Origin: an uncultured Microthrixaceae bacterium
Lineage (GTDB): Bacteria; Actinomycetota; Acidimicrobiia; Acidimicrobiales; VFJN01
Length of the DNA stretch: 64,000 bases
Reading direction: 5' to 3'
Assembly: GCA_963703565.1 (NCBI GenBank)
Contig: CAVPEW010000034.1
Coordinates: 2,878-66,877, forward strand
This document shows positions 1-64,000 of this stretch, piece by piece. The notes beneath the pieces were generated by a model. The model did not search any database. It saw only the letters and a list, made by a program, of their open reading frames with translations, and was not told where the DNA came from. The first letter of the stretch is position 1, and the number at the start of each line of letters is the position of its first letter. The position numbers were made by a program, and so were the translations under genes.

Positions 1-543
1 AACAAGCCGAGGCGAGGACCCAGGACCGAGCGGCCGTACCTCCTCCGTGGCCGGCTCAGATGCGGGCTCTGCGGACGCAAGCTCCAGGGCAGCTGGCACC
101 ACGGCGAGGCGTACTACCGGTGCCAGTACGGCGCCGAGTACGCGAGGTCGGCGCGGCTGCCGCACCCGAAGGTCGTCTACCTGCGCGGGTGGGATCTGCT
201 CCCCCACGTCGACGACTGGCTGGGCCGGCTGTTCGATCCGGAGAACGTCGACGCCACCTGCGAGGCGATCCTCGGCGCCGCCACCGAGCGGGCGTCCCCC
301 GCCGAGCGTGCCGCCGCCAGCGACCTCCTGCGCGAGTGCGACCAGAAGCTCGACCGCTACCGGGAGCTGCTCGAGGCCGGAACCGATCCCACCGTCGTCG
401 CCGGCTGGATCAGCGACGCGAAGCTCCGGAGCCGCTTCTACGAGGAAGCCGGCGTCCTCGGCACCCACCTTCCGGACTCCCGATCGGTCGACATCGACGC
501 CGACCCATGTGTCGGTATGGGTCGTGTCGGAGGGGGGACTTGA
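1..543 (+). CDS. Large serine recombinase, C-terminal part (5' end lies outside the window)
   Basis: Frame 1 is open from base 1 to TGA at 541-543. It is absent from the ORF track because no start codon lies in the window. The translation contains ...RPYLLRGRLRCGLCGRKLQGSWHHGEAYYRCQY... (recombinase zinc-ribbon Cys pattern). This is followed by ...LRECDQKLDRYRELLEAGTDPTVVAGWISDAKL... (coiled-coil tail typical of actinobacterial large serine recombinases). Track ORFs 47..565 and 60..635 are off-frame Arg/Pro-rich shadows. Confidence 0.75.
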   Translation, partial: NKPRRGPRTERPYLLRGRLRCGLCGRKLQGSWHHGEAYYRCQYGAEYARSARLPHPKVVYLRGWDLLPHVDDWLGRLFDPENVDATCEAILGAATERASPAERAAASDLLRECDQKLDRYRELLEAGTDPTVVAGWISDAKLRSRFYEEAGVLGTHLPDSRSVDIDADPCVGMGRVGGGT

Positions 544-545
544 AC
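524..545. repeat. tRNA-distal att core: 22-bp direct repeat of the tRNA-Leu 3' end
   Basis: GTGTCGGAGGGGGGACTTGAAC at 524-545 is identical to 14788-14809. The latter forms the T-arm, acceptor 3' strand, discriminator base and first C of the CCA of the intact tRNA. The match breaks on both sides. Confidence 0.85.
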
Positions 546-574
546 TCGTGCTGGCGGCGTGTTGATCGGTGCTA

Positions 575-640
575 TGTAGTTTGCGTTCGTGCTGGTCAGA
601 AGCTGTTTTTTGGCCCGGTTCGTGATGCCCTGTAGTTTGC
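575..640 (+). repeat. Sub-terminal motif TGTAGTTTGC x2, each next to GTTCGTG
   Basis: TGTAGTTTGC occurs at 575-584 and 631-640. GTTCGTG occurs at 585-591 and 618-624. A 9/10 inverted copy (GCGAACTACA) lies at 14648-14657 near the other end of the element. Confidence 0.5.
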
Positions 641-662
641 CGTAAGGCCGGATCCGGGGTCG

Positions 663-695
663 TTCGCGGACAAAGTGCTGACAAATCGCGGACAA
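663..695 (+). repeat. Sub-terminal motif TCGCGGACAA x2; includes a 20-bp copy of a right-end sequence
   Basis: TCGCGGACAA occurs at 663-672 and 685-694. The 20-mer TGCTGACAAATCGCGGACAA at 676-695 is identical to 14699-14718. These are candidate arm-type integrase or regulator binding sites. Confidence 0.5.
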
Positions 696-760
696 GCGAC
701 ACATCCCACCGTGTCAACTTCGCGTAGCGAGTCCCTGACGCGCGGAGTACCCTGCCAGCG

Positions 761-1505
761 GTGAGTCAAGCGAGCGTTGCGTCGACGATCCGCGACCGGG
801 TTCTTCGCTCGAGCGACCGCTTCTGGCGTCCCGACGACTTCGATGGCTCACCCGCCGCCGTCGCCCAAGCGCTCTCCCGACTGGCTCGCGCTGGCGACAT
901 CCGTCGAGTCCGGCGAGGGCTCTACTGGCGAGGAACGTCGACCGCACTCGGGATGGCTCCCCCGCTGCCCGGTCGCTTCGTCGACGAAGTCGTGAACGCC
1001 CGCGGCACGGGCCCAGGTGGCTGGAGCGCCGCCCTCACGCTTGGCCTGTCCACACAAGTGCCGCGCCACGAGACCGTCGCGGTCGTCGGCCGCGCGCCCC
1101 GCTCTCCCGGGACCGTTCGGTTCGTCAGCCGCGCCGCCGAGCGCGAAGCGCCGAGACGAGCGACTCCGTCCCGTGGAGGTCGCACTGCTCGAGGTCCTGC
1201 GGGACTGGAGCGTCGTCGTCGAGGTTCCGGAGCGGGACGCAGTCCGACGGATCCGCAAGCTCGTCGACGACGGAACGCTTCGCGTCGACCGTCTCGTCCG
1301 CGCATCGGCGACGGAGCCACCGCGCGTGCGCGAGCGTCTGCGGCGTCTCCTCGCTGCGCTCGGCCGACCGGCTGAAGCGCAGGCCGTGCGACCGCTTCGG
1401 AAGCTCATCGACCCTCGACGACGTCGTGCTCGCCGGGTGAGGCCACCCATCATCCGCCGTCGCGGCCACGCCACCGTCGCGCCACCGGGTTCCACACCCC
1501 ACTGA
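761..1505 (+). CDS. AbiEi_4/DUF6088-like antitoxin-domain protein, split by an apparent +1 frameshift near 1150
   Basis: The N-terminal part (track ORF 761..) reads MSQASVASTIRDRVLRSSDRFWRPDDFDGSPAAVAQALSRLARAGDIRRVRRGLYWRG, which matches my memory of DUF6088 N-termini. A sensible sequence continues in the frame of track ORF 1017..1505 (...RDERLRPVEVALLEVLRDWSVVVEVPERDAVRRIRKLVDDG...). The junction is around GAA GCG [C]CG AGA C. Confidence 0.55.
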
Positions 1506-2355
1506 CGACCTGGCCGGCGAGGACGGGATCGGCGAAGTCGGCGATGGCTCGGATCGCCTCGGCGAGGATCGCGGGCGCCGACTCATCGAGCCCACTGCGA
1601 GCCAAGAACCGGGTCCAGTCGGCCTGCCGCACCGTCGCCAGGTCCACGAGCACCGACCGGAGCGGACGAAGGTCAGAGCCCCGATGGGCTCCCGTGGCGC
1701 GGACGGCGGCGGCGAGTTGCTCTGCGTCAACCGCGTGCCGTCCGGTCAGGAGGTAGGCGTCGGCGAAGTCACGGTCACGTGTCGTCGCGTCACCTCGGTC
1801 GACCATCGTGACGATCTTCTCGGCAAGCACCGTCTCCAGCGGGTACCCGATGAGCTCGAACGGCTCGTCGAGGAGTGACGGGTAGCTCACCGCGACGGGC
1901 TCCGGCGTGACCGGGTCGCCGACGTTGATGTCGATGCGAAGCGGGAGCCGAGCTCGGTCGATGCGAGCTGGAACCGTAATTCGGACGCCGGTGTAGGGGT
2001 CGGCGTCGCGGATCACCTGCGCTCGAAGCTCCGCCGGCTCGAACGTGACGCCATCGTCGACATCGACGGCAAGAACCTCACGCACAACGCTCGAGATCGT
2101 GTCAACGTCGTTGGCGATCGCTTGGGCCAGAAGGTCGACGTCCGCGGTTGGTCGACGCTCATCGAACGCGGCGAGGAGCATGCCGCCCTTGAGCACGAGC
2201 TGACGCCGATGGGCGGAGATGGACAAGCGGAAGAGAAACCGCTCGAGGACGTAGAGGACGAGGAGCTCGTCGGTCGGTCGACCTTCTCGGCGCGCCTTGG
2301 CCCGGAGATCCAAGTACGCACGACCGCCGGCGCTGCCTCGAGTCGGCCGAGTCAT
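1450..2355 (-). CDS. abiEii: AbiEii/AbiGii-family nucleotidyltransferase toxin (DUF1814)
   Basis: 301-aa ORF. It contains ...LVLKGGMLLAAFDERRPTADVDLL... (NTase core) and a long C-terminal helical region. Its ATG overlaps the stop of the upstream AbiEi gene by 4 nt. Confidence 0.88.
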   Translation of the reverse strand: MTRPTRGSAGGRAYLDLRAKARREGRPTDELLVLYVLERFLFRLSISAHRRQLVLKGGMLLAAFDERRPTADVDLLAQAIANDVDTISSVVREVLAVDVDDGVTFEPAELRAQVIRDADPYTGVRITVPARIDRARLPLRIDINVGDPVTPEPVAVSYPSLLDEPFELIGYPLETVLAEKIVTMVDRGDATTRDRDFADAYLLTGRHAVDAEQLAAAVRATGAHRGSDLRPLRSVLVDLATVRQADWTRFLARSGLDESAPAILAEAIRAIADFADPVLAGQVVSGVWNPVARRWRGRDGG

Positions 2356-2954
2356 CCCTGCAGCACGCCGAGCGCCGATCGGACGGGTACCGAGACTCGA
2401 AGCTGGCGCGCCAAGTCGGCAAGGCGAGCCAACCTCGGCCGTGGCTGCGCGAGATAGCGGCGCAGCGCGCGATGGGCTTCGTCCTCGCCGCTGAGGTGGC
2501 GGAGCCGAAACGCGTCGACGACGGTGCGCTCGCGATCGGTGATCCAGAACCGCTCGCCACCTTCCTCTCGGACCTCGATACGCCCAAGGCCGAACGTCGC
2601 GGCGCGGAAGACGTGGACCTTGGTGGGCGGGTGGTCGATCGTCGGGCGGTGCGAGCCCTCCGGGACTGCAAGATGGACCTGGGACGGGATATCGTCAGTG
2701 AGGTCCCAGTACGACAGCGCCGAGTCGAGAGCGATCATCCCGTGCGGTGCCCGCGCGCAGACGGCGACGAAGTCGATGTTCCCGATGCCAGCGGCATCGG
2801 CAAGCTGGAAGAGGCCCCGCGACAGCTCGAGGACCTCACCCTCATCACGCAAGGCATAGAGGTCCCGCCACGAGATTCCGGCGGCAACGGCCTCCTTGGA
2901 ACGGAAGACGGGGCCGATCTCTCGGAGTCGCTCGAGCGTCTGCGCCGACGGCAT
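2352..2954 (-). CDS. abiEi: AbiEi-family antitoxin / transcriptional regulator
   Basis: Taken from MPSAQTLERLREIGPVFRSKEAVAAGISWRDLYALRDEGEVLELSRGLFQL... (wHTH N-domain) through ...RTVVDAFR... (C-domain). I chose the ATG at 2954 rather than the track start at 2999. It is coupled to abiEii. Confidence 0.82.
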   Translation of the reverse strand: MPSAQTLERLREIGPVFRSKEAVAAGISWRDLYALRDEGEVLELSRGLFQLADAAGIGNIDFVAVCARAPHGMIALDSALSYWDLTDDIPSQVHLAVPEGSHRPTIDHPPTKVHVFRAATFGLGRIEVREEGGERFWITDRERTVVDAFRLRHLSGEDEAHRALRRYLAQPRPRLARLADLARQLRVSVPVRSALGVLQG

Positions 2955-2955
2955 G

Positions 2956-3000
2956 TATGAAATCCTACAGAGGACGGACCGTCCTCGGGTGGATTTCATA
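2956..3000. promoter_or_regulatory. 45-bp nested palindrome immediately upstream of abiEi (candidate operator or RNA hairpin)
   Basis: TATGAAATCC (2956-2965) pairs with GGATTTCATA (2991-3000). The inner palindrome is GAGGACGG-A-CCGTCCTC (2970-2986). The centre is at 2978, and the structure starts 2 bp upstream of the abiEi ATG. Confidence 0.45.
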
Positions 3001-3129
3001 CGCTACGATGCGGAGGTACGTCGGTCGGCCCTCCACGTGCTCATCGTCCACGTAGACGCCGACGACCGCCTCGTCAGCGAGGTCAACCTCGACGAGGACC
3101 GACACCTTGTACTCGACATAGAGCGGCAT
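2965..3129 (-). CDS. Small hypothetical protein (54 aa) upstream of abiEi, below the ORF-track size cutoff
   Basis: ATG at 3129 is preceded by GAGGAG (cgaGGAGtcgagATG). The translation is MPLYVEYKVSVLVEVDLADEAVVGVYVDDEHVEGRPTYLRIVAYEIHPRTVRPL. It is codon-for-codon antisense to track ORF 2896..3183, and GAC/GTC/GAG/CTC richness makes both strands look coding. The Shine-Dalgarno sequence and the shared orientation with abiEi favour the minus strand. Confidence 0.35.
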   Translation of the reverse strand: MPLYVEYKVSVLVEVDLADEAVVGVYVDDEHVEGRPTYLRIVAYEIHPRTVRPL

Positions 3130-3265
3130 CTCGACTCCTCGGTCGGCTCTTGCGAGCGATTCTCGAGCGAACGAGGACCGTGAACGGAGGACCCCTCGTG
3201 CGACGTCGGTTGGGGAACCCGACGATCACAAACGAGCACGTCGCCGCCGTGCGATAGTCATCCGT

Positions 3266-4057
3266 GTGTCGCGTCCACCCCATGACCCGCTGACGTGGTT
3301 GAGGGATCTCTTCTCGGATTGGACGCCTCAGGTGCGTGCTCTCTTCCGAGTCGGCCAAGAGGGCACGCTTCCGCTCGACGCCGTCTCGGATGGAGACCTC
3401 CGTGCCGAACTCACGGAGAAGGGGTGGCTCCTTCCCCTGCCCGACGAATCTGCGGCGCTCTCGAACCTCTTCGAGACAGAGATTCTCGACATTGTCCACA
3501 GCGCGCTCGACGGCGAGGACGTGCGGATTCGCAAGGGGGGGAGCCGCTCGTATCCTGACTTCGAGATCGAGGGGACGTTCTTCAACGGCGGCGCGCATGC
3601 GGTCGACATCAAGTGCGCCCGCCACTCCGGCACGAGCGTGGACTCCACCATCGCGCTCTATACGGGCAACACGTACTTCCTGTTCCCCGACCTGCTGTTC
3701 CCGGGAATGCTCCGAACGTTCGGCGAGTACGACGAGCGGATCGCGATCGTCATCCTCTACCGATATCGGCCCGACCTGCAGGAGCGATTCTCAGACGTCC
3801 GGGTCGCTATCCACCCCGTGTGGCGTATCGCAGGGACGACCAAGCCCTCTTCGACTCGCCACTACATCGGCTCGGTGAACCGAGTCGATGACATCGTGGC
3901 CGGCAAGGGTGCGTTCGATACTCCGGACGAGTTCTACGCGTACTGGCGGTCGGCACAGCGGGGCTGGCCGGTGAACCCCGGCGTCGCAAAGGCGAAGAAG
4001 AGCGCTGCCGCCCTCGCTAAGGGGACGACGGCGAAGCGCAAGCCCAAGAGGAAGTAG
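3266..4057 (+). CDS. Candidate type II restriction endonuclease (PD-(D/E)xK-like)
   Basis: 263-aa ORF with a GTG start. It contains ...SRSYPDFEIEGTFFNGGAHAVDIKCAR..., which fits PD...(D/E)xK (PD then D-I-K 16 residues later). It is convergent with, and 19 bp from, the m5C methyltransferase. The C-terminus is a Lys/Ala-rich tail. Confidence 0.5.
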   Translation: MSRPPHDPLTWLRDLFSDWTPQVRALFRVGQEGTLPLDAVSDGDLRAELTEKGWLLPLPDESAALSNLFETEILDIVHSALDGEDVRIRKGGSRSYPDFEIEGTFFNGGAHAVDIKCARHSGTSVDSTIALYTGNTYFLFPDLLFPGMLRTFGEYDERIAIVILYRYRPDLQERFSDVRVAIHPVWRIAGTTKPSSTRHYIGSVNRVDDIVAGKGAFDTPDEFYAYWRSAQRGWPVNPGVAKAKKSAAALAKGTTAKRKPKRK

Positions 4058-4076
4058 CCGTAACTGACGTTCGGTG

Positions 4077-5210
4077 TCAGTGCCGAGCGACGGCGGCGAC
4101 ACCCTCCGCGACCCGGTGACCGAGCAATGGAGGCACGGAATTGCCGACCTGCGATTGGATCGAGGCGCGCCGGCCGACGAAGGCGAAGGCGTCAGGGAAG
4201 GTGAAGAGCCGACGCAGCTCAGGGACCCGGAGCCGGCGGCTCTCCCAGTGGAACGGTCCGACGTTCGGCCCGGGCTGCGCCTGGATCGTGGGTGATGGTC
4301 GGCTCGGGTCCAGCTTCAGCAGGAACGACCAGTAGCGCGATCGCCAGCCGAACATGGGGCTCGGATGGCCCCGTTCGGCTGTGTAGTAGAGGTAGTTGTC
4401 ACCGGGCGGGATGTCGGGCAAGAGGTGACCCCATTGGCCGCGGACCACTTCCTCGGGCTCCGGTTCGGTCACGAGCCCAGCAAGCGCCTCGCCAGTTGTC
4501 ACATGCGGCAACGGACCGCCCGCGACCTTCCTTCGCTCCCACTCGCCATGGTGGGTCGGCAGTGGCAGTTCGGGCAGCTTCTCGGTCTTGGCGGCGCCGA
4601 CGATGAACAGGCGAGGTCGGGCCTGTGGGATGCCGTAATCGGCGGCGTTGAGAACCCGCCAGGAGAAGCGATATCCCGCCGCCTCGATCTCACGGAGAAG
4701 GCGCTCGAACGCCGGCCGGCTGGCCTTGTTGTCGAAGGTCAGCGCATACACGTTCTCGAGGATGAAGTGGCGCGGCCGCGCTTCTGCCAGTACACGGGTG
4801 TACGCCTGCAACAGGCTGGCGGCCGGATCGACGCCGTCTCGCTTCCAGTCGAGCCAGAAGCCGGACTTGGAGAAGGCGACGCATGGAGGCCCACCTACGA
4901 GCAGGTCCGGACGCTCTCGACGCTCGTAGCCGCCGGCACGAAGGATGTCGCGGGTGGTTACGCCGCCCTCGGACCCAGTCGCCAGCGGGTAGAGATCCGC
5001 CCTGAGCACTTCCCGTAGGCCAGGGAAGTACGCGCCCGCGTTCTTCTCCATCGTGTCAGCCGCGTCTTCGTCCCACTCGACTGCGACGGCCGTCCTGAAC
5101 CCGGCGGCCTCGATGCCGAGATCGAGCCCGCCCGCGCCTGCGAAGAGCGAGATCGCGTTCCCGACAGTCACGGTGACAGTCTTGTCGCTGGCCTGTGCTG
5201 CGGTGCGCAT
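4077..5210 (-). CDS. dcm: DNA (cytosine-5)-methyltransferase
   Basis: Motifs seen: I LFAGAGGLDLG, IV GGPPCVAFS, VI ENV, VIII IPQARPRLFIVG, X GNSVPPLL. The start is placed at the ATG at 5210 (MRTAAQASDK...). The track ORF extends to 5393, so the start is uncertain. Confidence 0.9.
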   Translation of the reverse strand: MRTAAQASDKTVTVTVGNAISLFAGAGGLDLGIEAAGFRTAVAVEWDEDAADTMEKNAGAYFPGLREVLRADLYPLATGSEGGVTTRDILRAGGYERRERPDLLVGGPPCVAFSKSGFWLDWKRDGVDPAASLLQAYTRVLAEARPRHFILENVYALTFDNKASRPAFERLLREIEAAGYRFSWRVLNAADYGIPQARPRLFIVGAAKTEKLPELPLPTHHGEWERRKVAGGPLPHVTTGEALAGLVTEPEPEEVVRGQWGHLLPDIPPGDNYLYYTAERGHPSPMFGWRSRYWSFLLKLDPSRPSPTIQAQPGPNVGPFHWESRRLRVPELRRLFTFPDAFAFVGRRASIQSQVGNSVPPLLGHRVAEGVAAVARH

Positions 5211-5299
5211 GGTCGGGCCCGCGAGGAGGCTGAGCTGGACGCCTGCTCGGCGCCGGTCTCTCTCAGTCGCGCGCATGCGGACGAGGGTAAACAGGGGGT

Positions 5300-5785
5300 G
5301 TGACAGGAAAGCTGGGCCCAGGCACTCGGAAACGGTCTCTGACCAGCCCACCAAGGCTCCCCGAGGGGTCGTTCGCGTCGAGCGACACCGCACGGCTTCG
5401 CATGCAGACGCAACGGCGTGTCGGAACCGCGCCCGAGCTCGCGGTTCGCCGCGCAGCCCACCGCCTCGGCCTGCGGTACTTCGTGAATCGGCGTCCGGTT
5501 CCAGCGCTCCGGCGCACAGCAGACTTCATGTTCCCGACCGAGCGGGTCGCGGTCTTCGTCGATGGATGTTTCTGGCACGGGTGCCCGCAGCACGGTCGGG
5601 GCGCGATCCGTGAGAACACCTGGTACTGGCCCGAGAAGATCGCCAGCAACCAACGACGCGACCGGGACACCGACGCCAGACTCCTCGTCGAGGGCTGGCT
5701 GCCGCTTCGAATCTGGGAACACGAGGAGCCCAGCGACGCTGCTCATCGGATCCGCGACGCTGTGAGGGAGCGTCGCCGCCGCTGA
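5300..5785 (+). CDS. vsr: Very-short-patch repair endonuclease
   Basis: Contains ...RRVGTAPELAVRRAAHRLGLRYFVNRRPVPALRRTADFMFPTERVAVFVDGCFWHGCPQH...NTWYWPEKIASNQRRDRDTDARLLVEGWLPLRIWEHE. This matches the Vsr signature FVDGCFWHG..W..KI..N..RD. It is divergent from dcm. The start is uncertain. Confidence 0.85.
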   Translation: MTGKLGPGTRKRSLTSPPRLPEGSFASSDTARLRMQTQRRVGTAPELAVRRAAHRLGLRYFVNRRPVPALRRTADFMFPTERVAVFVDGCFWHGCPQHGRGAIRENTWYWPEKIASNQRRDRDTDARLLVEGWLPLRIWEHEEPSDAAHRIRDAVRERRRR

Positions 5786-5841
5786 TGATGGAAGGCGCTC
5801 GATGCGCGTCGCTTCGGCCCCGTCTCGAGCGATCATCGGGC

Positions 5842-6012
5842 ATGACTCGTATGTACAGGTTCACCCTCACAGTGGAGGTCGAGGCTGATCACGAGGCGTA
5901 CGACGACCCGGAGTGGATCGCGGATGCGGCGTGGGGTTCACTCTCGAACGAGTACGGATTTCGGTGCGTGTACGGCGATATCGAGCTTGTCGAAGAGTCG
6001 CTACCCATCTGA
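5842..6012 (+). CDS. Small hypothetical protein (56 aa)
   Basis: ATG at 5842. The translation is MTRMYRFTLTVEVEADHEAYDDPEWIADAAWGSLSNEYGFRCVYGDIELVEESLPI. It lies in a lower-GC patch between vsr and the relaxase 3' end. I recognise no family. Confidence 0.4.
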   Translation: MTRMYRFTLTVEVEADHEAYDDPEWIADAAWGSLSNEYGFRCVYGDIELVEESLPI

Positions 6013-6052
6013 GCGGGTCTACGGCGCGTGAGCGTCGTAGCGCGAGGGGTCG

Positions 6053-9000
6053 TCACAAGGACCGTCCCAGGCTGCGATGAGGCGGCTCGATCTCCGGCTG
6101 CCGACCGAGAGCCCGATCCAGGCGTTCGACGGCCTGAACCGCCGCCCAGTGACTGGCCGCGTACGCGTCCTGGCCGAACGGACGGGGGGTTGGACCCGCG
6201 AGCGTGGTTCCGTGCAGCTCGAAGGCAAGGTGGTGCTGCGCGAGCCGCCCTGCGGTGTCCTGCCAGAGCTCGCGCTCCGGCCCGCTGCTGGGCGACGATC
6301 CGATTCGGTCCAAGACGACCTCGGGCAGCGTGACCTCCGCGTCCCGTCCTCGGAGTTGGGCGTCGTGCTCGAGCGCATGGCTGACAAGCCCGAGCTCGGT
6401 CCGCAGCTCCCGGAGGTCGGCGACGTCGGCTTCTGCCTGACCGAGGCGCCGATCGGCATGAGGTACCTGGCGCTCCAGCTCCGCGAGCTTGGCCCGTGCC
6501 TCGTCGATCGAGCCCGGCAGCGAGTTCACCCAAGAACGCGCGCGATCGATCTCGGCTCGATGTCGGCGCCGGAGCAACGGGCGGTCCAGCTCGGCGAGCT
6601 TCTCGCTCGCATCGATGAGCCTGGCTCGGTAGTCCTCGATCGACCGGCGCACCGCGTCCTGCTGGTTCGCCAGCATGCGGACCCGTGCTCGAGTGGCATC
6701 GAGCTTCGCCGGCGCCTGGGAGATCCGCTTGTCCAGCTCAGCATGACGTTCGAGGAGCTCACGAAGCTCCCTGCCCGGTAGCGGCCGGTCGGGCGCACGC
6801 TGGCGTCCGTCACCGTCCGACCGTCCCGCCGTCGCGCGCACCTCCGCCCGGACGGCGACCGCCGGTCGATCGATCCACGATCGGCTGAGCGCCTCGGCGA
6901 TAACGTCGGCTGGAGTCTCCTCACCTCGGATCACGACGAACGCATCGTTCGACTCCCGGCCCCTGGTCATCGGAACGTAGATGCCACTCGCACCGGCGGG
7001 GCCGTCGAGGTACAGGAACGAGCGATCGACCGTCCGGCCCTGATTGGCGTGGCTGGTTTCGGCGTAGGCGAGCTCGACGTGCTCGCGCACGTAGTCGGCC
7101 GGCAGCTTCACGGTTCCGGTCTTGCCCGCCACCGTCAGGGTGCCGTCCCGGTGGATCGCTTCGACCGTCCACCGGTCGCGGTTCTTGACCATGAGGTGCC
7201 GGTCGGTGACGAGCTGGCGGGCGTTCTGGCGCGTGGCGACGAGGTCGCCCCGGTGAACGCGGTACGGCCCGACCTCGACGGCCCGGCCCGCAGGGTCGAG
7301 GTCGCCGGCCTCGAGTCGGCGCCGCTGTGCTTCGAGGTTGAGCGCCACGACCGCCGCGTTGGTCGGTGCCATCATCGACGCCGATTCGCCTCGATCGAGG
7401 GCCGCACGCCATTCGTCGACGACCGCGTTGCGCATCTGCCGGGCGGTCCCGCCGTGGAGGCGGTCGTGCTGTTCGTAGGTGTCGATAACCGTGGTGTCCC
7501 CGCGGCGGAGCCGGAGGCTGGCCTCCCGTTCCCAGTCGTGGTTGAACCGGTGGACCCGGCCGAGCTCGATGGCGCCGAAGGTGTCCACGAAGTGGCCGAA
7601 CATGCCGGACCGGCCGACGGCGGCGAACTGCAACGGGTCGCCGATCATCGCCAGGCGCCATCCACGTCGCTCGGCCAGCTCCATGAGTTCTGCGAGCCGA
7701 GGCGTCGGAACCATCGCGGTCTCGTCCACGATCACGGTCGAGCCCGGAGGGAGGTCGTAGCGATGGTCCGGCGGCCGGTCCAGGTTGTGCTCGACGAGGA
7801 GCTTGTCGACGGTGTCGGCATCGGCCGATGCATCGACCGCCAGGACCTCGGCGGCCGCCGCCGACGGAGCGACGCCGAACACCGGGCGGCCCTCCCGACG
7901 GAGCTGGTCGACGGCCGGGCGGAGCGCCGTCGTCTTGCCGGTGCCGGCGGGCCCGACGGCGAGCACCAGCGACCGGTCGCCGGCGACGGCTTCGGCCAGT
8001 GCCCGCTGCGGCGCGTCGAGCTGCTCGTGCGCCTCGATGCTCCGGTCGGTGCCGCCGGCGGCCAGGCGACGCTCGGCCAGAGCGAGGAGCCGCTCCTCCT
8101 GGGCGAGGATGCTCGGAAGGCTCAGGATGCGGTCGACCGCCGCCTCGGTGGTGGGCCGACCGTCCCGACGGAGCTGCGCGCCGGCGGGGCTCGGGCGTGA
8201 GAGGTCAACCATCCTCGCGGCGACGACCTTGTCGGCCACGTCGTCGAGCCAGGGGGTGAGCTTGCCGGCGGCGATCCCGAGGTTGGTCGGCACGACGGCC
8301 GCGAGCTCTCGCACCAGCTCGGCGACGCGCCAGGTGGACTGCTTCTCGGCGAGCGCCTCGAGTGCTCGCTCCACGACCTGCTCCGCTGTGCGCTGGTCCA
8401 GGCGATCGATGCCGCGCTCGACCCCGATGGCCTTCGATACCACCTGCTCCCTGTCGAGGCCGAGGTCGGCCAGGCGGCCGAGCCAATCGGCCTCCAAGGT
8501 CTGCTCGTCGGCCTCGGCTTTGGGCGGCCGACTGTCCAGCACCGCCTCGCGCTCGAGCTGCCACCTCTCCCGCGGCGTGGGCTGGCGTTCGAATGAGTCG
8601 ACGAACCGTTCGAGCTTGTCCTCGTAACGGGCGTCGACCGCCTCGGTGCGCTGGGAGAACTCAGCGAGCACGTGGTCGGGGACGTCGCGGATCTCAGCAA
8701 TGCCGTTGACGGGGTCGTGCCACCGGACGCCGAGTCTCAGCGTGGTCTCAGCGCGGAGGCCAGCCTGGTAGATCCGGCTCAGCGTCTGCTGGTCTCGCTT
8801 GATGGTGCGGGCGTCGAGCGCCAGCCACCTTCCGTCGGGTGACCACACGCGGTTGACGACGACCGCGTGGGAGTGGAGCTGGGGATCGAGAAGCTCGGCT
8901 GGTGTGCTGACGGAAGACGGCCGCGGTGATGCCATCGGCGTCGAAGACGCGGACGTCGCCGTTGACCCGGTAGCGGCAGTGGGCGTGACGGTCGATCCAG

Positions 9001-9356
9001 TCGACGACGCTGGCTACGGCGGCATCGTGGGCGTCAAGGACGTCCTGGCGAACGGCGTCATCACCGAACGCGAACAGCATCGACACGGACTTGGGTGCCG
9101 AGCAGGTGACGTCGTAGCCGCGCACGGTTCGGTCAGTGTGGCGAGTACCGAGCGCGCGGCCAGAGACCGGATCAACGCCGGCCATGAGATCAAGGAAGTC
9201 GTCTTCCTCGATGGCGCCGGTGAGTCCGAGCCGGTCCGCTCCTCTGCCGTGCCACATGCCAGGCGGCTCGCCGCGGTCGAGGTAGTAGCCGAGCTGGTCC
9301 TCGACGTAGTAGCGCCCAGCGTCGGCGCCCCGCAGAGTCGTGGTCCGCGCGGTCAC
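6053..9356 (-). CDS. traA: MOBF-type conjugative relaxase (TrwC/TraA-like) with a helicase domain; apparent +1 frameshift near 8890
   Basis: The N-terminal relaxase domain is in the frame of track ORF 8748..9851 (GTG at 9356: VTARTTTLRGADAGRYYVEDQLGYYL...DVTCSAPKSVS...AAVFRQHTSRA). It continues in ORF 6053..8935 (..LLDPQLHSHAVVVN...). A P-loop ATPase/helicase region follows (VGPAGTGKTT...IVDETAMV...), then a long coiled-coil tail. The junction is AGC CGA GCT [T]CT CGA TCC CC. Confidence 0.8.
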
Positions 9357-9444
9357 GTTTCGCTCCCGCACGAGCGCGTGCACTCGTCTGTCCTTCGGTG
9401 CGACAGGTGGGCTGCGGGGCGGCGGGACATCGGGAAGCTCGCAA

Positions 9445-9780
9445 TCAGGCGGGTCGGCCGTCGGGAACGACGGTGATGCCGGACTCGTCGAGATGGACGA
9501 CGTAGGTCGTCGGTCGGAAGGTGGCGCCTGGCCGTCGGTCGACGGGCTCGATGACGCCGGCGCGGGCGAGCTGGCGCAGGCACCGGTGCACCGTGTCCTT
9601 CGACAGGAACTGGAGCCGCTCTGCGATCTCGCGGGTGCTCGCCTGCGCGACGAGATCACTGTCGCGACACTCCGCCCGGGCCAGCAGATCGTGGAGCACT
9701 GCCAGCGCTTGCGGCCCGTTGGCGCGGAGGAACGACAGCGCCGCCGGATAGCGATGCTCGATCCGGACCTCAGGCGGCAT
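9445..9780 (-). CDS. Winged-helix DNA-binding protein (hypothetical)
   Basis: Taken from MPPEVRIEHRYPAALSFLRANGPQALAVLHDLLARAE...STREIAERLQFLSKDTVHRCLRQLARAGVIEPV (HTH). It lies directly upstream of the relaxase gene. The start was chosen inside track ORF 9445..9936. Confidence 0.5.
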   Translation of the reverse strand: MPPEVRIEHRYPAALSFLRANGPQALAVLHDLLARAECRDSDLVAQASTREIAERLQFLSKDTVHRCLRQLARAGVIEPVDRRPGATFRPTTYVVHLDESGITVVPDGRPA

Positions 9781-9997
9781 CGCTGCCTCCCGTCGGGTCC
9801 AGCTCGATGAGCGCCAGTCGCAGCAGCGCCGCCGTGGGGATACGGAGGCAACGACCGAACTGCACCACCGGGATGCCTTCCCTGCCGCCGGACTCGCGCC
9901 AGAGGCGCGTCTGCTCATAGAGCTGCGACCGACCAAGCTGGGTCAGCTCCTGTGCTTGCTCGACCCGCAGGAACGGCGGAAGGTCGTCGTATCGCAT
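9770..9997 (-). CDS. xis: Excisionase-like / MerR-type HTH DNA-binding protein
   Basis: The translation is MRYDDLPPFLRVEQAQELTQLGRSQLYEQTRLWRESGGREGIPVVQFGRCLRIPTAALLRL. This 75-aa protein has the layout of Xis/AlpA-type HTH_17 proteins. It is divergent from the XRE-integrase pair. Confidence 0.6.
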   Translation of the reverse strand: MRYDDLPPFLRVEQAQELTQLGRSQLYEQTRLWRESGGREGIPVVQFGRCLRIPTAALLRLALIELDPTGGSDAA

Positions 9998-10021
9998 CGC
10001 CACCTCCGGCGAAGCCCAACA

Positions 10022-10059
10022 CCTTACTCTGGCGTAAGGCATCATTCCATGATGGAATG
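10022..10059. promoter_or_regulatory. Two palindromes in the xis / XRE divergent intergenic region (candidate operators)
   Basis: CCTTAC-n6-GTAAGG lies at 10022-10039. A perfect 17-bp palindrome CATTCCAT-G-ATGGAATG lies at 10043-10059. Both sit between the xis start (9997) and the XRE start (10123). Confidence 0.4.
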
Positions 10060-10122
10060 GCGGAACGGACAGCGCAACACCGGGGAGCCCGCGACCTGTC
10101 CCCCATCTGAGACGGAGGGTGC

Positions 10123-10893
10123 ATGGCGAGAGCCAAGGCCGAGGACAAGCGAGGCTGGGCGGCAAGCCAGGTCGTCGCGCACAACCTCACGAAGGCGCGC
10201 GAGCTTCGGGGGCTCACACAGGCCGAGATCGCCGAGCGCCTGAGCCGATTCACCGGCGCGCCGTGGAGCCCGACGACCGTGGCGCAGGCCGAGGGATCGG
10301 TCAGCGGTCAGCGGATCCGGCAGTTCACCGCCAACGAGCTCGTCGCGCTCGCGCGCACCTTCGACCTGCCGGTGCTGTTCTTCTTCCTGCCGCCTGATGA
10401 CGGCGAGGGCCGGCTCGTGACGGACGATGCCAAGGGCGGGCTGCCGTGGGAGTATCTGCTCGTCGTCCTGCTCGGGCATCGTGGCAACTTCCCGGTGCTG
10501 GCCGACCGCACGGCCAACTGGGCCCACCTCCTGGCCAACGGCATCGACATCCCGCGCTCGGACGCCCTGCCCGACGACGACCCGATCCTCAGTGAAATCG
10601 CCGGCAGCCGTCGCCGGGAGCCGCTGCTCCCCGAGGATGTTCTCGCCGCTGTGTTCCATGGCTTGGCGTCACGGCACATGCGTGGCGCTCCCCGGCCGGG
10701 TGACGACGTCGCCACCATGGCCGCCAACCTTCGTGGTCTCGCCGATGCGCTGACCGCCTTCAACAACTACCGACCCGGCGAGTTCGTCGACGAACGAGTT
10801 GCCGCCGAGGTCGCCGAGCAACGCAAGCAACGCGAGCGACGACGGCGAACCGCCGCCGAGGCCGCGCCGGCCGGAGAGGACGACGATGAGTAG
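10123..10893 (+). CDS. XRE-family HTH regulator with a C-terminal domain of unknown function
   Basis: The N-terminus ...VVAHNLTKARELRGLTQAEIAERLSRFTG...TVAQAEG is a Cro/C1-type HTH. The stop overlaps the integrase ATG by 8 nt. Confidence 0.75.
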   Translation: MARAKAEDKRGWAASQVVAHNLTKARELRGLTQAEIAERLSRFTGAPWSPTTVAQAEGSVSGQRIRQFTANELVALARTFDLPVLFFFLPPDDGEGRLVTDDAKGGLPWEYLLVVLLGHRGNFPVLADRTANWAHLLANGIDIPRSDALPDDDPILSEIAGSRRREPLLPEDVLAAVFHGLASRHMRGAPRPGDDVATMAANLRGLADALTAFNNYRPGEFVDERVAAEVAEQRKQRERRRRTAAEAAPAGEDDDE

Positions 10894-12250
10894 CCGAGCG
10901 AACGTCAGCAAGCGAGGATCGACCTGGACGTACTACGTCTACGTGACCGGCGGCGACGGCCGGCGCCGACAAGTGTCCAAGGGCGGGTTCCGGACCCGCA
11001 AGGAGGCCGAGGCCGCTCGCGTTCGAGCGCTGAGCACCTTGCAGAACGGCACGTGGGTACGCCCGGAGCGGGTCACGGTCCGCGAGTTCCTCGAGGACGA
11101 GTGGTTGCCGACGCAGGCGCCGCCAACCCTGGAGGAGAGCACCTACCGCTCCTACCGCCGCTACGTCCGGCTCCACGTCGTGCCCTACATCGGCGGCATC
11201 CCGCTCCAACAGCTCAAGCCGATGGAGCTCACGGCGCTCTACCGCCAGCTGCTGGAATCCGGCCGCCGCCAGCCGACGCCGCCCGCCCGGGTGCACCCGC
11301 CCGAACTCGGCGCCATGGTCGACCGCCTTCGAGCCGACGGTCTCACGTGGCAGGCGGTCGCCGACGAGGTGGCCGCGGCCTTCCCTGATGCCGGCGGGTT
11401 TACTCGTCACGCCGTCGCCGGCCTCCACCGGCGCCGTCACGCGCCTGCGCCCGCATCGTCCCGGCCGGCAGGGCTCAAGCCGCGCACCGTGCTCTACATC
11501 CACTCGATCATCCACGCAGCGCTGAAGGACGCCATGCGGTGGAACCGAGTGGCGCGCAACGTCGCCGACGCCGCCATTCCCCCGCCAACCGGCGCGACCA
11601 AGCGCGGTCAGCACACGACCTGGACCGGCGACCAGCTCCGCCGCTTCATCGACTTCATCGCCGAGGACCGCTACCTGACGCCGTGGATCTTCCTCGCGAC
11701 GACCGGCTGCCGCCGCGGCGAGTGCCTCGGCCTTCGCTGGGGCGATCTGGACCTCGACGGGTCCACGGCGGTCATCTCACGCCAGGTGACATCGATCGAC
11801 CACACGATCGTCGTCAAGGAGCTGCCCAAGACGAAGCGCGGGCACATGGTCTCGCTCGACTCCAGCACAGTGACCGTGCTCCGTCGGTGGCGAGCGCAGC
11901 AGAATGAGGAGAAGCTCCTCGTCGGCCCCGGCTACGCGGACGAGGGCTACGTGTTCTGCAAGCCCGACGGCACCGTGTATGACCCCGACCGCTTCAGCCG
12001 GGAGTTCGACCGCAAGCAGGTGCAATTCAATCGGGCGCACGCCGATGATGCGCTACCGAGGCTGACGCTCCACGGCCTGCGCCACACGTGGGCGACGTTG
12101 GCGCTCCACGAGGGCATCGACATCAAGGTCGTCAGCGACCGGCTCAACCACTCGAGCACCTTCGTGACGCGGGAGATCTACACGCACGTCACGCCTCCGA
12201 TGCAGAGCGACGCCGCCGAGCGCGTAGCGAACTCGATCTTCGGCGGTTGA
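10886..12250 (+). CDS. int: Tyrosine-type site-specific integrase
   Basis: Taken from the ATG at 10886 (MSSRANVSKRGSTWTYYVYV...RRQVSKGGFRTRKEAEAAR, an arm-binding-type N-domain). The catalytic region contains ...TGCRRGECLGLRWGDLDL... and ...HGLRHTWATLALHEGIDIKVVSDRLNHSSTFVTREIYTHV (R, HxxR, H, Y). Confidence 0.9.
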   Translation: MSSRANVSKRGSTWTYYVYVTGGDGRRRQVSKGGFRTRKEAEAARVRALSTLQNGTWVRPERVTVREFLEDEWLPTQAPPTLEESTYRSYRRYVRLHVVPYIGGIPLQQLKPMELTALYRQLLESGRRQPTPPARVHPPELGAMVDRLRADGLTWQAVADEVAAAFPDAGGFTRHAVAGLHRRRHAPAPASSRPAGLKPRTVLYIHSIIHAALKDAMRWNRVARNVADAAIPPPTGATKRGQHTTWTGDQLRRFIDFIAEDRYLTPWIFLATTGCRRGECLGLRWGDLDLDGSTAVISRQVTSIDHTIVVKELPKTKRGHMVSLDSSTVTVLRRWRAQQNEEKLLVGPGYADEGYVFCKPDGTVYDPDRFSREFDRKQVQFNRAHADDALPRLTLHGLRHTWATLALHEGIDIKVVSDRLNHSSTFVTREIYTHVTPPMQSDAAERVANSIFGG

Positions 12251-12348
12251 CCACCGGAATCTGTGGTTCCCCGTGAGGCCGATTGCTGAGCTTCCGCCGG
12301 GTGATCCGCGGGCCGCCGCTCGACGTCCGCCGGGCGTCACTACGGTGC

Positions 12349-13374
12349 ATGTCGATGGGTGACATCACGTTCATCGGTCAGCGGGAGCCGGTCGACGAGT
12401 ACGGCCGAGCCCTCTACGCGGTAGCGCGCTCGATCATCCGGGCGCAGCTCGACCAGCTGACCGCCGACGACCTCACCGACCTGAACTGCGACCGCGTCGA
12501 CGTGTCAATGCGGCAACTCGCGAAGGTCTCTCGCCTGGACAGAGACAAAGGCATGAGGGGTGACGGCTTCGAGTGGGCGGTGCACGAGGCCACTACCGGC
12601 GGCGAGCCACGAGTAGTCCAGCTGCTGTCAGACGTGCTGCCTCGACTGTCACCGCGGGCATTCAAGGGAATGGGCTCGCCGACGTCCCTGCTCTTTGGCT
12701 ACGAGCGCGCGAAGTACCTCGGCTTCCTCGACGCCGTTGTGGACAACGCGGGGGGCGACGCTCTGCTCCTTCCAGACGGCAACCAGGGCCGGCCCTTCTA
12801 CTTCGGGCCGTGGGTCACGCTGGCCGCGAAGGGCGAGCGGGCAGAGCCGCAGCTGCGCCCGCGCATCAAGAAGGTGTGGAAGACCGATCTGTTCCTGTCC
12901 TCACAGGATTCCTGGCGCTACGTAGCAGCCACGGTGAAGAGCAACTGGAAGCTGCTTGAGGCCGGACCAGGTCTCCGTGTTGGCATCGTTCCGGAAGCCA
13001 AGGACCTTCGTCCGGGAGTGCGTTACAAGGACGGTCTGTGGCTTGCCGTGTTGCCTGATCCGGACGGCTTCATGGGCCTCTTCAACGACGCGTACTGGTC
13101 GGTCGCCGCGTCTGTGTGCACGCTCGGCAAGCACGTGCGACCGCCCTACTACATGAAACCAACGGCAAAGGGTGAGCGACTGCAAGCGCAGCTCGAGAGG
13201 TATCCGACGGCGAAGGTCATCGACATCGAAGGCGCCCTCAACGAGGCCGCCCAGCAAGATCTCGTCGCGGTAGAACACACCCTCGTGTCGGTCCAAGCTC
13301 CAGAGTGGCTTCATATCAACGAGACGCGCACGCCCGTGATCGCAGCCAAGCCAAGTTTCGAGCCTCTGGACTAG
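12349..13374 (+). CDS. Hypothetical protein (341 aa), weak PD-(D/E)xK-like pattern
   Basis: Long ORF with sensible composition in a lower-GC patch, start ATG 12349 (MSMGDITFIGQ...). Possible nuclease-like elements are GFEWAVHEA, KTDLFLSS and ATVKSNWK. I recognise no family. Confidence 0.55.
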   Translation: MSMGDITFIGQREPVDEYGRALYAVARSIIRAQLDQLTADDLTDLNCDRVDVSMRQLAKVSRLDRDKGMRGDGFEWAVHEATTGGEPRVVQLLSDVLPRLSPRAFKGMGSPTSLLFGYERAKYLGFLDAVVDNAGGDALLLPDGNQGRPFYFGPWVTLAAKGERAEPQLRPRIKKVWKTDLFLSSQDSWRYVAATVKSNWKLLEAGPGLRVGIVPEAKDLRPGVRYKDGLWLAVLPDPDGFMGLFNDAYWSVAASVCTLGKHVRPPYYMKPTAKGERLQAQLERYPTAKVIDIEGALNEAAQQDLVAVEHTLVSVQAPEWLHINETRTPVIAAKPSFEPLD

Positions 13375-13414
13375 CGCCGCGCTAGACGTCCCACGACCGC
13401 TCGCACGATCCGCC

Positions 13415-13960
13415 TCATGGGACCTTTCGCCGACGGGTCCGCGTCGCCGCCTTCGTAGTCGCGATGAGGGCGTCGATCGTTTCGAGCATCATGAGCGCGC
13501 GGGCCGGCTCGTCGTCGATCAAGGAGTGAGCCCTCGGGTTTCGCCATGCGCCGACGACGCCTTGGCACAGGTGCATGTGTCCACGCTGCTCGCTCTCATC
13601 GCTCTTGATCCTACCTGCGTTCACCCGGAGCAGTGGTGCGTTCGGAGAGAACGCCACCGTCATCAACGCGTCCCCGTCTTCCGTCCGTCCGGTCCGGCCC
13701 CGAACGCATTCGTTCAAGGCCTTCACCCCCGCCTCGACCGCATCTGCGTAGTGGGTCGACACGAAGCGGGACCGCGTCGCTGCTCGCAGATCCGGGTCGG
13801 CTACTCGGCGGTCGAACTCGGCGAGCAGATCGTCCCTCGGGGGGAGGACCTCCGGGGCAGCCGCCGTCGCTTGGTCGTGCGGCTGGGAGAACTCGGCAAG
13901 GTCTCCCGCCAACCGCCGCGCGATCCCGATCAGTCTCTCGCCGCCCGTCATGCGAGTCAC
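13415..13960 (-). CDS. TIGR02391 (Hypoth_ymh)-family protein
   Basis: The C-terminal region ...THYADAVEAGVKALNECVRGRTGRTEDGDALMTVAFS...GVVGAWRNPRAHSLIDDEPARALMMLETIDALI matches the TIGR02391 pattern as I remember it (AV..A.K......dG..Lm..aF ... RNp.aH). The GTG start overlaps the upstream gene's stop (GTGA). Confidence 0.7.
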   Translation of the reverse strand: MTRMTGGERLIGIARRLAGDLAEFSQPHDQATAAAPEVLPPRDDLLAEFDRRVADPDLRAATRSRFVSTHYADAVEAGVKALNECVRGRTGRTEDGDALMTVAFSPNAPLLRVNAGRIKSDESEQRGHMHLCQGVVGAWRNPRAHSLIDDEPARALMMLETIDALIATTKAATRTRRRKVP

Positions 13961-14631
13961 TGCTTGTACAAGTGCCTCGCCATGCTCTCGAAGATCTGAT
14001 CAATCTGCTCGGCCGAAGCATCCGCAGGAATGTGGATCTGGATATCGAGATGCACGTTCGGCCCCGCGCCGGGGGTCTGCTTCGACGGCTCCGGAGTGAC
14101 GATCGCCGGCGGGTCGGGTGGCGTCGAGGTCGTCCTTGTTGTCGGAGCTGCCGCCTTCTTCGCTGGCGTCTTCTTCGTCGTCGCCTTCTTTGGCTCGGTC
14201 GCCACCGTGTCGGGCACTTGCTTGCTGGCGATCATCACGTAGGTCGCCGCCATCTGCCGAGAGTTCGACCCGCCGAAGCCCTTGTGGTCAAACCAGGTCT
14301 TGACGAGCTGAGGGTCCGGCGCACCCGACCCGTCCGCAAGGGCCGACAAGTCGGCGGGATAGATCTCGTCGAGGATCTCCTGACACGCGTCCGCGTAAGA
14401 GGCGTCGACCCGCCACTTGTTGCCCCGCGCGGTGAGCGCGCCATCCTCGTCGATCAAGCCCAGCTTCCGCATCGGGCTCACGGTGTTGTCGCGCGCGCTC
14501 TCTGGACTGGCCATGCCCATCAAGGCTGCGACCGTCGACGGCGTGAACTTCGTTGAGGGGGCGGCCGCCGCGCGGGAGCGAAGTGCTCGCCACGCCTTTG
14601 TGGTGACCTTCGGATAACCATTCGATGCCAT
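13957..14631 (-). CDS. DUF5343-like protein with a Pro/Thr/Lys-rich linker
   Basis: The N-domain reads MASNGYPKVTTKAWRALRSRAAAAPSTKFTPSTVAALMGMASPESARDNTVSPMRKLGLIDEDGALTARGNKWR...EILDEIYPADL...WFDHKGFGGSNSRQMAATYVMIAS. This resembles DUF5343 proteins from memory. It is followed by a low-complexity linker and the conserved-looking tail NVHLDIQIHIPADASAEQIDQIFESMARHLYKQ. Confidence 0.6.
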   Translation of the reverse strand: MASNGYPKVTTKAWRALRSRAAAAPSTKFTPSTVAALMGMASPESARDNTVSPMRKLGLIDEDGALTARGNKWRVDASYADACQEILDEIYPADLSALADGSGAPDPQLVKTWFDHKGFGGSNSRQMAATYVMIASKQVPDTVATEPKKATTKKTPAKKAAAPTTRTTSTPPDPPAIVTPEPSKQTPGAGPNVHLDIQIHIPADASAEQIDQIFESMARHLYKQ

Positions 14632-14647
14632 GCGTGCCTCCGCCCGC

Positions 14648-14718
14648 GCGAACTACATCGATGAGATTACCCGCGCCGTGTAACAGTCCACAGAGGGTTG
14701 CTGACAAATCGCGGACAA
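14648..14718. repeat. Right-end copies of the sub-terminal motifs
   Basis: GCGAACTACA at 14648-14657 is the inverted 9/10 copy of TGTAGTTTGC. TGCTGACAAATCGCGGACAA at 14699-14718 is identical to 676-695. Both lie 70-140 bp inside the tRNA-proximal att core. Confidence 0.5.
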
Positions 14719-14785
14719 ACGGCCTCTGGAGCCCGCTCGCCGGCCTCGCCGCACCGCCCTGACCAGCACCTTCGCGCTGATCCTG

Positions 14786-14872
14786 TGGTGTCGGAGGGGG
14801 GACTTGAACCCCCACGCCCTTGCGGGCACCAGCCCCTCAAGCTGGCGCGTCTGCCTATTCCGCCACTCCGAC
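14786..14872 (-). tRNA. tRNA-Leu (anticodon GAG), class II, with encoded CCA
   Basis: The reverse complement folds by hand as follows. Acceptor GTCGGAG/CTCCGAC. D-arm GCG-GAATAGGCAGA-CGC. Anticodon stem CCAGC/GCTGG with loop TTGAGGG (anticodon GAG). Long variable arm GCCC-GCAA-GGGC. T-arm GGGGG-TTCAAGT-CCCCC. Discriminator A followed by CCA. Confidence 0.93.
14788..14809. repeat. tRNA-proximal att core (22 bp, inside the tRNA-Leu 3' end)
   Basis: Identical to 524-545. Confidence 0.85.
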
Positions 14873-14921
14873 GTGGACCGATGAAGGTAGCACGCACCTC
14901 CGGCGGGCCTGTGTGGGTCGG

Positions 14922-16500
14922 TCAGGGGGCGACGCGCAGCGAGGCGGTCGAGAAGGTGCCGTCCAGACGGTGCCGCAGCCCTTCGACCCGCTCCGACACG
15001 ACGGCCTGCACCCGGTACTGCGCGAGCGGGACCACGACCGCCTGGGCGAGCGCCTCGCGCTCGGCCGTCGCCCACGCCTCGGCTGCCGTGTCGCCCTCGG
15101 CTCCTCGCGCCGCGGCGAGCGCACCGTTGACCGAGTTCGAGGCCAGGCCGGTCACGTTGTCGGCGCTCGAGGAGCGCAGCAGCGGATCCAGGTACGCGCC
15201 GGGCGAGGGATACAGGCCGATCCAACCGAAGCTGAACAGCACCGCCTCGCGCTGCGCCACGCGGCGACGAAACGCGGCCCGCTGCTCCGCGTGGACCTCG
15301 GTGGGTATGCCCACCTCGTCGAGCTGCGCGGCGAGCAGCCGGGCCAGGGTCCGCTGATCGGTCGACTCGTCCACGTCGATCCGGACCGTCGGCACCGCCT
15401 TGTCCGGATAGGCCGCGGCCAGCAGCGCGCGGGCCCGGGCCAGGTCGCGCCCACCGCAGCGGTCTGCGCACGTTTCGGCCTGCCGGGCGGGCACCCCGTC
15501 GGGCACGATCGTGGTGGCCGGCTCGGCGAGCGTGGCGTACACCTGGGCCACGAGCTCGTCACGATCCACCGCGGCGGCGATCGCCTGGCGCAGCTCGACG
15601 CGGGCCAGGGTCGGGTCCGAGGCGTTGAGCACGAGGAACGCCTCCGACGCCGAGCGCGCGGTGAGGACCCGGTAGACCCCCGAGCGAGCCGTGGCCAGCG
15701 CTGCGCCGGGCACGATCGCCCAGTCGGCCTCGCCGTCTCCGACTGCCCCATAGGCGGCGTCGGAGTCTTCGAGCTCTCGCACCCGGATCCGCTCGGGACC
15801 CCTCACCCCCGAGCGGCGCTGCAGGTTCAGGCCCGAGGTGTTGGTGTCGCTGACCGCGTAGTCGCCGCTGGCCCCCTCGGGCCGGCCGTGGGCGCGCAGC
15901 CGGGCCACTCCGTACAGCGGGCTCGCCAGCAGCGCCGGGAAGCTCGCTCATCGGCTCGCGCAGCTCGATGCGCACGGCCCGGGGATCGTCGTGGGGCACG
16001 GTGACGCCCGACAGGTGCTCCTCCTGGCCCCCCGCCACCTCGGCGTAGCCCTCGACGACCTCGAGGCGGTTGGCGGCCAGGGAGCCCTCACCGCCCCGGG
16101 CCACGTGATCGAGCATCACCACCACGTCGCGGGCGGTGACGGGATCCCCGTCGACCCAGGTGGCGTCGGGGTCGAGCTCGAAGCGGAACGCGCTGCGGTC
16201 GCGGTTGGCGTTCCACGAGCGCGCCAACGCGGGTTCGGGGGCCCCGTCGGCGCCGATGGTTGTCAGGCTCTCGTAGAGCAGGTCGACGACCTGCATCTGA
16301 CCCGGGTCGGCCGGGTTCACCGCGGAGGGGTCGAGCTGGGCATCGCCGCCCAGGGCCAGGGTGAACGGCTCGGCGGCCGAGTCGGCGTCGGTGCGTTCCT
16401 CGGTGCAGGCCGCCGCGGCCGCGATCGTCACCACGGCGAGGACCGCGCCCAGGCGGCAAGGCCACCTCCGAGCGCGGCCAGCGCTCCCGCGCGCCGGCAC
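14922..16500 (-). CDS. ABC transporter substrate-binding lipoprotein (family 5, peptide/nickel type); apparent +1 frameshift near 15935
   Basis: The N-terminal half is in track ORF 15559..16500 (lipobox ...VTIAAAAAC; ...VDLLYESLTTIGADGAPEPALARSWNANRDRSAFRFELDPDATWVDGDPVTARDV...). The C-terminal half is in ORF 14922..15908. The junction GAG CTT CCC [G]GC GCT GCT restores ..ELPALLASPLYGV... Confidence 0.72.
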
Positions 16501-16504
16501 CCGC

Positions 16505-16735
16505 TCAGTCCAACAGGAAGGCGAGGCCTACCGTGTTGAGCACGAAGGCGAGGGCGACCACGATCGTGATCCGGTCGAGGTTGCGCTCCGCGGCTGCCGA
16601 ACCCAGCGCGGCCGAGCCCGTCGAGCCTCCGAACATGTCGGACAGGCCGCCGCCCTTGCCGCTGTGGAGCAGCACCAGGAAGACCAGCAACCCGCCGGTC
16701 ACGAACTGCACCGCGACGGACAATCCCGTGATCAC
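16505..16735 (-). CDS. secG: Preprotein translocase subunit SecG
   Basis: 76 aa, two TM segments flanking the Gly-rich loop HSGKGGGLSDMFGGSTGSAALGS. It sits downstream of tpiA, as is usual in this cluster. Confidence 0.88.
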   Translation of the reverse strand: MITGLSVAVQFVTGGLLVFLVLLHSGKGGGLSDMFGGSTGSAALGSAAAERNLDRITIVVALAFVLNTVGLAFLLD

Positions 16736-16840
16736 TCTCCGCTCCTCCAGGTCGTGCCGGGCCCGGCGAGGCTACCAGCGCGGCGACGCGCCGCCCCGAG
16801 CGCCCGCTGCCACACCCGTCCGGGCCGGGTCGGGTCCGGC

Positions 16841-17869
16841 TCAGGTGCCGGGCAGGAAGTGGCAGGCCACCGGGTGGCCGGCGCCGTCGTGCGCCTCCAG
16901 GGCCGGTTCGAGCTGTGAGCACGCCGATGTGTCGCTGCCCGCCGCGTCGAGCTCGGCCTTGCGCCAGCACCGGGTGCGGAACCGGCAACCCGAGGGCGGA
17001 TCCGCGGGGCTGGGCAGGTCGCCTTGGAGCAGGATGCGCCGGCGCGTGCGCTCCGTGACCGGATCGGGCACCGGGATGGCCGACAGCAGCGCCCGGGTGT
17101 AGGGGTGCGCCGGGTGCTGGTAGAGCTCCTCCTTGGGGCCCTCCTCGACGATCTTGCCCAGGTACATCACCGCCACCCGGTCGGCGATGTGGCGCACCAC
17201 GGACAGGTCGTGGGCGATGAACAGGTAGGCCAGTCCCAACTCGTCGCGCAGGCGCCCGAGCAGGTTGACGATCCCCGCCTGGATCGACACGTCGAGCGCC
17301 GACACCGGCTCGTCGAGCACGATCAGCTCCGGCTCGAGCGCCAGGGCGCGGGCGATGCCGACCCGTTGGCGCTGCCCGCCGGAGAACTCGTGGGGGAACC
17401 GGTTGGCGTGCTCGGGCGACAGGCCGACCAGGGTGAGCAGCTCCTGGACCCGTTCGCGGCAGCGCGCGGCATTCCAGCCGAAGTGGACCTTGAGCGGCTC
17501 GGCGAGGGCGGTGCCGACCTGCATCCTGGGGTTGAGGGACGCGTAGGGGTCCTGGAACACGATCTGGAACCGACGCCGGGCCTCCGACAGCGCCTTGCCA
17601 CGCAGCGGGCTGATGGGCACCCCGTCGAACTCCACCGTGCCCGACGTCGGGCGGATCAGGTTCAACAGCAGGCGGCCCGTGGTGGACTTGCCGCAGCCGG
17701 ATTCGCCAACGAGGCCCAGCGTCTCGCCTCGCCCGACGCTGAGGCTGACGCCGGCCACAGCCGACACGCGGCCCACAGCGCGGCCCAGCACGCCGCCGCG
17801 CACGGGGAAGTCCTTGACCAGGTCGCGTGCCACTACCAGGGGCTCGTCGACCGGCGCCGCGGTGCTCAC
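16841..17869 (-). CDS. Peptide/nickel ABC transporter ATP-binding protein (OppF/DppF-like)
   Basis: Walker [10 protein letters not shown], signature FSGGQRQRV, Walker [13 protein letters not shown], and a C-terminal oligopeptide-type extension. The GTG start at 17869 overlaps the upstream stop (GTGA). Confidence 0.88.
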
Positions 17870-18954
17870 TCCGCCACCTCGTCGACGACGACCGAGTCGC
17901 CACCGTCGGACTCCCGCGAGGCCGCCAGGTCCTCGACGTCGACCTCGCCGACCTCCTCGGCGAAGTGGCAGGCCGCCAGGTGGCTGTCGCCGTCGACGAG
18001 GCGCAGGGCGGGTACCTCGGTGTCGCACAGGCCGGGCACGCGAGCGAAGCGACAGCGGGGGTGGAACGCGCAGCCCGGCGGCTTGCGGATCAGCGACGGC
18101 GGTGTTCCCGGGATGGGCACCAGGGGTCGACCCATGTCGTCATCCATGCGGGGCAGGCTGGCCAGCAGCCCGAGCGTGTAGGGGTGGCGGTGACCGTAGA
18201 AGACCTCGTCGGTGGTGCCCTGCTCGGCCTGGCGACCGGCGTACATCACCATCACCCGGTCGGCGACGCCCGCGACCACGCCCAGGTCGTGGGTGATCAG
18301 CATCATCGCCGAGTCGATCTCGTCCTTGATCTCGATCAGCACCTCGAGCACCTGGGCCTGCACTGTCACGTCGAGCGCGGTGGTGGGCTCGTCGGCGATG
18401 AGCAGGTCCGGCTTGCAGCAGATCGCCATCGCGATCATCGCGCGCTGGCGCATCCCGCCCGAGAACTCGTGGGGGTACATCCGGGCCCGCTCGCCTGGTT
18501 CGGGTATGCCGACCAGGTCGAGCATCTCCACCGCGCGCCGCATGGCGGACCGACGGTCGAGGCCTTCGTGGATCCGCGCCATCTCGGCGACCTGGCGCCC
18601 CACGGTGTGCACCGGGTTCAGCGCGGTGAGCGGATCCTGGAAGATCATGGCGATCTGCCCCCCGCGGATGCGGCGCCGGTCGCCCTCGCGCATGGTGAGC
18701 AGGTCTTCGCCCTTCCACCAGATCGAGCCGGACTCGACCACGATCTCGGGCATCAGCCCCATGATCGTCATGGCGGTCACCGACTTGCCCGAGCCGGACT
18801 CGCCCACCACGGCGAACACCTCGCCTCGGCCGATGTCGAAGCTGACACCGTCCACGGCGCGCACGGTCCCGTCATCGGTCACGAAGCCCGCGCGCAGGTC
18901 CCGCACCGACAGGAGGGTCCGGTCGCCCGGAGCGGAGGAGGCGATGGAGCTCAC
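17866..18954 (-). CDS. Peptide/nickel ABC transporter ATP-binding protein (OppD/DppD-like)
   Basis: Walker [10 protein letters not shown], signature FSGGMRQRA, Walker [13 protein letters not shown]. The GTG start at 18954 overlaps the upstream stop. Confidence 0.88.
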
Positions 18955-19886
18955 TTGAGCTTGGGGTCCAGCGCGTCGCGCAGGCCGTCGCCGATGAACA
19001 CGAAGCACAGCACGGTGATGAAGATCGCCCCGCCCGGGAACAGGAGCAGGTGGGGGGCGTTGGTTAGCTGACCGGCCCCGTCGGCGACCATCAGCCCCCA
19101 GGCCGGCGTGGGGAACTGGGGCCCGACCCCCAGGAACGACAGGGCCGCCTCGCTGAGGATGACGCTGCCGACGGTCACGGTGCCGTACACGATGATCGGT
19201 TGCAGGGCGTTGGGCAGGATGTGGCGGAACATGATCCGCCGGCGCGAGTACCCGAGAGCCTGGGCGGCTTCGACGTACTCGAGCTGCTTGAGGGACAGGA
19301 AGCTCGCCCGCACGATGCGGCACACGCCCAGCCATCCGGTCAACCCGAGCACGAGGATGATCGCGTTCTCGCTGCGGCCGAACACGGTCGCGATCGCGAT
19401 CGCCAGGACGATGTAGGGCACGGCGAGCAGCACATCGGTGAGGCGCATCACCACGGTGTCGAGCAGGCCGCCGAAGTATCCCGCGACCGAGCCGAGGAAC
19501 AGTCCGACGCCGAGCGACAGCGCTGTGGCCAGCACGCCGATCCGCAACGACACGCGCGCGCCGTAGACGACGCGGGAGAACACGTCGTAGCCGGCGATGT
19601 CGGTGCCGAAGCGGTGGTCACCGAACAGGTCGGGGCTCAGGCGGGACTGGCCCGACGCCCGCTCGTCGAACCCGTAGGGAGCGATCAGCGGGGCGAAGAT
19701 CGCCATCAGCACCAGCAGGATCAACACGACCAGGCCCACCATCGCGAGCCGGTTGCGCCGAAAGCGCCGCCACACGTCGGCGCGCATCGGGCGAGCCAGG
19801 CCCAGCTCCGCGCCGGGGTCGGTCAGACCAGGGCCGGTCGCGACGCCGAACCCGGCGCCACCGGCGTCGGGTTCGACGAGGGTCAC
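18951..19886 (-). CDS. ABC transporter permease (OppC/DppC-like)
   Basis: Contains ...YVEAAQALGYSRRRIMFRHILPNALQPIIV... (EAA loop) and multiple TM segments. The GTG start at 19886 overlaps the upstream stop. The track ORF 18951..20909 is over-extended. Confidence 0.85.
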   Translation of the reverse strand: MTLVEPDAGGAGFGVATGPGLTDPGAELGLARPMRADVWRRFRRNRLAMVGLVVLILLVLMAIFAPLIAPYGFDERASGQSRLSPDLFGDHRFGTDIAGYDVFSRVVYGARVSLRIGVLATALSLGVGLFLGSVAGYFGGLLDTVVMRLTDVLLAVPYIVLAIAIATVFGRSENAIILVLGLTGWLGVCRIVRASFLSLKQLEYVEAAQALGYSRRRIMFRHILPNALQPIIVYGTVTVGSVILSEAALSFLGVGPQFPTPAWGLMVADGAGQLTNAPHLLLFPGGAIFITVLCFVFIGDGLRDALDPKLK

Positions 19887-20893
19887 CTCGCCGCCTCCTT
19901 TCCGTAGCGGATCCGGGGGTCGAACAGGGCGTAGGAGAGGTCCACCAGCAGGTTCACCACCGAGTAGACGATGACCACGGCCAGGGTGAGGCCGAGCACC
20001 ACGGGTAGGTCGCGTTGGCTCACGGCGTCGGCGATCTCGGACCCCAGCCCAGGCCAGGAGAACACCGACTCGGTGAGCACGGCCACCCCGATGGCGGTGC
20101 CCAGGTCGAGGCCGAGCAGGGTGATGATCGGGAGCATGGCGTTGCGCAGGCCGTGGCCCAGGATGACCTGACGTTCGCGCAGGCCCTTGGCCCGTGCCGT
20201 GCGCATGTAGTCGGCGCGCATGACCTCGAGCATCGAACCTCGGGTCATCCGGGTGGCCAGGGCCGTCGAGACGCACGCGAGGGTGAGGGCGGGCAGGATC
20301 AGGTGGCGCAGCTGCTCGACGCTGCCCGGCAGGAAGAACAGGTTCCAGTCGTCGGGTCCGATGCGTGACGTGCGCATTCGCATCCACTCCGGCCACTCGT
20401 GCTTGTTGGGATAGACCGCGAAGCCGTACTGGAGCACGAACCCGAGCACGAACGCCGGCACGGCCGACAGCGCGGCCGTGCCGATGGTGGTGAGCCGGTC
20501 GCCGATGGAGTACCGCCGCACCGCGGACAGGATCCCGACCCCCAGGCCGACGACGATCTCGATGGCGATCGCCCAGAACCCCAGTCGCATGCTGTTGACG
20601 GCCTTGTCGCCGAGGATCTCGTTGACGCTGCGGCCGCTGAGGAAGGACTCGCCGAGGTCCCACTGCAGCGTGCGCTGCCAGTAGTCGCCAAACTGCACGA
20701 TGAGCGGGTCGTCCAGTCCGTATCGCTCTCGGGCCCGCTCGACCACGCCGGGGTCGGGGGTGCGGTCGGATCCGCCGACGATCTGGTTGGTGATGTCGCC
20801 GGGCAGGGCGAACATCAACAAGAACAGCATCGACAGGGCCAGGAACACAGTCGGCACGATCAGCAGCACCCGACGGATCGTGTAGCTCACCAT
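19883..20893 (-). CDS. ABC transporter permease (OppB/DppB-like)
   Basis: 336 aa, beginning MVSYTIRRVLLIVPTVFLALSMLF..., with ...YMRTARAKGLRERQVILGHGLRNAMLPIITL... (EAA loop). Confidence 0.88.
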   Translation of the reverse strand: MVSYTIRRVLLIVPTVFLALSMLFLLMFALPGDITNQIVGGSDRTPDPGVVERARERYGLDDPLIVQFGDYWQRTLQWDLGESFLSGRSVNEILGDKAVNSMRLGFWAIAIEIVVGLGVGILSAVRRYSIGDRLTTIGTAALSAVPAFVLGFVLQYGFAVYPNKHEWPEWMRMRTSRIGPDDWNLFFLPGSVEQLRHLILPALTLACVSTALATRMTRGSMLEVMRADYMRTARAKGLRERQVILGHGLRNAMLPIITLLGLDLGTAIGVAVLTESVFSWPGLGSEIADAVSQRDLPVVLGLTLAVVIVYSVVNLLVDLSYALFDPRIRYGKEAAR

Positions 20894-20985
20894 GGAAGCA
20901 GCGCCTCACCCCTTCGTTCGTGCTCGGGTGGGACCGGGCCGGGGTCGCACGACCCCGGCCCGCAACGGTCTCGACGCCCTGCCGG

Positions 20986-22662
20986 TCAGCCGGCCAGCGT
21001 GACCTGCTCCCACAGGATCAACCCGAAGTTGGTCTGCGGGAAGTTCGTGACCTTGTCACCGTCGTAGACGTAGTCGCCTCGGTACCAGTAGATGGGAACG
21101 ACGCCGGTGTCCTCGTTGAGCAGGACCTGCTCGGCCTGCTGGAACAGGCTGGCCTGCTCTTCGGGGTCGACGGTGCGCTTGGCCTCGTCGACCAGCCCGT
21201 CGAACTTCTCGTTCGAGTAGCCGAAGTTGTTGCCCCCGATCGAGTCGGAGTGGAACAGGTCGTACATGAAGTTGTCGTAGGTGGGATAGTCCGCGAACCA
21301 GCCCGTACGGCAGATCACGCACGCACCGTCGGAGAGCTGCGAGAAGTAGGTCTTGGCCTCGAGCGGGTCGGCTTTGGCGTCGATGCCCACGGCGTTGAGG
21401 TTGTCGACCATGATCGCCACCAGGGGCTCGTTGCCCTGGTCGACGGGGAACTGGATGGTCACCGGCTCGCTCTGGGTGTTGCCGGCGGCCTTCCACTCGG
21501 CCAGCGCCGCCTTGGCGCCGTCGGGGTCGTAGGAGCAGAACTCGCAGAGGCCCTCCTTGAACCCGGGTATGCCGGGCGGGGTGACCCCGGTCGAGATCGT
21601 GCGGCTGCCCTCGTTGACCGAGTCGTTTATGTCCTCGCGGTCGACGGCCATGGAGATCGCCTCGCGCAGCTTCTGGTTCTGCGGCCCGCCGACGAGCGGG
21701 TTCCGTTCGTCGATGCTGAAGTGGTACGAGCCCAGGATCTGGGTGTCGAGGGTCGTGGACCAGTTCTCCTTGGCCTCCGAGACCCGGCCCGGGGGCAGGT
21801 TGGCGTCGTCGCCCTCGCCGGCCTCGAACGAGTTGTAGGACGTGTCGGGATCCTCGGTGACCCTGAAGGTGATCTTGTCGAGCCTGTCGGGCCAGGTCTC
21901 CCCGTTGATGTCGCCGGTCCACTCGTCGTTCTTGACCAGCACGATCTCGTCGTCGGTGCGTGCCCCGGCCAGCTTGTAGGGGCCGTTGCCGATCATGACG
22001 CCGTTCTCCCAGTCGGCCGGGCTCTCCAGCGCAGCCTCGGGCACCGGGTAGAAGAGCTGGAAGCCTGCCACTGCATCGAAGTTGGAGTACGGGGCGCTGA
22101 GCGTGACGGTCAGGGTCATGGCTGCGTCGTCGGCGGCAACCCCGGCGAGGGTGTCCGCGGTGCCGTCGAGCTTCTCGGCGCCGCCCTGGATGAAGTTCAT
22201 CAGGTAGCTGTAGTCGCCGGCGAAGTCGGGGTCCGACGCACGCTCCCAGGAGGCCTGGAAGGTGCTGGGCAGGATCTCCTCGCCGTTGGAGAAGTGCATC
22301 CCCTCCCGGATCTTGAAGGTCCACACGCTGGCGTCGTCGTTGGAGCTGTAGGACTCGGCCACGACCGGCTTGACCTCGGGGTTGTCCGGGTCGGAGGCGT
22401 CGACGTCGGTGAGCCCGTCGTAGAGGGCGTTGACGACCTGGTAGGCGTCGATGGTGGTGTTGAGCGCCGGGTCGATGTGCTCGGGCGGGTCGCCGACGAA
22501 CGTGCCGAGGTCGACGAACTCACCGCCCGCGGCTCCCTGGGACGTGGGCTCCTCGGCGGCGGTGTCGCCGCCATCGTCGTCGTCGTCGCCGCACGCGGCG
22601 GCGAACAGGGACATGCCCAACACGATGGCGAGGAGCTGTGCGCCTCTCCGCTTGGTTCTCAC
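20986..22662 (-). CDS. ABC transporter substrate-binding lipoprotein (family 5)
   Basis: 558 aa with signal/lipobox ...LGMSLFAAAC followed by an acidic linker. The body is typical of SBP_bac_5 proteins (...YDGLTDVD...WTFKIREGMHFSNGEEI...). Confidence 0.88.
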   Translation of the reverse strand: MRTKRRGAQLLAIVLGMSLFAAACGDDDDDGGDTAAEEPTSQGAAGGEFVDLGTFVGDPPEHIDPALNTTIDAYQVVNALYDGLTDVDASDPDNPEVKPVVAESYSSNDDASVWTFKIREGMHFSNGEEILPSTFQASWERASDPDFAGDYSYLMNFIQGGAEKLDGTADTLAGVAADDAAMTLTVTLSAPYSNFDAVAGFQLFYPVPEAALESPADWENGVMIGNGPYKLAGARTDDEIVLVKNDEWTGDINGETWPDRLDKITFRVTEDPDTSYNSFEAGEGDDANLPPGRVSEAKENWSTTLDTQILGSYHFSIDERNPLVGGPQNQKLREAISMAVDREDINDSVNEGSRTISTGVTPPGIPGFKEGLCEFCSYDPDGAKAALAEWKAAGNTQSEPVTIQFPVDQGNEPLVAIMVDNLNAVGIDAKADPLEAKTYFSQLSDGACVICRTGWFADYPTYDNFMYDLFHSDSIGGNNFGYSNEKFDGLVDEAKRTVDPEEQASLFQQAEQVLLNEDTGVVPIYWYRGDYVYDGDKVTNFPQTNFGLILWEQVTLAG

Positions 22663-22822
22663 GTCGTGGTCCTCCTTGCAGATGGCTGCTGGGCATCCGG
22701 GCGATCAGCGCGCTGCGCTCGACCTAGGCCCGATCGGGCGCCGCCTGGGTGGGGGGATCATCCAGCGAGCGCCCGTCAGGCAGCCGACGCTAACAGCACG
22801 GCGTGAAACCGCCGTGGGACCC

Positions 22823-25843
<3,021 letters not shown>

Positions 25844-26708
25844 TCAGACCAGCTGTGCGAGGACCGAGCCCAGCTTGGCGGGGTCGTGCGCCCGCCCGCC
25901 TCGGCTCGCGATGTCGGCCTCGACCACCTCGCAGCCCGGTGCACCCACGGGCAGGGCACCAAGCTGGGTGACCACGACGTGGGGGTGCACGCCGTGGGCG
26001 GCGAGGGCGGCCAGGTGGGCGGTCACGTCGTAGCCGCGGGTCTCCGCGGACTCGGCGTGCAGGTTGCACACGTAGACGACGCGGGCCTCGGAGTCGGCGA
26101 GGTGTCGGCGCAGGTCGCCCACCACCGCGGCGGCCAGCACGCTGGTGAACAGCGACCCGGGGCCGAGCACGACCTGGTCGGCGGCCATCACCGCTGCCGA
26201 GGCGCGGGGATCGCACACCGTGGCGCGCGGTTCCACCCAGACCTCCTCGACGCCTTCGGAGAGCGCGACGGCCACCTGGCCCTCCACGCGCCTGCCACCG
26301 GCGCGCGCCACCAACACGACGGGGTCCTCGGCGACGGGAACCACCCGTGCCCGGTCGGCTCGGATGCCGACCAGGGCGGCGAGCTCGTCGACGGCGAGGT
26401 GGAACCGGCCGAGCTCCTCGGTGAGCGCCAGCAGCAACAGGTTTCCCACGGCGTGGCCGTCGAGCTGCACCCGCGTCGAAGCGGCGTTCGAGCAGGCGCG
26501 ACCACACCAGCGACGGGTCGGCCAGCGCGGACAGGCACCGGCGCACGTCTCCGGGGGCGGGCACGTCCCACGCGGCGCGCAGGCGCCCGGTGGAGCCGCC
26601 GTCGTCGGCGGTGGCGACCACTGCGGTGAGGTGCGACGCGTAGCCGGCCGTGGCCCTCAGGGTGCAGGCCAGACCGTGCCCGCCGCCCACCGCGACGACC
26701 CGGCTCAC
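25844..26708 (-). CDS. YvcK/CofD-like gluconeogenesis-factor family protein; apparent +1 frameshift near 26472
   Basis: The N-terminus reads MSRVVAVGGGHGLACTLRA...VVATADDGGSTGRLR...PGDVRRCLSAL. The remainder is in track ORF 25844..26470 (..DGHAVGNLLLLALTE...). The start overlaps the rapZ stop by 4 nt. Confidence 0.8.
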
Positions 26709-27559
26709 CGTTGCAGGTCCCGGTGGGTGACCGCTACCTGCACGGCGCGCGCACGGAGTCGCTCTGCGACGCTCTCTGCGATCGCCACGCTGCGGTGGCG
26801 GCCCCCCGTGCAGCCGAAGGCGACCGTCAGATAGGCGCGCCCCTCGTCGCGCAGGGCGGGCACGACGACCGCGAGCAGCTCGTCGACGATCTCGACGAAG
26901 GCGGTCGCCTCGGGGCGGGAGACCACGTACCGGGCTACCTCGGCGTCGAGCCCGGTCAGGGGCCGGAGCTCTTCGACCCAGTGCGGGTTGGGCAGGAATC
27001 GGCAGTCCAGCACCATGTCGACGTCGACGGGCAGCCCGTGCTTGTAGCCGAACGACGACACCGTCACGTGCAGCTCCGACCCGGTGCCGTCGGTGGCGAA
27101 CAGCTCACCGACTCGGCGGCGCAGCTCGTGGACGTTGAGCGTGCTGGTGTCGACCACCACGTCGGCGTCGGCGCGCACCGGTTCGAACAGGAGGCGCTCG
27201 CGCTCGATGGCCTCGGTGAGGCTCCCGCCCGGGCGCACGAGCGGGTGTCGTCGCCGCGTGTGCTCGTAGCGGCGCACGAGGGTGTCGGTCGACGCGTCGA
27301 GGAACAGGACCCTCACGGTGGCTCCCGAGTGGCGCAGCGCGTCCAGGGCGGGCGGGATCTGGTCGAGCTCGGCGCCTGCGCGCAGCACCAGCGCGACCCT
27401 CGTCGGGCGCGTGCCGGGCCCGGCGGCGAGCTCGGCGACCTTGGGGATCAGCTCGGCGGGCAGGTTGTCGATGACGAACCAGCCAAGGTCCTCGAGATCT
27501 CCCGCCGCCTCGCTGCGTCCCGCTCCGGACAATCCGGTGATGACCACGAACTCGTCCAT
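26705..27559 (-). CDS. rapZ: RNase adapter / nucleotide-binding protein RapZ (YvcJ)
   Basis: Contains MDEFVVITGLSGAGRSEAAGDLEDLGWFVIDNLP... (P-loop) and ...FGCTGGRHRSVAIAE... near the C-terminus. Confidence 0.88.
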   Translation of the reverse strand: MDEFVVITGLSGAGRSEAAGDLEDLGWFVIDNLPAELIPKVAELAAGPGTRPTRVALVLRAGAELDQIPPALDALRHSGATVRVLFLDASTDTLVRRYEHTRRRHPLVRPGGSLTEAIERERLLFEPVRADADVVVDTSTLNVHELRRRVGELFATDGTGSELHVTVSSFGYKHGLPVDVDMVLDCRFLPNPHWVEELRPLTGLDAEVARYVVSRPEATAFVEIVDELLAVVVPALRDEGRAYLTVAFGCTGGRHRSVAIAESVAERLRARAVQVAVTHRDLQR

Positions 27560-27622
27560 CTACGAGCAGGCTACGGGACCGTCGCGCCCGGCGTGGCGGT
27601 CGACTGGCGGGGCGCGGCCGGA

Positions 27623-28372
27623 TCAGACCCGGTGGCAGCGGAGGTAGAGCAGCCGAGGGATCGTGGCGGCGGCGCGGTACTCCTGGGCGCGTGCGAGGAA
27701 CCCCGGGGGCGGGGCGGGCTCGGCGAGGTGGTCGAGGGCCAGACCGGCGCCGAGCAGCGCGTTGACGTAGCGGTGCAGGGGCCGGTGGATGAACGGGATG
27801 TGCACCCCGGGTTCGACCTCTTCGACGGTGCGGTCCTCGACGAGGTACTCGCCGATGCGCCAGTACTGCTCGGGCGGGTCGAGCACCTGGTCGTCGATCC
27901 ACCCGCTGCCCGGCGTCTGCAGCAGCGGGTGGTTCAAGAAGAACAGGAGGCGGCCGCCCGTCACGAGCACGCGGGCCACCTCGGCGATGGCGGCGTCGAT
28001 CTCGACGATGTGCTCGAAGACCAGGCAGGCCACCACCGCGTCGAAGCTGGCATCGGCGACCGGCAGAGCAGCCGCGGCGGCACGGGCGTAGAGCGCGCCT
28101 CCGCCCCGGCGGGCGGCCTCGGCCACCTGGGCCGCGGTCGGGTCCACGCCGAGGGCGAGCCAGGCGCCGCCGCCGAGCGCGAGTCGGGCGATCTGGCCTT
28201 CGCCGGTGCCCACGTCGAGCACCCGGCGGGCGCCGGCGAGGTCGGCTGCCGCCATGGGCAGGATCTGCTCGACGTACTCGGGATCGGCACCTTGGCTGAA
28301 GCCGTCCTGCCACCAGCGCGCGTGACGCTCCCACAGGTCGCCGGGTTCGGAGTCGCCGGGGTCGGGGCTCAA
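27623..28372 (-). CDS. Class I SAM-dependent methyltransferase
   Basis: This is the 3' part of track ORF 27623..30253. It contains ...RVLDVGTGEGQIARL... (motif I) and ...DAVVACLVFEHIVE...LVTGGRLLFF.... The putative TTG start at 28372 overlaps the uvrC stop (TTGA). The start is uncertain. Confidence 0.7.
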   Translation of the reverse strand: MSPDPGDSEPGDLWERHARWWQDGFSQGADPEYVEQILPMAAADLAGARRVLDVGTGEGQIARLALGGGAWLALGVDPTAAQVAEAARRGGGALYARAAAAALPVADASFDAVVACLVFEHIVEIDAAIAEVARVLVTGGRLLFFLNHPLLQTPGSGWIDDQVLDPPEQYWRIGEYLVEDRTVEEVEPGVHIPFIHRPLHRYVNALLGAGLALDHLAEPAPPPGFLARAQEYRAAATIPRLLYLRCHRV

Positions 28373-30253
28373 CGGCGGCCGGCTCCGCGCAGCGCGGCGT
28401 GGACGTTGTCGGCCACGGCGTCGGGCAGCCACGACAGCGCTCGCAGGTCTTCGAGGGAGGCTCGCTGCACGGCGCGGACTCCGCCTAGCTCGGCCACGAG
28501 GCGCTTCTTGCGCGTCTCGCCGAGGCCGGTGATGCCGTCGAGCACGCTGGCGGTCATGCGCTTGGCTCGTAGCTGGCGGTGATAGGTGATGGCGAAGCGG
28601 TGGGCTTCGTCGCGGATCCGCTGGAGCAGGTGCAGGGCCTCGGAGCCTCGCGGGAGCACGACCGGGTCGGCCTGACCGGGCAGGTAGACCTCCTCGAAGC
28701 GCTTGGCGAGCGAGGCGGCGGGGATGTCGGCGAGGTCGAGCGACTCGAGCACCCGGGTCGCGACCGAGAGCTGGCCCTTGCCCCCGTCGACGAGCAGGAG
28801 CTGGGGCGGGTAGGCGAAGCGCCCGGGCCGCTCCCCCACCGGCCGGTCCCGTTCGGCGAGGTAGGCGGTGAGGCGGCGGGTGAGGACCTCCTCCATGGCG
28901 GCGAAGTCGTCGTTGCCGGCGACGCCTCTGATCTTGAACCGGCGGTACTCCGAGGGTCGCGGCAGCCCGTCCTCGAGCACCACCATCGAACCCACGTAGT
29001 CGCTGCCCTGCAGGTGGCTCATGTCGTAGCACTCGATGCGCAGCGGGGCTTCGGGCAGCCCCAGCTGGTCGCGCAGGTCGTTGAGCGCGCGGGCTCGGCT
29101 GTTGTGGTCCGCGGCCCGTCGCAGCCGGTGCCGGGAGAAGCTCCTCGACGGCGTTGCGGGTGACGGTGGACTGCAGCTCGCGCTTGTCGCCCCGCTTGGG
29201 CACCCGCAGGTTGACGGGCCCGCCCCGCACGGCGACGAGCCAGTCGTGGTACAGCTCCGGGTCGTCTGGCTCGGCGGGCACCAGGACCTGGCGGGGCACC
29301 CCGAGGGGGGCGTCGTCGTAGAGGGCTTCGAGTACGTCGCCCACCAGCTCGCCCGGGGTGAGGTCCTCGACCTTGTCGACGATGAACCCCTTGCGGCCCA
29401 CTACCCTGCCTCGCCGCACGTAGAAGACCTGCACGGCGGCCTCGAGCTCGTCGTCGGCGACGCCGATCACGTCGAGGTCCTCGCTGCTGGCGGCCACGAT
29501 CTGCTGCTTCTCCACCGCCTTGCGCACGCTGGCCAGCCGGTCGCGCAGGCGGGCCGCCCGCTCGAAGTCGAGCCCACCCGCGGCGGAGCGCATGTCGGCC
29601 TCGAGGCGTGCGAGCACCGGTTCGGTGTCGCCGTCGAGGAACTCGACCAGGTCGCGCACCAGCGCCTCGTAAGTCTCGTGGTCGACCTCGCCCACGCAGG
29701 GCCCGGAGCACTTCTCGATGTGGAACAGCAGGCATGGGCGGCCGAGGCGCTCGTGGCGCACGAACTTGGCGTCCGAGCAGGTGCGCAGCGGGAACGTGCG
29801 AAGCAGCAGGTCGAGGGTCTCGCGGATGGCGTAGGCGTGCCCGTAGGGCCCGAAGTAGCGAACGCCCTTGTGCTTGGCGCCGCGCATCACCGTCGGTCGC
29901 GGCCAGTCGTCGGACACGGTCACGGCGAGGAACGGGTAGCTCTTGTCGTCACGCAGGCGCACGTTGAAGCGCGGGTCGTGCGCCTTGATCAGGCTGTACT
30001 CGAGCATGAGCGCCTCGACCTCGTTGCGGACCTGGATCCACTCGACGGTCTCGGCGGCGCCGACCATCTGCGCGGTGCGGGGCGCGAGGTTGGCGGGGTT
30101 CTGGAAGTAGTTGGACAGGCGCTGGCGCAGCGAGCGGGCCTTGCCGACGTAGATCACGCGCCCGTCGCGGTCCTTGAACTGGTACGAGCCCGGGGCGTCG
30201 GGGATCGTGCCGGAGGGAGGTCGCTGCACCACGGACCCGAGGATACGGACCAC
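28369..30253 (-). CDS. uvrC: Excinuclease ABC subunit C; apparent +1 frameshift near 29140
   Basis: The GIY-YIG N-terminus reads ..PGSYQFKDRDGRVIYVGKARSLRQRLSNYF... The C-terminal half is in track ORF 28369..29022 (..ECYDMSHLQGSDYVGSMVV...RIRDEAHRFAITYHR...HhH). GAG GAG [C]TT CTC C restores ..EEFSRHRLRRAADHNSRARAL... Confidence 0.88.
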
Positions 30254-30283
30254 CGCCGGGGCGACGGACCCGTGGGTCGGGGC

Positions 30284-30673
30284 TCAGCGCGCCACGATGG
30301 GCACCCCGATCCAGCGCTCCAGGGCGGCGCGCAGCTCGTCCTCGCGCAGTGGCTTGGTGAGGTAGTCGGTGAGCCCGGCCTCGAGGGCGATCTCCCGGTC
30401 GCCGTCCATGGCCCGGGCGCTCAGCCCGATGACGGGCACGTGGGGATGTCCGTCGGCGAGCTCGTTGGCTCGGATCTCGGCGGTGGCCCGGTAGCCGTCC
30501 ATGTCGGGCATCATGATGTCCATCAGCACCGCGTCGTAGGCGTTGTTGCGGCAGGCCTCGACCGCAGCCAGCCCGCCGTCGACGATGTCGGCCTCGTAGC
30601 CGAGCTTGCGCAGGGTGCCGGCGACGACGACCTGGTTCAGCTTGTAGTCCTCCACGACCAGGACTCGATGCAT
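30284..30673 (-). CDS. Single-domain response regulator (receiver only)
   Basis: 129 aa with canonical receiver residues: VLVVEDYK, AVLMDIMMPDMDG, VIGLSA, YLTKP. Confidence 0.85.
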   Translation of the reverse strand: MHRVLVVEDYKLNQVVVAGTLRKLGYEADIVDGGLAAVEACRNNAYDAVLMDIMMPDMDGYRATAEIRANELADGHPHVPVIGLSARAMDGDREIALEAGLTDYLTKPLREDELRAALERWIGVPIVAR

Positions 30674-30703
30674 GCTTGGGGTTCCTCTCCGGGTTGAGGG
30701 TGG

Positions 30704-33121
<2,418 letters not shown>

Positions 33122-33215
33122 CAAGGTTCCGGGGACGACATCCCCGCGGGAGAGGCGACCGGGCTGTCCCCGCCGTCCACCAACCGGAGCCCCACCTGTG
33201 GAGGGACCCGACAGC

Positions 33216-34353
33216 ATGCTCCGGCTCCAGAGACCCATCGACGACGACTACCTCGCCGCCCCACCCGACGAGCTGAACGAGCGCATCGCTTCCGCCAAGG
33301 CCGCGCTGGGCCAGCGCGTCTTCGTGCTCGGTCACCACTATCGAGCGCGACGAGGTGATCCGCTGGGCCGACGCTCGCGGCGACAGCTACCGCCTGTCGT
33401 TGCTGGCCCAGCAGCACTTAGAAGCCGACTTCATCGTGTTCTGCGGTGTGCACTTCATGGCCGAGTCGGCCGACATCCTCACCGGCGACCACCAGCGGGT
33501 GATCCTGCCCGACCTCAACGCCGGATGCTCGATGGCCGACATGGCCGACATCGACCAGGTCGAGGAGGCGTGGGAGGCCATCGGCGCGGTGACCGACGTG
33601 AGCCGCGTGGTGCCGATCACGTACATGAACTCCTCGGCGGCGCTGAAGGCGTTCGTGGGCCGCAACGGCGGGGCGGTGTGCACGTCGACCAACGCCCGGG
33701 CCGTGCTCGAATGGGCCCTCGGCCAGGGACGGCGGGCCGGCAAGGAGTCACAGGGAGCCGCGGGTTCCGGCGACAAGGTGTTGTTCTTCCCCGACCAGCA
33801 CCTCGGGCGCAACACCGGCCTGGCGATGGGCTACGAGCTCGACGACATGCGGGTGTGGAACCCCCGCTTCGAGCAGGGGGGCCTCGACGACAAGGAGATC
33901 AAGGAGTCGACCCTGCTGCTGTGGAAGGGCCACTGCTCCGTGCACCAGCGCTTCCGGCCCGAGCACGTCGAGGCGTTCCGGGCCGAGCATCCCGGCGGGA
34001 TCGTCGTCATGCACCCCGAGTGCAGCTACGAGGTGTGCCAGATGGCCGACGCGGTGGGCTCCACCGACTTCATCATCCGCACCGTGCACGAGGCGCCCAC
34101 CGGCTCGGTGATCGGCGTCGGCACCGAGATCCACCTGGTGAACCGGCTCAACGACGAGACTGCCGACAAGACCGTCGTCTCCCTCGACCCGCTGGTGTGC
34201 CCGTGCTCGACGATGTTCCGGATCGACGCCGCGCACCTGTGCTGGGTGCTGGAGAACCTGGTCGAGGGCACGGTGGTGAACCAGATCAGCGTCGACCCCG
34301 AGACGACCGAGTGGGCACGGGTCGCGCTGCAGCGGATGCTGGAGATCGTTTGA
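33216..34353 (+). CDS. nadA: Quinolinate synthase NadA; apparent +1 frameshift at ~33343
   Basis: ATG at 33216 ([42 protein letters not shown]). It continues in track ORF 33355..34353 (..[17 protein letters not shown]...[10 protein letters not shown]...HPECS...). TAT C[G]A GCG CGA C restores ..[13 protein letters not shown]... Confidence 0.85.
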
Positions 34354-34384
34354 ACGCGGTCACCCTCGGCGCAGGAGGCCGGCT

Positions 34385-35083
34385 CTGACCGGCGGCCGTG
34401 GAGCGGCGCGCCTCTCGCCACGGCTCGGCGACCACGGCTACCACCAGCTTCGCCAACTCGCCCGCGCCCTGCGGGCGGAGGCAGCCGCGCTCCCAGCCGA
34501 CTCGCTGATTCTCGACCTCGGATGTGGCGGCAAGCCGTATCGCGGCCTCTTTGCCGGAAGGTACCTGGGCCTGGATCTCACCGTGGAGGGCGGGAGCACA
34601 CCCGACCTACTGGCGGTCGCGGAAGCCCTGCCCATCGCTTCGTCGAGCATCGACGTCGTGATGAGCACACAGCAGCTGGAGCACGTCACCGATCCCGGGG
34701 AGGTGCTGACGGAGGCCCGGCGGATCCTCGTGCCAGGCCGGGGGACACTCCTGCTGTCCACTCACGGCGTCTGGGTCCATCATCCCGACCCGCTCGACCT
34801 GTGGCGCTGGACCGAGCAGGGCCTGGTGCGGCTCATCGAGCAGCACGGGTTCCGGGTGGCGCGGGTCCATCGCCAGGGTGACGTTGTCACCTCGGCGTTC
34901 GCGCTCATCGCGGCGCCGTTCGCTCGGGCCACTCGCCACCGCAATCCGCTCCTGCGACTCCCTGCCAGGGCGCTGGTCGCGTTACTTAACCTCTTCGGCT
35001 ACGCCGGCGACGCGATCGCTCGCCGCGTGCTGCCCCGTCACTACGCCAGCATGACCTACCTCGTCGTCGCCACTCCCACGTGA
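34385..35083 (+). CDS. Class I SAM-dependent methyltransferase (start unresolved)
   Basis: The track ORF starts at 34583. However, SAM motif I (SLILDLGCGGKPYRGLF) is encoded in the same frame upstream, at ~34500-34550. That frame has no ATG, GTG or TTG upstream of the motif, only CTG at 34385. The C-terminal part reads ..VVMSTQQLEHVTDP...LVPGRGTLLLSTH... Confidence 0.6.
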   Translation: MTGGRGAARLSPRLGDHGYHQLRQLARALRAEAAALPADSLILDLGCGGKPYRGLFAGRYLGLDLTVEGGSTPDLLAVAEALPIASSSIDVVMSTQQLEHVTDPGEVLTEARRILVPGRGTLLLSTHGVWVHHPDPLDLWRWTEQGLVRLIEQHGFRVARVHRQGDVVTSAFALIAAPFARATRHRNPLLRLPARALVALLNLFGYAGDAIARRVLPRHYASMTYLVVATPT

Positions 35084-36345
35084 GTGCATCGTCGGCCTCT
35101 GCTCGACCGGCCGTCGTCATCCTCGGCACGGTGTTGCTCAACGGTGGCGACGCCGCTCTGCTCGCCGCGCAGCGCGCCATCATCGAGCAGGCGCTCGGCC
35201 CCCACGACCTGACCGTGTTCGACTACCAGGCAGCACGATCGGCCTTGCGCTACCCGGAGCTTGTGATCCGCCAGAGCTTCGTCTCGGCTCATGGCGACAC
35301 GCGGCGACTGCGCCTCGTCGCGCTCGGCGTTCGCGTCCTGCGCGTGGTTGCCGGCGCGCTCGCCATGCGCCTCGGTGCCCGCCAAATCGGAATGCGGGTC
35401 GCCGGTCGTCACGGCGCCGACCTGGCCATCTACGCCAGGGCCGACCTGGTAATGACGTGCGGTGGCACATTCCTGGTGCCCCACTACCGGCCGTACGCGC
35501 GCTTCGCCGACCACCTCGTCGTCTACCTCTTGCGTCGCCCGCTCGTGTTCTTCACACAAGGCTTCGAGCCGGCGCGGAGCCGCCTTGATCGTCGGCTCTA
35601 CCGAGCGGTCCTTTCGCGCGCAGCTCTCGTGCTCGCCCGCGGCGAGGCCTCCGGGAACGTCGCTCAAATGCTCGGCGCCCGCATCGTCGAAGTGGCACCT
35701 GACGCCGCGTTCGCGCTCACGTGCCTGACGACCCCCGCCCCGGTCCTCCCACCACGCCTCGTGGCGGTGTCGGTGCGCGACTGGCCGTGGGTGCGCGGCG
35801 GCAGAGCGACCTCAATCGCCTACGAGGCAGCGGTCGCTGCGCTCGTCGAGCATGTCGTCGCGGCCGGCAGCGCGGTGCTGTTCATCTCGACCTGCCAGGG
35901 CGAGCCCGACTACCCCTTCGATGACGCCGCTACCGCCCATCGTGTGGCAGCGCGCCTCACACCGGGGGCGCGGTCCCGCGTTGAGGTGGACCAGGCGTTC
36001 CATCGTTGGGACGAAGCTCAGCACCGGTTTGGACAGGCAGACGTAGTCGTGGCGACACGGCTCCACGCCGCAATCCTGGCCATCGGGGCCGGACGGCCGG
36101 TGCTCCCGATCGCCTACGAGCCCAAGACCCACGAGGTATTCGATTCCCTCGACCTGGGCTGGCTGGTCCTCGACATGGACTCGCTGGACGGCGAAACCCT
36201 CATCGCCAAGTTCGAACGATTCCTGTCCGCTGGCCCGGAAATCACAAGCGCGCTCGTCGAGCGATTGCCGGAGCTACACGACGCAGCACTCGCTCCCGCT
36301 CGATCGCTGCGCGCCATCGTGGCGGCCGCGCGGGATGCCACCTAG
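35080..36345 (+). CDS. Polysaccharide pyruvyl transferase family protein
   Basis: 421 aa. Contains ..LGTVLLNGGDAALL.. and ..DVVVATRLHAAILAIGAGRPVLPIAYEPKTHEVF.., typical of the PS_pyruv_trans (CsaB/WcaK-like) family. The GTG start overlaps the upstream stop. Confidence 0.75.
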   Translation: MSASSASARPAVVILGTVLLNGGDAALLAAQRAIIEQALGPHDLTVFDYQAARSALRYPELVIRQSFVSAHGDTRRLRLVALGVRVLRVVAGALAMRLGARQIGMRVAGRHGADLAIYARADLVMTCGGTFLVPHYRPYARFADHLVVYLLRRPLVFFTQGFEPARSRLDRRLYRAVLSRAALVLARGEASGNVAQMLGARIVEVAPDAAFALTCLTTPAPVLPPRLVAVSVRDWPWVRGGRATSIAYEAAVAALVEHVVAAGSAVLFISTCQGEPDYPFDDAATAHRVAARLTPGARSRVEVDQAFHRWDEAQHRFGQADVVVATRLHAAILAIGAGRPVLPIAYEPKTHEVFDSLDLGWLVLDMDSLDGETLIAKFERFLSAGPEITSALVERLPELHDAALAPARSLRAIVAAARDAT

Positions 36346-37494
36346 GTCGTCAAGCAGCGCGCCAGGGCCTCCGTGGCCTCCTCAACCACCCAGCCTCCCG
36401 TGTGAATCGTGTGTACTGCTGCTGCGCTGAACTCGGCGCGCGCTTCCGGCGAGCGGATCGCCTCGACAGCTCGAGCCAGGGCCAGCGGGTCGCCTACCGG
36501 CACCAGCACCCCACCCGCCACCAGCAGCTCCGGAATGGCCCCGACCGGCGTGGTGACCACAGGAACCCCGAGCGCCATCGCCTCCATGAGCGCGACTGGA
36601 ATGCCGTCTCTGTCGCCCTCGGCCGTCTCGATGCATGCCAGCGCCGATACCCACGCTTGAGCCAGATGTCGACGGACCTCCTCCTCACCCAGTGGCCCGA
36701 GCAGCACAACGCGGTCCGCAAGGCCCACGCGCTCGACCAGCGCGTTGCAGCTCCTCGCGCAGCGGCCCCGTCCCGATGATCTCCAACCGCCATGAGGCAT
36801 CAAGGTGCGCCATTGCCTCGATGAGCACGGCGTGGCCCTTCTTCGGAACCAGAGAGCCCACCGAGACGATGTGGTGGAGCTCGGGCGTTGGCTGCACATC
36901 GCTGAACCAACGCCGCGGAACCCCCATCCGGAGGACCTCCGCCCTGATCTGCCATCGGCGGGCCAGCAACTCCTGGTCTCGCTGGGAGATCGACCAAACC
37001 CTGTCCGCGGCACGCAACGGTACCGGTGTGAAGTCGTCGACGAGCCGGTCCGTGTGCAGCTCGAACGCGTGGAGCACGATGGAGCTACGGACGGCCGCAT
37101 GGTGGCTGGCGGCCCATGCCGCAGCGCCGGCTACCCAGCCGAAGTGGGCGTGGAGGGTTGGATGCTGCACTGCCCCTCGGCCGCTCCACGCGAGCCCGAC
37201 CACCACGGCCGCCAAGAGTGCAGGCTTGTTGTGCCAGGCGGCGTGTCGAAGCACTGCTGCGATGACCTCGCATGAGGCGCGGGGACGCTGGACCACGGCA
37301 GCGGCCAGCCCCGCCAGCACTGCAGCCGCGCTGAGGTGCACCACCGGGACGCCGATGTTGGTTGGCACCGGTCGCTTCAGGCTGAGGACATCGACCACGA
37401 AACCTTGAGCGAGGAGCGCCTGGGCCTCCCGCCGCACGAAGGTCTGCGTCGGCTCTCCCCAACGGCTCACCACGTAGGTCACCTCGCGCGTCAC
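36342..37494 (-). CDS. Glycosyltransferase family 4/1 (WcaL-like); apparent +1 frameshift near 36741
   Basis: The N-terminal half is in track ORF 36685..37791, from GTG 37494 (VTREVTYVVSRWGEPTQTFVRREAQALLAQGF...IVSVGSLVPKKGH...). The C-terminal half is in ORF 36342..37100 (..ETAEGDRDGIPVALMEAMALGVPVVTTPVGAIPELL.., the E-x7-E region). CAA CGC [G]CT GGT C restores ..ELQRLVERVGLADRVVLLG... Confidence 0.8.
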
Positions 37495-38759
37495 CGGCCC
37501 ACGACCGCCAGCCCTGCCAGCAGGACGACAGCCGCACCGCAGGCAGCCGGTCGTAGAAAGGTCGGTGCGTGCAGGCCTGAGGCCCTGGCGGCACGGCCGA
37601 GGAGCCACACCGTCATGACGATCATGGCCCCTGTGCCGGCAGCGGTGAGGCCTGCAAGACCGTCGACCCAGGCGCCCACGGCGAGTGCCGCCCCGAGCCC
37701 GAGCAGCCGGACCGGGAACGCGCGAACGAGAACGTTGGCGGCGCCGGCGACCACGAGCAGCGACCCGGCCTGGCCGACCGCCATGCGCCACGGGACACCG
37801 ATGACGAGCAGGAGCACCGTCGCCGGGAGGTCGTCGTACGCGCTGCCCAGGAGCTGGGCGATGAGCGGCCCTAGGCCAGCCAGCGCAACGGCGGCGAGGC
37901 AGCCGACGCCGAAGAGCCCGCGGACATGGCTGGTGAAGACCGCTTCGCGTCTCCCGAGAACGTCGGCGCGGGCGTAGTCGACCATCGCAGTCCGACTGAA
38001 GACGTTCGCGACAAGGGTCACCGGCACCTGCGCGAGGCGGAAGGCCACGAGGTAGACGACGTAGTCCTCAGCGCCAAGGAGCGCTGCGGCGACAGCGAAG
38101 TCCACGTTGGCCAGGATGAACGCCGCTGCCTGGGAGAGAACGATCAGCATTGTGCCACGACGGGCTGCGGCGTCAGCGGCGAAGGCGGTTCTCCAGCCGC
38201 GGGCGGCCAACGCCTCAGCCAACTGCTTTGCCGCGAGGGCGGCGCCGAGCAGAGCAACGCCGCTTCCAGGTCGCACGCCGGCGACGGCGACCAGGAAGGC
38301 GGTGGCACCGACGATCTGGCCTAGCACTACCGAGCCATTACGCCCGGCCCGTATGGCGCCTGCCCCCCGCACGTAACCCTCACCCGCTAGAGCCCACACG
38401 ACGCCACCGCCCGCCACCAGCCAGCCCTGGTCGCCGTGGATGAGGGCTCCGATAGCGAGCGCCGCCAATAGCACGAGGCTGTTCGTGAGCCGCACGCGAC
38501 GCAGTGCAGCAGCCGGCAACCGTTCGCCTGGTGGCAGAGCCAGCACCTGGTACCCGAGGCCGTAGTCAGCCAGCGTCACCGCCAGGCTGTTGACGATCAG
38601 GAGAATGGAGGCGAGCGCGAACTCGTGGACGGGCAACCAGCGGGCCAAGAGGAGGGTCGAGAGACCTAGCGCGCCCTGGTCGACCACCCGGCCCCCGATG
38701 AGGAGGAGGTTGCCGCCAGGACGGGCAGGGCGCGCCACCCGCTCCCCGAGCGACGTCAT
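37491..38759 (-). CDS. Polysaccharide biosynthesis / oligosaccharide flippase (Wzx-like, MOP superfamily)
   Basis: Taken from ATG 38759 (MTSLGERVARP...). About 12 hydrophobic segments and Ala/Leu/Gly-rich composition. It is coupled by 4-nt overlaps to both neighbouring genes. The family call rests on topology and context only. Confidence 0.6.
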   Translation of the reverse strand: MTSLGERVARPARPGGNLLLIGGRVVDQGALGLSTLLLARWLPVHEFALASILLIVNSLAVTLADYGLGYQVLALPPGERLPAAALRRVRLTNSLVLLAALAIGALIHGDQGWLVAGGGVVWALAGEGYVRGAGAIRAGRNGSVVLGQIVGATAFLVAVAGVRPGSGVALLGAALAAKQLAEALAARGWRTAFAADAAARRGTMLIVLSQAAAFILANVDFAVAAALLGAEDYVVYLVAFRLAQVPVTLVANVFSRTAMVDYARADVLGRREAVFTSHVRGLFGVGCLAAVALAGLGPLIAQLLGSAYDDLPATVLLLVIGVPWRMAVGQAGSLLVVAGAANVLVRAFPVRLLGLGAALAVGAWVDGLAGLTAAGTGAMIVMTVWLLGRAARASGLHAPTFLRPAACGAAVVLLAGLAVVGR

Positions 38760-39775
38760 CCTCGCCCGACGCCGGGAGGCTGCGAGATCAGCTGCCGGAC
38801 CACTCCGAACCACCAGCCCCCGGCCACGATCGCTATCGCGAGCACACCCGCCGCGTCCGCCGCGACACCACCGCGGGGTTCCTCGGCGCCGGCGGTCTCG
38901 ATCACGGCCGCTCCCGCCATTGCGGCAGCGAGCAACCCCGCAGCGGTGCGTCGTGGCGCGGCCGACCGGGCAATGGCGCTTCCAGCGAGGAGGCCGGCAA
39001 GAGGCGGCCCAGTGAGCATGGCCCACTGGCGAGGCTCCGGGGTGCGACCGGCACGACGCCAGAACTCGACCTTGGCCCGGCCGAAGCGATGGAACTGGCG
39101 CCAAAGGGCACCGAACGTTGACCGGGGCAGGTACCCCGAGCGCAGGCTGGCGTCGAACCACACGAGGCCGTGCTGGGCCATGCGCCGGTTCAGTTCAAAG
39201 TCCTGGTTAGTGGGGAAGCGGAGGTCCCAGCCCTGCTCCCGCCACAGGTCAGCCGTGCGGAATGCGCCTAGATAGACCGTATCGGATGTGCCGCTGCGCG
39301 TTGCCAGCCGGTAGGGCGAACCGCCCATCGACCACCGGTTGTTGAGGGCGCGGGCGATCCCTATCGACCGGGCGGTGGGGTCACGAGCTAGGGCCACCTG
39401 CGCCCCACCGACCACGGAGACCTCAGGCCTGCTGGCTAGCACCTCCACGCAGGTGCGCACGTAGTGCGGCTCTATCCGAGTCCGGGCATCCACGCGGCAG
39501 AGGATCTCTCCTGTGGCGAGTGCGAGCCCATGGTTCAGGTTGCTCGGAGTCGAACCCTCAGGATTGACAAGTACCGCCGCCGAGCCGAAGCCGAAGCGCT
39601 CGATGGCGCGCCGGGCGATGTCCGCGGTCCCGTCTTTCGAGGCGCCGTCAACGACTATCACCTCGAGCCGATTGACCGGATAATCCTGCGCGGCCACGGC
39701 GCCGAGACACGCTTCGATGTCAGCGGCCTCGTTGCGAGCCGGGATGAGCACGGTGACAAGCGGAAGCGACGTCAC
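38756..39775 (-). CDS. Glycosyltransferase family 2
   Basis: GTG at 39775. The translation VTSLPLVTVLIPARNEAADIEACLGAVAAQDYPVNRLEVIVVDGASKDGTADIARR... is a GT2 N-domain, with C-terminal TM segments. The track ORF 38756..40312 is over-extended. Confidence 0.82.
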   Translation of the reverse strand: MTSLPLVTVLIPARNEAADIEACLGAVAAQDYPVNRLEVIVVDGASKDGTADIARRAIERFGFGSAAVLVNPEGSTPSNLNHGLALATGEILCRVDARTRIEPHYVRTCVEVLASRPEVSVVGGAQVALARDPTARSIGIARALNNRWSMGGSPYRLATRSGTSDTVYLGAFRTADLWREQGWDLRFPTNQDFELNRRMAQHGLVWFDASLRSGYLPRSTFGALWRQFHRFGRAKVEFWRRAGRTPEPRQWAMLTGPPLAGLLAGSAIARSAAPRRTAAGLLAAAMAGAAVIETAGAEEPRGGVAADAAGVLAIAIVAGGWWFGVVRQLISQPPGVGRG

Positions 39776-41106
39776 CGACCGCGCCCCTCGCTGCCCAGGA
39801 CGGACCGGAGCGTACGCCCGACGATCTTGGCGTCTGTGCCGAGGCTCTGGTGGCGGAGGTACCAGAACTCGTACTGGAGCTTCTCGAGGGCGTCGCTCTC
39901 GCTGCCGGCGTACCCGTACTTCACCTGCGCCCAGCCGGTGAGGCCGGGGCGGACCAGGTGGCGCAGCGGGTAGAACGGCAGCTTCTCGGTCAGCTCCTCC
40001 ACGTAGTACGGCTGCTCGGGCCGGGGGCCCACCACGCTGAGATCGCCCTTCAGGATGTTCAGCACCTGCGGCAGCTCGTCGAGGTGGGTGACCCGCAGGA
40101 TGCGGCCGAAGCGCGTGATGCGGGGATCGTCCTCCGCGGTCCACTCGTTCACCAGGTCGGCGGACCCCCGCGGGGTCATCGTGCGGAACTTGACGATGGA
40201 GAAGGGCGTGCCGCCCTTGCCGACCCGGTCCTGCCGGTAGAAGAGCGGTCCACGGTTCGCGAGCAGGTTTCCCGCCCAGACGAACGGGAGCGCGACGGCC
40301 AGCACGAGGCACCCGGCCAGGGCCATCGGCACGTCGCCGATCCGCTTGGCCCGCCCGAAGCCGGCCCGGTGGACCTCACCGATGTCGAAGAGCAGCGAGG
40401 CCCGCTCTAGCTCCGAGATCGGCAGCTTGCCCAGCCACTCCTCGTAGAACAGCGTCATCGAGCGGACGCGCACGCCCCGCTCGTGCAGGGCCGCCACCTG
40501 GGCGACGATCGAGGCGTCGTCCTGGGCTTCGCGGTCGAGCACCACGACCGTGGGCGCTGCGTCCAAGCGGTCCTCGATCGGGTGCTGCCCATCCCGACCG
40601 GAGGTCGAGGCCTCGGCCACCGAGAGCGAAGCCACGATCGAGGCCGGGCGCTCCGGCGAGCCGTGCAGCTCCAGCGCGAGGGCGGCCACCTCGTCGGGCT
40701 GCGCGATGACGACCACCCGGTCCCGCGCCTCGGCCCGAGAGCGGCCGCCGACGGCCATCCCCACACAGATCCGGTACCAGTCGGGCAGCAGCAGCGCCGA
40801 GCCGAACACCACGAAGCGTGGGAGCAGGGCATCGCCGACGAACAGCTGGATCAGCGAGATGGCCGCGGCGCCCAGGAAGGCCGCCCCCACCGACGAGCCC
40901 AGCGCCGCCTTCCGGGACCGGGGCACGTCCGGCAGGCCGAAGCCGTAGGCGACGACGCAGAGGATGCCGACGTACGCGATCGTCCAGCCGAAGCGGCTCG
41001 TGCCGGTGAAGGAGTAGTCGTGGAGGATCTGGGCGTGGACGAGGGCCAGGCCGAACACGACGACGAGGGCCCCCAGGTAGAGCAGGGGCCGGGCGGCGCG
41101 CCTCAT
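39772..41106 (-). CDS. Polyprenyl-phosphate sugar phosphotransferase (WbaP/EpsB-like priming enzyme)
   Basis: 444 aa with N-terminal TM segments. The C-terminal domain ..GPLFYRQDRVGKGGTPFSIVKFRTM...DPRITRFGRILRVTHLDELPQVLNILKGDLSVVGPRP... is the bacterial sugar transferase signature. Confidence 0.88.
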   Translation of the reverse strand: MRRAARPLLYLGALVVVFGLALVHAQILHDYSFTGTSRFGWTIAYVGILCVVAYGFGLPDVPRSRKAALGSSVGAAFLGAAAISLIQLFVGDALLPRFVVFGSALLLPDWYRICVGMAVGGRSRAEARDRVVVIAQPDEVAALALELHGSPERPASIVASLSVAEASTSGRDGQHPIEDRLDAAPTVVVLDREAQDDASIVAQVAALHERGVRVRSMTLFYEEWLGKLPISELERASLLFDIGEVHRAGFGRAKRIGDVPMALAGCLVLAVALPFVWAGNLLANRGPLFYRQDRVGKGGTPFSIVKFRTMTPRGSADLVNEWTAEDDPRITRFGRILRVTHLDELPQVLNILKGDLSVVGPRPEQPYYVEELTEKLPFYPLRHLVRPGLTGWAQVKYGYAGSESDALEKLQYEFWYLRHQSLGTDAKIVGRTLRSVLGSEGRGR

Positions 41107-41246
41107 CCGACGGTGGCCGGTCGCATCGGGTCAAGCATCGGCGGTGCGACTGGTCGACTCAAGGACCTTCACAGGTCGACGATCCGCAGCATCACCGGAC
41201 AGCACCAGGACGGACGTGCCGACGTGCAAGGGCGGCGCACGACCAC

Positions 41247-44216
<2,970 letters not shown>

Positions 44217-44300
44217 CGGACCAGGCTATCGCCTACCCCACCGGTGCGAACGGACGTTCGATCGCTCCGGGCACCGCCCGAGCGCGTCCACCGCCCGGCT

Positions 44301-45992
44301 TCAGGCCCCCACGCGCCGGTAGCGAGCCGCCACCACCGCGTCGTCGAGGAGCTCGAGGCCTGTTCGCCCCTCGAGGTGCCAACCGGGCCCAGGGCTCGGC
44401 GGCGCCCCGGCGGGGTCCAGGACCACCAGGGTCGCCGCGTCCGCCCGGACAGCCACCTCGGCTGCACGGCGGAACTCGTCCTCGTCGCCCACGCTGAGCC
44501 AGCGCCGGTCCAACAGCCGCGGCCCCGCCTCCCGCAGCAGGAACTCGTCGCGGGCCACGACCACGTCACCGTCCAGCGCGTCGACCTCGTCGAAGAACCG
44601 CGGCAGCGCGTGCGATCGCTCCTGCAGCCACCACAGTCCTGTCGCGCTCACCACCAGGCTCAGGGCCAACACGGCCCGGGCCGCGGGCAGCGGCAGCCGT
44701 CGCAGAGCGACCGCACCGAGCGCGCCCAGGACCAGCGCCGAGGGCAACGTGTAGCGCCCACCCCACTGGGGACCGGCCCCGCCGAGGAACTGGAAGGCCC
44801 ACACGACCGGCAGGCTCCCGACCGCCCAGGCCCACCACGGCCCCGGCACCGCTCCGCCACGCCCGGCCACCCCTGCGACCAGGCCGACGGTGGCCAGCGG
44901 GTAGGCGACCAGCAGGCCGGGCACGAACGATGGGCTTGCCAGCCCGGCCACCGCCATCACCACGACCAGGCCGCCCAGGACCCGCACCGCGCGCCCTGCC
45001 TCGAGGCGCCCGGCGAGCAGCGCCACGACAACGCCTGCCACCGCGGCTACGACCGCCGCGCCGAAGAGAGCGGCCCCCCACGAGTCGCCCTTGAAGCCCG
45101 TGAGCGTCACCGCCGCCTCCCGGAGCCGGTCGGCCAGCTCCGAACCGGCCCCCGTCGCCGTGGACGTCGCCCGCTCGCCGCGGGCCTGTCCGGCCAGGGC
45201 GGCCTCGAGCGCCGCGTTGGCGCCGAACACCACCGCGAAGCCCACCGTCCAGGAGACGGCGGAACGGACGAGCGCGCCTCCCACCGCTTCACCGCCGCGG
45301 CGGCGGACCCACCAGCGCCACGCCGCGAGCGCCAGCGTCGCGGCCCCGTAGACCAGCGCCTCGTTGCGCAGCGTCGCCGCCGCCGCGAAGCCCGCCCCGG
45401 CTGCTCCCGCCCACCACAGGGCCCTGCGGCCGCGGGCGACGTCGTCGAGCAGCAGCGCAGACCACGCCACCAGCGCAACCCCGATCGAATGCTCCCAGAA
45501 GTCGAGCGCGTAGACCACCATCGGCGACGCCAACCCGGTCGCCCAGAACGTGCCCAGGCGGCGTCGACGACCCGCTCCCAACCGCCCGGCGAGAGCCGCC
45601 GCCGCCCCGGCGGACGCCACCGAACCGAGCATCGGCAGCACCAGCGCGCCGCGGTAGCCACCCAGGCCGTAGAGGGGCCGGGCCGCCTCCAGGACCGGCA
45701 GGGTCGTGACCGCAACCCAGTGGCCCTCCAGCGACGTGGCGTCGCGCATCGGGTGCAGGTCACCGTCGGGATCCCAGCGCTCTGCCCAGTAACCCACGTC
45801 GGGGCGGGCGGAACCCGACCGTTGCATGGCCTCGAGGGTGGCCACCTTCGCCCCGGTGTCGGTCCCCAGGTAGCCGTGGGGATCCATCACCAGCGACAGC
45901 GCGCCGTACAGCACGAACAGGCCCAGCGCCGCGACCAGCCAGTCCCGCCGTCGCCCCTCCCCCGGGCCCGCCCCCTCCGCCGAGCGCTTCAC
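44301..45992 (-). CDS. Polytopic membrane protein, paralogue 2 of a tandem pair (563 aa)
   Basis: The GTG at 45992 overlaps the upstream stop (GTGA). It shares DVGYWAERWDPD, DFWEH, LRNEA and QWGGRY with paralogue 1. It has many TM segments and a soluble C-terminal ~90 aa. The track ORF 44301..47369 fuses it to an off-frame read-through. Confidence 0.7.
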   Translation of the reverse strand: MKRSAEGAGPGEGRRRDWLVAALGLFVLYGALSLVMDPHGYLGTDTGAKVATLEAMQRSGSARPDVGYWAERWDPDGDLHPMRDATSLEGHWVAVTTLPVLEAARPLYGLGGYRGALVLPMLGSVASAGAAAALAGRLGAGRRRRLGTFWATGLASPMVVYALDFWEHSIGVALVAWSALLLDDVARGRRALWWAGAAGAGFAAAATLRNEALVYGAATLALAAWRWWVRRRGGEAVGGALVRSAVSWTVGFAVVFGANAALEAALAGQARGERATSTATGAGSELADRLREAAVTLTGFKGDSWGAALFGAAVVAAVAGVVVALLAGRLEAGRAVRVLGGLVVVMAVAGLASPSFVPGLLVAYPLATVGLVAGVAGRGGAVPGPWWAWAVGSLPVVWAFQFLGGAGPQWGGRYTLPSALVLGALGAVALRRLPLPAARAVLALSLVVSATGLWWLQERSHALPRFFDEVDALDGDVVVARDEFLLREAGPRLLDRRWLSVGDEDEFRRAAEVAVRADAATLVVLDPAGAPPSPGPGWHLEGRTGLELLDDAVVAARYRRVGA

Positions 45993-47680
45993 AGGCGCGC
46001 CGTCAACGCATCGAGGTCGGCTCCGAACCAACCCACGCCGTCGAGGCGCTGCGGGCGACACAGCCCGGCGCACGACGCAGTGCCCGGCTCGGCCACGATC
46101 AGGATCTCCCGCACCCCGGCACCGCGGGCCAACGCGATCGCCTCGGCGAACGACGCCGAACCCGGCGGCGCCGCGCTCAACCAGCGCACCCGGCCGTACC
46201 AGGCGCCCGCCTCCCGCCCGAGGTGGCCCGTAGTGCTCACCACCACCCCGTCGCGCGGCGCCAGCGCGTCGATCCGGTCCAGCGCCCGTCCCACCAGGTT
46301 CGAGCGCTCCACGTGCCAGCGCAGGCCCCAAGCACCCATCAGCAACGACAGCACCACCAAGCTCGCCGACACCCCCACCGCCAGCCGGCCCGTTGCCGAT
46401 CCGTGCGATTCGGCCTCGGTGGATCCCGCTGCAGCCGATCGCAGCGAGGCAACACCCGCCACCACCAGCAGAGCGGCCATCGGCATCAGGTACCGCCCGC
46501 CCCACTGGGCGAGCTGGTTGCCCCTCCACTGCAACGCCAGCACCGGCACCACCGGCGCCAGCGCCGCCGCCCGCAGCAGATCCCGGTCGGGGTCGCGCCG
46601 GGCCCACAGTCCGACGGCTGCCAGCGGGGCCACCGCCACCGCGCCCGGCACGAACCTGAGCCCCTCGCTCGCGCGGTCGAGGTAGAGCACCGCGGTCATG
46701 GTCAGCACAGCCAACGCCACCGGCAGCGGCAGGCGGAGCCGCCCCGCGGCCACACCGCCCGCGGCCACGAGCACCACCAGCAGCACCCCCGCGAGCACCA
46801 GGTAGCGCCCCGAGTCGACCGGGTTCAGGTTGGCGGTGGTCGACAGGGCGTCGCGCAGGCGTGCCCCGACGTCGTCGCCCGCCTGCGACGCCAGGCCCGC
46901 TGCGCGATCCGATCGGACCGAACCGTGCAGGACCGCGCCTTCGAGGACCTGGTTCAGCCCCACGATGCCCAGCGCCCCCACCGCTCCCGCGACGATCGCC
47001 CACGGGCGCGCCAGCCAGGCTCGGCGGTGCTCGGGCACCACCAGCAAGGCCACGGCGAGCCCGGCACCCACCACCACCGCCTCGGACCGCAGGACCCCTG
47101 CCAGGCCCAGCGCCGCTCCCGCCAGCAGCGCCCGGCCGGGCGCCGGGCCGCGCAGCACCAGGTACACCGCCGCCAGCACCAGGCCCGTCGCCGGCGCGTG
47201 CTCCCACAGGTCGGCCCCGTACACACCGACCGGACCCACCCCGACCACCAGGGCGGCCAGCTCCGACGACCCGCCGAGCAGGCCGGCGATCCCGGCCGCC
47301 GCGCCCGCCGCCAGCAGCGCGCCGAGCACGGGCAGCGCCAGCGCCAACGGCGGACCGCCCAGGTCCCACAACAGCCCGGCGGCGCAGGCGAACGGGACGC
47401 TGGTGGCCTGCACGAACCCGTCGCCCTGGCGCACCGTGTTGATCAGCTGGTGGTGGACGGCGTCGGGATCGCCCTCACGGGCCCAATAGCCCACGTCGAC
47501 CGTGCAGCTGCCGGCCTCGGCGGCCACCCGAGCCGTCGCCGCACGTCCCCCCGCGTCGGAGCCGTTGTAGGTACGGCTGTCGCCCAGGGCGATGACCGAC
47601 ACGTACAGCACCACCAGCCCGGCCAGCACAGCCAGCAACCGGACCCGGCCGGCTCTGTCGGACCTGCCTGGACCGGCCAC
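45989..47680 (-). CDS. Polytopic membrane protein, paralogue 1 of a tandem pair (563 aa)
   Basis: 563-aa ORF containing DVGYWAREGDPD, DLWEH, LRSEA and QWGGRY. The architecture matches its downstream neighbour. I cannot name a family; a GT-C-like topology is only a guess. Confidence 0.7.
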   Translation of the reverse strand: MAGPGRSDRAGRVRLLAVLAGLVVLYVSVIALGDSRTYNGSDAGGRAATARVAAEAGSCTVDVGYWAREGDPDAVHHQLINTVRQGDGFVQATSVPFACAAGLLWDLGGPPLALALPVLGALLAAGAAAGIAGLLGGSSELAALVVGVGPVGVYGADLWEHAPATGLVLAAVYLVLRGPAPGRALLAGAALGLAGVLRSEAVVVGAGLAVALLVVPEHRRAWLARPWAIVAGAVGALGIVGLNQVLEGAVLHGSVRSDRAAGLASQAGDDVGARLRDALSTTANLNPVDSGRYLVLAGVLLVVLVAAGGVAAGRLRLPLPVALAVLTMTAVLYLDRASEGLRFVPGAVAVAPLAAVGLWARRDPDRDLLRAAALAPVVPVLALQWRGNQLAQWGGRYLMPMAALLVVAGVASLRSAAAGSTEAESHGSATGRLAVGVSASLVVLSLLMGAWGLRWHVERSNLVGRALDRIDALAPRDGVVVSTTGHLGREAGAWYGRVRWLSAAPPGSASFAEAIALARGAGVREILIVAEPGTASCAGLCRPQRLDGVGWFGADLDALTARL

Positions 47681-47717
47681 GGCCGCGCAGTCTTTCAGCC
47701 GGGCCGAGCCCCGCGGC

Positions 47718-49763
<2,046 letters not shown>

Positions 49764-49799
49764 CGGCCGCGGGAGGACCGGCCGCTGCGTCCGCAGCCC

Positions 49800-51245
49800 T
49801 CACCGGGCCGGACCGAAGGTCGGTAGGCAGTCCTCGGGGGGGTGCAGGTCCACCGCTCGGAACAGCTGCAGCTTGTCGCGCCACTCCGGCGGCGAGTCCA
49901 CCAGCTCGGGGTGATCGCCGGCGCGTTCGACTGCCACCACGGACCCGGCCCGGCGGTAGGTCAGCGCCACGTCGCGGTGGTCGGCCAGGTAGGTGCGAAG
50001 CGCCCTCCAGGTCAACGCCCGGCCGCGGAGGCGGTAGCCGTCCAGGCCAGGGTCGTCGGTCGCGACCACCTCGACCAGGTCGGCCTGCTCGTCGCTCAAC
50101 GGGAGCGTGGCGCGGACCAGGAAGTGGTTCGAGTCGCCGTCGACGGTGCGCAGGTTGGCGTACATGTTCCACCCGAAGCCGGTCTTGAGCTCGAGGTAGG
50201 GGGTGAAGCCGTTGAACACGACCGCCGCCACCACGACCGCCAGCGCCGGGTGGGCGAGCCCGAGGTGCCGGTCGGCCACCGGCGACCGGCCCCGCGACGT
50301 GGCCCACGTCCAGGCCGCCACAGCGACCACCGTGCCCGCCAGCACGACCTGCCAGGACCACCACCCCAGCTCGAACGCCTCGTCGCGATCGACGCGATCC
50401 GATGCCACGGCGACGCCGGCGCCCACCGCCGCCGCCCAGCCCACCAGGGCCAGGGCCCGCAACGTGCGACGGTCCACCCGCCCGAGCCCGCGGCGCACCC
50501 ATGTCTCGAGATCGGCGAACCCCGCCTCGGGCACGAACAGCACGAACAGCGCCGTGAGCGCCGAGGAGAAGTCGAAGAACTGGTGGGAGCGGTCCAGTGA
50601 CAACACCCCGTGGAACACGAGCGCCCCGAGGACCCCCCAGGGCCTGGTCCGGCGCACGACCAGCGCCACCGGCACCGCCAGCTCAACGGCTGCCGTGGCG
50701 TAGATCGACGCCCACGCCGTGAGACCCGGGTCTCCCAGGCCCAGCCCTCCCAGCCCCAGCGAGTCCGTCGACGAGCGCAGGAAGAGCGGCGCGCAGCTCA
50801 CCGCAGGATCGAAGAACCCTGCGTTGAGCTTGGCGAACGCGGCGAACCCGTAGAACGCCAACAGGCACCAGCGCGCCGCGGACAGCCACGCCTCGATCGC
50901 CCAACTCGCCCTCCGGTGGCCGAGGCCCGCCACCGCCAGCGCCACGAGCAGCGCCGCGTCGACGAACCCGACCAGCAGCCAGTGGTTCCCCAGCATCGGC
51001 GCCTCGTCCCACACCGTGACGAGTTGGGCCATGGCGAGCGCGGCCAGCGCCGCGCCCGAACGGGGGCGCAGCAGCACCCAACCCACCGCCGCCACCAACG
51101 CCACCGCGGGCCGGGCCCCGGCCAGGTCGGGGTTGCCCAGCAGGTGCCACAGGTGGGCCCCGGCCCACAGGCGGGCGAAGGTGGCCGACCTCGAAGGCGA
51201 CTCGCCGGGCCGGCTCAGGGTCCGAGGCGCCCGATCCACGCCCAC
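49800..51245 (-). CDS. Polytopic membrane protein, possibly HTTM-domain family
   Basis: 481 aa with several TM segments. Contains ..FAAFAKLNAGFFDP.. and ..GFTPYLELKTGFGWNMYANLRTVDGDSNHFLV.., which resemble bacterial HTTM (vitamin-K carboxylase-related) proteins from memory. The start overlaps the coaE 3' end, so it is uncertain. Confidence 0.5.
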   Translation of the reverse strand: MGVDRAPRTLSRPGESPSRSATFARLWAGAHLWHLLGNPDLAGARPAVALVAAVGWVLLRPRSGAALAALAMAQLVTVWDEAPMLGNHWLLVGFVDAALLVALAVAGLGHRRASWAIEAWLSAARWCLLAFYGFAAFAKLNAGFFDPAVSCAPLFLRSSTDSLGLGGLGLGDPGLTAWASIYATAAVELAVPVALVVRRTRPWGVLGALVFHGVLSLDRSHQFFDFSSALTALFVLFVPEAGFADLETWVRRGLGRVDRRTLRALALVGWAAAVGAGVAVASDRVDRDEAFELGWWSWQVVLAGTVVAVAAWTWATSRGRSPVADRHLGLAHPALAVVVAAVVFNGFTPYLELKTGFGWNMYANLRTVDGDSNHFLVRATLPLSDEQADLVEVVATDDPGLDGYRLRGRALTWRALRTYLADHRDVALTYRRAGSVVAVERAGDHPELVDSPPEWRDKLQLFRAVDLHPPEDCLPTFGPAR

Positions 51246-51811
51246 ACGTCGTTGACCCGGCGCTCTAGCTCGGCGGGCGTACCGGAGTTGTCGATCACCA
51301 CGTCGGCGAGAGCCAGGCGCTCGGCCCGGTCGACCTGGCGGGCCATGCGGGCTCGGGCGTCCTCGACCCGCATGCCCCGGTGCGTCACGAGGCGCTCGAG
51401 GGCGATCTCGGGGTCCACGTCGACCACCACCAGCGCCGCCAGGTCGGAGCGGCCGCTCTCGACCAGCAGCGGCACGTCCAGGATGACCACCTCGTCGCGG
51501 GCCGCCAGCTCTGCGAGGCGACGGCCGATCTCCTCGCCCACCGCCGGGTGCACGATCGCGTTCAGCTCGGCGAGGGCGGACGCGTCCGAGAACACCAGGT
51601 CGGCCACGGCCTGGCGGTCGAGCGTGCCGTCGGCGGAGACCACCGAAGGCCCGAAGCGGGCGACCATGGCCTCGAACACCGGGGTGCCGCGACGCTGCAG
51701 CTCACGGGTGATCGCGTCGGCGTCGACGACCACCGCCCCCCTGCGGGCCAGCATCGCCGAGACGGTCGACTTGCCCGATCCGATCCCGCCCGTCAATCCG
51801 ATGAGGCGCAC
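51215..51811 (-). CDS. coaE: Dephospho-CoA kinase
   Basis: GTG at 51811. The translation begins VRLIGLTGGIGSGKSTVSAMLARRGAVVVDADAITREL... and includes ..NAIVHPAV... The track ORF 51215..51922 is over-extended at the 5' end. Confidence 0.85.
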   Translation of the reverse strand: MRLIGLTGGIGSGKSTVSAMLARRGAVVVDADAITRELQRRGTPVFEAMVARFGPSVVSADGTLDRQAVADLVFSDASALAELNAIVHPAVGEEIGRRLAELAARDEVVILDVPLLVESGRSDLAALVVVDVDPEIALERLVTHRGMRVEDARARMARQVDRAERLALADVVIDNSGTPAELERRVNDVWAWIGRLGP

Positions 51812-51985
51812 CGGCGCGGACCCTAGCGGGCGAGCCAGGGGACCTGTCCCGACCCGGCCCGACCGGGTCAGAGACAAATGGCCCGTACAGGTCATGGAGG
51901 CCATCGACCCCCGGGTCGACAATCACCGCGTCCGCCGCCGCAGCGGACCAGCACCCGCCTGCGGGCGGACGACCGTGGAGGCGCC

Positions 51986-52759
51986 GTGACACGTCGATCG
52001 AACCTGCTCGTGATCCTGGGCCTGGCCTTCCTCGTGATCGGTGGGATCATCGTCTTCGCCCTCACCGACGACGACGACGGCGACACGGCCGCCGCCGAGG
52101 TGCCCGTCGTGGTCGGCAGCGACGACATCGCAGCCGGCGAACTGGGCAGCGACCTGCTCGAGCAGGGAAGGCTCCGAGAGGTCCGGATCCCCGCCGAGCG
52201 CCTGGTCGCCGGCGCCATCCAGTCCACCGCGCAGCTCGAGGGCGCCACCTTCGTGCAGGGCTTCGCCGCCGACCAGCAGATCACCGCCGCCGGCGTCCAG
52301 AGCCAGAACCGCACCTTCGACATCCCCGACGGCTACGAAGCCGTCGCCGTCCAGCTGGACTTCGTGTCGGGCGGTGCCGGCTACGTCAACCCCGGCGACC
52401 GCCTCAACCTCTACGGCCTGCTGCGCACCGCGCCCCCCGATGTGCTGACCCCCCGAGCGGAGCTGCTGTTGACCAACGTCGAGGTCCTCGACGTGAACCT
52501 CACCATCCCGGCCCGCCGGGGCACGGCATCGGGAACCAGCGACGCCAGCGCCTCCCCCTCCGTGCGGGCCACCAGCGACACGGTCACCTACCTGCTCGCC
52601 CTGCGCACGGTCGACGCCGAGAAGGTGATCTACACCACCGAGTACGAGGCGCTCTACGCCTCGCTCACCCGGAAGGACGCGCCGCCCGCGGGGCCCACCA
52701 CGGGCCGCGACGGTGCGAGCATCCTCGCCGAGGAACCCGACGTCGCCGCGAACCGCTGA
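51986..52759 (+). CDS. cpaB: Flp pilus assembly protein CpaB/RcpC
   Basis: The GTG at 51986 is preceded by GGAGG. It has an N-terminal TM segment (NLLVILGLAFLVIGGIIVF), followed by ..VVVGSDDIAAGE... (SAF-like) and ..GYEAVAVQLD...GYVNPGDRLNLY... Confidence 0.78.
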   Translation: MTRRSNLLVILGLAFLVIGGIIVFALTDDDDGDTAAAEVPVVVGSDDIAAGELGSDLLEQGRLREVRIPAERLVAGAIQSTAQLEGATFVQGFAADQQITAAGVQSQNRTFDIPDGYEAVAVQLDFVSGGAGYVNPGDRLNLYGLLRTAPPDVLTPRAELLLTNVEVLDVNLTIPARRGTASGTSDASASPSVRATSDTVTYLLALRTVDAEKVIYTTEYEALYASLTRKDAPPAGPTTGRDGASILAEEPDVAANR

Positions 52760-52769
52760 GGCCGAGCCC

Positions 52770-54008
52770 ATGGGAACCGTGAAGATCCTGGTCCTGGACC
52801 GCGACGAGTCGCTCGCCGAGCAGGTGAGAGCGGTCACCGCCGAGCACGAGCCCGCCTCGGAGGTGACCGCCTGCACCAAGGTCGGCTCCGCTGCCGAGGT
52901 ACTCGAAGCCGACGGCCCCTTCGACGTCATGGTCGCCGGCCCGAGCATGGGAACCCGCTCGGGACTCGCCCGGCTCGCGCTGATCCGCGAAGAGATCCCC
53001 CAGATGAGCACCGTGCTCGCGCTCGCCCGGCGTCCCGACGCCAGCCTGCGCGAGATAGTGCGATCTGGTGCTGTCGACCTGCTGCAACTGCCCATCGACG
53101 ACACCGAGCTCGCATCGTCGATCTCGCGCGCCGCCGACCTGGCCCGGCGCACGACGCCCACCCACCCCGCCCCCGGCCCCGCGTCCAGCGGTGGCGGCGG
53201 GGAGCCGGGACGGGTGTTCACCATCGCCTCGGCGACCGGTGGCTGCGGCAAGACGTTCTACGCCACCAACCTCGCCTACTTCCTGACCAGGTGGACGGCC
53301 AAGCGCGTCTGCATCCTCGACCTCGACCTGCAGTTCGGAGAGGTGTCCACCGCCCTGCGCCTGCGACCCCGCTACACGATCTTCGACGCCCTCCAGCGCG
53401 AGGACGACCACGACAGCGACCTGCGCGACCACCTGGAGGAGTACACGATCGCCCACGAGACCGGCGTGCACGTCCTCGCCGCGCCGCGCGAGCCGTCCGA
53501 GGCGGATCGGATCGCTCCTCCCGACGTCGCCCGGGTCATCGACGCAGCCCGGTCCGTGTTCGACTACGTGATCGTCGACACGCCCCCGGCCCTGGCCGAG
53601 ACGGTCCTGGTGGCCTTCGACGTCAGCGACGTGCTGTACGTGATGGCGACGCTCGACCTGCCCAGCGTTCGCAACATGAGCGTGTTCCTGTCCACGCTGG
53701 AGCGCCTCAAGGTGCCCAGCGACAACCTGCGGCTGGTGTTGAACAAGGCCGAGACCGACGTGGGCATCGACATCCCCCAGGTCACCAAGCTCTTCCCGCA
53801 GGGCTTCGAGTCTGTCCTTCCCTACGCCAAGGAGGTCAGCCGCTCGATCAACCTCGGCATGCCCGTCATGGCCGCGTCGCCGGCGTCGCCCATCAGCGTG
53901 CTGCTCGCCGGCGGGATGAAGAACGTCCTGCCCGAAGACGTTCAGGACCGCGTCGTGGCCGACGCGACCCCACCCAAGCGAGGGCGGTTCGGCCGCCGCC
54001 GCGGCTGA
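52770..54008 (+). CDS. cpaE: CpaE/TadZ: atypical receiver domain plus MinD/ParA-type ATPase
   Basis: Begins [14 protein letters not shown]... (degenerate receiver). It continues ..[24 protein letters not shown].. (deviant Walker A) and ..YVIVDTPP... Confidence 0.82.
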
Positions 54009-54027
54009 CCGACCGAGGAGGAGCCGA

Positions 54028-55495
54028 ATGAAGCTGTCCGAAAAGCTCGCCGCCCTCGAACAGGCAGAGGAGCGCGGCGCTCACGCCGCTCCGGCCGGGG
54101 CCGATTCCCCCGGCGGTCGCCGGCACGCGACCAAGCCCCCGGCGCGCACCGACTCGAGCTGGGACGCCCGCAAGAAGAAGGTGCGCGAGCTCGTGCTCGA
54201 CGACGTCGCGCCCCGAATGGGCGGCCTCACCGCCGACGAGCTCGCCGACGAGGTGAGGGCAAGCCTCGACGCCATCCTGACCCGAGAGGACGTAGCGGTC
54301 ACCCCCATCGAGCGGCGTCGCTTCGTGCAGGAGGTGATGTCGGACACCCTCGGCTACGGACCGCTCGACCCGCTGCTCGCCGACCCCGACATCACCGAGG
54401 TCATGTGCAACGCCCACGACGACATCTGGGTCGAGCGAGCCGGGCTGATCGAGCGCACCGCCGTTTCGTTCAGCGACGACGCCCAGTACCGGGCGGTGAT
54501 CGAGAAGATCGTGTCCGCCGTGGGACGGCGCGTCGACGAGGCCTCGCCTATGGTCGACGCCCGCCTGCCCGACGGATCCCGGGTCAACGCCATCATCCCG
54601 CCCCTGGCCCTGCACGGAGCGGTCCTGACCATCCGCAAGTTCTCCAAGGACCCCTACACGGCCAAGGACCTCATCAACTTCGGCACCTGGACCATCGACC
54701 TGATGACCGTGCTCGACGCCTGCGTGCGAGGCAAGCTCAACATCTTGGTCTCCGGCGGCACCGGCACCGGCAAGACCACCAACCTCAACGTGCTGTCGGG
54801 CTTCGTCCCCGCAGGCGAGCGGATCATCACCATCGAGGACTCCGCCGAAGCTCCAGCTCCAGCAGCCGCACGTGATCAACCTCGAGTCCCGCCCCGCGAA
54901 CGCGGAGGGAAACGGCCTGGTGTCGATCCGCGACCTGGTGCGAAACGCCCTGCGAATGCGCCCCGACCGGATCATCGTCGGCGAGTGCCGTGGCTCCGAG
55001 GCCCTCGACATGCTCCAGGCCATGAACACCGGCCACGAGGGCTCCATGACCACCGTGCACGCCAACTCGGCGCGCGACGCGCTCTCCCGTCTCGAGACGA
55101 TGGTGCTCATGGCCGGCTACGACCTGCCCGTACGGGCCATACGTGAGCAGATCGCGTCGGGGATCGACCTGATCCTGCAGGTCACCCGATCCCCCGACGG
55201 CCGGCGTCTCGTGACCAGCCTGACCGAGCTGCAGGGCCTCGAGGGCGACACGATCCTGCTCCAAGACGTGTTCGTGCACCGCAGCGACATCGGCGGCGAC
55301 GCCCAACCGGTGGGCTCGCTCACGGCCACGGGCCTGCGACCAAAGTTCGTGGACCGCCTCGCCGAGGCCGACATCGCCCTGCCCGCCTCGGTGTTCAAGG
55401 CCCCGCCCGCCGCCCCGAACCCCCAAGGCGACCGCAGCCGCCGGGTCCGGGTGCCCACCGCACGCGAGCTGGCCGACCGCGAGCAGCTCCGATGA
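54028..55495 (+). CDS. cpaF: CpaF/TadA secretion ATPase; apparent +1 frameshift at ~54850
   Basis: Contains ..[20 protein letters not shown]...[18 protein letters not shown]...IITIEDSAE. It then continues in track ORF 54872..55495 (..[37 protein letters not shown]..). GCC GAA [G]CT CCA G restores ..[17 protein letters not shown]... Confidence 0.88.
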
Positions 55496-56457
55496 GCGGC
55501 TCGCAGCTCCTAGCCGCCCTGCTGGTGGGGGGCGGCCTCGCCCTTCTGGCGACAGGCGTGCTGAGGCGCGGCTACGAGCGCGAGGACCAACTGGCAGACC
55601 TGCTCGACCTGCCCTGGGGCGAGCGTGACGTCGACCTTGCCGCCGCGGTGGACCAGCACTCCCCGCTGGTGGAGAGCACCATCGGCGCCGCTGCCCGGCT
55701 GATCGACCAGGTCGACGCCAAGGGGTCGGTGCTCGCCCTGCTCGAGCGGGCTCGGGTGCCGCTGCGGCCCGGCGAGCTGGGCCTGATCGTCGCCGCGGGC
55801 GGCACCGTGGTCGCCCTGGTGGTCTGGGCAGTCACCGAGAGCGCGCTCCTCGGAGCCCTCGCCCTGCTCCTGGCACCCGTGGCGGCGAGGGTCGCGCTGG
55901 TGCGCCTCGTCGCCCGGCGGAAGCGGCGATTCGAGGAGCAGCTCCCCGACGCCCTCAGCCTCATCGCCTCGTCGATGTCGGCGGGCCACACCTTCCTGCG
56001 CTCGATCCAGATGATGTGCGTGGAGGCGGAGCCGCCGCTCGCCGAGGAGTTCGCCCGAGTGGTGTCCGAGACCCAGCTCGGTGACCCCCTCATCGACGCC
56101 CTCGACCGCATGGCCGACCGGCTCGACATCCGCGACGTCGACTGGGTGGTGCAGGCCATCAAGATCCAACAGACCGTCGGCGGACGGCTCGCAGAGCTGC
56201 TCGACACGCTCGCCGAGTTCATCCGCGCCCGTGAGGAGCTGCGCCGCGAGGTGCAGGTGCTCACCGCGGAGGGACGCACGTCGGCCTACGTGCTGGGCGC
56301 GCTGCCGATCGGCATAGGGCTGATCATCCAGACCCTCAACCCCGGCTACCTCGACCCGATGTTCGAGGGTTGGGGATGGATCTGGCTCGCCGGGAGCCTG
56401 GCGTCGGTGACCCTCGGCATGGTCGTGATCCTGCGCATGGTGAAGGTGGAGATCTGA
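55492..56457 (+). CDS. tadB: TadB (type II secretion system F-family inner-membrane protein)
   Basis: 321 aa. Contains ..[27 protein letters not shown].. and ..[20 protein letters not shown]... The ATG overlaps the cpaF stop (ATGA). Confidence 0.85.
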
Positions 56458-57380
56458 TGGCCGCCACCGTCGGAGCAGTCCTGGCGCTGATCGGCATCGC
56501 CGGCGTCGGTGCCGGCCTGCTGCTCACCCGCACCCGGCCGGCCGTCGAGCCGGCGCAGGACTACCTGCTCAGCCTGGGCGAGATCGACGAGGGCGACGAC
56601 TTCGACCGGATCCTCGCCGAGCCGTTCGTGCAGCGCGTGCTGCGCCCCATCGCCGGCTCGGTGACCGGGCTGGTGGGCGGCGCCCTGCCCCGCAACTACC
56701 GACACGAGCTCGGCACCCAGCTGTTGCGCGCAGGCCTGGCAGGCCGCTTCCGGGTCGAGGAGGTGCTCACCCTCCAGGTGCTCGCCGGAGCGGCCGGCCT
56801 GGCGGTGGCGACGGTCCTGGCGGTGTTCGACGTCGTGGGCGCCGGGCTGGGGATCGCGTTGCTGTTCGTGCTCCCCGCCGCCGGGCTGCAGCTCCCGCGG
56901 ACCTGGCTGCGACGCCGCGTCGAGGAACGGGCCGACGCGCTGCGCCGCGACCTGCCCGACACCATCGACCTGCTCGCCATCTCGGTGGAGGCGGGCATGG
57001 GCTTCGAGGGCGCCATAGCCGTCGTGTGCGACAACTTCGACTCCCCCCTGTCCGACGAGCTGGCGCGTACGCTGCGGGAGATGGAGCTCGGCCTGCCCCG
57101 CAGGGACGCGCTCGCCAACCTCAAGCGGCGCACGGAGGTGCCGGAGCTATCCAACTTCGTGCTCACCCTGACCCAGGCAGACGCCCTCGGCATGCCGATT
57201 GGCCGGGTGCTCAAGACCAGCGCGGCCGAGCAGAGGGTGCGTCGGCAGCAGTGGGCCAGGGAGAAGGCGGCCAAGCTGCCGGTGAAGATCCTCTTCCCCC
57301 TCGTGCTGTTCATCTTCCCGCCGATCTTCGTGATCGTGATGGGGCCGGCGGCCTCCGACATCGGTGGCGCCTTCGGCTGA
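56457..57380 (+). CDS. tadC: TadC (type II secretion system F-family inner-membrane protein)
   Basis: The ATG at 56457 overlaps the tadB stop (TGATG). Contains ..LRRDLPDTIDLLAISVEAGMGFEGAI.. and ..REKAAKLPVKILFPLVLFIFP... Confidence 0.85.
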   Translation: MAATVGAVLALIGIAGVGAGLLLTRTRPAVEPAQDYLLSLGEIDEGDDFDRILAEPFVQRVLRPIAGSVTGLVGGALPRNYRHELGTQLLRAGLAGRFRVEEVLTLQVLAGAAGLAVATVLAVFDVVGAGLGIALLFVLPAAGLQLPRTWLRRRVEERADALRRDLPDTIDLLAISVEAGMGFEGAIAVVCDNFDSPLSDELARTLREMELGLPRRDALANLKRRTEVPELSNFVLTLTQADALGMPIGRVLKTSAAEQRVRRQQWAREKAAKLPVKILFPLVLFIFPPIFVIVMGPAASDIGGAFG

Positions 57381-57424
57381 GCCAGCCGGCGGGCGACCGC
57401 GCCCTCGCTCCACCGTCCGACACG

Positions 57425-59065
57425 TTGGCCGCCTTCGGGCCGGCCGTGCTGCTGCTGCGGTGGGTGACCCTGGTGGCGGGCCTGGGCCTGGCCAGCGACG
57501 ACCTGCGCGACGACGGGGGCCTGCTGGCAGCCACGGTGGTGCTGGTCGCCTACACCATGGTGCGCACCGTGCGCCCGATCCGCGGCGACGAACGGGTCGT
57601 GCTGCTCGCCCTGATGGCCGAGATGGCCCTCACCGTCATCGTCGTCGACGCCACCGGCTACTGGAGCTCACCGCTGGCGTTCTCGCTGCTGGCCACCGCG
57701 GCGGTGGCCGGCTTCGCCGGCGGCTTCGCGTACGGCCTGCGGGTGGCGGTGGTGATCGTGGTGACCGTTTCGCTGCCCTGGAGCCTCGACCCGATGTTCG
57801 GCGGCGACGACCCTTCGGTGACCCTGCAGTGGTCGACCGAGACGGTGCTCGTGGTCGTGATGGCCGGCTACGCGAGGCGGATCTCGGGAGAGGCCGACCG
57901 CCGCCAGCACCTGGCCATGGACCGCGTGACCCGCCTCAGCGACGCCAACGCCCTGCTGTTCTCCCTGAACCAGGTGGCTCAGACGCTGCCCGCCTCGCTG
58001 GACCTGGCCGAGGTGCTCGACTCCACGATGGAACAGATCGCCGCGCTGTTGGACCACGACGCCTCGGCGATCCTGCTCTTCGACGACACCGAGAACCGCT
58101 GGCAGGTCGCCCGCCGTTCCGGCGTGCGCCCCCCGAGCCGCCTGGTCACCGCGGAGCTGCCCCCGCCGCTGAACCGGGCCCGTCGCCTGCGCACGGTGCA
58201 CGGCGAGCCGAACCTGTTGGCCCGCGGCGGGCCCGGCCTGGACCCCGGCGCCGGGTCGGGCCTCTACGCCGTGCTCGCCACCCGCGGCTCGGTCATCGGT
58301 CTGCTCAGCGTCGAGCACGCGGACGCTCGCCACTTCGACGACCACGACCTCGAGCTGCTCGCCGGGCTCGCCGAACCGGCAGCTCTCGCCATCGACAACG
58401 CACGCTGGTTCGGACGGCTGCGCACCGTGGGCGCCGACGAGGAGCGCACCCGGATCGCCCGGGACCTGCACGACCGGATCGGCCAGTCCCTCGCCTACCT
58501 CGCCTTCGAGCTGGACCGGGTGCTCAAGAACGCTCGCAAGAGCCGGACCGACGAGGAGACCGTCGCCGCTCTGGGCGAGCTCCGCGGCGACGTCCGAGGC
58601 GTGATCGGCGAGGTGCGCGACACGCTGTACGACCTGCGCACCGAGGTCACCGACAGCCACGGCCTCGTCGACACCCTCGAGCAGTTCCTGGCCCGTGTCG
58701 GCGAGCGCAGCGGCCTCGACGTGGTGCTGCGCAGCGAGCAGAGCGCACGGCTGCCGATCCTGCAGGAGCGCGAGCTGTGGCGCATCGCCCAGGAGGCCGT
58801 GGTCAACGTGGAGCGCCACGCCCGGGCCGCCACCCTCACCGTGTCGTGGTCCACCGACGGCCACGGTGCCGACCTCGAGGTGGCCGACGACGGCCGGGGC
58901 ATGCCGGTCGGTCGCGCCGGGAGGTTCGACTCCTACGGCATGATCGGCATGCGCGAGCGGGCGGCGAGCATCGGGGCGACGCTGACCTTCGAGTCGACCC
59001 CGGGACGGGGCACCCGCGTCCGGGCCACCCTGGCCGACCACCACCCGCGAGGAGCCGAACCGTGA
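57425..59065 (+). CDS. Sensor histidine kinase (TM region, GAF, HisKA_3, HATPase_c)
   Basis: TM-rich N-terminus and a GAF-like middle region (..LDLAEVLDSTMEQIAALLDHDASAILLFDD...). H-box ERTRIARDLHDRIGQSL. ATPase region ..EAVVNVERHA...DDGRGM...YGMIGMRERA... The start is uncertain (TTG 57425 or GTG 57446). Confidence 0.82.
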   Translation: MAAFGPAVLLLRWVTLVAGLGLASDDLRDDGGLLAATVVLVAYTMVRTVRPIRGDERVVLLALMAEMALTVIVVDATGYWSSPLAFSLLATAAVAGFAGGFAYGLRVAVVIVVTVSLPWSLDPMFGGDDPSVTLQWSTETVLVVVMAGYARRISGEADRRQHLAMDRVTRLSDANALLFSLNQVAQTLPASLDLAEVLDSTMEQIAALLDHDASAILLFDDTENRWQVARRSGVRPPSRLVTAELPPPLNRARRLRTVHGEPNLLARGGPGLDPGAGSGLYAVLATRGSVIGLLSVEHADARHFDDHDLELLAGLAEPAALAIDNARWFGRLRTVGADEERTRIARDLHDRIGQSLAYLAFELDRVLKNARKSRTDEETVAALGELRGDVRGVIGEVRDTLYDLRTEVTDSHGLVDTLEQFLARVGERSGLDVVLRSEQSARLPILQERELWRIAQEAVVNVERHARAATLTVSWSTDGHGADLEVADDGRGMPVGRAGRFDSYGMIGMRERAASIGATLTFESTPGRGTRVRATLADHHPRGAEP

Positions 59066-59709
59066 CGATCCGAATCCTGCTGGCCGACGACCACCGCATG
59101 CTGCGCGAGGGCCTGCGGCGCTCGCTCACCGAGGAGGGCTTCGACGTGGTCGGCGAGGCCGAGAACGGGGAGCAGGCGGTGGAGCGTGCGGCCAGCCTGC
59201 GCCCCGACGTCGTGCTCATGGACGTGTCGATGCCCGAGATGGACGGCGTCGAGGCCACCCGGCGCATCGTGTCCGCCGGCGGCGCCTGCCGGGTCGTCAT
59301 GTTGACCATGCACGCCGACCGCGAGGTGCTCGCCGACGCCATCCGAGCCGGGGCCTGCGGCTACCTGGTCAAGGACTGCTCCACCGACGAGGTCGCGGCG
59401 GCGGTGACCGCCGCCCACAGCGGGGAGACCGCCCTGTCGCCGCAGCTCGCGGCCACGATGCTCGAAGAGGTACGGCGGCTCGACTCGCCGACCGCGGCGG
59501 AGGCCGACCGGGTCGTCACCCGGCGCGAGGAAGAGGTGCTGCAGCTCATAGCCGACGGCTGCTCGACCTCGGAGGTCGCAGCCCGCCTCTACATCAGCCA
59601 GAAGACGGTGAAGAACCACCTGGCGTCCATCTACCAGAAGCTCGACGCCAGGGACCGCACCCAGGCCGTGCTCCAGGCGGTGCGCATGGGCATCGTGCAC
59701 CTCACCTGA
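59062..59709 (+). CDS. LuxR/NarL-family response regulator
   Basis: The GTG overlaps the kinase stop. Receiver residues: ILLADDH, VVLMDVSMPEMDG, YLVKD. C-terminal HTH: ..LTRREEEVLQLIADGCSTSEVAARLYISQKTVKNHLASIYQKL... Confidence 0.9.
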   Translation: MTIRILLADDHRMLREGLRRSLTEEGFDVVGEAENGEQAVERAASLRPDVVLMDVSMPEMDGVEATRRIVSAGGACRVVMLTMHADREVLADAIRAGACGYLVKDCSTDEVAAAVTAAHSGETALSPQLAATMLEEVRRLDSPTAAEADRVVTRREEEVLQLIADGCSTSEVAARLYISQKTVKNHLASIYQKLDARDRTQAVLQAVRMGIVHLT

Positions 59710-59874
59710 ACGACCGAACGCGTAGGCCCATCGGCCCATCGTCGCCCCCACAGCGGCCGAAGGTCCGGATGGCCTATTCAGCGCGAGCCACCCACCCCCG
59801 ATACTCATGAGCGACAAGCCCATGCCGGGACGGGCGGGGCGCATCGGAACCCTGACCAAGGAGTCACCACCATC

Positions 59875-60063
59875 ATGATCAGCTCGATCGAGTTCCTCGC
59901 CACCTGGCTGCGGGCCCGCTTCACCGACGAGGACCGAGGCGCCTCCCTCGTGGAGTACGCCCTGCTCGTGGCGCTCATCGCCGTCGTGTGCATCGTCGCC
60001 GTTCAGGTCCTCGGCGACAACGCATCCAAGAAGTTCAGCTCGGTCGGCGAAGCCGTCAACTAG
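59875..60063 (+). CDS. flp: Flp-family type IVb pilin (copy 1)
   Basis: 62 aa. The Flp motif ..DRG/ASLVEYALLVALIAVV.. is present, and AAGGAG lies upstream. Confidence 0.85.
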   Translation: MISSIEFLATWLRARFTDEDRGASLVEYALLVALIAVVCIVAVQVLGDNASKKFSSVGEAVN

Positions 60064-60088
60064 CCGGCGACCGGCCGACACCGTGCGA

Positions 60089-60122
60089 CGACCGTGGAGG
60101 GCCGATGTGCCCTCCACGGTCG
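60089..60122 (+). promoter_or_regulatory. Perfect 14-bp-stem hairpin between the two flp genes (possible attenuator/terminator)
   Basis: CGACCGTGGAGGGC (60089-60102) pairs with GCCCTCCACGGTCG (60109-60122), with loop CGATGT. No downstream T-tract. Confidence 0.4.
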
Positions 60123-60180
60123 CGTCCGGGCCCACATCGTTCGTCGACCCGACCTCGGGCCGTTCGCCACCGGAGAGCCC

Positions 60181-60372
60181 ATGCACCCCGAACCACCCAC
60201 GCCGACCCCCGAGCAACCCAACGACGGGCATGAGCGGGGCGCCAGCCTCGTCGAATACGCCCTGCTCGTGGCGCTCATCGCGCTGGTGGCCGTCGTCGCC
60301 GTGCAGTTCTTCGGCGACCAGACCTCGGCCAGCTTCGACAGCTCGGCCACCTCGCTGCTGCGCGCCAACTGA
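60181..60372 (+). CDS. flp: Flp-family type IVb pilin (copy 2)
   Basis: The ATG at 60181 is preceded by GGAGAG. The translation is MHPEPPTPTPEQPNDGHERG/ASLVEYALLVALIALVAVVAVQFFG... The track ORF starts earlier, at 60094. Confidence 0.8.
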   Translation: MHPEPPTPTPEQPNDGHERGASLVEYALLVALIALVAVVAVQFFGDQTSASFDSSATSLLRAN

Positions 60373-60387
60373 ACGGGCGCAACGGGC

Positions 60388-61813
60388 CTACCCGAGTGCG
60401 GCGCAGGCCGGCGAGCCGCGCCGGCAGTACAGCGACCAGGAGTCATCGACGTAGCGCGGCTGCCACGCAGCTGAGGCGCCCAGCACCGAGGCGAGAGGGC
60501 GGGCGCGCTCCCACACGACCAGGTCGACCCGGTAGCTGTCCAGGATCTGCGCCCAGCGGGCGTCGCCGTCCGCGAGCGCGAAGTAGTCCTCGGCCACCCG
60601 GTCCGGGAACATGTCGAAGCGGTCGTCGAAGAACACCTGGGCCCGCTCGCCGTAGAGCACCTCGAGGAAGTTGCCGGCGAGCCTCCGGGACCACCACCCG
60701 GGCCCCGGGCAGCAGGCCCCGCTCGGCCAGCAGGGCGAACGGAGCCGCGGGGTACGAGTGCAGGGCCAACGAGCCCTCCCCCAGGCGCACGGGCACCACG
60801 AGCATCGCCGCGAGGGAGGCCAGAGCCAGGCCCAGCCGGGCCGGTCGTCCCGCGGTGGCCGAGCGCAGGGTCCCCACCTCGGGCAGCGCTGGAGCCGCCG
60901 CCCACACGGCCACCACCGAGGCGAAAGCGACGTTGCGCAGCGCCAGCAGGCCGGCCAGCGCGAACACCGCGGCCGGGAGGCGCCGGCTCCAGGCCAACGA
61001 GCCCGCGGTGAGCACCGTCAGGCCCACCAGGGCCAGGAAGGCCAACTGCGGAACGTCGTCGAAGGTGGGCGAGCGCCACTCCACCACCTCTCGCAGCGAG
61101 CCGCCCGACAGCAGCGAGGCGAACGGGAAGGCGAGCAGGCGCGGCCCCCAGGGCGAGACGGCCCCCAGGGCGCAGCCCAACACCGACGCGCCCACCGCGC
61201 TCCAGTCGCCGCGGACCACGCGGCGCCTGTCGAGCGCTCGGCCCAGCGACCACAGGCCCACCAGACCCAGACCGACGGGGAACGAGCCGTGCACGTTCAC
61301 CCACAGGGCGAACAGCGCTACGAGCCACCACGGCCGAGCACCGGCCTCGATCAGGGCCAGCACCAAAGCGAACAGGACCAGGGCGACCATGTAGGGCCGC
61401 TCAGTCCACATCCCCGCCCCGACGGTGAGCGCCACGACCACCAGGGCCAGGCGCGCCACGACCGACTCGACCGGTGCGCTCAAGCGCCAGATCAGCGCGG
61501 TCAGCACCGCGGCGACCACGCCGAAGAGCAGCCGGATCCCCACCGGCCCCCAAAGCTGCTCGACGCCGGCGATCGCGACCGACACGAGCCAGCTCTGCAC
61601 CGTCCAGTCGTGGCCGGCCGCTGTGAACGAGTAGGGATCGACCGTGGGCACCCCGCCGCCGTCCAGGATCAGGCGCCCGGTTGCCAGGTGGGTCAGGAAG
61701 CTGTTGTCGCGCAGCGGCCGAGCGCCGATGGCGAAGCCCACCACGACCACCGCGACGCCCAGCGCGTCGCCCAGGGTCGGCGCGCGCCAGGGGGGAACCC
61801 GCGGGGCGCGCAC
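60388..61813 (-). CDS. Large polytopic membrane protein at the 3' end of the second Tad operon; apparent +1 frameshift near 60682
   Basis: The GTG at 61813 lies 4 nt after the tadC-like stop. It has more than 10 TM segments (..DNSFLTHLATGRLILDGGGVPTVDPYSFTAAGHDWTVQSWL..). The C-terminal soluble part is in track ORF 60388..60660 (..FFDDRFDMFPDRVAEDYFAL..). GAG [G]CT CGC C restores ..PELAGNFLEVLYGE... I recognise no family. Confidence 0.65.
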
Positions 61814-61817
61814 CCGC

Positions 61818-62729
61818 TCAGAAGCTGTCGGCGATCTGCAACGCAGCCGGCGCCAGGATCACCACGAACAACGCCGGGAACACGCAGAACACCATCGGGA
61901 TCAGCATCTTCACCGGCGCCTTCTGGGCCCGCTCCTCGGCGAGCTGACGCCGCTTCACCCGCATCTCCTCGGCCTGCGCCCGCAGCACACGGCCGATCGA
62001 CACGCCGAACGTGTCGGCCTGCAGGATCGCCAGCACGAACGAGCGGATCTCGGGGATGTTCGTTCGGGTGTCGAGCGCCCTCAGGGCGTCAGCCCGGCTG
62101 GCCCCCGCCCGGATCTCGCCCAGCATGCGGGAGAACTCGTCGGTGAGAGGCCCCGGAACAGCGGCCACCGTGCGGTCCAGCGCCTGCTCGAAGCCCAGGC
62201 CCGCCTCCACCGAGATGACCAGCAGGTCCATCAGGTCGGGCAGCTTGGCGCGCAACTGGAAGGCCCGATCCTGGACCTCGCGGTTGAGGATCGCGTCGGG
62301 GCCCAGGATGCACACGCCCGCAGCCAACAGGGTCGCCATCAGCCGGGCGGTGCCCGAGATCGGCACGAACCACCACACCGCAAGGGCCGCCACCGGCGCC
62401 GCCGCCACGGTCAGCACCCGTACGGCCAGGAACCGGTCGACGTCGCCGGCAGCGGCGCGGCCCGCGGACTGCAGCTTCGTCCTGGTCCGCTCCAGGTAGC
62501 CCGCAGGCGTGAATCGCCGGCCCAGGCCGGTCAACCCCGACAGCAGCGGCGTCACGGCCCGGTCGCGCAGCGGCGTCAGCAGCTCCTTCTCCCGGATCGA
62601 CTCGACCTCGTAGTCCTGCAGCTGGCGCAGCGAGGCGCGCACCACCGCCTTCTCCTCGGCCTGGCCCAGCGCCGTGAACAGCACGAGGCCCAAGGCCAGC
62701 CCGACACCGACCACGCCCAGTGCCAGCAT
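61818..62729 (-). CDS. TadC-like type II secretion system F-family protein (second locus)
   Basis: Taken from ATG 62729 (MLALGVVGVGLALGLVLF...). Contains ..LRAKLPDLMDLLVISVEAGLGFEQAL.. and ..ERAQKAPVKMLIPMVFCVFP... The track ORF is over-extended to 63047. Confidence 0.82.
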   Translation of the reverse strand: MLALGVVGVGLALGLVLFTALGQAEEKAVVRASLRQLQDYEVESIREKELLTPLRDRAVTPLLSGLTGLGRRFTPAGYLERTRTKLQSAGRAAAGDVDRFLAVRVLTVAAAPVAALAVWWFVPISGTARLMATLLAAGVCILGPDAILNREVQDRAFQLRAKLPDLMDLLVISVEAGLGFEQALDRTVAAVPGPLTDEFSRMLGEIRAGASRADALRALDTRTNIPEIRSFVLAILQADTFGVSIGRVLRAQAEEMRVKRRQLAEERAQKAPVKMLIPMVFCVFPALFVVILAPAALQIADSF

Positions 62730-64000
62730 CAGATCTCCACCTCGATCGTCTTGCGCATCCACCAGAACCCGAACAGGGCGAGCACGACCGCGCCGCCCAG
62801 GAGGAACTGGCCGACCGTCTCGTCGAAGAGCGGGTCCATGTACTCGGGGTTGACCGTGTAGATGAACCCTCCTAGGGCGATCGGCATTATGCCCAGCACG
62901 ATCGCCGACATGCGACCCTCGGCGGTGAGGCCGCGCACGTCGCGGCGCAGTCGCTCGCGCTCGGTCATCGTGTCGCCCACCGTGATCAGCAGCTCGGCGA
63001 GATTGCCGCCCACCTCCCGCTGGATCCGAATGGCCATCACCGCCCACCCGAAGTCGGCGGAGCCCATCCGCTCGGCGACGCCCTCGAGCGACTCCTCCAG
63101 CGGGCGGCCCAGACGAGCCTCGGTGACCACCCTGCGCAGCTCTCGACCCATCGGCTCGGCCACCTCCTGGGAGACGGCCTCGACGCCCTGCATCAGCGAG
63201 TAACCCGCCCGCAACGTGCTGGCCAGCAGCTGCAACGTGTCGGGGAGCTGGCCCTCGAAGGCGCGGCGCCGCCGCCCGGCCAGGAAGCTCAACACGCCGT
63301 ACGGCGCCAGCGCGGCGACCAGCCCCAGCAGCAGGCCCAGCAGGGGGGGCAGCAGGGCCACCCCGAGCACGAGGAGCAGCACGGCAGCGACCGCGTTGAA
63401 GAAGATCAGCTCCGCGGGCCGCAGCGGCAGGTTGGCCTGCTCGAGCATCGACTCCAACTTCACGAGCAGGCCGCGGCGCTGCGCGATCTCACCGGTCAGC
63501 TCGACGGCGCGCTGCACCAGCGGAGTCTGCGCGAGGCCCCGGTCGACCGGATCCTCATCGAGGTCGAACCCGCCGGGCCTGCCCGCTCCGTCAGCGAAGC
63601 CACCCTCGTAAGGCTGCAGCACGCTGGCCAGCGACGGGCCACGGTTCAGGAACGTGCCGGCGAGCGACCACACAGCGAGCGCGACCGCCGCCAGCACGGC
63701 GACGACGCCCAGGACCAGGCCGAAGTCCGAGCGGAGGAACCCGGGCCCCGACGGGTCGCCCACGACCTCGACCTCGCCCGCTGCCGCCGCCGACTGGTTC
63801 GAGCCCACCACGAACGACGCAGTGGCCTGCTGGTCGCCCACCGTCACGAGCAACGAGGCCGGACCCTGCTCGGAGGGCGACTCGTAGGTGGCCACGTACT
63901 GCTTGCGCAGCGTCTCCTGCACACCCTCGAACAGGGCTCCGACGCCAGCCGGCTGGTCCGCAAGGGCCGAGGTACCCCCCGTGGCCGCGGCCATCGACTC
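62729..64000 (-). CDS. TadB-like F-family protein with an N-terminal extension (5' end probably outside the window)
   Basis: The C-terminal part reads ..FEGQLPDTLQLLASTLRAGYSLMQGVE...LTAEGRMSAIVLGIMPIALG... The N-terminal ..ATGGTSALADQPAGVGALFEGVQETLRKQYVATYESP.. looks like the end of a VWA-type domain. The frame is still open at base 64000. Confidence 0.75.
   Translation of the reverse strand, partial: ESMAAATGGTSALADQPAGVGALFEGVQETLRKQYVATYESPSEQGPASLLVTVGDQQATASFVVGSNQSAAAAGEVEVVGDPSGPGFLRSDFGLVLGVVAVLAAVALAVWSLAGTFLNRGPSLASVLQPYEGGFADGAGRPGGFDLDEDPVDRGLAQTPLVQRAVELTGEIAQRRGLLVKLESMLEQANLPLRPAELIFFNAVAAVLLLVLGVALLPPLLGLLLGLVAALAPYGVLSFLAGRRRRAFEGQLPDTLQLLASTLRAGYSLMQGVEAVSQEVAEPMGRELRRVVTEARLGRPLEESLEGVAERMGSADFGWAVMAIRIQREVGGNLAELLITVGDTMTERERLRRDVRGLTAEGRMSAIVLGIMPIALGGFIYTVNPEYMDPLFDETVGQFLLGGAVVLALFGFWWMRKTIEVEI

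What the first reader, a model, noticed from the sequence alone, without database searches (positions are those of the whole stretch)
524..14809. 14.3-kb integrative element in tRNA-Leu(GAG), bounded by a perfect 22-bp direct repeat
- **Seen:** GTGTCGGAGGGGGGACTTGAAC occurs at 524-545 and again at 14788-14809.
- The second copy is the T-arm through the first C of the CCA of an intact, hand-foldable tRNA-Leu(GAG).
- Between the copies lie a tyrosine integrase (R..HxxR..H..Y), an Xis-like HTH protein, an XRE regulator, a MOBF relaxase and defence cargo.
- **Established knowledge:** tyrosine-integrase islands duplicate the tRNA 3' end on insertion.
- **Inference:** no coupling protein, T4SS or FtsK-like translocase is present. 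The element is therefore either a mobilizable element that hijacks a helper or a decayed ICE.
- The integrase is not the gene next to the tRNA. Three cargo genes are wedged between them.
Basis: partly seen in the sequence, partly recalled or inferred. Interest (0 to 1): 0.6.

Follow-up and report, generated by a model that had tools for sequence, protein, structure and literature searches.

The report
Mobilizable defence island in tRNA-Leu
This is a real 14.3-kb mobile island inserted in a leucine tRNA gene of an uncultured Acidimicrobiales bacterium: it belongs to a previously undescribed but ordinary family of helper-dependent (mobilizable) elements that carry anti-phage genes, and this copy has a broken transfer gene.

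Summary
GTGTCGGAGGGGGGACTTGAAC occurs at 524-545 and 14788-14809 and nowhere else in the 2.89-Mb genome. The second copy is the 3' end of the only tRNA-Leu(GAG).

Between the copies lies a conserved five-gene core: tyrosine integrase, HTH protein, Xis-like protein, winged-helix protein and MOBF relaxase. About 100-160 bp is conserved at each end, with GACAA-type repeats. Two variable bays carry defence genes.

The same core, ends and 22-bp repeat occur in at least 11 other Acidimicrobiia assemblies. Cargo and far-side flanks differ there. On one foreign contig the core is 92.8% identical to this one, while the adjoining host DNA is only 69-76% identical, so the element moves horizontally.

No member carries a coupling protein, VirB4 or FtsK-like gene. 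The family is therefore a relaxase-only mobilizable element, not a decayed ICE. A candidate helper with a type IV secretion system lies on another contig of this genome.

This copy has a +1 T insertion in relaxase motif III, unique in the family. It is probably transfer-dead, though possibly still excisable.

The left flank is not plain chromosome but the remnant of a serine-recombinase element.

Ordinary kind, new family.

The parts
3..543 (+). Left flank, not part of the element: C-terminal remnant of a large serine recombinase whose last codons (VGGGT-stop) lie inside the 22-bp repeat
   Evidence: Pfam Recombinase and Zn_ribbon_recom hits, no Resolvase domain. The same tail abuts attL or the intact tRNA in other genomes.
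524..545 (+). attL core: displaced copy of the tRNA-Leu(GAG) 3' end (22 bp)
   Evidence: Homology to related elements stops here.
546..707 (+). Conserved left end of the element (arm region). It holds GTGTAGTT twice, GTGCTGGTCAG, and three GACAA repeats ending in GACAAGCGACACA.
   Evidence: 79-88% identical in L021, L022, L023, L024, L025, L026 and L032, then homology breaks.
761..1375 (+). AbiEi-like gene matching only the N-terminal half of the profile (probably truncated)
   Evidence: PADLOC AbiEi 2.1e-46, profile positions 9-132 of 230. Pfam AbiEi_4 and DUF6088 hits are weak.
1450..2355 (-). AbiEii toxin (nucleotidyltransferase)
   Evidence: Pfam 3.5e-39. PADLOC 1.3e-83.
2352..2999 (-). 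AbiEi antitoxin/regulator
   Evidence: PADLOC 1.9e-66. Pfam AbiEi_4.
3266..4057 (+). Candidate type II restriction endonuclease
   Evidence: Weak hits only: Pfam EcoRV 4.2e-5, below cut-off; PADLOC REase_II 1.5e-8.
4077..5393 (-). C5 cytosine DNA methyltransferase (true start probably near 5156)
   Evidence: Pfam DNA_methylase 5.4e-49. PADLOC MTase_II and DruM hits.
5300..5785 (+). Vsr very-short-patch repair endonuclease
   Evidence: Pfam Vsr 5.8e-14.
5785..6012 (+). 75-aa ORF of unknown function, also present in L021
   Evidence: 76% DNA match to L021 8224-8361. No family hit.
6053..9356 (-). MOBF (TrwC-type) relaxase-helicase, about 1100 aa if intact. It is split by a +1 T insertion near 8892, inside motif III (HTSRA|LDPQLHSH).
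   Evidence: TrwC profile 4-152 lies in frame 8748-9851; profile 152-285 plus AAA_30 lies in frame 6053-8935. NCBIfam MobF. The single extra T relative to L021 is shown. All other family members are in frame at this point.
9368..9393 (+). Candidate oriT nic region: GCACG-AGCG-CGTGC hairpin, then ACTCGTCT, then GTCC
   Evidence: The block ACAGACGAGTGCAC (- strand) is invariant in 11 members. In three paralogous modules of this genome the hairpin is kept through different sequences. The layout matches R388 IR2 plus GTATTGTCT/nic (PMC4176350). This is an inference.
9445..9780 (-). 111-aa winged-helix protein, a possible relaxosome accessory factor
   Evidence: LexA_DNA_bind and HTH_24 hits are weak. 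Conserved in the core at 71-94%.
9770..9997 (-). 75-aa Xis-like (excisionase/MerR-type) DNA-binding protein
   Evidence: HTH_17 E=0.003. AlphaFold model pLDDT 77; best PDB folds are RdfS excisionase, Pukovnik Xis and Tn916 Xis.
9998..10122 (.). Divergent control region with palindromes CCTTAC-N6-GTAAGG and CATTCCAT-G-ATGGAATG
10123..10893 (+). 256-aa HTH (XRE-like) protein that overlaps the int start by 8 nt
   Evidence: HTH_31 E=0.0026, below cut-off. Conserved in all members at 70-97%.
10886..12250 (+). Tyrosine integrase, 454 aa, intact
   Evidence: Pfam Arm-DNA-bind_4, SAM_3 and Phage_integrase. PHROG integrase 7.4e-72. Catalytic residues present and no indel relative to L021.
12283..13374 (+). 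Cargo: 363-aa protein of unknown function
   Evidence: phrog_30306, 8.3e-95. No Pfam, NCBIfam or PADLOC hit.
13415..13960 (-). Cargo: Hypoth_Ymh (HEPN-like) protein
   Evidence: Pfam 4.7e-26. PADLOC Aga_HEPN and PD-Lambda-3_B.
13957..14631 (-). Cargo: DUF5343-like protein, PDC-M34A candidate defence gene
   Evidence: PADLOC 3.5e-10. Pfam hit weak.
14689..14787 (+). Conserved right end of the element (arm region): TGACAAATCGCGGACAAAC and CTGACCAGCAC
   Evidence: 84-89% identical in L022, L023 and L027. The motifs are conserved in seven members.
14788..14809 (+). attR core: the 22-bp repeat inside the intact tRNA
14786..14872 (-). tRNA-Leu(GAG), intact and single copy

Best explanation
**What it is.** The stretch is a 14,264-bp integrative mobilizable element of the relaxase-only type ("iMOB"). 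It is site-specifically inserted in the 3' end of tRNA-Leu(GAG).

**How the family works.**
- *Integration (inferred from anatomy and family conservation).* An arm-binding tyrosine integrase recombines a 22-bp core in the element with the identical 22 bp of the tRNA (T-loop to C74). This rebuilds the tRNA and leaves a displaced copy at the far end. GACAA and GTGTAGTT repeats within about 100-160 bp of each end would serve as arm sites.
- *Excision (inferred).* A 75-aa Xis-like protein, transcribed divergently from an HTH-int operon across a 125-bp region with palindromes, would direct excision.
- *Transfer (inferred).* The circle would be nicked by its own MOBF relaxase at a hairpin-plus-GTCT site just upstream of the relaxase gene. 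It would leave through the coupling protein and type IV secretion system of another element. A VirD4/VirB4 element sits on contig C21 of this genome.
- *Cargo (shown).* Two bays turn over: one between the left end and the relaxase, one between int and the tRNA. Here they hold AbiE, an m5C restriction-modification system with Vsr, and a Ymh/DUF5343 pair.

**State of this copy.** The relaxase has a +1 frameshift between its catalytic tyrosines and its histidine triad. The copy can probably still excise and reintegrate, but it cannot start its own transfer.

**Shown versus inferred.**
- Shown: the repeat, the tRNA, gene identities, family synteny, horizontal spread, absence of mating-pore genes, and the frameshift in the assembly.
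- Inferred: arm-site function, the Xis role, oriT, helper use, and that the frameshift is not an assembly error.
For: - **Boundaries.** The 22-bp repeat is unique and is the tRNA 3' end.
- **Family.**
  - The same 22-bp repeat bounds related islands in G033 (16.2 kb), L022 (19.2 kb) and L024. attL or attR junctions of the same kind occur in G001, L021, L023, L025-27, L029 and L032-37.
  - The five-gene core is syntenic in L021-23, L027-29, L031-34 and L038.
  - Conserved blocks are the core (window 6050-12240) and both ends. The bays differ.
- **Horizontal spread.** On contig JBQTIQ010000024.1 the core is 92.8% identical over 4.7 kb, while host flank identity is 69-76%. L021 has a 91.5% identical core with unrelated flank and cargo.
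- **Integrase.** It is intact.
- **Xis fold.**
- **No mating-pore genes.**
  - The genes listed under parts fill the island.
  - Family loci have no T4CP, VirB4 or VirB11 homologue.
  - The genome has only the chromosomal FtsK.
- **Helper.** C21 carries VirD4, a VirB4-like ATPase, a VirB11-like ATPase, an NlpC/P60 hydrolase and an integrase.
- **oriT candidate.**
- **Frameshift.** It is one of only four indels in 6.2 kb against L021. The other three are intergenic or a 3-bp in-frame change. It is unique among family members.
- **Composition.** GC is 68.1% for the element and 71.8% for the genome.
Against: - No empty site, circular junction or read-level evidence could be obtained.
- The frameshift could be an assembly error. 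All hosts are uncultured MAGs, so nothing is tested experimentally.
- The helper contig may not belong to the same cell, because it was assigned by binning. No relaxase closer than 53% identity exists in this genome to complement the broken one.
- Several relatives also show lesions in int or the relaxase. Many copies may therefore be fossils, or those MAGs may carry sequencing errors.
- The HTH_31 and HTH_17 assignments are below Pfam cut-offs.
Confidence: 0.75

Rival explanations
1. It is the same element but fully functional. The extra T at about 8892 would be an assembly or consensus error, and the relaxase would be an intact protein of about 1100 aa.
For: - It is a single 1-nt insertion (T to TT).
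- Every relative is in frame at that point.
- The rest of the core shows only indels compatible with purifying selection.
- Reads could not be inspected.
Against: - The other long genes of this assembly that were examined are unbroken: int, the paralogous relaxases on C59 and C75, and the T4CP. Local assembly quality therefore looks good.
- The site is not a long homopolymer.
- Decay of int or the relaxase is common in relatives.
Confidence: 0.2
2. It is a decayed integrative conjugative element that once carried its own coupling protein and type IV secretion system and lost them by deletion.
For: - Signs of decay are present: the relaxase frameshift and a truncated AbiEi-like gene.
- The closest plasmid relaxases (at most 34% identity) sit on actinobacterial plasmids that include conjugative ones.
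Against: - At least 11 syntenic relatives at 60-98% protein identity all lack mating-pore genes. They share the same compact core directly flanked by the conserved ends and cargo.
- The compact form is therefore the family's normal state.
Confidence: 0.03
3. It is an actinomycete-type AICE (double-stranded DNA transfer by an FtsK/TraB-like translocase), a prophage or a phage satellite.
For: - The host is an actinobacterium.
- The element has int-xis at a tRNA.
- The winged-helix protein gives faint hits to replication initiators.
- The 363-aa cargo protein belongs to a PHROG.
Against: - No FtsK_SpoIIIE gene lies in the island, and the genome has only one, on C18.
- No Rep, capsid, terminase or portal gene was found. 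PHROG hits are limited to the integrase, an unknown family and weak HTH matches.
- An HUH MOBF relaxase points to single-strand transfer.
Confidence: 0.02

Closest known systems
Canonical integrative mobilizable elements that encode their own relaxase but no coupling protein or mating pore (NBU1/NBU2, Tn4555, IMESag-rpsI; "iMOB" in recent classification)
   Same: - Site-specific tyrosine integrase with a small excision factor.
- Insertion in a tRNA 3' end with a direct repeat.
- Own relaxase and (candidate) oriT, with no T4CP or T4SS.
- TA and R-M cargo.
- Sources: PMC5704250; bioRxiv 10.64898/2026.01.13.699239.
   Different: - The relaxase is MOBF with a fused helicase. The 2017 review states that no known canonical IME then had MobF or MobH, and that only one IME (ATE-1, MobV) was known in Actinobacteria.
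- The hosts are uncultured Acidimicrobiia.
- Mobilization is untested.
- This copy's relaxase is frameshifted.
R388 TrwC / F TraI MOBF relaxase-oriT systems
   Same: - TrwC domain plus an SF1B helicase.
- YY near the N-terminus and an HxDxxxHxH-type motif (TSRALDPQLHSH in intact relatives).
- Upstream 5-bp hairpin with a 4-nt loop, followed by about 8 nt ending in GTCT, as in R388 IR2-GTATTGTCT/nic (PMC4176350).
   Different: - At most 34% identical to any plasmid relaxase in PLSDB.
- Located on an integrated element with no cognate TrwB.
- The nic site has not been mapped.
Actinomycete ICEs (AICEs: pSAM2, SLP1) and T4SS-type actinobacterial ICEs
   Same: Actinobacterial hosts, an int-xis module, and tRNA 3'-end integration with a rebuilt tRNA (PMC3218068, PMC3429521).
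   Different: It has no TraB/FtsK translocase, no Rep and no T4SS. It has a relaxase instead.
Defence-carrying integrated elements with cargo hot spots (IMEs/ICEs in Botelho 2023; pipolins; P4-like satellites)
   Same: A conserved mobility core with rapidly exchanged defence cargo at fixed positions. IMEs are dense in defence genes (PMC10201445, PMC11551731).
   Different: The mobility core is different. One bay lies between int and the att site, so int is never the att-adjacent gene.
CIME / accretion-mobilization arrays (ICESt1-type tandem elements)
   Same: - Tandem stacking at one att site: two members on JBQTIQ010000024.1, and C75/C59 at tRNA-Leu(CAG) in this genome.
- An int-less, att-flanked 5.7-kb derivative (L024).
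-.
   Different: These are seen only as sequence arrangements. The partner at this tRNA also includes an unrelated serine-recombinase element.

Membership tests
Integrative mobilizable element, relaxase-only (iMOB) | Site-specific recombinase and att sites bounding the element | tested here: met
   Intact tyrosine integrase. Unique 22-bp direct repeat at the tRNA 3' end. Conserved ends.
Integrative mobilizable element, relaxase-only (iMOB) | Own relaxase gene | tested here: inconclusive
   The MOBF relaxase is present but carries a +1 frameshift in this copy. It is intact (1100 aa) in close relatives such as P0001/L021 and in frame in L032.
Integrative mobilizable element, relaxase-only (iMOB) | oriT in cis | tested here: inconclusive
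   A conserved hairpin-plus-GTCT motif lies upstream of the relaxase gene. No nicking data exist.
Integrative mobilizable element, relaxase-only (iMOB) | No coupling protein or mating-pore genes | tested here: met
   All ORFs are accounted for. Family loci are negative.
Integrative mobilizable element, relaxase-only (iMOB) | Transfer dependent on a helper conjugative element | not testable with these tools
   There is only a candidate helper on C21. The hosts are uncultured.
Integrative conjugative element (T4SS type) | VirB4 ATPase, T4CP and other mating-pore genes inside the element | tested here: not met
   None are in the island or in relatives.
AICE (actinomycete ICE) | FtsK/TraB-like dsDNA translocase and a Rep protein | tested here: not met
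   PF01580 hits only C18 in the genome. No Rep family hit was found.
MOBF relaxases | TrwC/MobF N-terminal relaxase domain with tyrosines and a histidine triad, plus a C-terminal SF1 helicase | tested here: met
   - NCBIfam NF041492 MobF scores 103.3 bits against a cut-off of 100 for the N-terminal part.
- TrwC and AAA_30 domains.
- RYYVED and TSRALDPQLHSH motifs in the intact relative.
- Here the gene is a frameshifted copy.
Lambda-type (arm-binding) tyrosine integrases | Arm-binding N-domain, core-binding domain, and a catalytic domain with R-H-x-x-R-H-Y | tested here: met
   Pfam PF14657, PF14659 and PF00589. The residues are seen in the sequence. Arm-site binding itself was not tested.
Excisionase (Xis/RDF, MerR-like winged helix) | Small winged-helix fold of the Xis/RdfS type, encoded next to int | tested here: inconclusive
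   HTH_17 is below cut-off. Fold matches RdfS, Pukovnik Xis and Tn916 Xis with probability 0.97-0.99, but E = 0.05-0.8 and TM about 0.5-0.68.
AbiE (type IV TA / abortive infection) | Adjacent AbiEi and AbiEii genes | tested here: met
   PADLOC 1.9e-66 and 1.3e-83 with a 4-nt overlap.
Type II restriction-modification | Methyltransferase plus a cognate endonuclease | tested here: inconclusive
   The MTase is strong and Vsr is present. The endonuclease has only weak hits.
Prophage or phage satellite | Virion, packaging or satellite hallmark genes | tested here: not met
   PHROG hits are only the integrase, one unknown family and weak HTH matches.

The most novel reading that the evidence does not exclude
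The 3' end of tRNA-Leu(GAG) in Acidimicrobiales may be a shared landing pad for two unrelated mobile-element families that stack in tandem.

- One family is this MOBF/tyrosine-integrase element. It may act as a dedicated shuttle for anti-phage genes, with two exchange bays, one of them between int and att.
- The other is a large-serine-recombinase element. The last five codons and stop of its recombinase ORF (VGGGT*) are supplied by the tRNA-derived 22-mer.
- If the serine recombinase's crossover lies inside its own 3' end, integration would change its C-terminus. That could act as a switch dependent on the integration state.
- Relaxase-dead copies like this one, and int-less derivatives like L024, might still move in trans.
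Probability: 0.2. Interest if true: 0.55.

Novelty: new member of a known kind. Interest (0 to 1): 0.35.

Why it matters
- It gives a well-delimited example, with a dozen relatives, of a relaxase-only mobilizable island in a class known almost only from metagenomes (Acidimicrobiia).
- It defines for this family the att core, the arm repeats, a candidate oriT and two cargo bays.
- The bays are a practical place to look for new anti-phage genes: the phrog_30306 protein, the Ymh/DUF5343 pair, and SIR2-DUF4020, GmrSD, TIR and AIPR in relatives.
- MOBF relaxases were not among the canonical IMEs reviewed in 2017, so the family widens that picture modestly.
- Nothing here changes how such elements are thought to work.

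Tried and rejected
- **Empty site in relatives.** The 40 nearest genomes share only the tRNA, and at most 67% identity in one flank. An exact empty-junction pattern found nothing in the metagenome contigs.
- **Synteny-level empty site through the upstream dynamin-like GTPase.** Its homologues are never on the tRNA-Leu(GAG) contig in relatives, so it is not a conserved neighbour.
- **22-mer as a dispersed repeat:** rejected, two copies only.
- **Decayed ICE, AICE, prophage:** rejected (see rivals).
- **Sequence search of the HTH protein and Xis against PDB:** nothing useful.
- **Loci from the genome search** could not be read in the Python box, so G018, G027 and G033 were examined only with the listed tools.
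- **C40** was examined as a possible continuation of the helper. It is instead another relaxase fragment next to a serine-recombinase remnant.
- **RNAalifold on the relaxase-upstream region.** It gave invariant stems without covariation inside the family. Covariation appears only when the three paralogous modules are compared by eye and by folding.

Full report
**1. The observation**

GTGTCGGAGGGGGGACTTGAAC is at 524-545 and 14788-14809, both perfect. No other match exists with up to three mismatches, and none is expected by chance. The window is C34:2878-66877 of a 2.89-Mb, 86-contig assembly. In the whole assembly the 22-mer occurs only at these two places.

ARAGORN and Rfam both call an intact tRNA-Leu(GAG) at 14786-14872 on the minus strand. 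It is the only tRNA-Leu(GAG) in the genome.

Read on the tRNA strand, the repeat runs from the T-loop through the T-stem 3' half, the acceptor 3' strand and A73 to C74. One repeat plus the DNA between the two copies is 14,264 bp.

**2. Gene content**

GC3-guided ORF choice with Pfam, NCBIfam, PADLOC and PHROG scans fills the island, from left to right:

| Coordinates | Strand | Call |
|---|---|---|
| 761-1375 | + | AbiEi-like gene, N-terminal half of the profile only |
| 1450-2355, 2352-2999 | - | AbiEii and AbiEi |
| 3266-4057 | + | weak restriction-endonuclease candidate |
| 4077-5393 | - | C5 methyltransferase |
| 5300-5785 | + | Vsr |
| 5785-6012 | + | 75-aa ORF |
| 6053-9356 | - | MOBF relaxase-helicase |
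| 9445-9780 | - | 111-aa winged-helix protein |
| 9770-9997 | - | 75-aa Xis-like protein |
| 9998-10122 |. | control region with two palindromes |
| 10123-10893 | + | 256-aa HTH protein, overlapping int by 8 nt |
| 10886-12250 | + | tyrosine integrase |
| 12283-13374 | + | phrog_30306 protein |
| 13415-13960 | - | Hypoth_Ymh (HEPN-like) |
| 13957-14631 | - | DUF5343 / PDC-M34A |

There is no room for a coupling protein, VirB4 or FtsK-like gene, and no hit to one.

The integrase has an arm-binding domain, a SAM-like domain and a catalytic domain, with R, HxxR, H and Y in place.

The Xis call is weak by sequence (HTH_17, E=0.003). An AlphaFold model built on 11 homologues (pLDDT 77) finds the RdfS excisionase, mycobacteriophage Pukovnik Xis and Tn916 Xis among its best PDB folds.

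**3. The relaxase is broken in this copy**

Pfam places TrwC profile positions 4-152 in one frame (8748-9851). Positions 152-285 plus the helicase fall in another frame (6053-8935).

The closest relative in the protein database, P0001, is 95% identical and 1100 aa long. It lies on NCBI contig CDIKIM010000101.1.

A 6.2-kb alignment of that contig with the window is 91.5% identical and has only four indels. Three are intergenic or a 3-bp in-frame change. The fourth is an extra T in the window near 8892.

That insertion turns HTSRALDPQLHSH into HTSRASRSP... It separates the N-terminal tyrosines (RYYVED) from the histidine triad.

All other family members are in frame at this point. Other long genes of this assembly that I looked at are unbroken. 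I therefore take the frameshift as probably real (about 0.75).

**4. A family, and evidence that it moves**

Names place the hosts in Acidimicrobiia/Acidimicrobiales. All are metagenome-assembled genomes.

*Synteny and boundaries*
- The five-gene core (int, HTH, Xis-like, winged helix, relaxase) is syntenic in L021, L022, L023, L027, L028, L029, L031, L032, L033, L034 and L038. Protein identity ranges from about 45% to 99%, mostly 60-98%.
- The same 22-bp repeat bounds islands of 16.2 kb in G033, 19.2 kb in L022 and 5.7 kb in L024.
- In the same-genus genome G001 the two junctions lie on separate contigs.

*What is conserved*
- Only three blocks are conserved against the window: the core (about 6050-12240), the left end (521-707) and the right end (14689-14884).
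- Homology to L021 stops 7 nt before the int stop codon and 5 nt after the relaxase stop. Both cargo bays start right at the core.
- The left end carries GTGTAGTT twice, GTGCTGGTCAG, and three GACAA repeats, up to GACAAGCGACACA. Homology vanishes after that in nine members.
- The right end carries TGACAAATCGCGGACAAAC and CTGACCAGCAC in seven members.
- This is the layout expected for arm-type and core-type integrase sites. Their function is inferred.

*Horizontal spread*
- On contig JBQTIQ010000024.1 (isolate SAW267) one core is 92.8% identical to the window over 4.7 kb. The host DNA beyond the tRNA on the same contig is 69-76% identical to the window's right flank.
- L021 has a 91.5% identical core. 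Its cargo is different, and its flank has no close counterpart in this genome.
- The element is thus far more similar between hosts than the hosts are to each other.

**5. Mobilizable, not a decayed ICE**

- The Pfam gene lists of L021, L022 and L023 show no mating-pore gene.
- Queries made from this genome's own VirD4, VirB4-like and VirB11-like proteins hit none of the family loci within 10 kb.
- The compact form is therefore the normal state of the family.
- In this genome PF01580 finds only the chromosomal FtsK on C18.
- The only T4CP is on the 27.5-kb contig C21. It sits next to a VirB4-like ATPase, a polytopic membrane protein, an NlpC/P60 hydrolase, a VirB11/T2SSE ATPase and a tyrosine integrase. 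This is a plausible helper, with the caveat that contigs of a binned genome need not come from one cell.

**6. Candidate oriT**

The 85-nt spacer upstream of the relaxase start contains ACAGACGAGTGCAC. It is invariant in all 11 members although the surrounding spacer varies.

On the opposite (window +) strand, 9368-9393 reads GCACG-AGCG-CGTGC ACTCGTCT GTCC. That is a 5-bp hairpin with a 4-nt loop, followed by 8 nt ending in GTCT.

The three paralogous int-relaxase modules of this genome (C40, C59, C75) have a different hairpin sequence at the same register, followed by ACTCGTCT, ACTTGTCT or ACCTGTCT.

This is the layout of the R388 nic region, IR2 hairpin followed by GTATTGTCT/nic (PMC4176350). 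It is a lead by analogy, not a mapped site.

If the analogy holds, the + strand would be transferred starting at about 9390. The int side would enter first and the relaxase gene last.

**7. The int-to-tRNA slot**

It is a family rule. Int always points at tRNA-Leu(GAG), separated by a variable gap:

| Locus | Gap between int and tRNA (kb) |
|---|---|
| L029 | 1.0 |
| L034 | 1.5 |
| L037 | 2.3 |
| window | 2.5 |
| L035 | 2.5 |
| L036 | 3.5 |
| L027 | 3.6 |
| G033 | about 6 |
| L022 | 6.7 |

The slot holds GmrSD and SIR2-DUF4020 in G033. In L022 it holds TIR and TPR genes.

**8. The left flank**

The DNA left of 524 is not plain chromosome. The ORF ending at 543 is the C-terminal 384 aa of a large serine recombinase, with Recombinase and zinc-ribbon domains but no catalytic Resolvase domain. 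Its last codons, VGGGT-stop, are nt 3-20 of the 22-mer.

- The same ending in the same frame occurs in G033, L022, L023 and L032. L032 has a full-length gene with the YGRVSTEDQ motif.
- Tail-like sequence also abuts attL in G001, L025 and L033.
- In G018 and G027 the tail abuts the intact tRNA. That is the arrangement obtained by deleting the island in silico.

The simplest reading is tandem accretion. A serine-recombinase element sat at the tRNA 3' end first. The tyrosine-integrase element then inserted into the rebuilt tRNA.

Stacking is common:
- Two family members lie in tandem on the SAW267 contig.
- In this genome a sister module sits next to tRNA-Leu(CAG) on C75.
- On C59, a 22.6-kb sister is bounded by a 22-bp repeat of the tRNA-Leu(CAG) 3' end.

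**9. What could not be done**

- No empty site or circular junction was found.
- Reads were unavailable.
- All hosts are uncultured.

**10. Comparison and verdict**

The element works like the canonical relaxase-only IMEs (NBU1-type; "iMOB"). It meets the tested criteria for that kind. The exceptions are that its relaxase is frameshifted here and that oriT and helper use are inferred.

It is not an ICE, an AICE or a prophage.

The 2017 review of IMEs listed none with MobF relaxases and only one IME in Actinobacteria (PMC5704250). Later surveys treat relaxase-only islands and their defence cargo as common (PMC10201445; bioRxiv 10.64898/2026.01.13.699239). The nearest plasmid relaxases are at most 34% identical.

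This is a new family of a known kind. It is a solid annotation with useful cargo bays, not a surprise.

Noticed in passing
window 3-543 (G000:C34:~2300-3420); L032 7552-9264; L018 873-2539; L013 ~14674-15498; L014 ~2510-2700: A large serine recombinase gene runs into the 3' end of tRNA-Leu(GAG). Its last five codons and stop (VGGGT*) are tRNA-derived in five genomes. Here it is a remnant without the catalytic domain, and in L032 it is full length. It appears to be a second, unrelated element family using the same tRNA.
   Followed up: partly
G000:C75:133942-141980 and G000:C59:2409-24981: Sister int-Xis-relaxase modules (40-54% protein identity) lie at tRNA-Leu(CAG). C59 has a 22.6-kb block bounded by the 22-mer GTGGGCGAGGGGGGACTTGAAC (the tRNA-Leu(CAG) 3' end) with no tRNA on that contig. 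This suggests a tandem array split between contigs.
   Followed up: partly
G000:C21:4755-27105: A conjugative-element fragment carries a tyrosine integrase, a VirB11/T2SSE ATPase, a LysM protein, an NlpC/P60 hydrolase, a VirB4-like ATPase and a VirD4 coupling protein. It holds the only T4CP in the genome, and the contig ends right after it.
   Followed up: partly
L024 (Ga0209587_1001695) 4396-10157: A 5.7-kb island lies between the same 22-bp repeat and tRNA-Leu(GAG). It keeps the family's left-end arm region but has no integrase or relaxase; it carries AbiE, an SbcD-like phosphoesterase and two unknown genes. It looks like a CIME-like derivative. A further arm-like fragment is at 905-946.
   Followed up: partly
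L027/L032 (JBQTIQ010000024.1, isolate SAW267): Two family members sit on one contig. One is next to the tRNA (core 76% identical to the window). The other is 93% identical with a truncated int. An intact serine recombinase gene lies between them.
   Followed up: partly
G000:C40:6364-11036: Another MOBF relaxase (47-70% identical, in two ORFs) lies directly next to another N-terminally truncated serine-recombinase fragment and more defence-like genes.
   Followed up: no
G000:C34:257-1765 (upstream of the window): A dynamin-like GTPase gene lies left of the serine-recombinase remnant. Homologues occur in 15 of the 40 relatives and never on their tRNA-Leu(GAG) contig. The tRNA's 3' side therefore seems variable well beyond this island.
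   Followed up: partly
window 2965-3129 (- strand): A 54-aa ORF with a strong coding-type GC pattern (0.75/0.29/0.82) lies just upstream of abiEi. The DNA there is 79% conserved in the SAW267 element's AbiE region.
   Followed up: no
L037, L038, L040 (MFD-labelled MAGs): Family genes in these loci are split into many frames. This looks more like indel-prone assemblies than decay, so lesions in relatives should not be over-read.
   Followed up: no

What the first reader, a model, noticed from the sequence alone, without database searches (positions are those of the whole stretch)
12349..14631. Uncharacterised three-gene cargo between integrase and tRNA: a candidate novel defence module
- **Seen:** three genes occupy the integrase-to-tRNA slot.
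- The first is a 341-aa protein with no family I can name. It carries only a weak nuclease-like pattern (GFEWAVHEA, KTDLFLSS, ATVKSNWK).
- Converging on it is a translationally coupled pair (GTGA overlap at 13957-13960).
- The pair consists of a DUF5343-like protein with a Pro/Thr/Lys-rich linker and a TIGR02391 (Hypoth_ymh)-like protein with the RNPRAHS motif.
- **Established knowledge:** cargo slots next to integrases are hotspots for anti-phage systems. TIGR02391-like domains recur in prophage- and Abi-associated proteins.
- **Inference:** the pair, possibly together with the 341-aa protein, is an undescribed defence or abortive-infection system.
- It is co-resident with AbiE and a restriction-modification system on the same island. 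None of the three has, to my knowledge, an assigned function.
Basis: inference. Interest (0 to 1): 0.7.

Follow-up and report, generated by a model that had tools for sequence, protein, structure and literature searches.

The report
Swappable HEPN RNase defence cassette
Two overlapping genes at the tRNA end of a 14-kb mobile island encode a predicted RNA-cutting HEPN toxin and a partner that probably controls it; the pair is conserved across many bacterial phyla and is replaced by a reverse-transcriptase gene in a sister island, so it is a likely but untested anti-phage or addiction module, and the neighbouring 341-aa gene is not part of it.

Summary
All three genes are real and sit at the stated coordinates.

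**The pair.** gC (13957-14631, -) and gB (13415-13960, -) form a conserved two-gene operon.
- gB is a Ymh-family HEPN protein with an intact RNPRAH (Rx4H) motif.
- gC is a divergent DUF5343 protein: a folded N-domain, a disordered basic linker and a very strongly conserved acidic C-terminal motif.
- A relative of gC was found in 80 loci from many phyla. In 77 of the 79 that can be judged, a roughly 175-aa nuclease gene follows directly, usually with a 4-bp overlap.
- The partner is HEPN-Ymh in 32 loci, HEPN-DUF4145 in 43, a DpnII/MboI-like REase in 1 and a pPIWI-associated nuclease in 1.
- All partner classes start with a similar N-terminal helix.

**Evidence for mobile cargo.**
- A sister island at the same tRNA-Leu carries a reverse-transcriptase gene in exactly this slot.
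- Other copies sit inside Hma systems or next to restriction-modification (RM) genes.
- The pair was found in no phage or plasmid record.

**Closest catalogue entry.** PADLOC's untested candidate PDC-M34 matches gC only; its B component never matched.

**The 341-aa gene (gA).** It never co-occurs with the pair (0 of 80 loci, and 0 of 96 gA loci). It is a separate solo gene with a confident predicted fold that matches nothing known; a nuclease role is only a guess.

**Verdict.** A credible new variant of HEPN toxin/abortive-infection (Abi) modules, not yet tested experimentally.

The parts
13957..14631 (-). gC: component A of the cassette. Its N-domain (about residues 10-140) is DUF5343-like and probably a winged helix. 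Residues 143-188 form a disordered basic Pro/Thr/Lys linker. Residues 191-223 form the conserved acidic beta-alpha motif PNVHLDIQIHIPADASAEQIDQIFESMARHLY.
   Evidence: - Pfam DUF5343: E 0.0019, sub-threshold.
- PADLOC PDC-M34A: E 3.5e-10, matching full length.
- 316 homologues were found.
- In the AF2 model the N-domain has pLDDT above 90 and the linker below 50.
- Mean pairwise identity over 73 family members is 64% for the C-motif, 34% for the N-domain and 11% for the linker.
13415..13960 (-). gB: component B, the predicted effector. It has an N-terminal amphipathic helix (residues about 8-24, ERLIGIARRLAGDLAEF), a Pro-rich linker and a Ymh-family HEPN domain (54-165) with the Rx4H motif R140-NPRA-H145.
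   Evidence: - Family matches: Pfam PF09509 E 4.7e-26; TIGR02391 E 2.3e-19.
- The motif is at least 90% conserved in the 28 Ymh-type partners aligned.
- The N-terminal helix is shared with DUF4145-type partners: hhalign probability 93%, E 3e-7.
13957..13960 (-). GTGA start/stop overlap that couples gC and gB translationally.
   Evidence: - The sequence is read directly.
- The same tight junction, mostly a 4-bp overlap, occurs in most of the 80 related loci.
14632..14698 (-). Cassette-specific upstream region of gC. It holds a GGAGG ribosome-binding site 8 nt before the ATG and a TAATCT -10-like hexamer.
   Evidence: - The sequence is read directly.
- It is conserved in the independent cassette copy L184 and absent from the sister island.
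- The sigma-70 consensus scan found nothing.
13378..14698 (.). Swappable cargo slot between the gA stop codon and the island's arm-type repeat. It holds gC-gB here and a reverse-transcriptase gene in the sister island.
   Evidence: - Window 9000-13377 aligns with L182 at 78% nucleotide identity.
- Window 14699-14866 aligns at 84-85%.
- The interval between them does not align.
- The sister island's genes are listed.
12349..13374 (+). gA: an independent solo gene, not part of the cassette. The probable start is ATG 12355. Residues conserved across the family are E75, H79, S113, E119, K178, D180 and K197, which suggests a possible PD-(D/E)xK-like nuclease.
   Evidence: - PHROG 30306: E 1e-94.
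- 690 homologues and 181 representatives at 50% identity.
- Conserved columns.
- AF2 model: pLDDT 88, pTM 0.86.
- No significant fold match in PDB or BFVD.
- No recurrent neighbour in 96 loci.
14786..14872 (-). tRNA-Leu(GAG), the integration target. Its 3' 25 nt (14785-14809) are repeated at 521-545 as the other attachment (att) site of the island.
   Evidence: ARAGORN, the repeat family D4 and the alignment of the two ends.
14699..14721 (.). 23-nt repeat TGCTGACAAATCGCGGACAAACG, also present at 676-698 just inside the other island end. Probably an arm-type integrase site. It marks the right edge of the cargo slot.
   Evidence: - Repeat family D7.
- The integrase has an Arm-DNA-bind_4 domain.
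- Homology with the sister island resumes exactly here.
10799..12250 (+). Tyrosine integrase of the island. It is context only and not part of the cassette.
   Evidence: - Pfam Phage_integrase E 3.7e-19, plus SAM-like and arm-binding domains.
- 74% identical to the sister-island integrase.

Best explanation
**What it is.** gC-gB is a self-contained, horizontally mobile two-gene toxin/effector cassette of the abortive-infection or toxin-antitoxin type. It sits in the variable cargo slot at the tRNA-proximal end of a 14-kb integrative mobilisable island.

**The effector.** gB is a HEPN RNase of the Ymh family with an intact Rx4H site.

**The partner.** gC is its obligatory partner and has three parts:
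- a folded, probably winged-helix N-domain that may bind a nucleic acid or sense a trigger;
- a flexible basic tether;
- a very strongly conserved acidic beta-strand-plus-helix motif at the C-terminus.

**Proposed mechanism (inferred, not shown).**
- The C-terminal motif of gC docks on the short N-terminal amphipathic helix that every partner nuclease carries.
- This docking keeps the basic HEPN domain inactive.
- Infection, or loss or degradation of gC, releases the RNase, which cuts cellular or phage RNA and stops growth.

**Modularity.** The same scaffold recruits HEPN-Ymh, HEPN-DUF4145, a DpnII/MboI-like REase or a pPIWI-associated nuclease in different genomes.

**gA.** It is not part of this system.
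For: **Shown**
1. gB is in the HEPN-Ymh family above curated cut-offs. RNPRAH is at least 90% conserved in the 28 Ymh-type partners aligned. Ymh is classified as a HEPN RNase family (PMC3710099).
2. The operon is conserved. 124 genomic stretches encode a gC relative, and the best 80 were kept as loci.
   - All 19 loci with at least 46% identity have a gB homologue directly downstream.
   - 77 of 79 assessable loci have a 150-230-aa partner, mostly overlapping by 4 bp.
3. The effector is swapped behind a constant scaffold: 43 DUF4145, 32 Ymh, 1 DpnII-MboI (E 1e-21) and 1 pP_pnuc_1 (E 1e-14).
4. The C-motif of gC is far more conserved than the rest of the protein: 64% against 34% and 11%. It also occurs on at least two further N-terminal domains, always followed by a Ymh-type HEPN partner.
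5. All partner classes start with a similar helix of the form aLxlA+xIQx-v. For the Ymh and DUF4145 N-termini, hhalign gives probability 93% and E 3e-7.
6. The C-motif is acidic (pI 5.3) and the HEPN domain basic (pI 10.1).
7. The cassette behaves as mobile cargo.
   - The sister island has a reverse-transcriptase gene in the same slot.
   - An 87%-identical copy lies next to an XhoI/Eco57I RM system and a Fic gene.
   - Some copies are embedded between HmaA (E 5e-168) and HmaB (E 3e-121).
   - Tyrosine integrases lie nearby in 8 loci, and a tRNA lies directly upstream in 5 of the 30 loci scanned.
   - G+C is 65-67% in the cassette against 75% in the flanking chromosome.
8. gC matches PADLOC's candidate PDC-M34A.
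Against: - There is no experiment: toxicity, RNase activity, neutralisation and phage protection are all untested.
- The docking of the C-motif on the partner helix is inferred from co-conservation only. No complex model could be made.
- An almost invariant motif binding a fairly variable helix is unusual for toxin-antitoxin interfaces. The motif might instead bind a conserved host factor or drive self-assembly.
- The N-domain has no significant structural match (best Foldseek E 0.37, weak MarR-type hits), so the winged-helix call is tentative.
- Directly adjacent genes are mostly not defence genes: 111 Pfam families among 130 neighbours, including aconitase and GidA. No background control was run, so enrichment is not demonstrated.
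- PADLOC would not call this locus, because no partner matched PDC-M34B.
Confidence: 0.55

Rival explanations
1. The anatomy is the same but the logic is opposite. gC is a positive sensor or activator: its N-domain recognises a phage component and then assembles or activates the otherwise inert HEPN partner. This would resemble RAZR, or sensor-effector pairs of short Argonautes, with no antitoxin role for gC.
For: - N-domains vary on a constant docking motif, as expected for sensors under diversifying pressure.
- The effector repertoire (Ymh-HEPN, DpnII/MboI-like REase, pP_pnuc_1) is the one PADLOC lists as Argonaute-associated.
- HEPN defences such as RAZR are activated by phage proteins (PMC13017515).
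Against: - The upstream-regulator, downstream-nuclease order with a 4-bp overlap is the classic type II toxin-antitoxin layout.
- The acidic motif against the basic HEPN domain suggests masking.
- The two loci with only one component kept gC rather than the nuclease (L043, L055). That is what is expected if the nuclease alone is harmful.
Confidence: 0.25
2. The pair is a plain addiction (post-segregational killing) module that stabilises the integrative island, with no role against phages.
For: - It lies on a mobilisable island with a relaxase and an integrase.
- It has a toxin-antitoxin-like gene layout.
- Many neighbours in other genomes are ordinary genes.
Against: - It was not found in 72,556 plasmids, where addiction modules are common.
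- It is repeatedly embedded in or adjacent to Hma and RM systems.
- It is exchanged with a reverse-transcriptase gene in the sister island.
- The two roles are not mutually exclusive.
Confidence: 0.15
3. One reading: all three genes (gA, gB and gC) form one three-component system.
For: - The genes are close together, with a convergent arrangement and only 40 nt between the stop codons.
- gA has a nuclease-like motif.
Against: - gA is absent from 80 of 80 gC loci.
- gB and gC are absent from 96 of 96 gA loci.
- The sister island keeps gA at 94% identity but has a reverse-transcriptase gene instead of the pair.
- The cassette copy in L184 lacks gA.
Confidence: 0.03
4. The pair is a housekeeping RNA-processing or regulatory operon.
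For: - HEPN domains also serve core RNA-processing functions in some lineages (PMC3710099).
- Some neighbours are housekeeping genes.
Against: - Distribution is patchy: 124 stretches among 185,579 species genomes, in many phyla and in non-conserved contexts.
- It lies inside an island bounded by att repeats and has low G+C.
- It is swapped as a cassette.
Confidence: 0.02

Closest known systems
PADLOC candidate PDC-M34 (Payne et al., bioRxiv 10.1101/2024.01.29.577857). It is an untested two-gene cassette, FAM_01148>>FAM_01657, found by 'guilt-by-embedding'.
   Same: - gC and its distant relatives match the PDC-M34A profile end to end, including the C-terminal motif, with E 3.5e-10 to 1e-14.
- Both are two-gene cassettes in A-then-B order.
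- Some relatives of the pair are embedded in Hma systems, which is how PDC candidates were found.
   Different: - None of the 60 partner proteins scanned matched PDC-M34B, so PADLOC would not call this locus.
- The scores to PDC-M34A are modest, which points to a sibling subfamily.
- PDC-M34 itself has no phenotype or published description beyond a table row.
PD-lambda-3 (Vassallo et al. 2022), a two-gene abortive-infection system of E. coli.
   Same: - gB matches the C-terminal, Ymh-like part of PD-Lambda-3_B with E 8e-13.
- PD-lambda-3 acts by abortive infection (PMC13190303).
   Different: - Only profile positions 135-245 of 270 are matched, so gB lacks the N-terminal half of PD-Lambda-3_B.
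- Neither gC nor gA matches PD-Lambda-3_A. A review lists a PD-(D/E)XK nuclease domain among PD-lambda-3's domains (PMC10952713).
HEPN-MNT type II/VII toxin-antitoxin systems (for example Shewanella SO_3166/SO_3165).
   Same: A HEPN RNase toxin is encoded in a tight two-gene operon with a cognate partner that controls it.
   Different: - The partner here has no nucleotidyltransferase domain (no such Pfam hit).
- The HEPN belongs to the Ymh family, not the MNT-associated DUF86-type family.
- Control by AMPylation is therefore not expected.
Single-protein HEPN defences with N-terminal sensor domains: AbiJ-NTD-HEPN fusions (Anantharaman 2013), RAZR/PD-T7-4, BxaP, Ishtar and HEC-08.
   Same: - A variable N-terminal sensor or adaptor is combined with a HEPN (Ymh or DUF4145) RNase.
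- The logic is abortive infection, with effector domains exchanged among families.
   Different: Here sensor and effector are separate polypeptides. They are joined, by inference, through a conserved C-terminal motif and an N-terminal helix instead of a covalent fusion. No fused version was seen among the homologues examined.
Short prokaryotic Argonaute systems with associated nuclease effectors (the PADLOC 'Aga_HEPN', 'Aga_Helical-REase' and 'Aga_Nuclease' models).
   Same: The partner nucleases of the gC family match these effector models: Ymh-HEPN to Aga_HEPN with E down to 1e-18, plus one REase-like and one pP_pnuc_1-like partner.
   Different: No Argonaute or APAZ protein family was hit in the island ORFs scanned, and no Argonaute-like gene recurs next to the pair in the 80 loci. 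The sensor is a DUF5343-like protein.

Membership tests
HEPN superfamily, Ymh family (PF09509 / TIGR02391), for gB | Profile match above the curated threshold. | tested here: met
   Pfam scores 91.4 bits against a cut-off of 25. NCBIfam scores 69.7 bits against 39.45.
HEPN superfamily, Ymh family (PF09509 / TIGR02391), for gB | Conserved Rx4-6H catalytic motif. | tested here: met
   R140-N-P-R-A-H145 is present and is at least 90% conserved in the 28 Ymh-type partners aligned.
HEPN superfamily, Ymh family (PF09509 / TIGR02391), for gB | Metal-independent RNase activity. | not testable with these tools
   This needs purified protein or in-vivo RNA analysis.
DUF5343 (PF17278), for gC | Profile match above Pfam's gathering score. 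| tested here: not met
   The score is 18.9 bits against 27, E 0.0019.
DUF5343 (PF17278), for gC | Transitive homology to bona fide members with the same architecture. | tested here: met
   - Close homologues carry precomputed PF17278 hits.
- The L071 relative (tblastn E about 4e-14 to gC) scores 123 bits, E 1e-35. It has the same C-motif and a nuclease partner.
PADLOC PDC-M34 (candidate, untested) | Component A profile match. | tested here: met
   PDC-M34A matches with E 3.5e-10, covering residues 20-221 of gC and positions 22-207 of the 208-position profile.
PADLOC PDC-M34 (candidate, untested) | Component B profile match in the adjacent gene. | tested here: not met
   There was no PDC-M34B hit for gB, for 57 partner proteins at E<=0.001, or for 3 partners at E<=1.
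PADLOC PDC-M34 (candidate, untested) | Demonstrated anti-phage activity. | not tested
   The source paper states that the 145 PDC systems are untested.
PD-lambda-3 | Full-length match to PD-Lambda-3_B together with an adjacent PD-Lambda-3_A. | tested here: not met
   Only the C-terminal domain of B matches (profile positions 135-245 of 270). There is no A hit in gC or gA.
HEPN-MNT toxin-antitoxin | A minimal nucleotidyltransferase partner gene. | tested here: not met
   gC has no NTase family hit in Pfam, NCBIfam or PADLOC.
Type II toxin-antitoxin / abortive-infection module (generic kind) | A tight bicistronic operon, partner upstream of toxin, conserved as a unit and horizontally mobile. | tested here: met
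   - A 4-bp overlap.
- 77 of 79 assessable loci are paired.
- The cassette is swapped and relocated.
Type II toxin-antitoxin / abortive-infection module (generic kind) | Toxicity of the effector, neutralisation by the partner and a phage or stability phenotype. | not testable with these tools
   This requires expression and challenge experiments.
PD-(D/E)xK nuclease superfamily, for gA | Catalytic D...(D/E)xK signature on the core beta-hairpin, plus a helix-borne acidic residue. | tested here: inconclusive
   - Near-invariant E75 lies on helix 69-83.
- D180 lies at the start of strand 181-185.
- T195-V-K197 ends strand 190-196.
- This is an (S/T)xK variant, and spatial clustering could not be checked.
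PD-(D/E)xK nuclease superfamily, for gA | Significant structural or profile similarity to a known member. | tested here: not met
   - The best Foldseek hit in PDB has E 0.4. McrC hits have probability of only 0.06-0.14.
- BFVD gives nothing.
- The profile against PDB sequences gives nothing relevant.

The most novel reading that the evidence does not exclude
**Main reading.** The gC family defines a previously undescribed 'plug-and-play' defence architecture.
- One scaffold protein carries an almost invariant 33-residue C-terminal beta-alpha motif.
- That motif docks the N-terminal helix of interchangeable nuclease effectors: HEPN-Ymh, HEPN-DUF4145, an REase or a pPIWI-type nuclease.
- Together they may form a composite mini-domain split between two polypeptides, for example a ribbon-helix-helix assembled in trans.

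**Consequence.** Sensor domains and effectors could then be shuffled independently across phyla.

**Separate point.** gA would be a single-gene defence nuclease with a new fold.
Probability: 0.3. Interest if true: 0.75.

Novelty: new variant of a known kind. Interest (0 to 1): 0.55.

Why it matters
HEPN RNases are a main effector class of bacterial immunity, but how stand-alone Ymh and DUF4145 HEPN proteins are held in check is largely unknown.

This locus and its 80 relatives point to a specific, testable answer. A partner protein appears to tether the nuclease through a very strongly conserved short motif, and the same scaffold is reused with at least four nuclease types in many phyla.

If that is confirmed, it would:
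- give function to DUF5343 and to an untested PADLOC candidate family;
- define a portable protein-protein docking pair;
- add an actinobacterial defence cassette with a natural 'allelic' comparison, since a sister island carries a reverse-transcriptase gene in the same slot.

The result also removes the 341-aa gene from the system. That gene is flagged as a separate, widely transferred orphan with a confident fold that matches nothing known.

Tried and rejected
1. **Three-gene system.** Rejected: there is no co-occurrence in either direction.
2. **gA as the nuclease of an RM pair.**
   - In two Pseudomonas phages gA lies next to C5 methyltransferases.
   - No methyltransferase or any other neighbour recurs in 96 gA loci.
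   - The idea was dropped as a general explanation.
3. **Fold searches.**
   - Nothing was significant for gC or for gA against PDB and BFVD.
   - Sequence and profile searches of PDB for gB, gA and gC found nothing relevant.
4. **Membership in PDC-M34, PD-lambda-3 or Argonaute-associated systems.** Each failed on a defining component.
5. **A third conserved gene next to the pair.** All-against-all clustering of 1,341 ORFs from 80 loci found none.
6. **Phage or plasmid carriage of the pair.** None in 50,697 phage genomes, 2.9 million IMG/VR contigs or 72,556 plasmids.
8. **Split ribbon-helix-helix idea.** A profile of the C-motif joined to the partner N-helix found no such protein among PDB sequences. 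The idea remains speculation.
9. **Operator or terminator signals.** No inverted repeat lies upstream of gC. Promoter and terminator scans were at chance level.
10. **Literature.** There are no hits for DUF5343, TIGR02391 or PDC-M34 in main texts. PDC-M34 appears only in a supplementary table, and the family annotations there are cut off.
11. **Retron RNA next to the sister-island reverse transcriptase.** Rfam found only the tRNA.


Full report
**Observation**

The three ORFs exist as described.
- gA is 12349-13374 (+).
- gB is 13415-13960 (-).
- gC is 13957-14631 (-).
- The gB GTG start overlaps the gC TGA stop at 13957-13960.

They lie between a tyrosine integrase (10799-12250) and tRNA-Leu(GAG) (14786-14872).

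The 3' 25 nt of the tRNA are repeated at 521-545 (24 of 25 identical). The three genes therefore sit at the tRNA-proximal end of a 14.2-kb island. The island also carries:
- AbiEi/AbiEii;
- a C5 DNA methyltransferase with a weakly EcoRV-like neighbour;
- a TrwC-type relaxase.

G+C is 65-67% over the three genes against 75% in the chromosome beyond the tRNA.

Three small corrections apply.
- gA most likely starts at ATG 12355, as its homologues do.
- gB has an alternative ATG three codons in.
- The direct DUF5343 hit of gC is below Pfam's threshold (18.9 against 27 bits).

**What the proteins are**

*gB.* It is a clear member of the Hypoth_Ymh/TIGR02391 family. Anantharaman et al. classified that family as a HEPN RNase family with a conserved Rx4-6H motif (PMC3710099). 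gB has R140-NPRA-H145. The motif is at least 90% conserved among the 28 Ymh-type partners aligned.

*gC.* The AF2 model shows three parts.
- A confident, mostly helical N-domain (pLDDT above 90). Its only structural neighbours are weak, winged-helix-type hits (best E 0.37).
- A disordered basic Pro/Thr/Lys linker at residues 143-188.
- A C-terminal strand-plus-helix motif, PNVHLDIQIHIPADASAEQIDQIFESMARHLY.

*gA.* It has no Pfam, NCBIfam or PADLOC family. It matches only PHROG 30306, of unknown function.

**Co-occurrence test**

A scan of one genome per species (185,579 species) found 124 stretches encoding a gC relative. The best 80 were fetched with 10-kb flanks. They come from Actinomycetota, Chloroflexota, Pseudomonadota, Bacteroidota, Acidobacteriota, Gemmatimonadota and Bacillota.

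In all 19 loci where the gC relative is at least 46% identical, a gB homologue follows immediately. Across all 80 loci a 150-230-aa ORF follows gC, usually with a 4-bp overlap.

| Downstream partner | Loci |
|---|---|
| HEPN, DUF4145 family | 43 |
| HEPN, Ymh family | 32 |
| DpnII/MboI-like REase (E 1e-21) | 1 |
| Predicted pPIWI-associated nuclease (E 1e-14) | 1 |
| No partner | 2 |
| Contig ends, not assessable | 1 |

Sources for the table are Pfam scans and clustering.

No third gene recurs.

gA is in none of these 80 loci. Conversely, 96 loci holding gA homologues contain neither gB, gC nor any other recurrent neighbour. The pair is therefore a unit, and gA is not part of it.

**A modular junction**

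Within 73 gC-family proteins the three parts differ sharply in mean pairwise identity.

| Part of gC | Mean pairwise identity |
|---|---|
| C-terminal motif | 64% |
| N-domain | 34% |
| Linker | 11% |

The core of the motif, QIDxIFxSMAxHL, is 75-99% conserved.

The motif also occurs on at least two other N-terminal domains (L074-L076 and L080; L078). Each of these is again followed by a Ymh-type HEPN partner.

On the other side, every partner class begins with a similar amphipathic helix. Examples are ERLIGIARRLAGDLAEF in gB, ALSLAKDIQKDV in a DUF4145 type, ILEIAASIQTKV in the REase type and TLDISRRINNDV in the pPIWI-nuclease type. A Pro-rich linker follows, and then the nuclease domain.

Profiles of the N-termini of the Ymh and DUF4145 classes align with 93% probability and E 3e-7. 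Their catalytic domains, by contrast, align to gB at only 10-16% identity.

The C-motif is acidic (pI 5.3) and the gB HEPN domain basic (pI 10.1).

My inference is that the C-motif of component A and the N-helix of component B form the physical link, and that this link is what allows effectors to be exchanged. No complex model could be computed, so this step is inferred and not shown.

**Mobility and defence context**

The strongest evidence is a sister island on three metagenomic contigs (L181-L183).

| Feature compared with the window | Result |
|---|---|
| Relaxase, amino-acid identity | 75% |
| HTH protein, amino-acid identity | 77% |
| Integrase, amino-acid identity | 74% |
| gA, amino-acid identity | 94% |
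| Integration site | the same tRNA-Leu(GAG) |
| Window 9000-13377, nucleotide identity | 78% |
| Window 14699-14866, nucleotide identity | 84-85% |

Between the gA stop codon and the 23-nt arm-type repeat, the sister island carries a reverse-transcriptase gene (PF00078) in place of gC-gB. That gene is called as 338-aa and 118-aa ORFs. Its weak PDB relatives are Cas6-RT-Cas1, group II intron, retron-type and Drt2 reverse transcriptases.

Other contexts point the same way.
- An 87%-identical copy of the cassette (window 13410-14769) lies elsewhere without gA or an integrase. It sits beside an XhoI-like REase, an Eco57I-type methyltransferase and a Fic gene.
- In Neomoorella (L018) the pair sits between HmaA (E 5e-168) and HmaB (E 3e-121). 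By clustering, L039 has the same arrangement, and in L026 and L037 the pair is directly followed by the two Hma-like genes.
- Tyrosine integrases recur in 8 loci.
- A tRNA lies directly upstream of gC in 5 of the 30 loci scanned, as it does in the window.

Not all the context is defence-related. Directly adjacent genes are otherwise very diverse and include housekeeping genes. No background control was run, so I claim a mobile, variable context with recurrent RM and Hma association. I do not claim statistical enrichment.

The pair was found in no phage genome, IMG/VR contig or plasmid.

**Comparison with known systems**

- *PADLOC PDC-M34.* gC and its distant relatives hit PDC-M34A end to end, but modestly (E 1e-9 to 1e-14). 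PDC-M34 is one of 145 untested candidates derived by 'guilt-by-embedding'. It is a two-gene cassette with 97 occurrences (10.1101/2024.01.29.577857). None of the 60 partners scanned matched PDC-M34B, so this is a sibling of that candidate, not a member.
- *PD-lambda-3.* gB shares only its HEPN domain with PD-Lambda-3_B and with Argonaute-associated HEPN effectors. PD-lambda-3 is an abortive-infection system (PMC13190303), but its other component is absent here.
- *HEPN-MNT.* This is excluded because there is no nucleotidyltransferase.
- *Single-protein HEPN defences.* RAZR, BxaP, Ishtar, HEC-08 and the AbiJ-NTD fusions show the same logic (sensor plus HEPN) in one polypeptide.

**Mechanism**

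Most likely (0.55 overall) the cassette is a toxin/abortive-infection module in which gC keeps the gB RNase silent through the docking interface. gC may also autoregulate the operon or sense a trigger through its N-domain. Loss, titration or degradation of gC would free the RNase.

Confidence differs by step.
- High: this is a conserved, mobile HEPN two-gene unit.
- About 0.6: it acts in defence or addiction.
- About 0.4: the particular docking and masking mechanism is right.

The main rival keeps the anatomy but makes gC an activator (0.25). A pure addiction role (0.15) is not exclusive of defence.

**gA**

- It belongs to a small family (181 representatives at 50% identity).
- Members are strongly conserved across actinobacterial genera, at 65-95% identity.
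- Homologues occur as opposite-strand 'moron'-like genes in two temperate Pseudomonas phages, in nine IMG/VR contigs, and more distantly on four actinobacterial plasmids.
- The AF2 model is confident (pLDDT 88, pTM 0.86) but has no significant match in PDB or BFVD.
- Near-invariant E75, D180 and T195-x-K197 lie on a helix and a beta-hairpin. Together with weak McrC hits, they suggest a PD-(D/E)xK-like nuclease.
- This is only a guess, at about 0.3.

**Verdict**

- The pair is a credible, experimentally untested new variant of HEPN-based toxin/defence modules, with an interesting modular junction.
- The three-gene reading is rejected.

Interest is 0.55.

Noticed in passing
window 676-698 and 14699-14721 (also CGCGGACAA at about 660-670): A 23-nt direct repeat, TGCTGACAAATCGCGGACAA(A/G)CG, lies just inside both island ends: 131 nt from the left att core and 64 nt from the right one. 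The integrase has an arm-binding domain, so these are probably arm-type integrase sites. Homology with the sister island resumes exactly at the right-hand copy.
   Followed up: partly
L181 1202-2838, L182 6093-7633 and L183 (sister island): A reverse-transcriptase gene (PF00078) occupies the slot that holds gC-gB in the window. In all three independent contigs it is split into a 118-aa and a 338-aa ORF, which suggests a frameshift or two genes. It has a helical-repeat C-terminal region. Rfam finds no retron msr/msd RNA nearby. Its class (DRT, Abi or retron) was not determined.
   Followed up: partly
window 12349-13374 compared with L182 5065-6084: gA is 94% identical between the two sister islands, while the integrase, HTH protein and relaxase are only 74-77% identical. 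In L182 the gA start overlaps the end of the integrase gene. Either gA was exchanged recently or it is under unusually strong constraint.
   Followed up: no
L090 (Pseudomonas phage H66, 3485-4555) and L091 (phage AUS531phi, 4980-5969): gA homologues (54% and 28% identity) sit as opposite-strand genes in the early regions of temperate Pseudomonas phages. Each is preceded by a small ORF and lies close to C5 cytosine methyltransferase genes. This RM-like arrangement does not recur in the 96 other gA loci.
   Followed up: partly
L018 6324-14339 (Neomoorella stamsii); also L039, L026 and L037: The gC-type/HEPN pair is nested in, or directly adjoins, an Hma system (an HmaA SNF2 helicase with a NOV_C domain and an HmaB DUF1156 methyltransferase). 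In L018 and L039 it lies between the two genes, in the same orientation.
   Followed up: partly
L074 4442-5215, L075 4071-4865, L076 9467-10249, L080 9629-10192 and L078 1266-1796: These proteins carry the same C-terminal motif as gC, but on different N-terminal domains that have no Pfam hit. One type appears to contain two copies of a '...N.V...R.LGL' winged-helix-like unit. All are followed by a Ymh-type HEPN partner.
   Followed up: partly
DUF4145-type partners in 43 loci (for example L021 10670-11188): The position of the catalytic Arg is mostly Lys (consensus lK..Gd.SAH.RR). The spacing to the His is the same as R146-H154 in RAZR. Whether these partners are active RNases is open.
   Followed up: no
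window 6053-8935 (-), 761-2999 and 3266-5393: The island is an integrative mobilisable element. It has a TrwC relaxase with an AAA_30 helicase domain, an AbiEii toxin flanked by two AbiEi-like genes, and a C5 methyltransferase. The neighbour of the methyltransferase gives only a sub-threshold EcoRV hit (E 4e-5), so the nuclease of that RM pair is not securely identified.
   Followed up: no
L184 480-670: The independent cassette copy keeps about 140 nt upstream of gC, including a diverged copy of the arm-type repeat, but has no tRNA. This suggests it is a remnant of, or a transfer from, a related island end.
   Followed up: no
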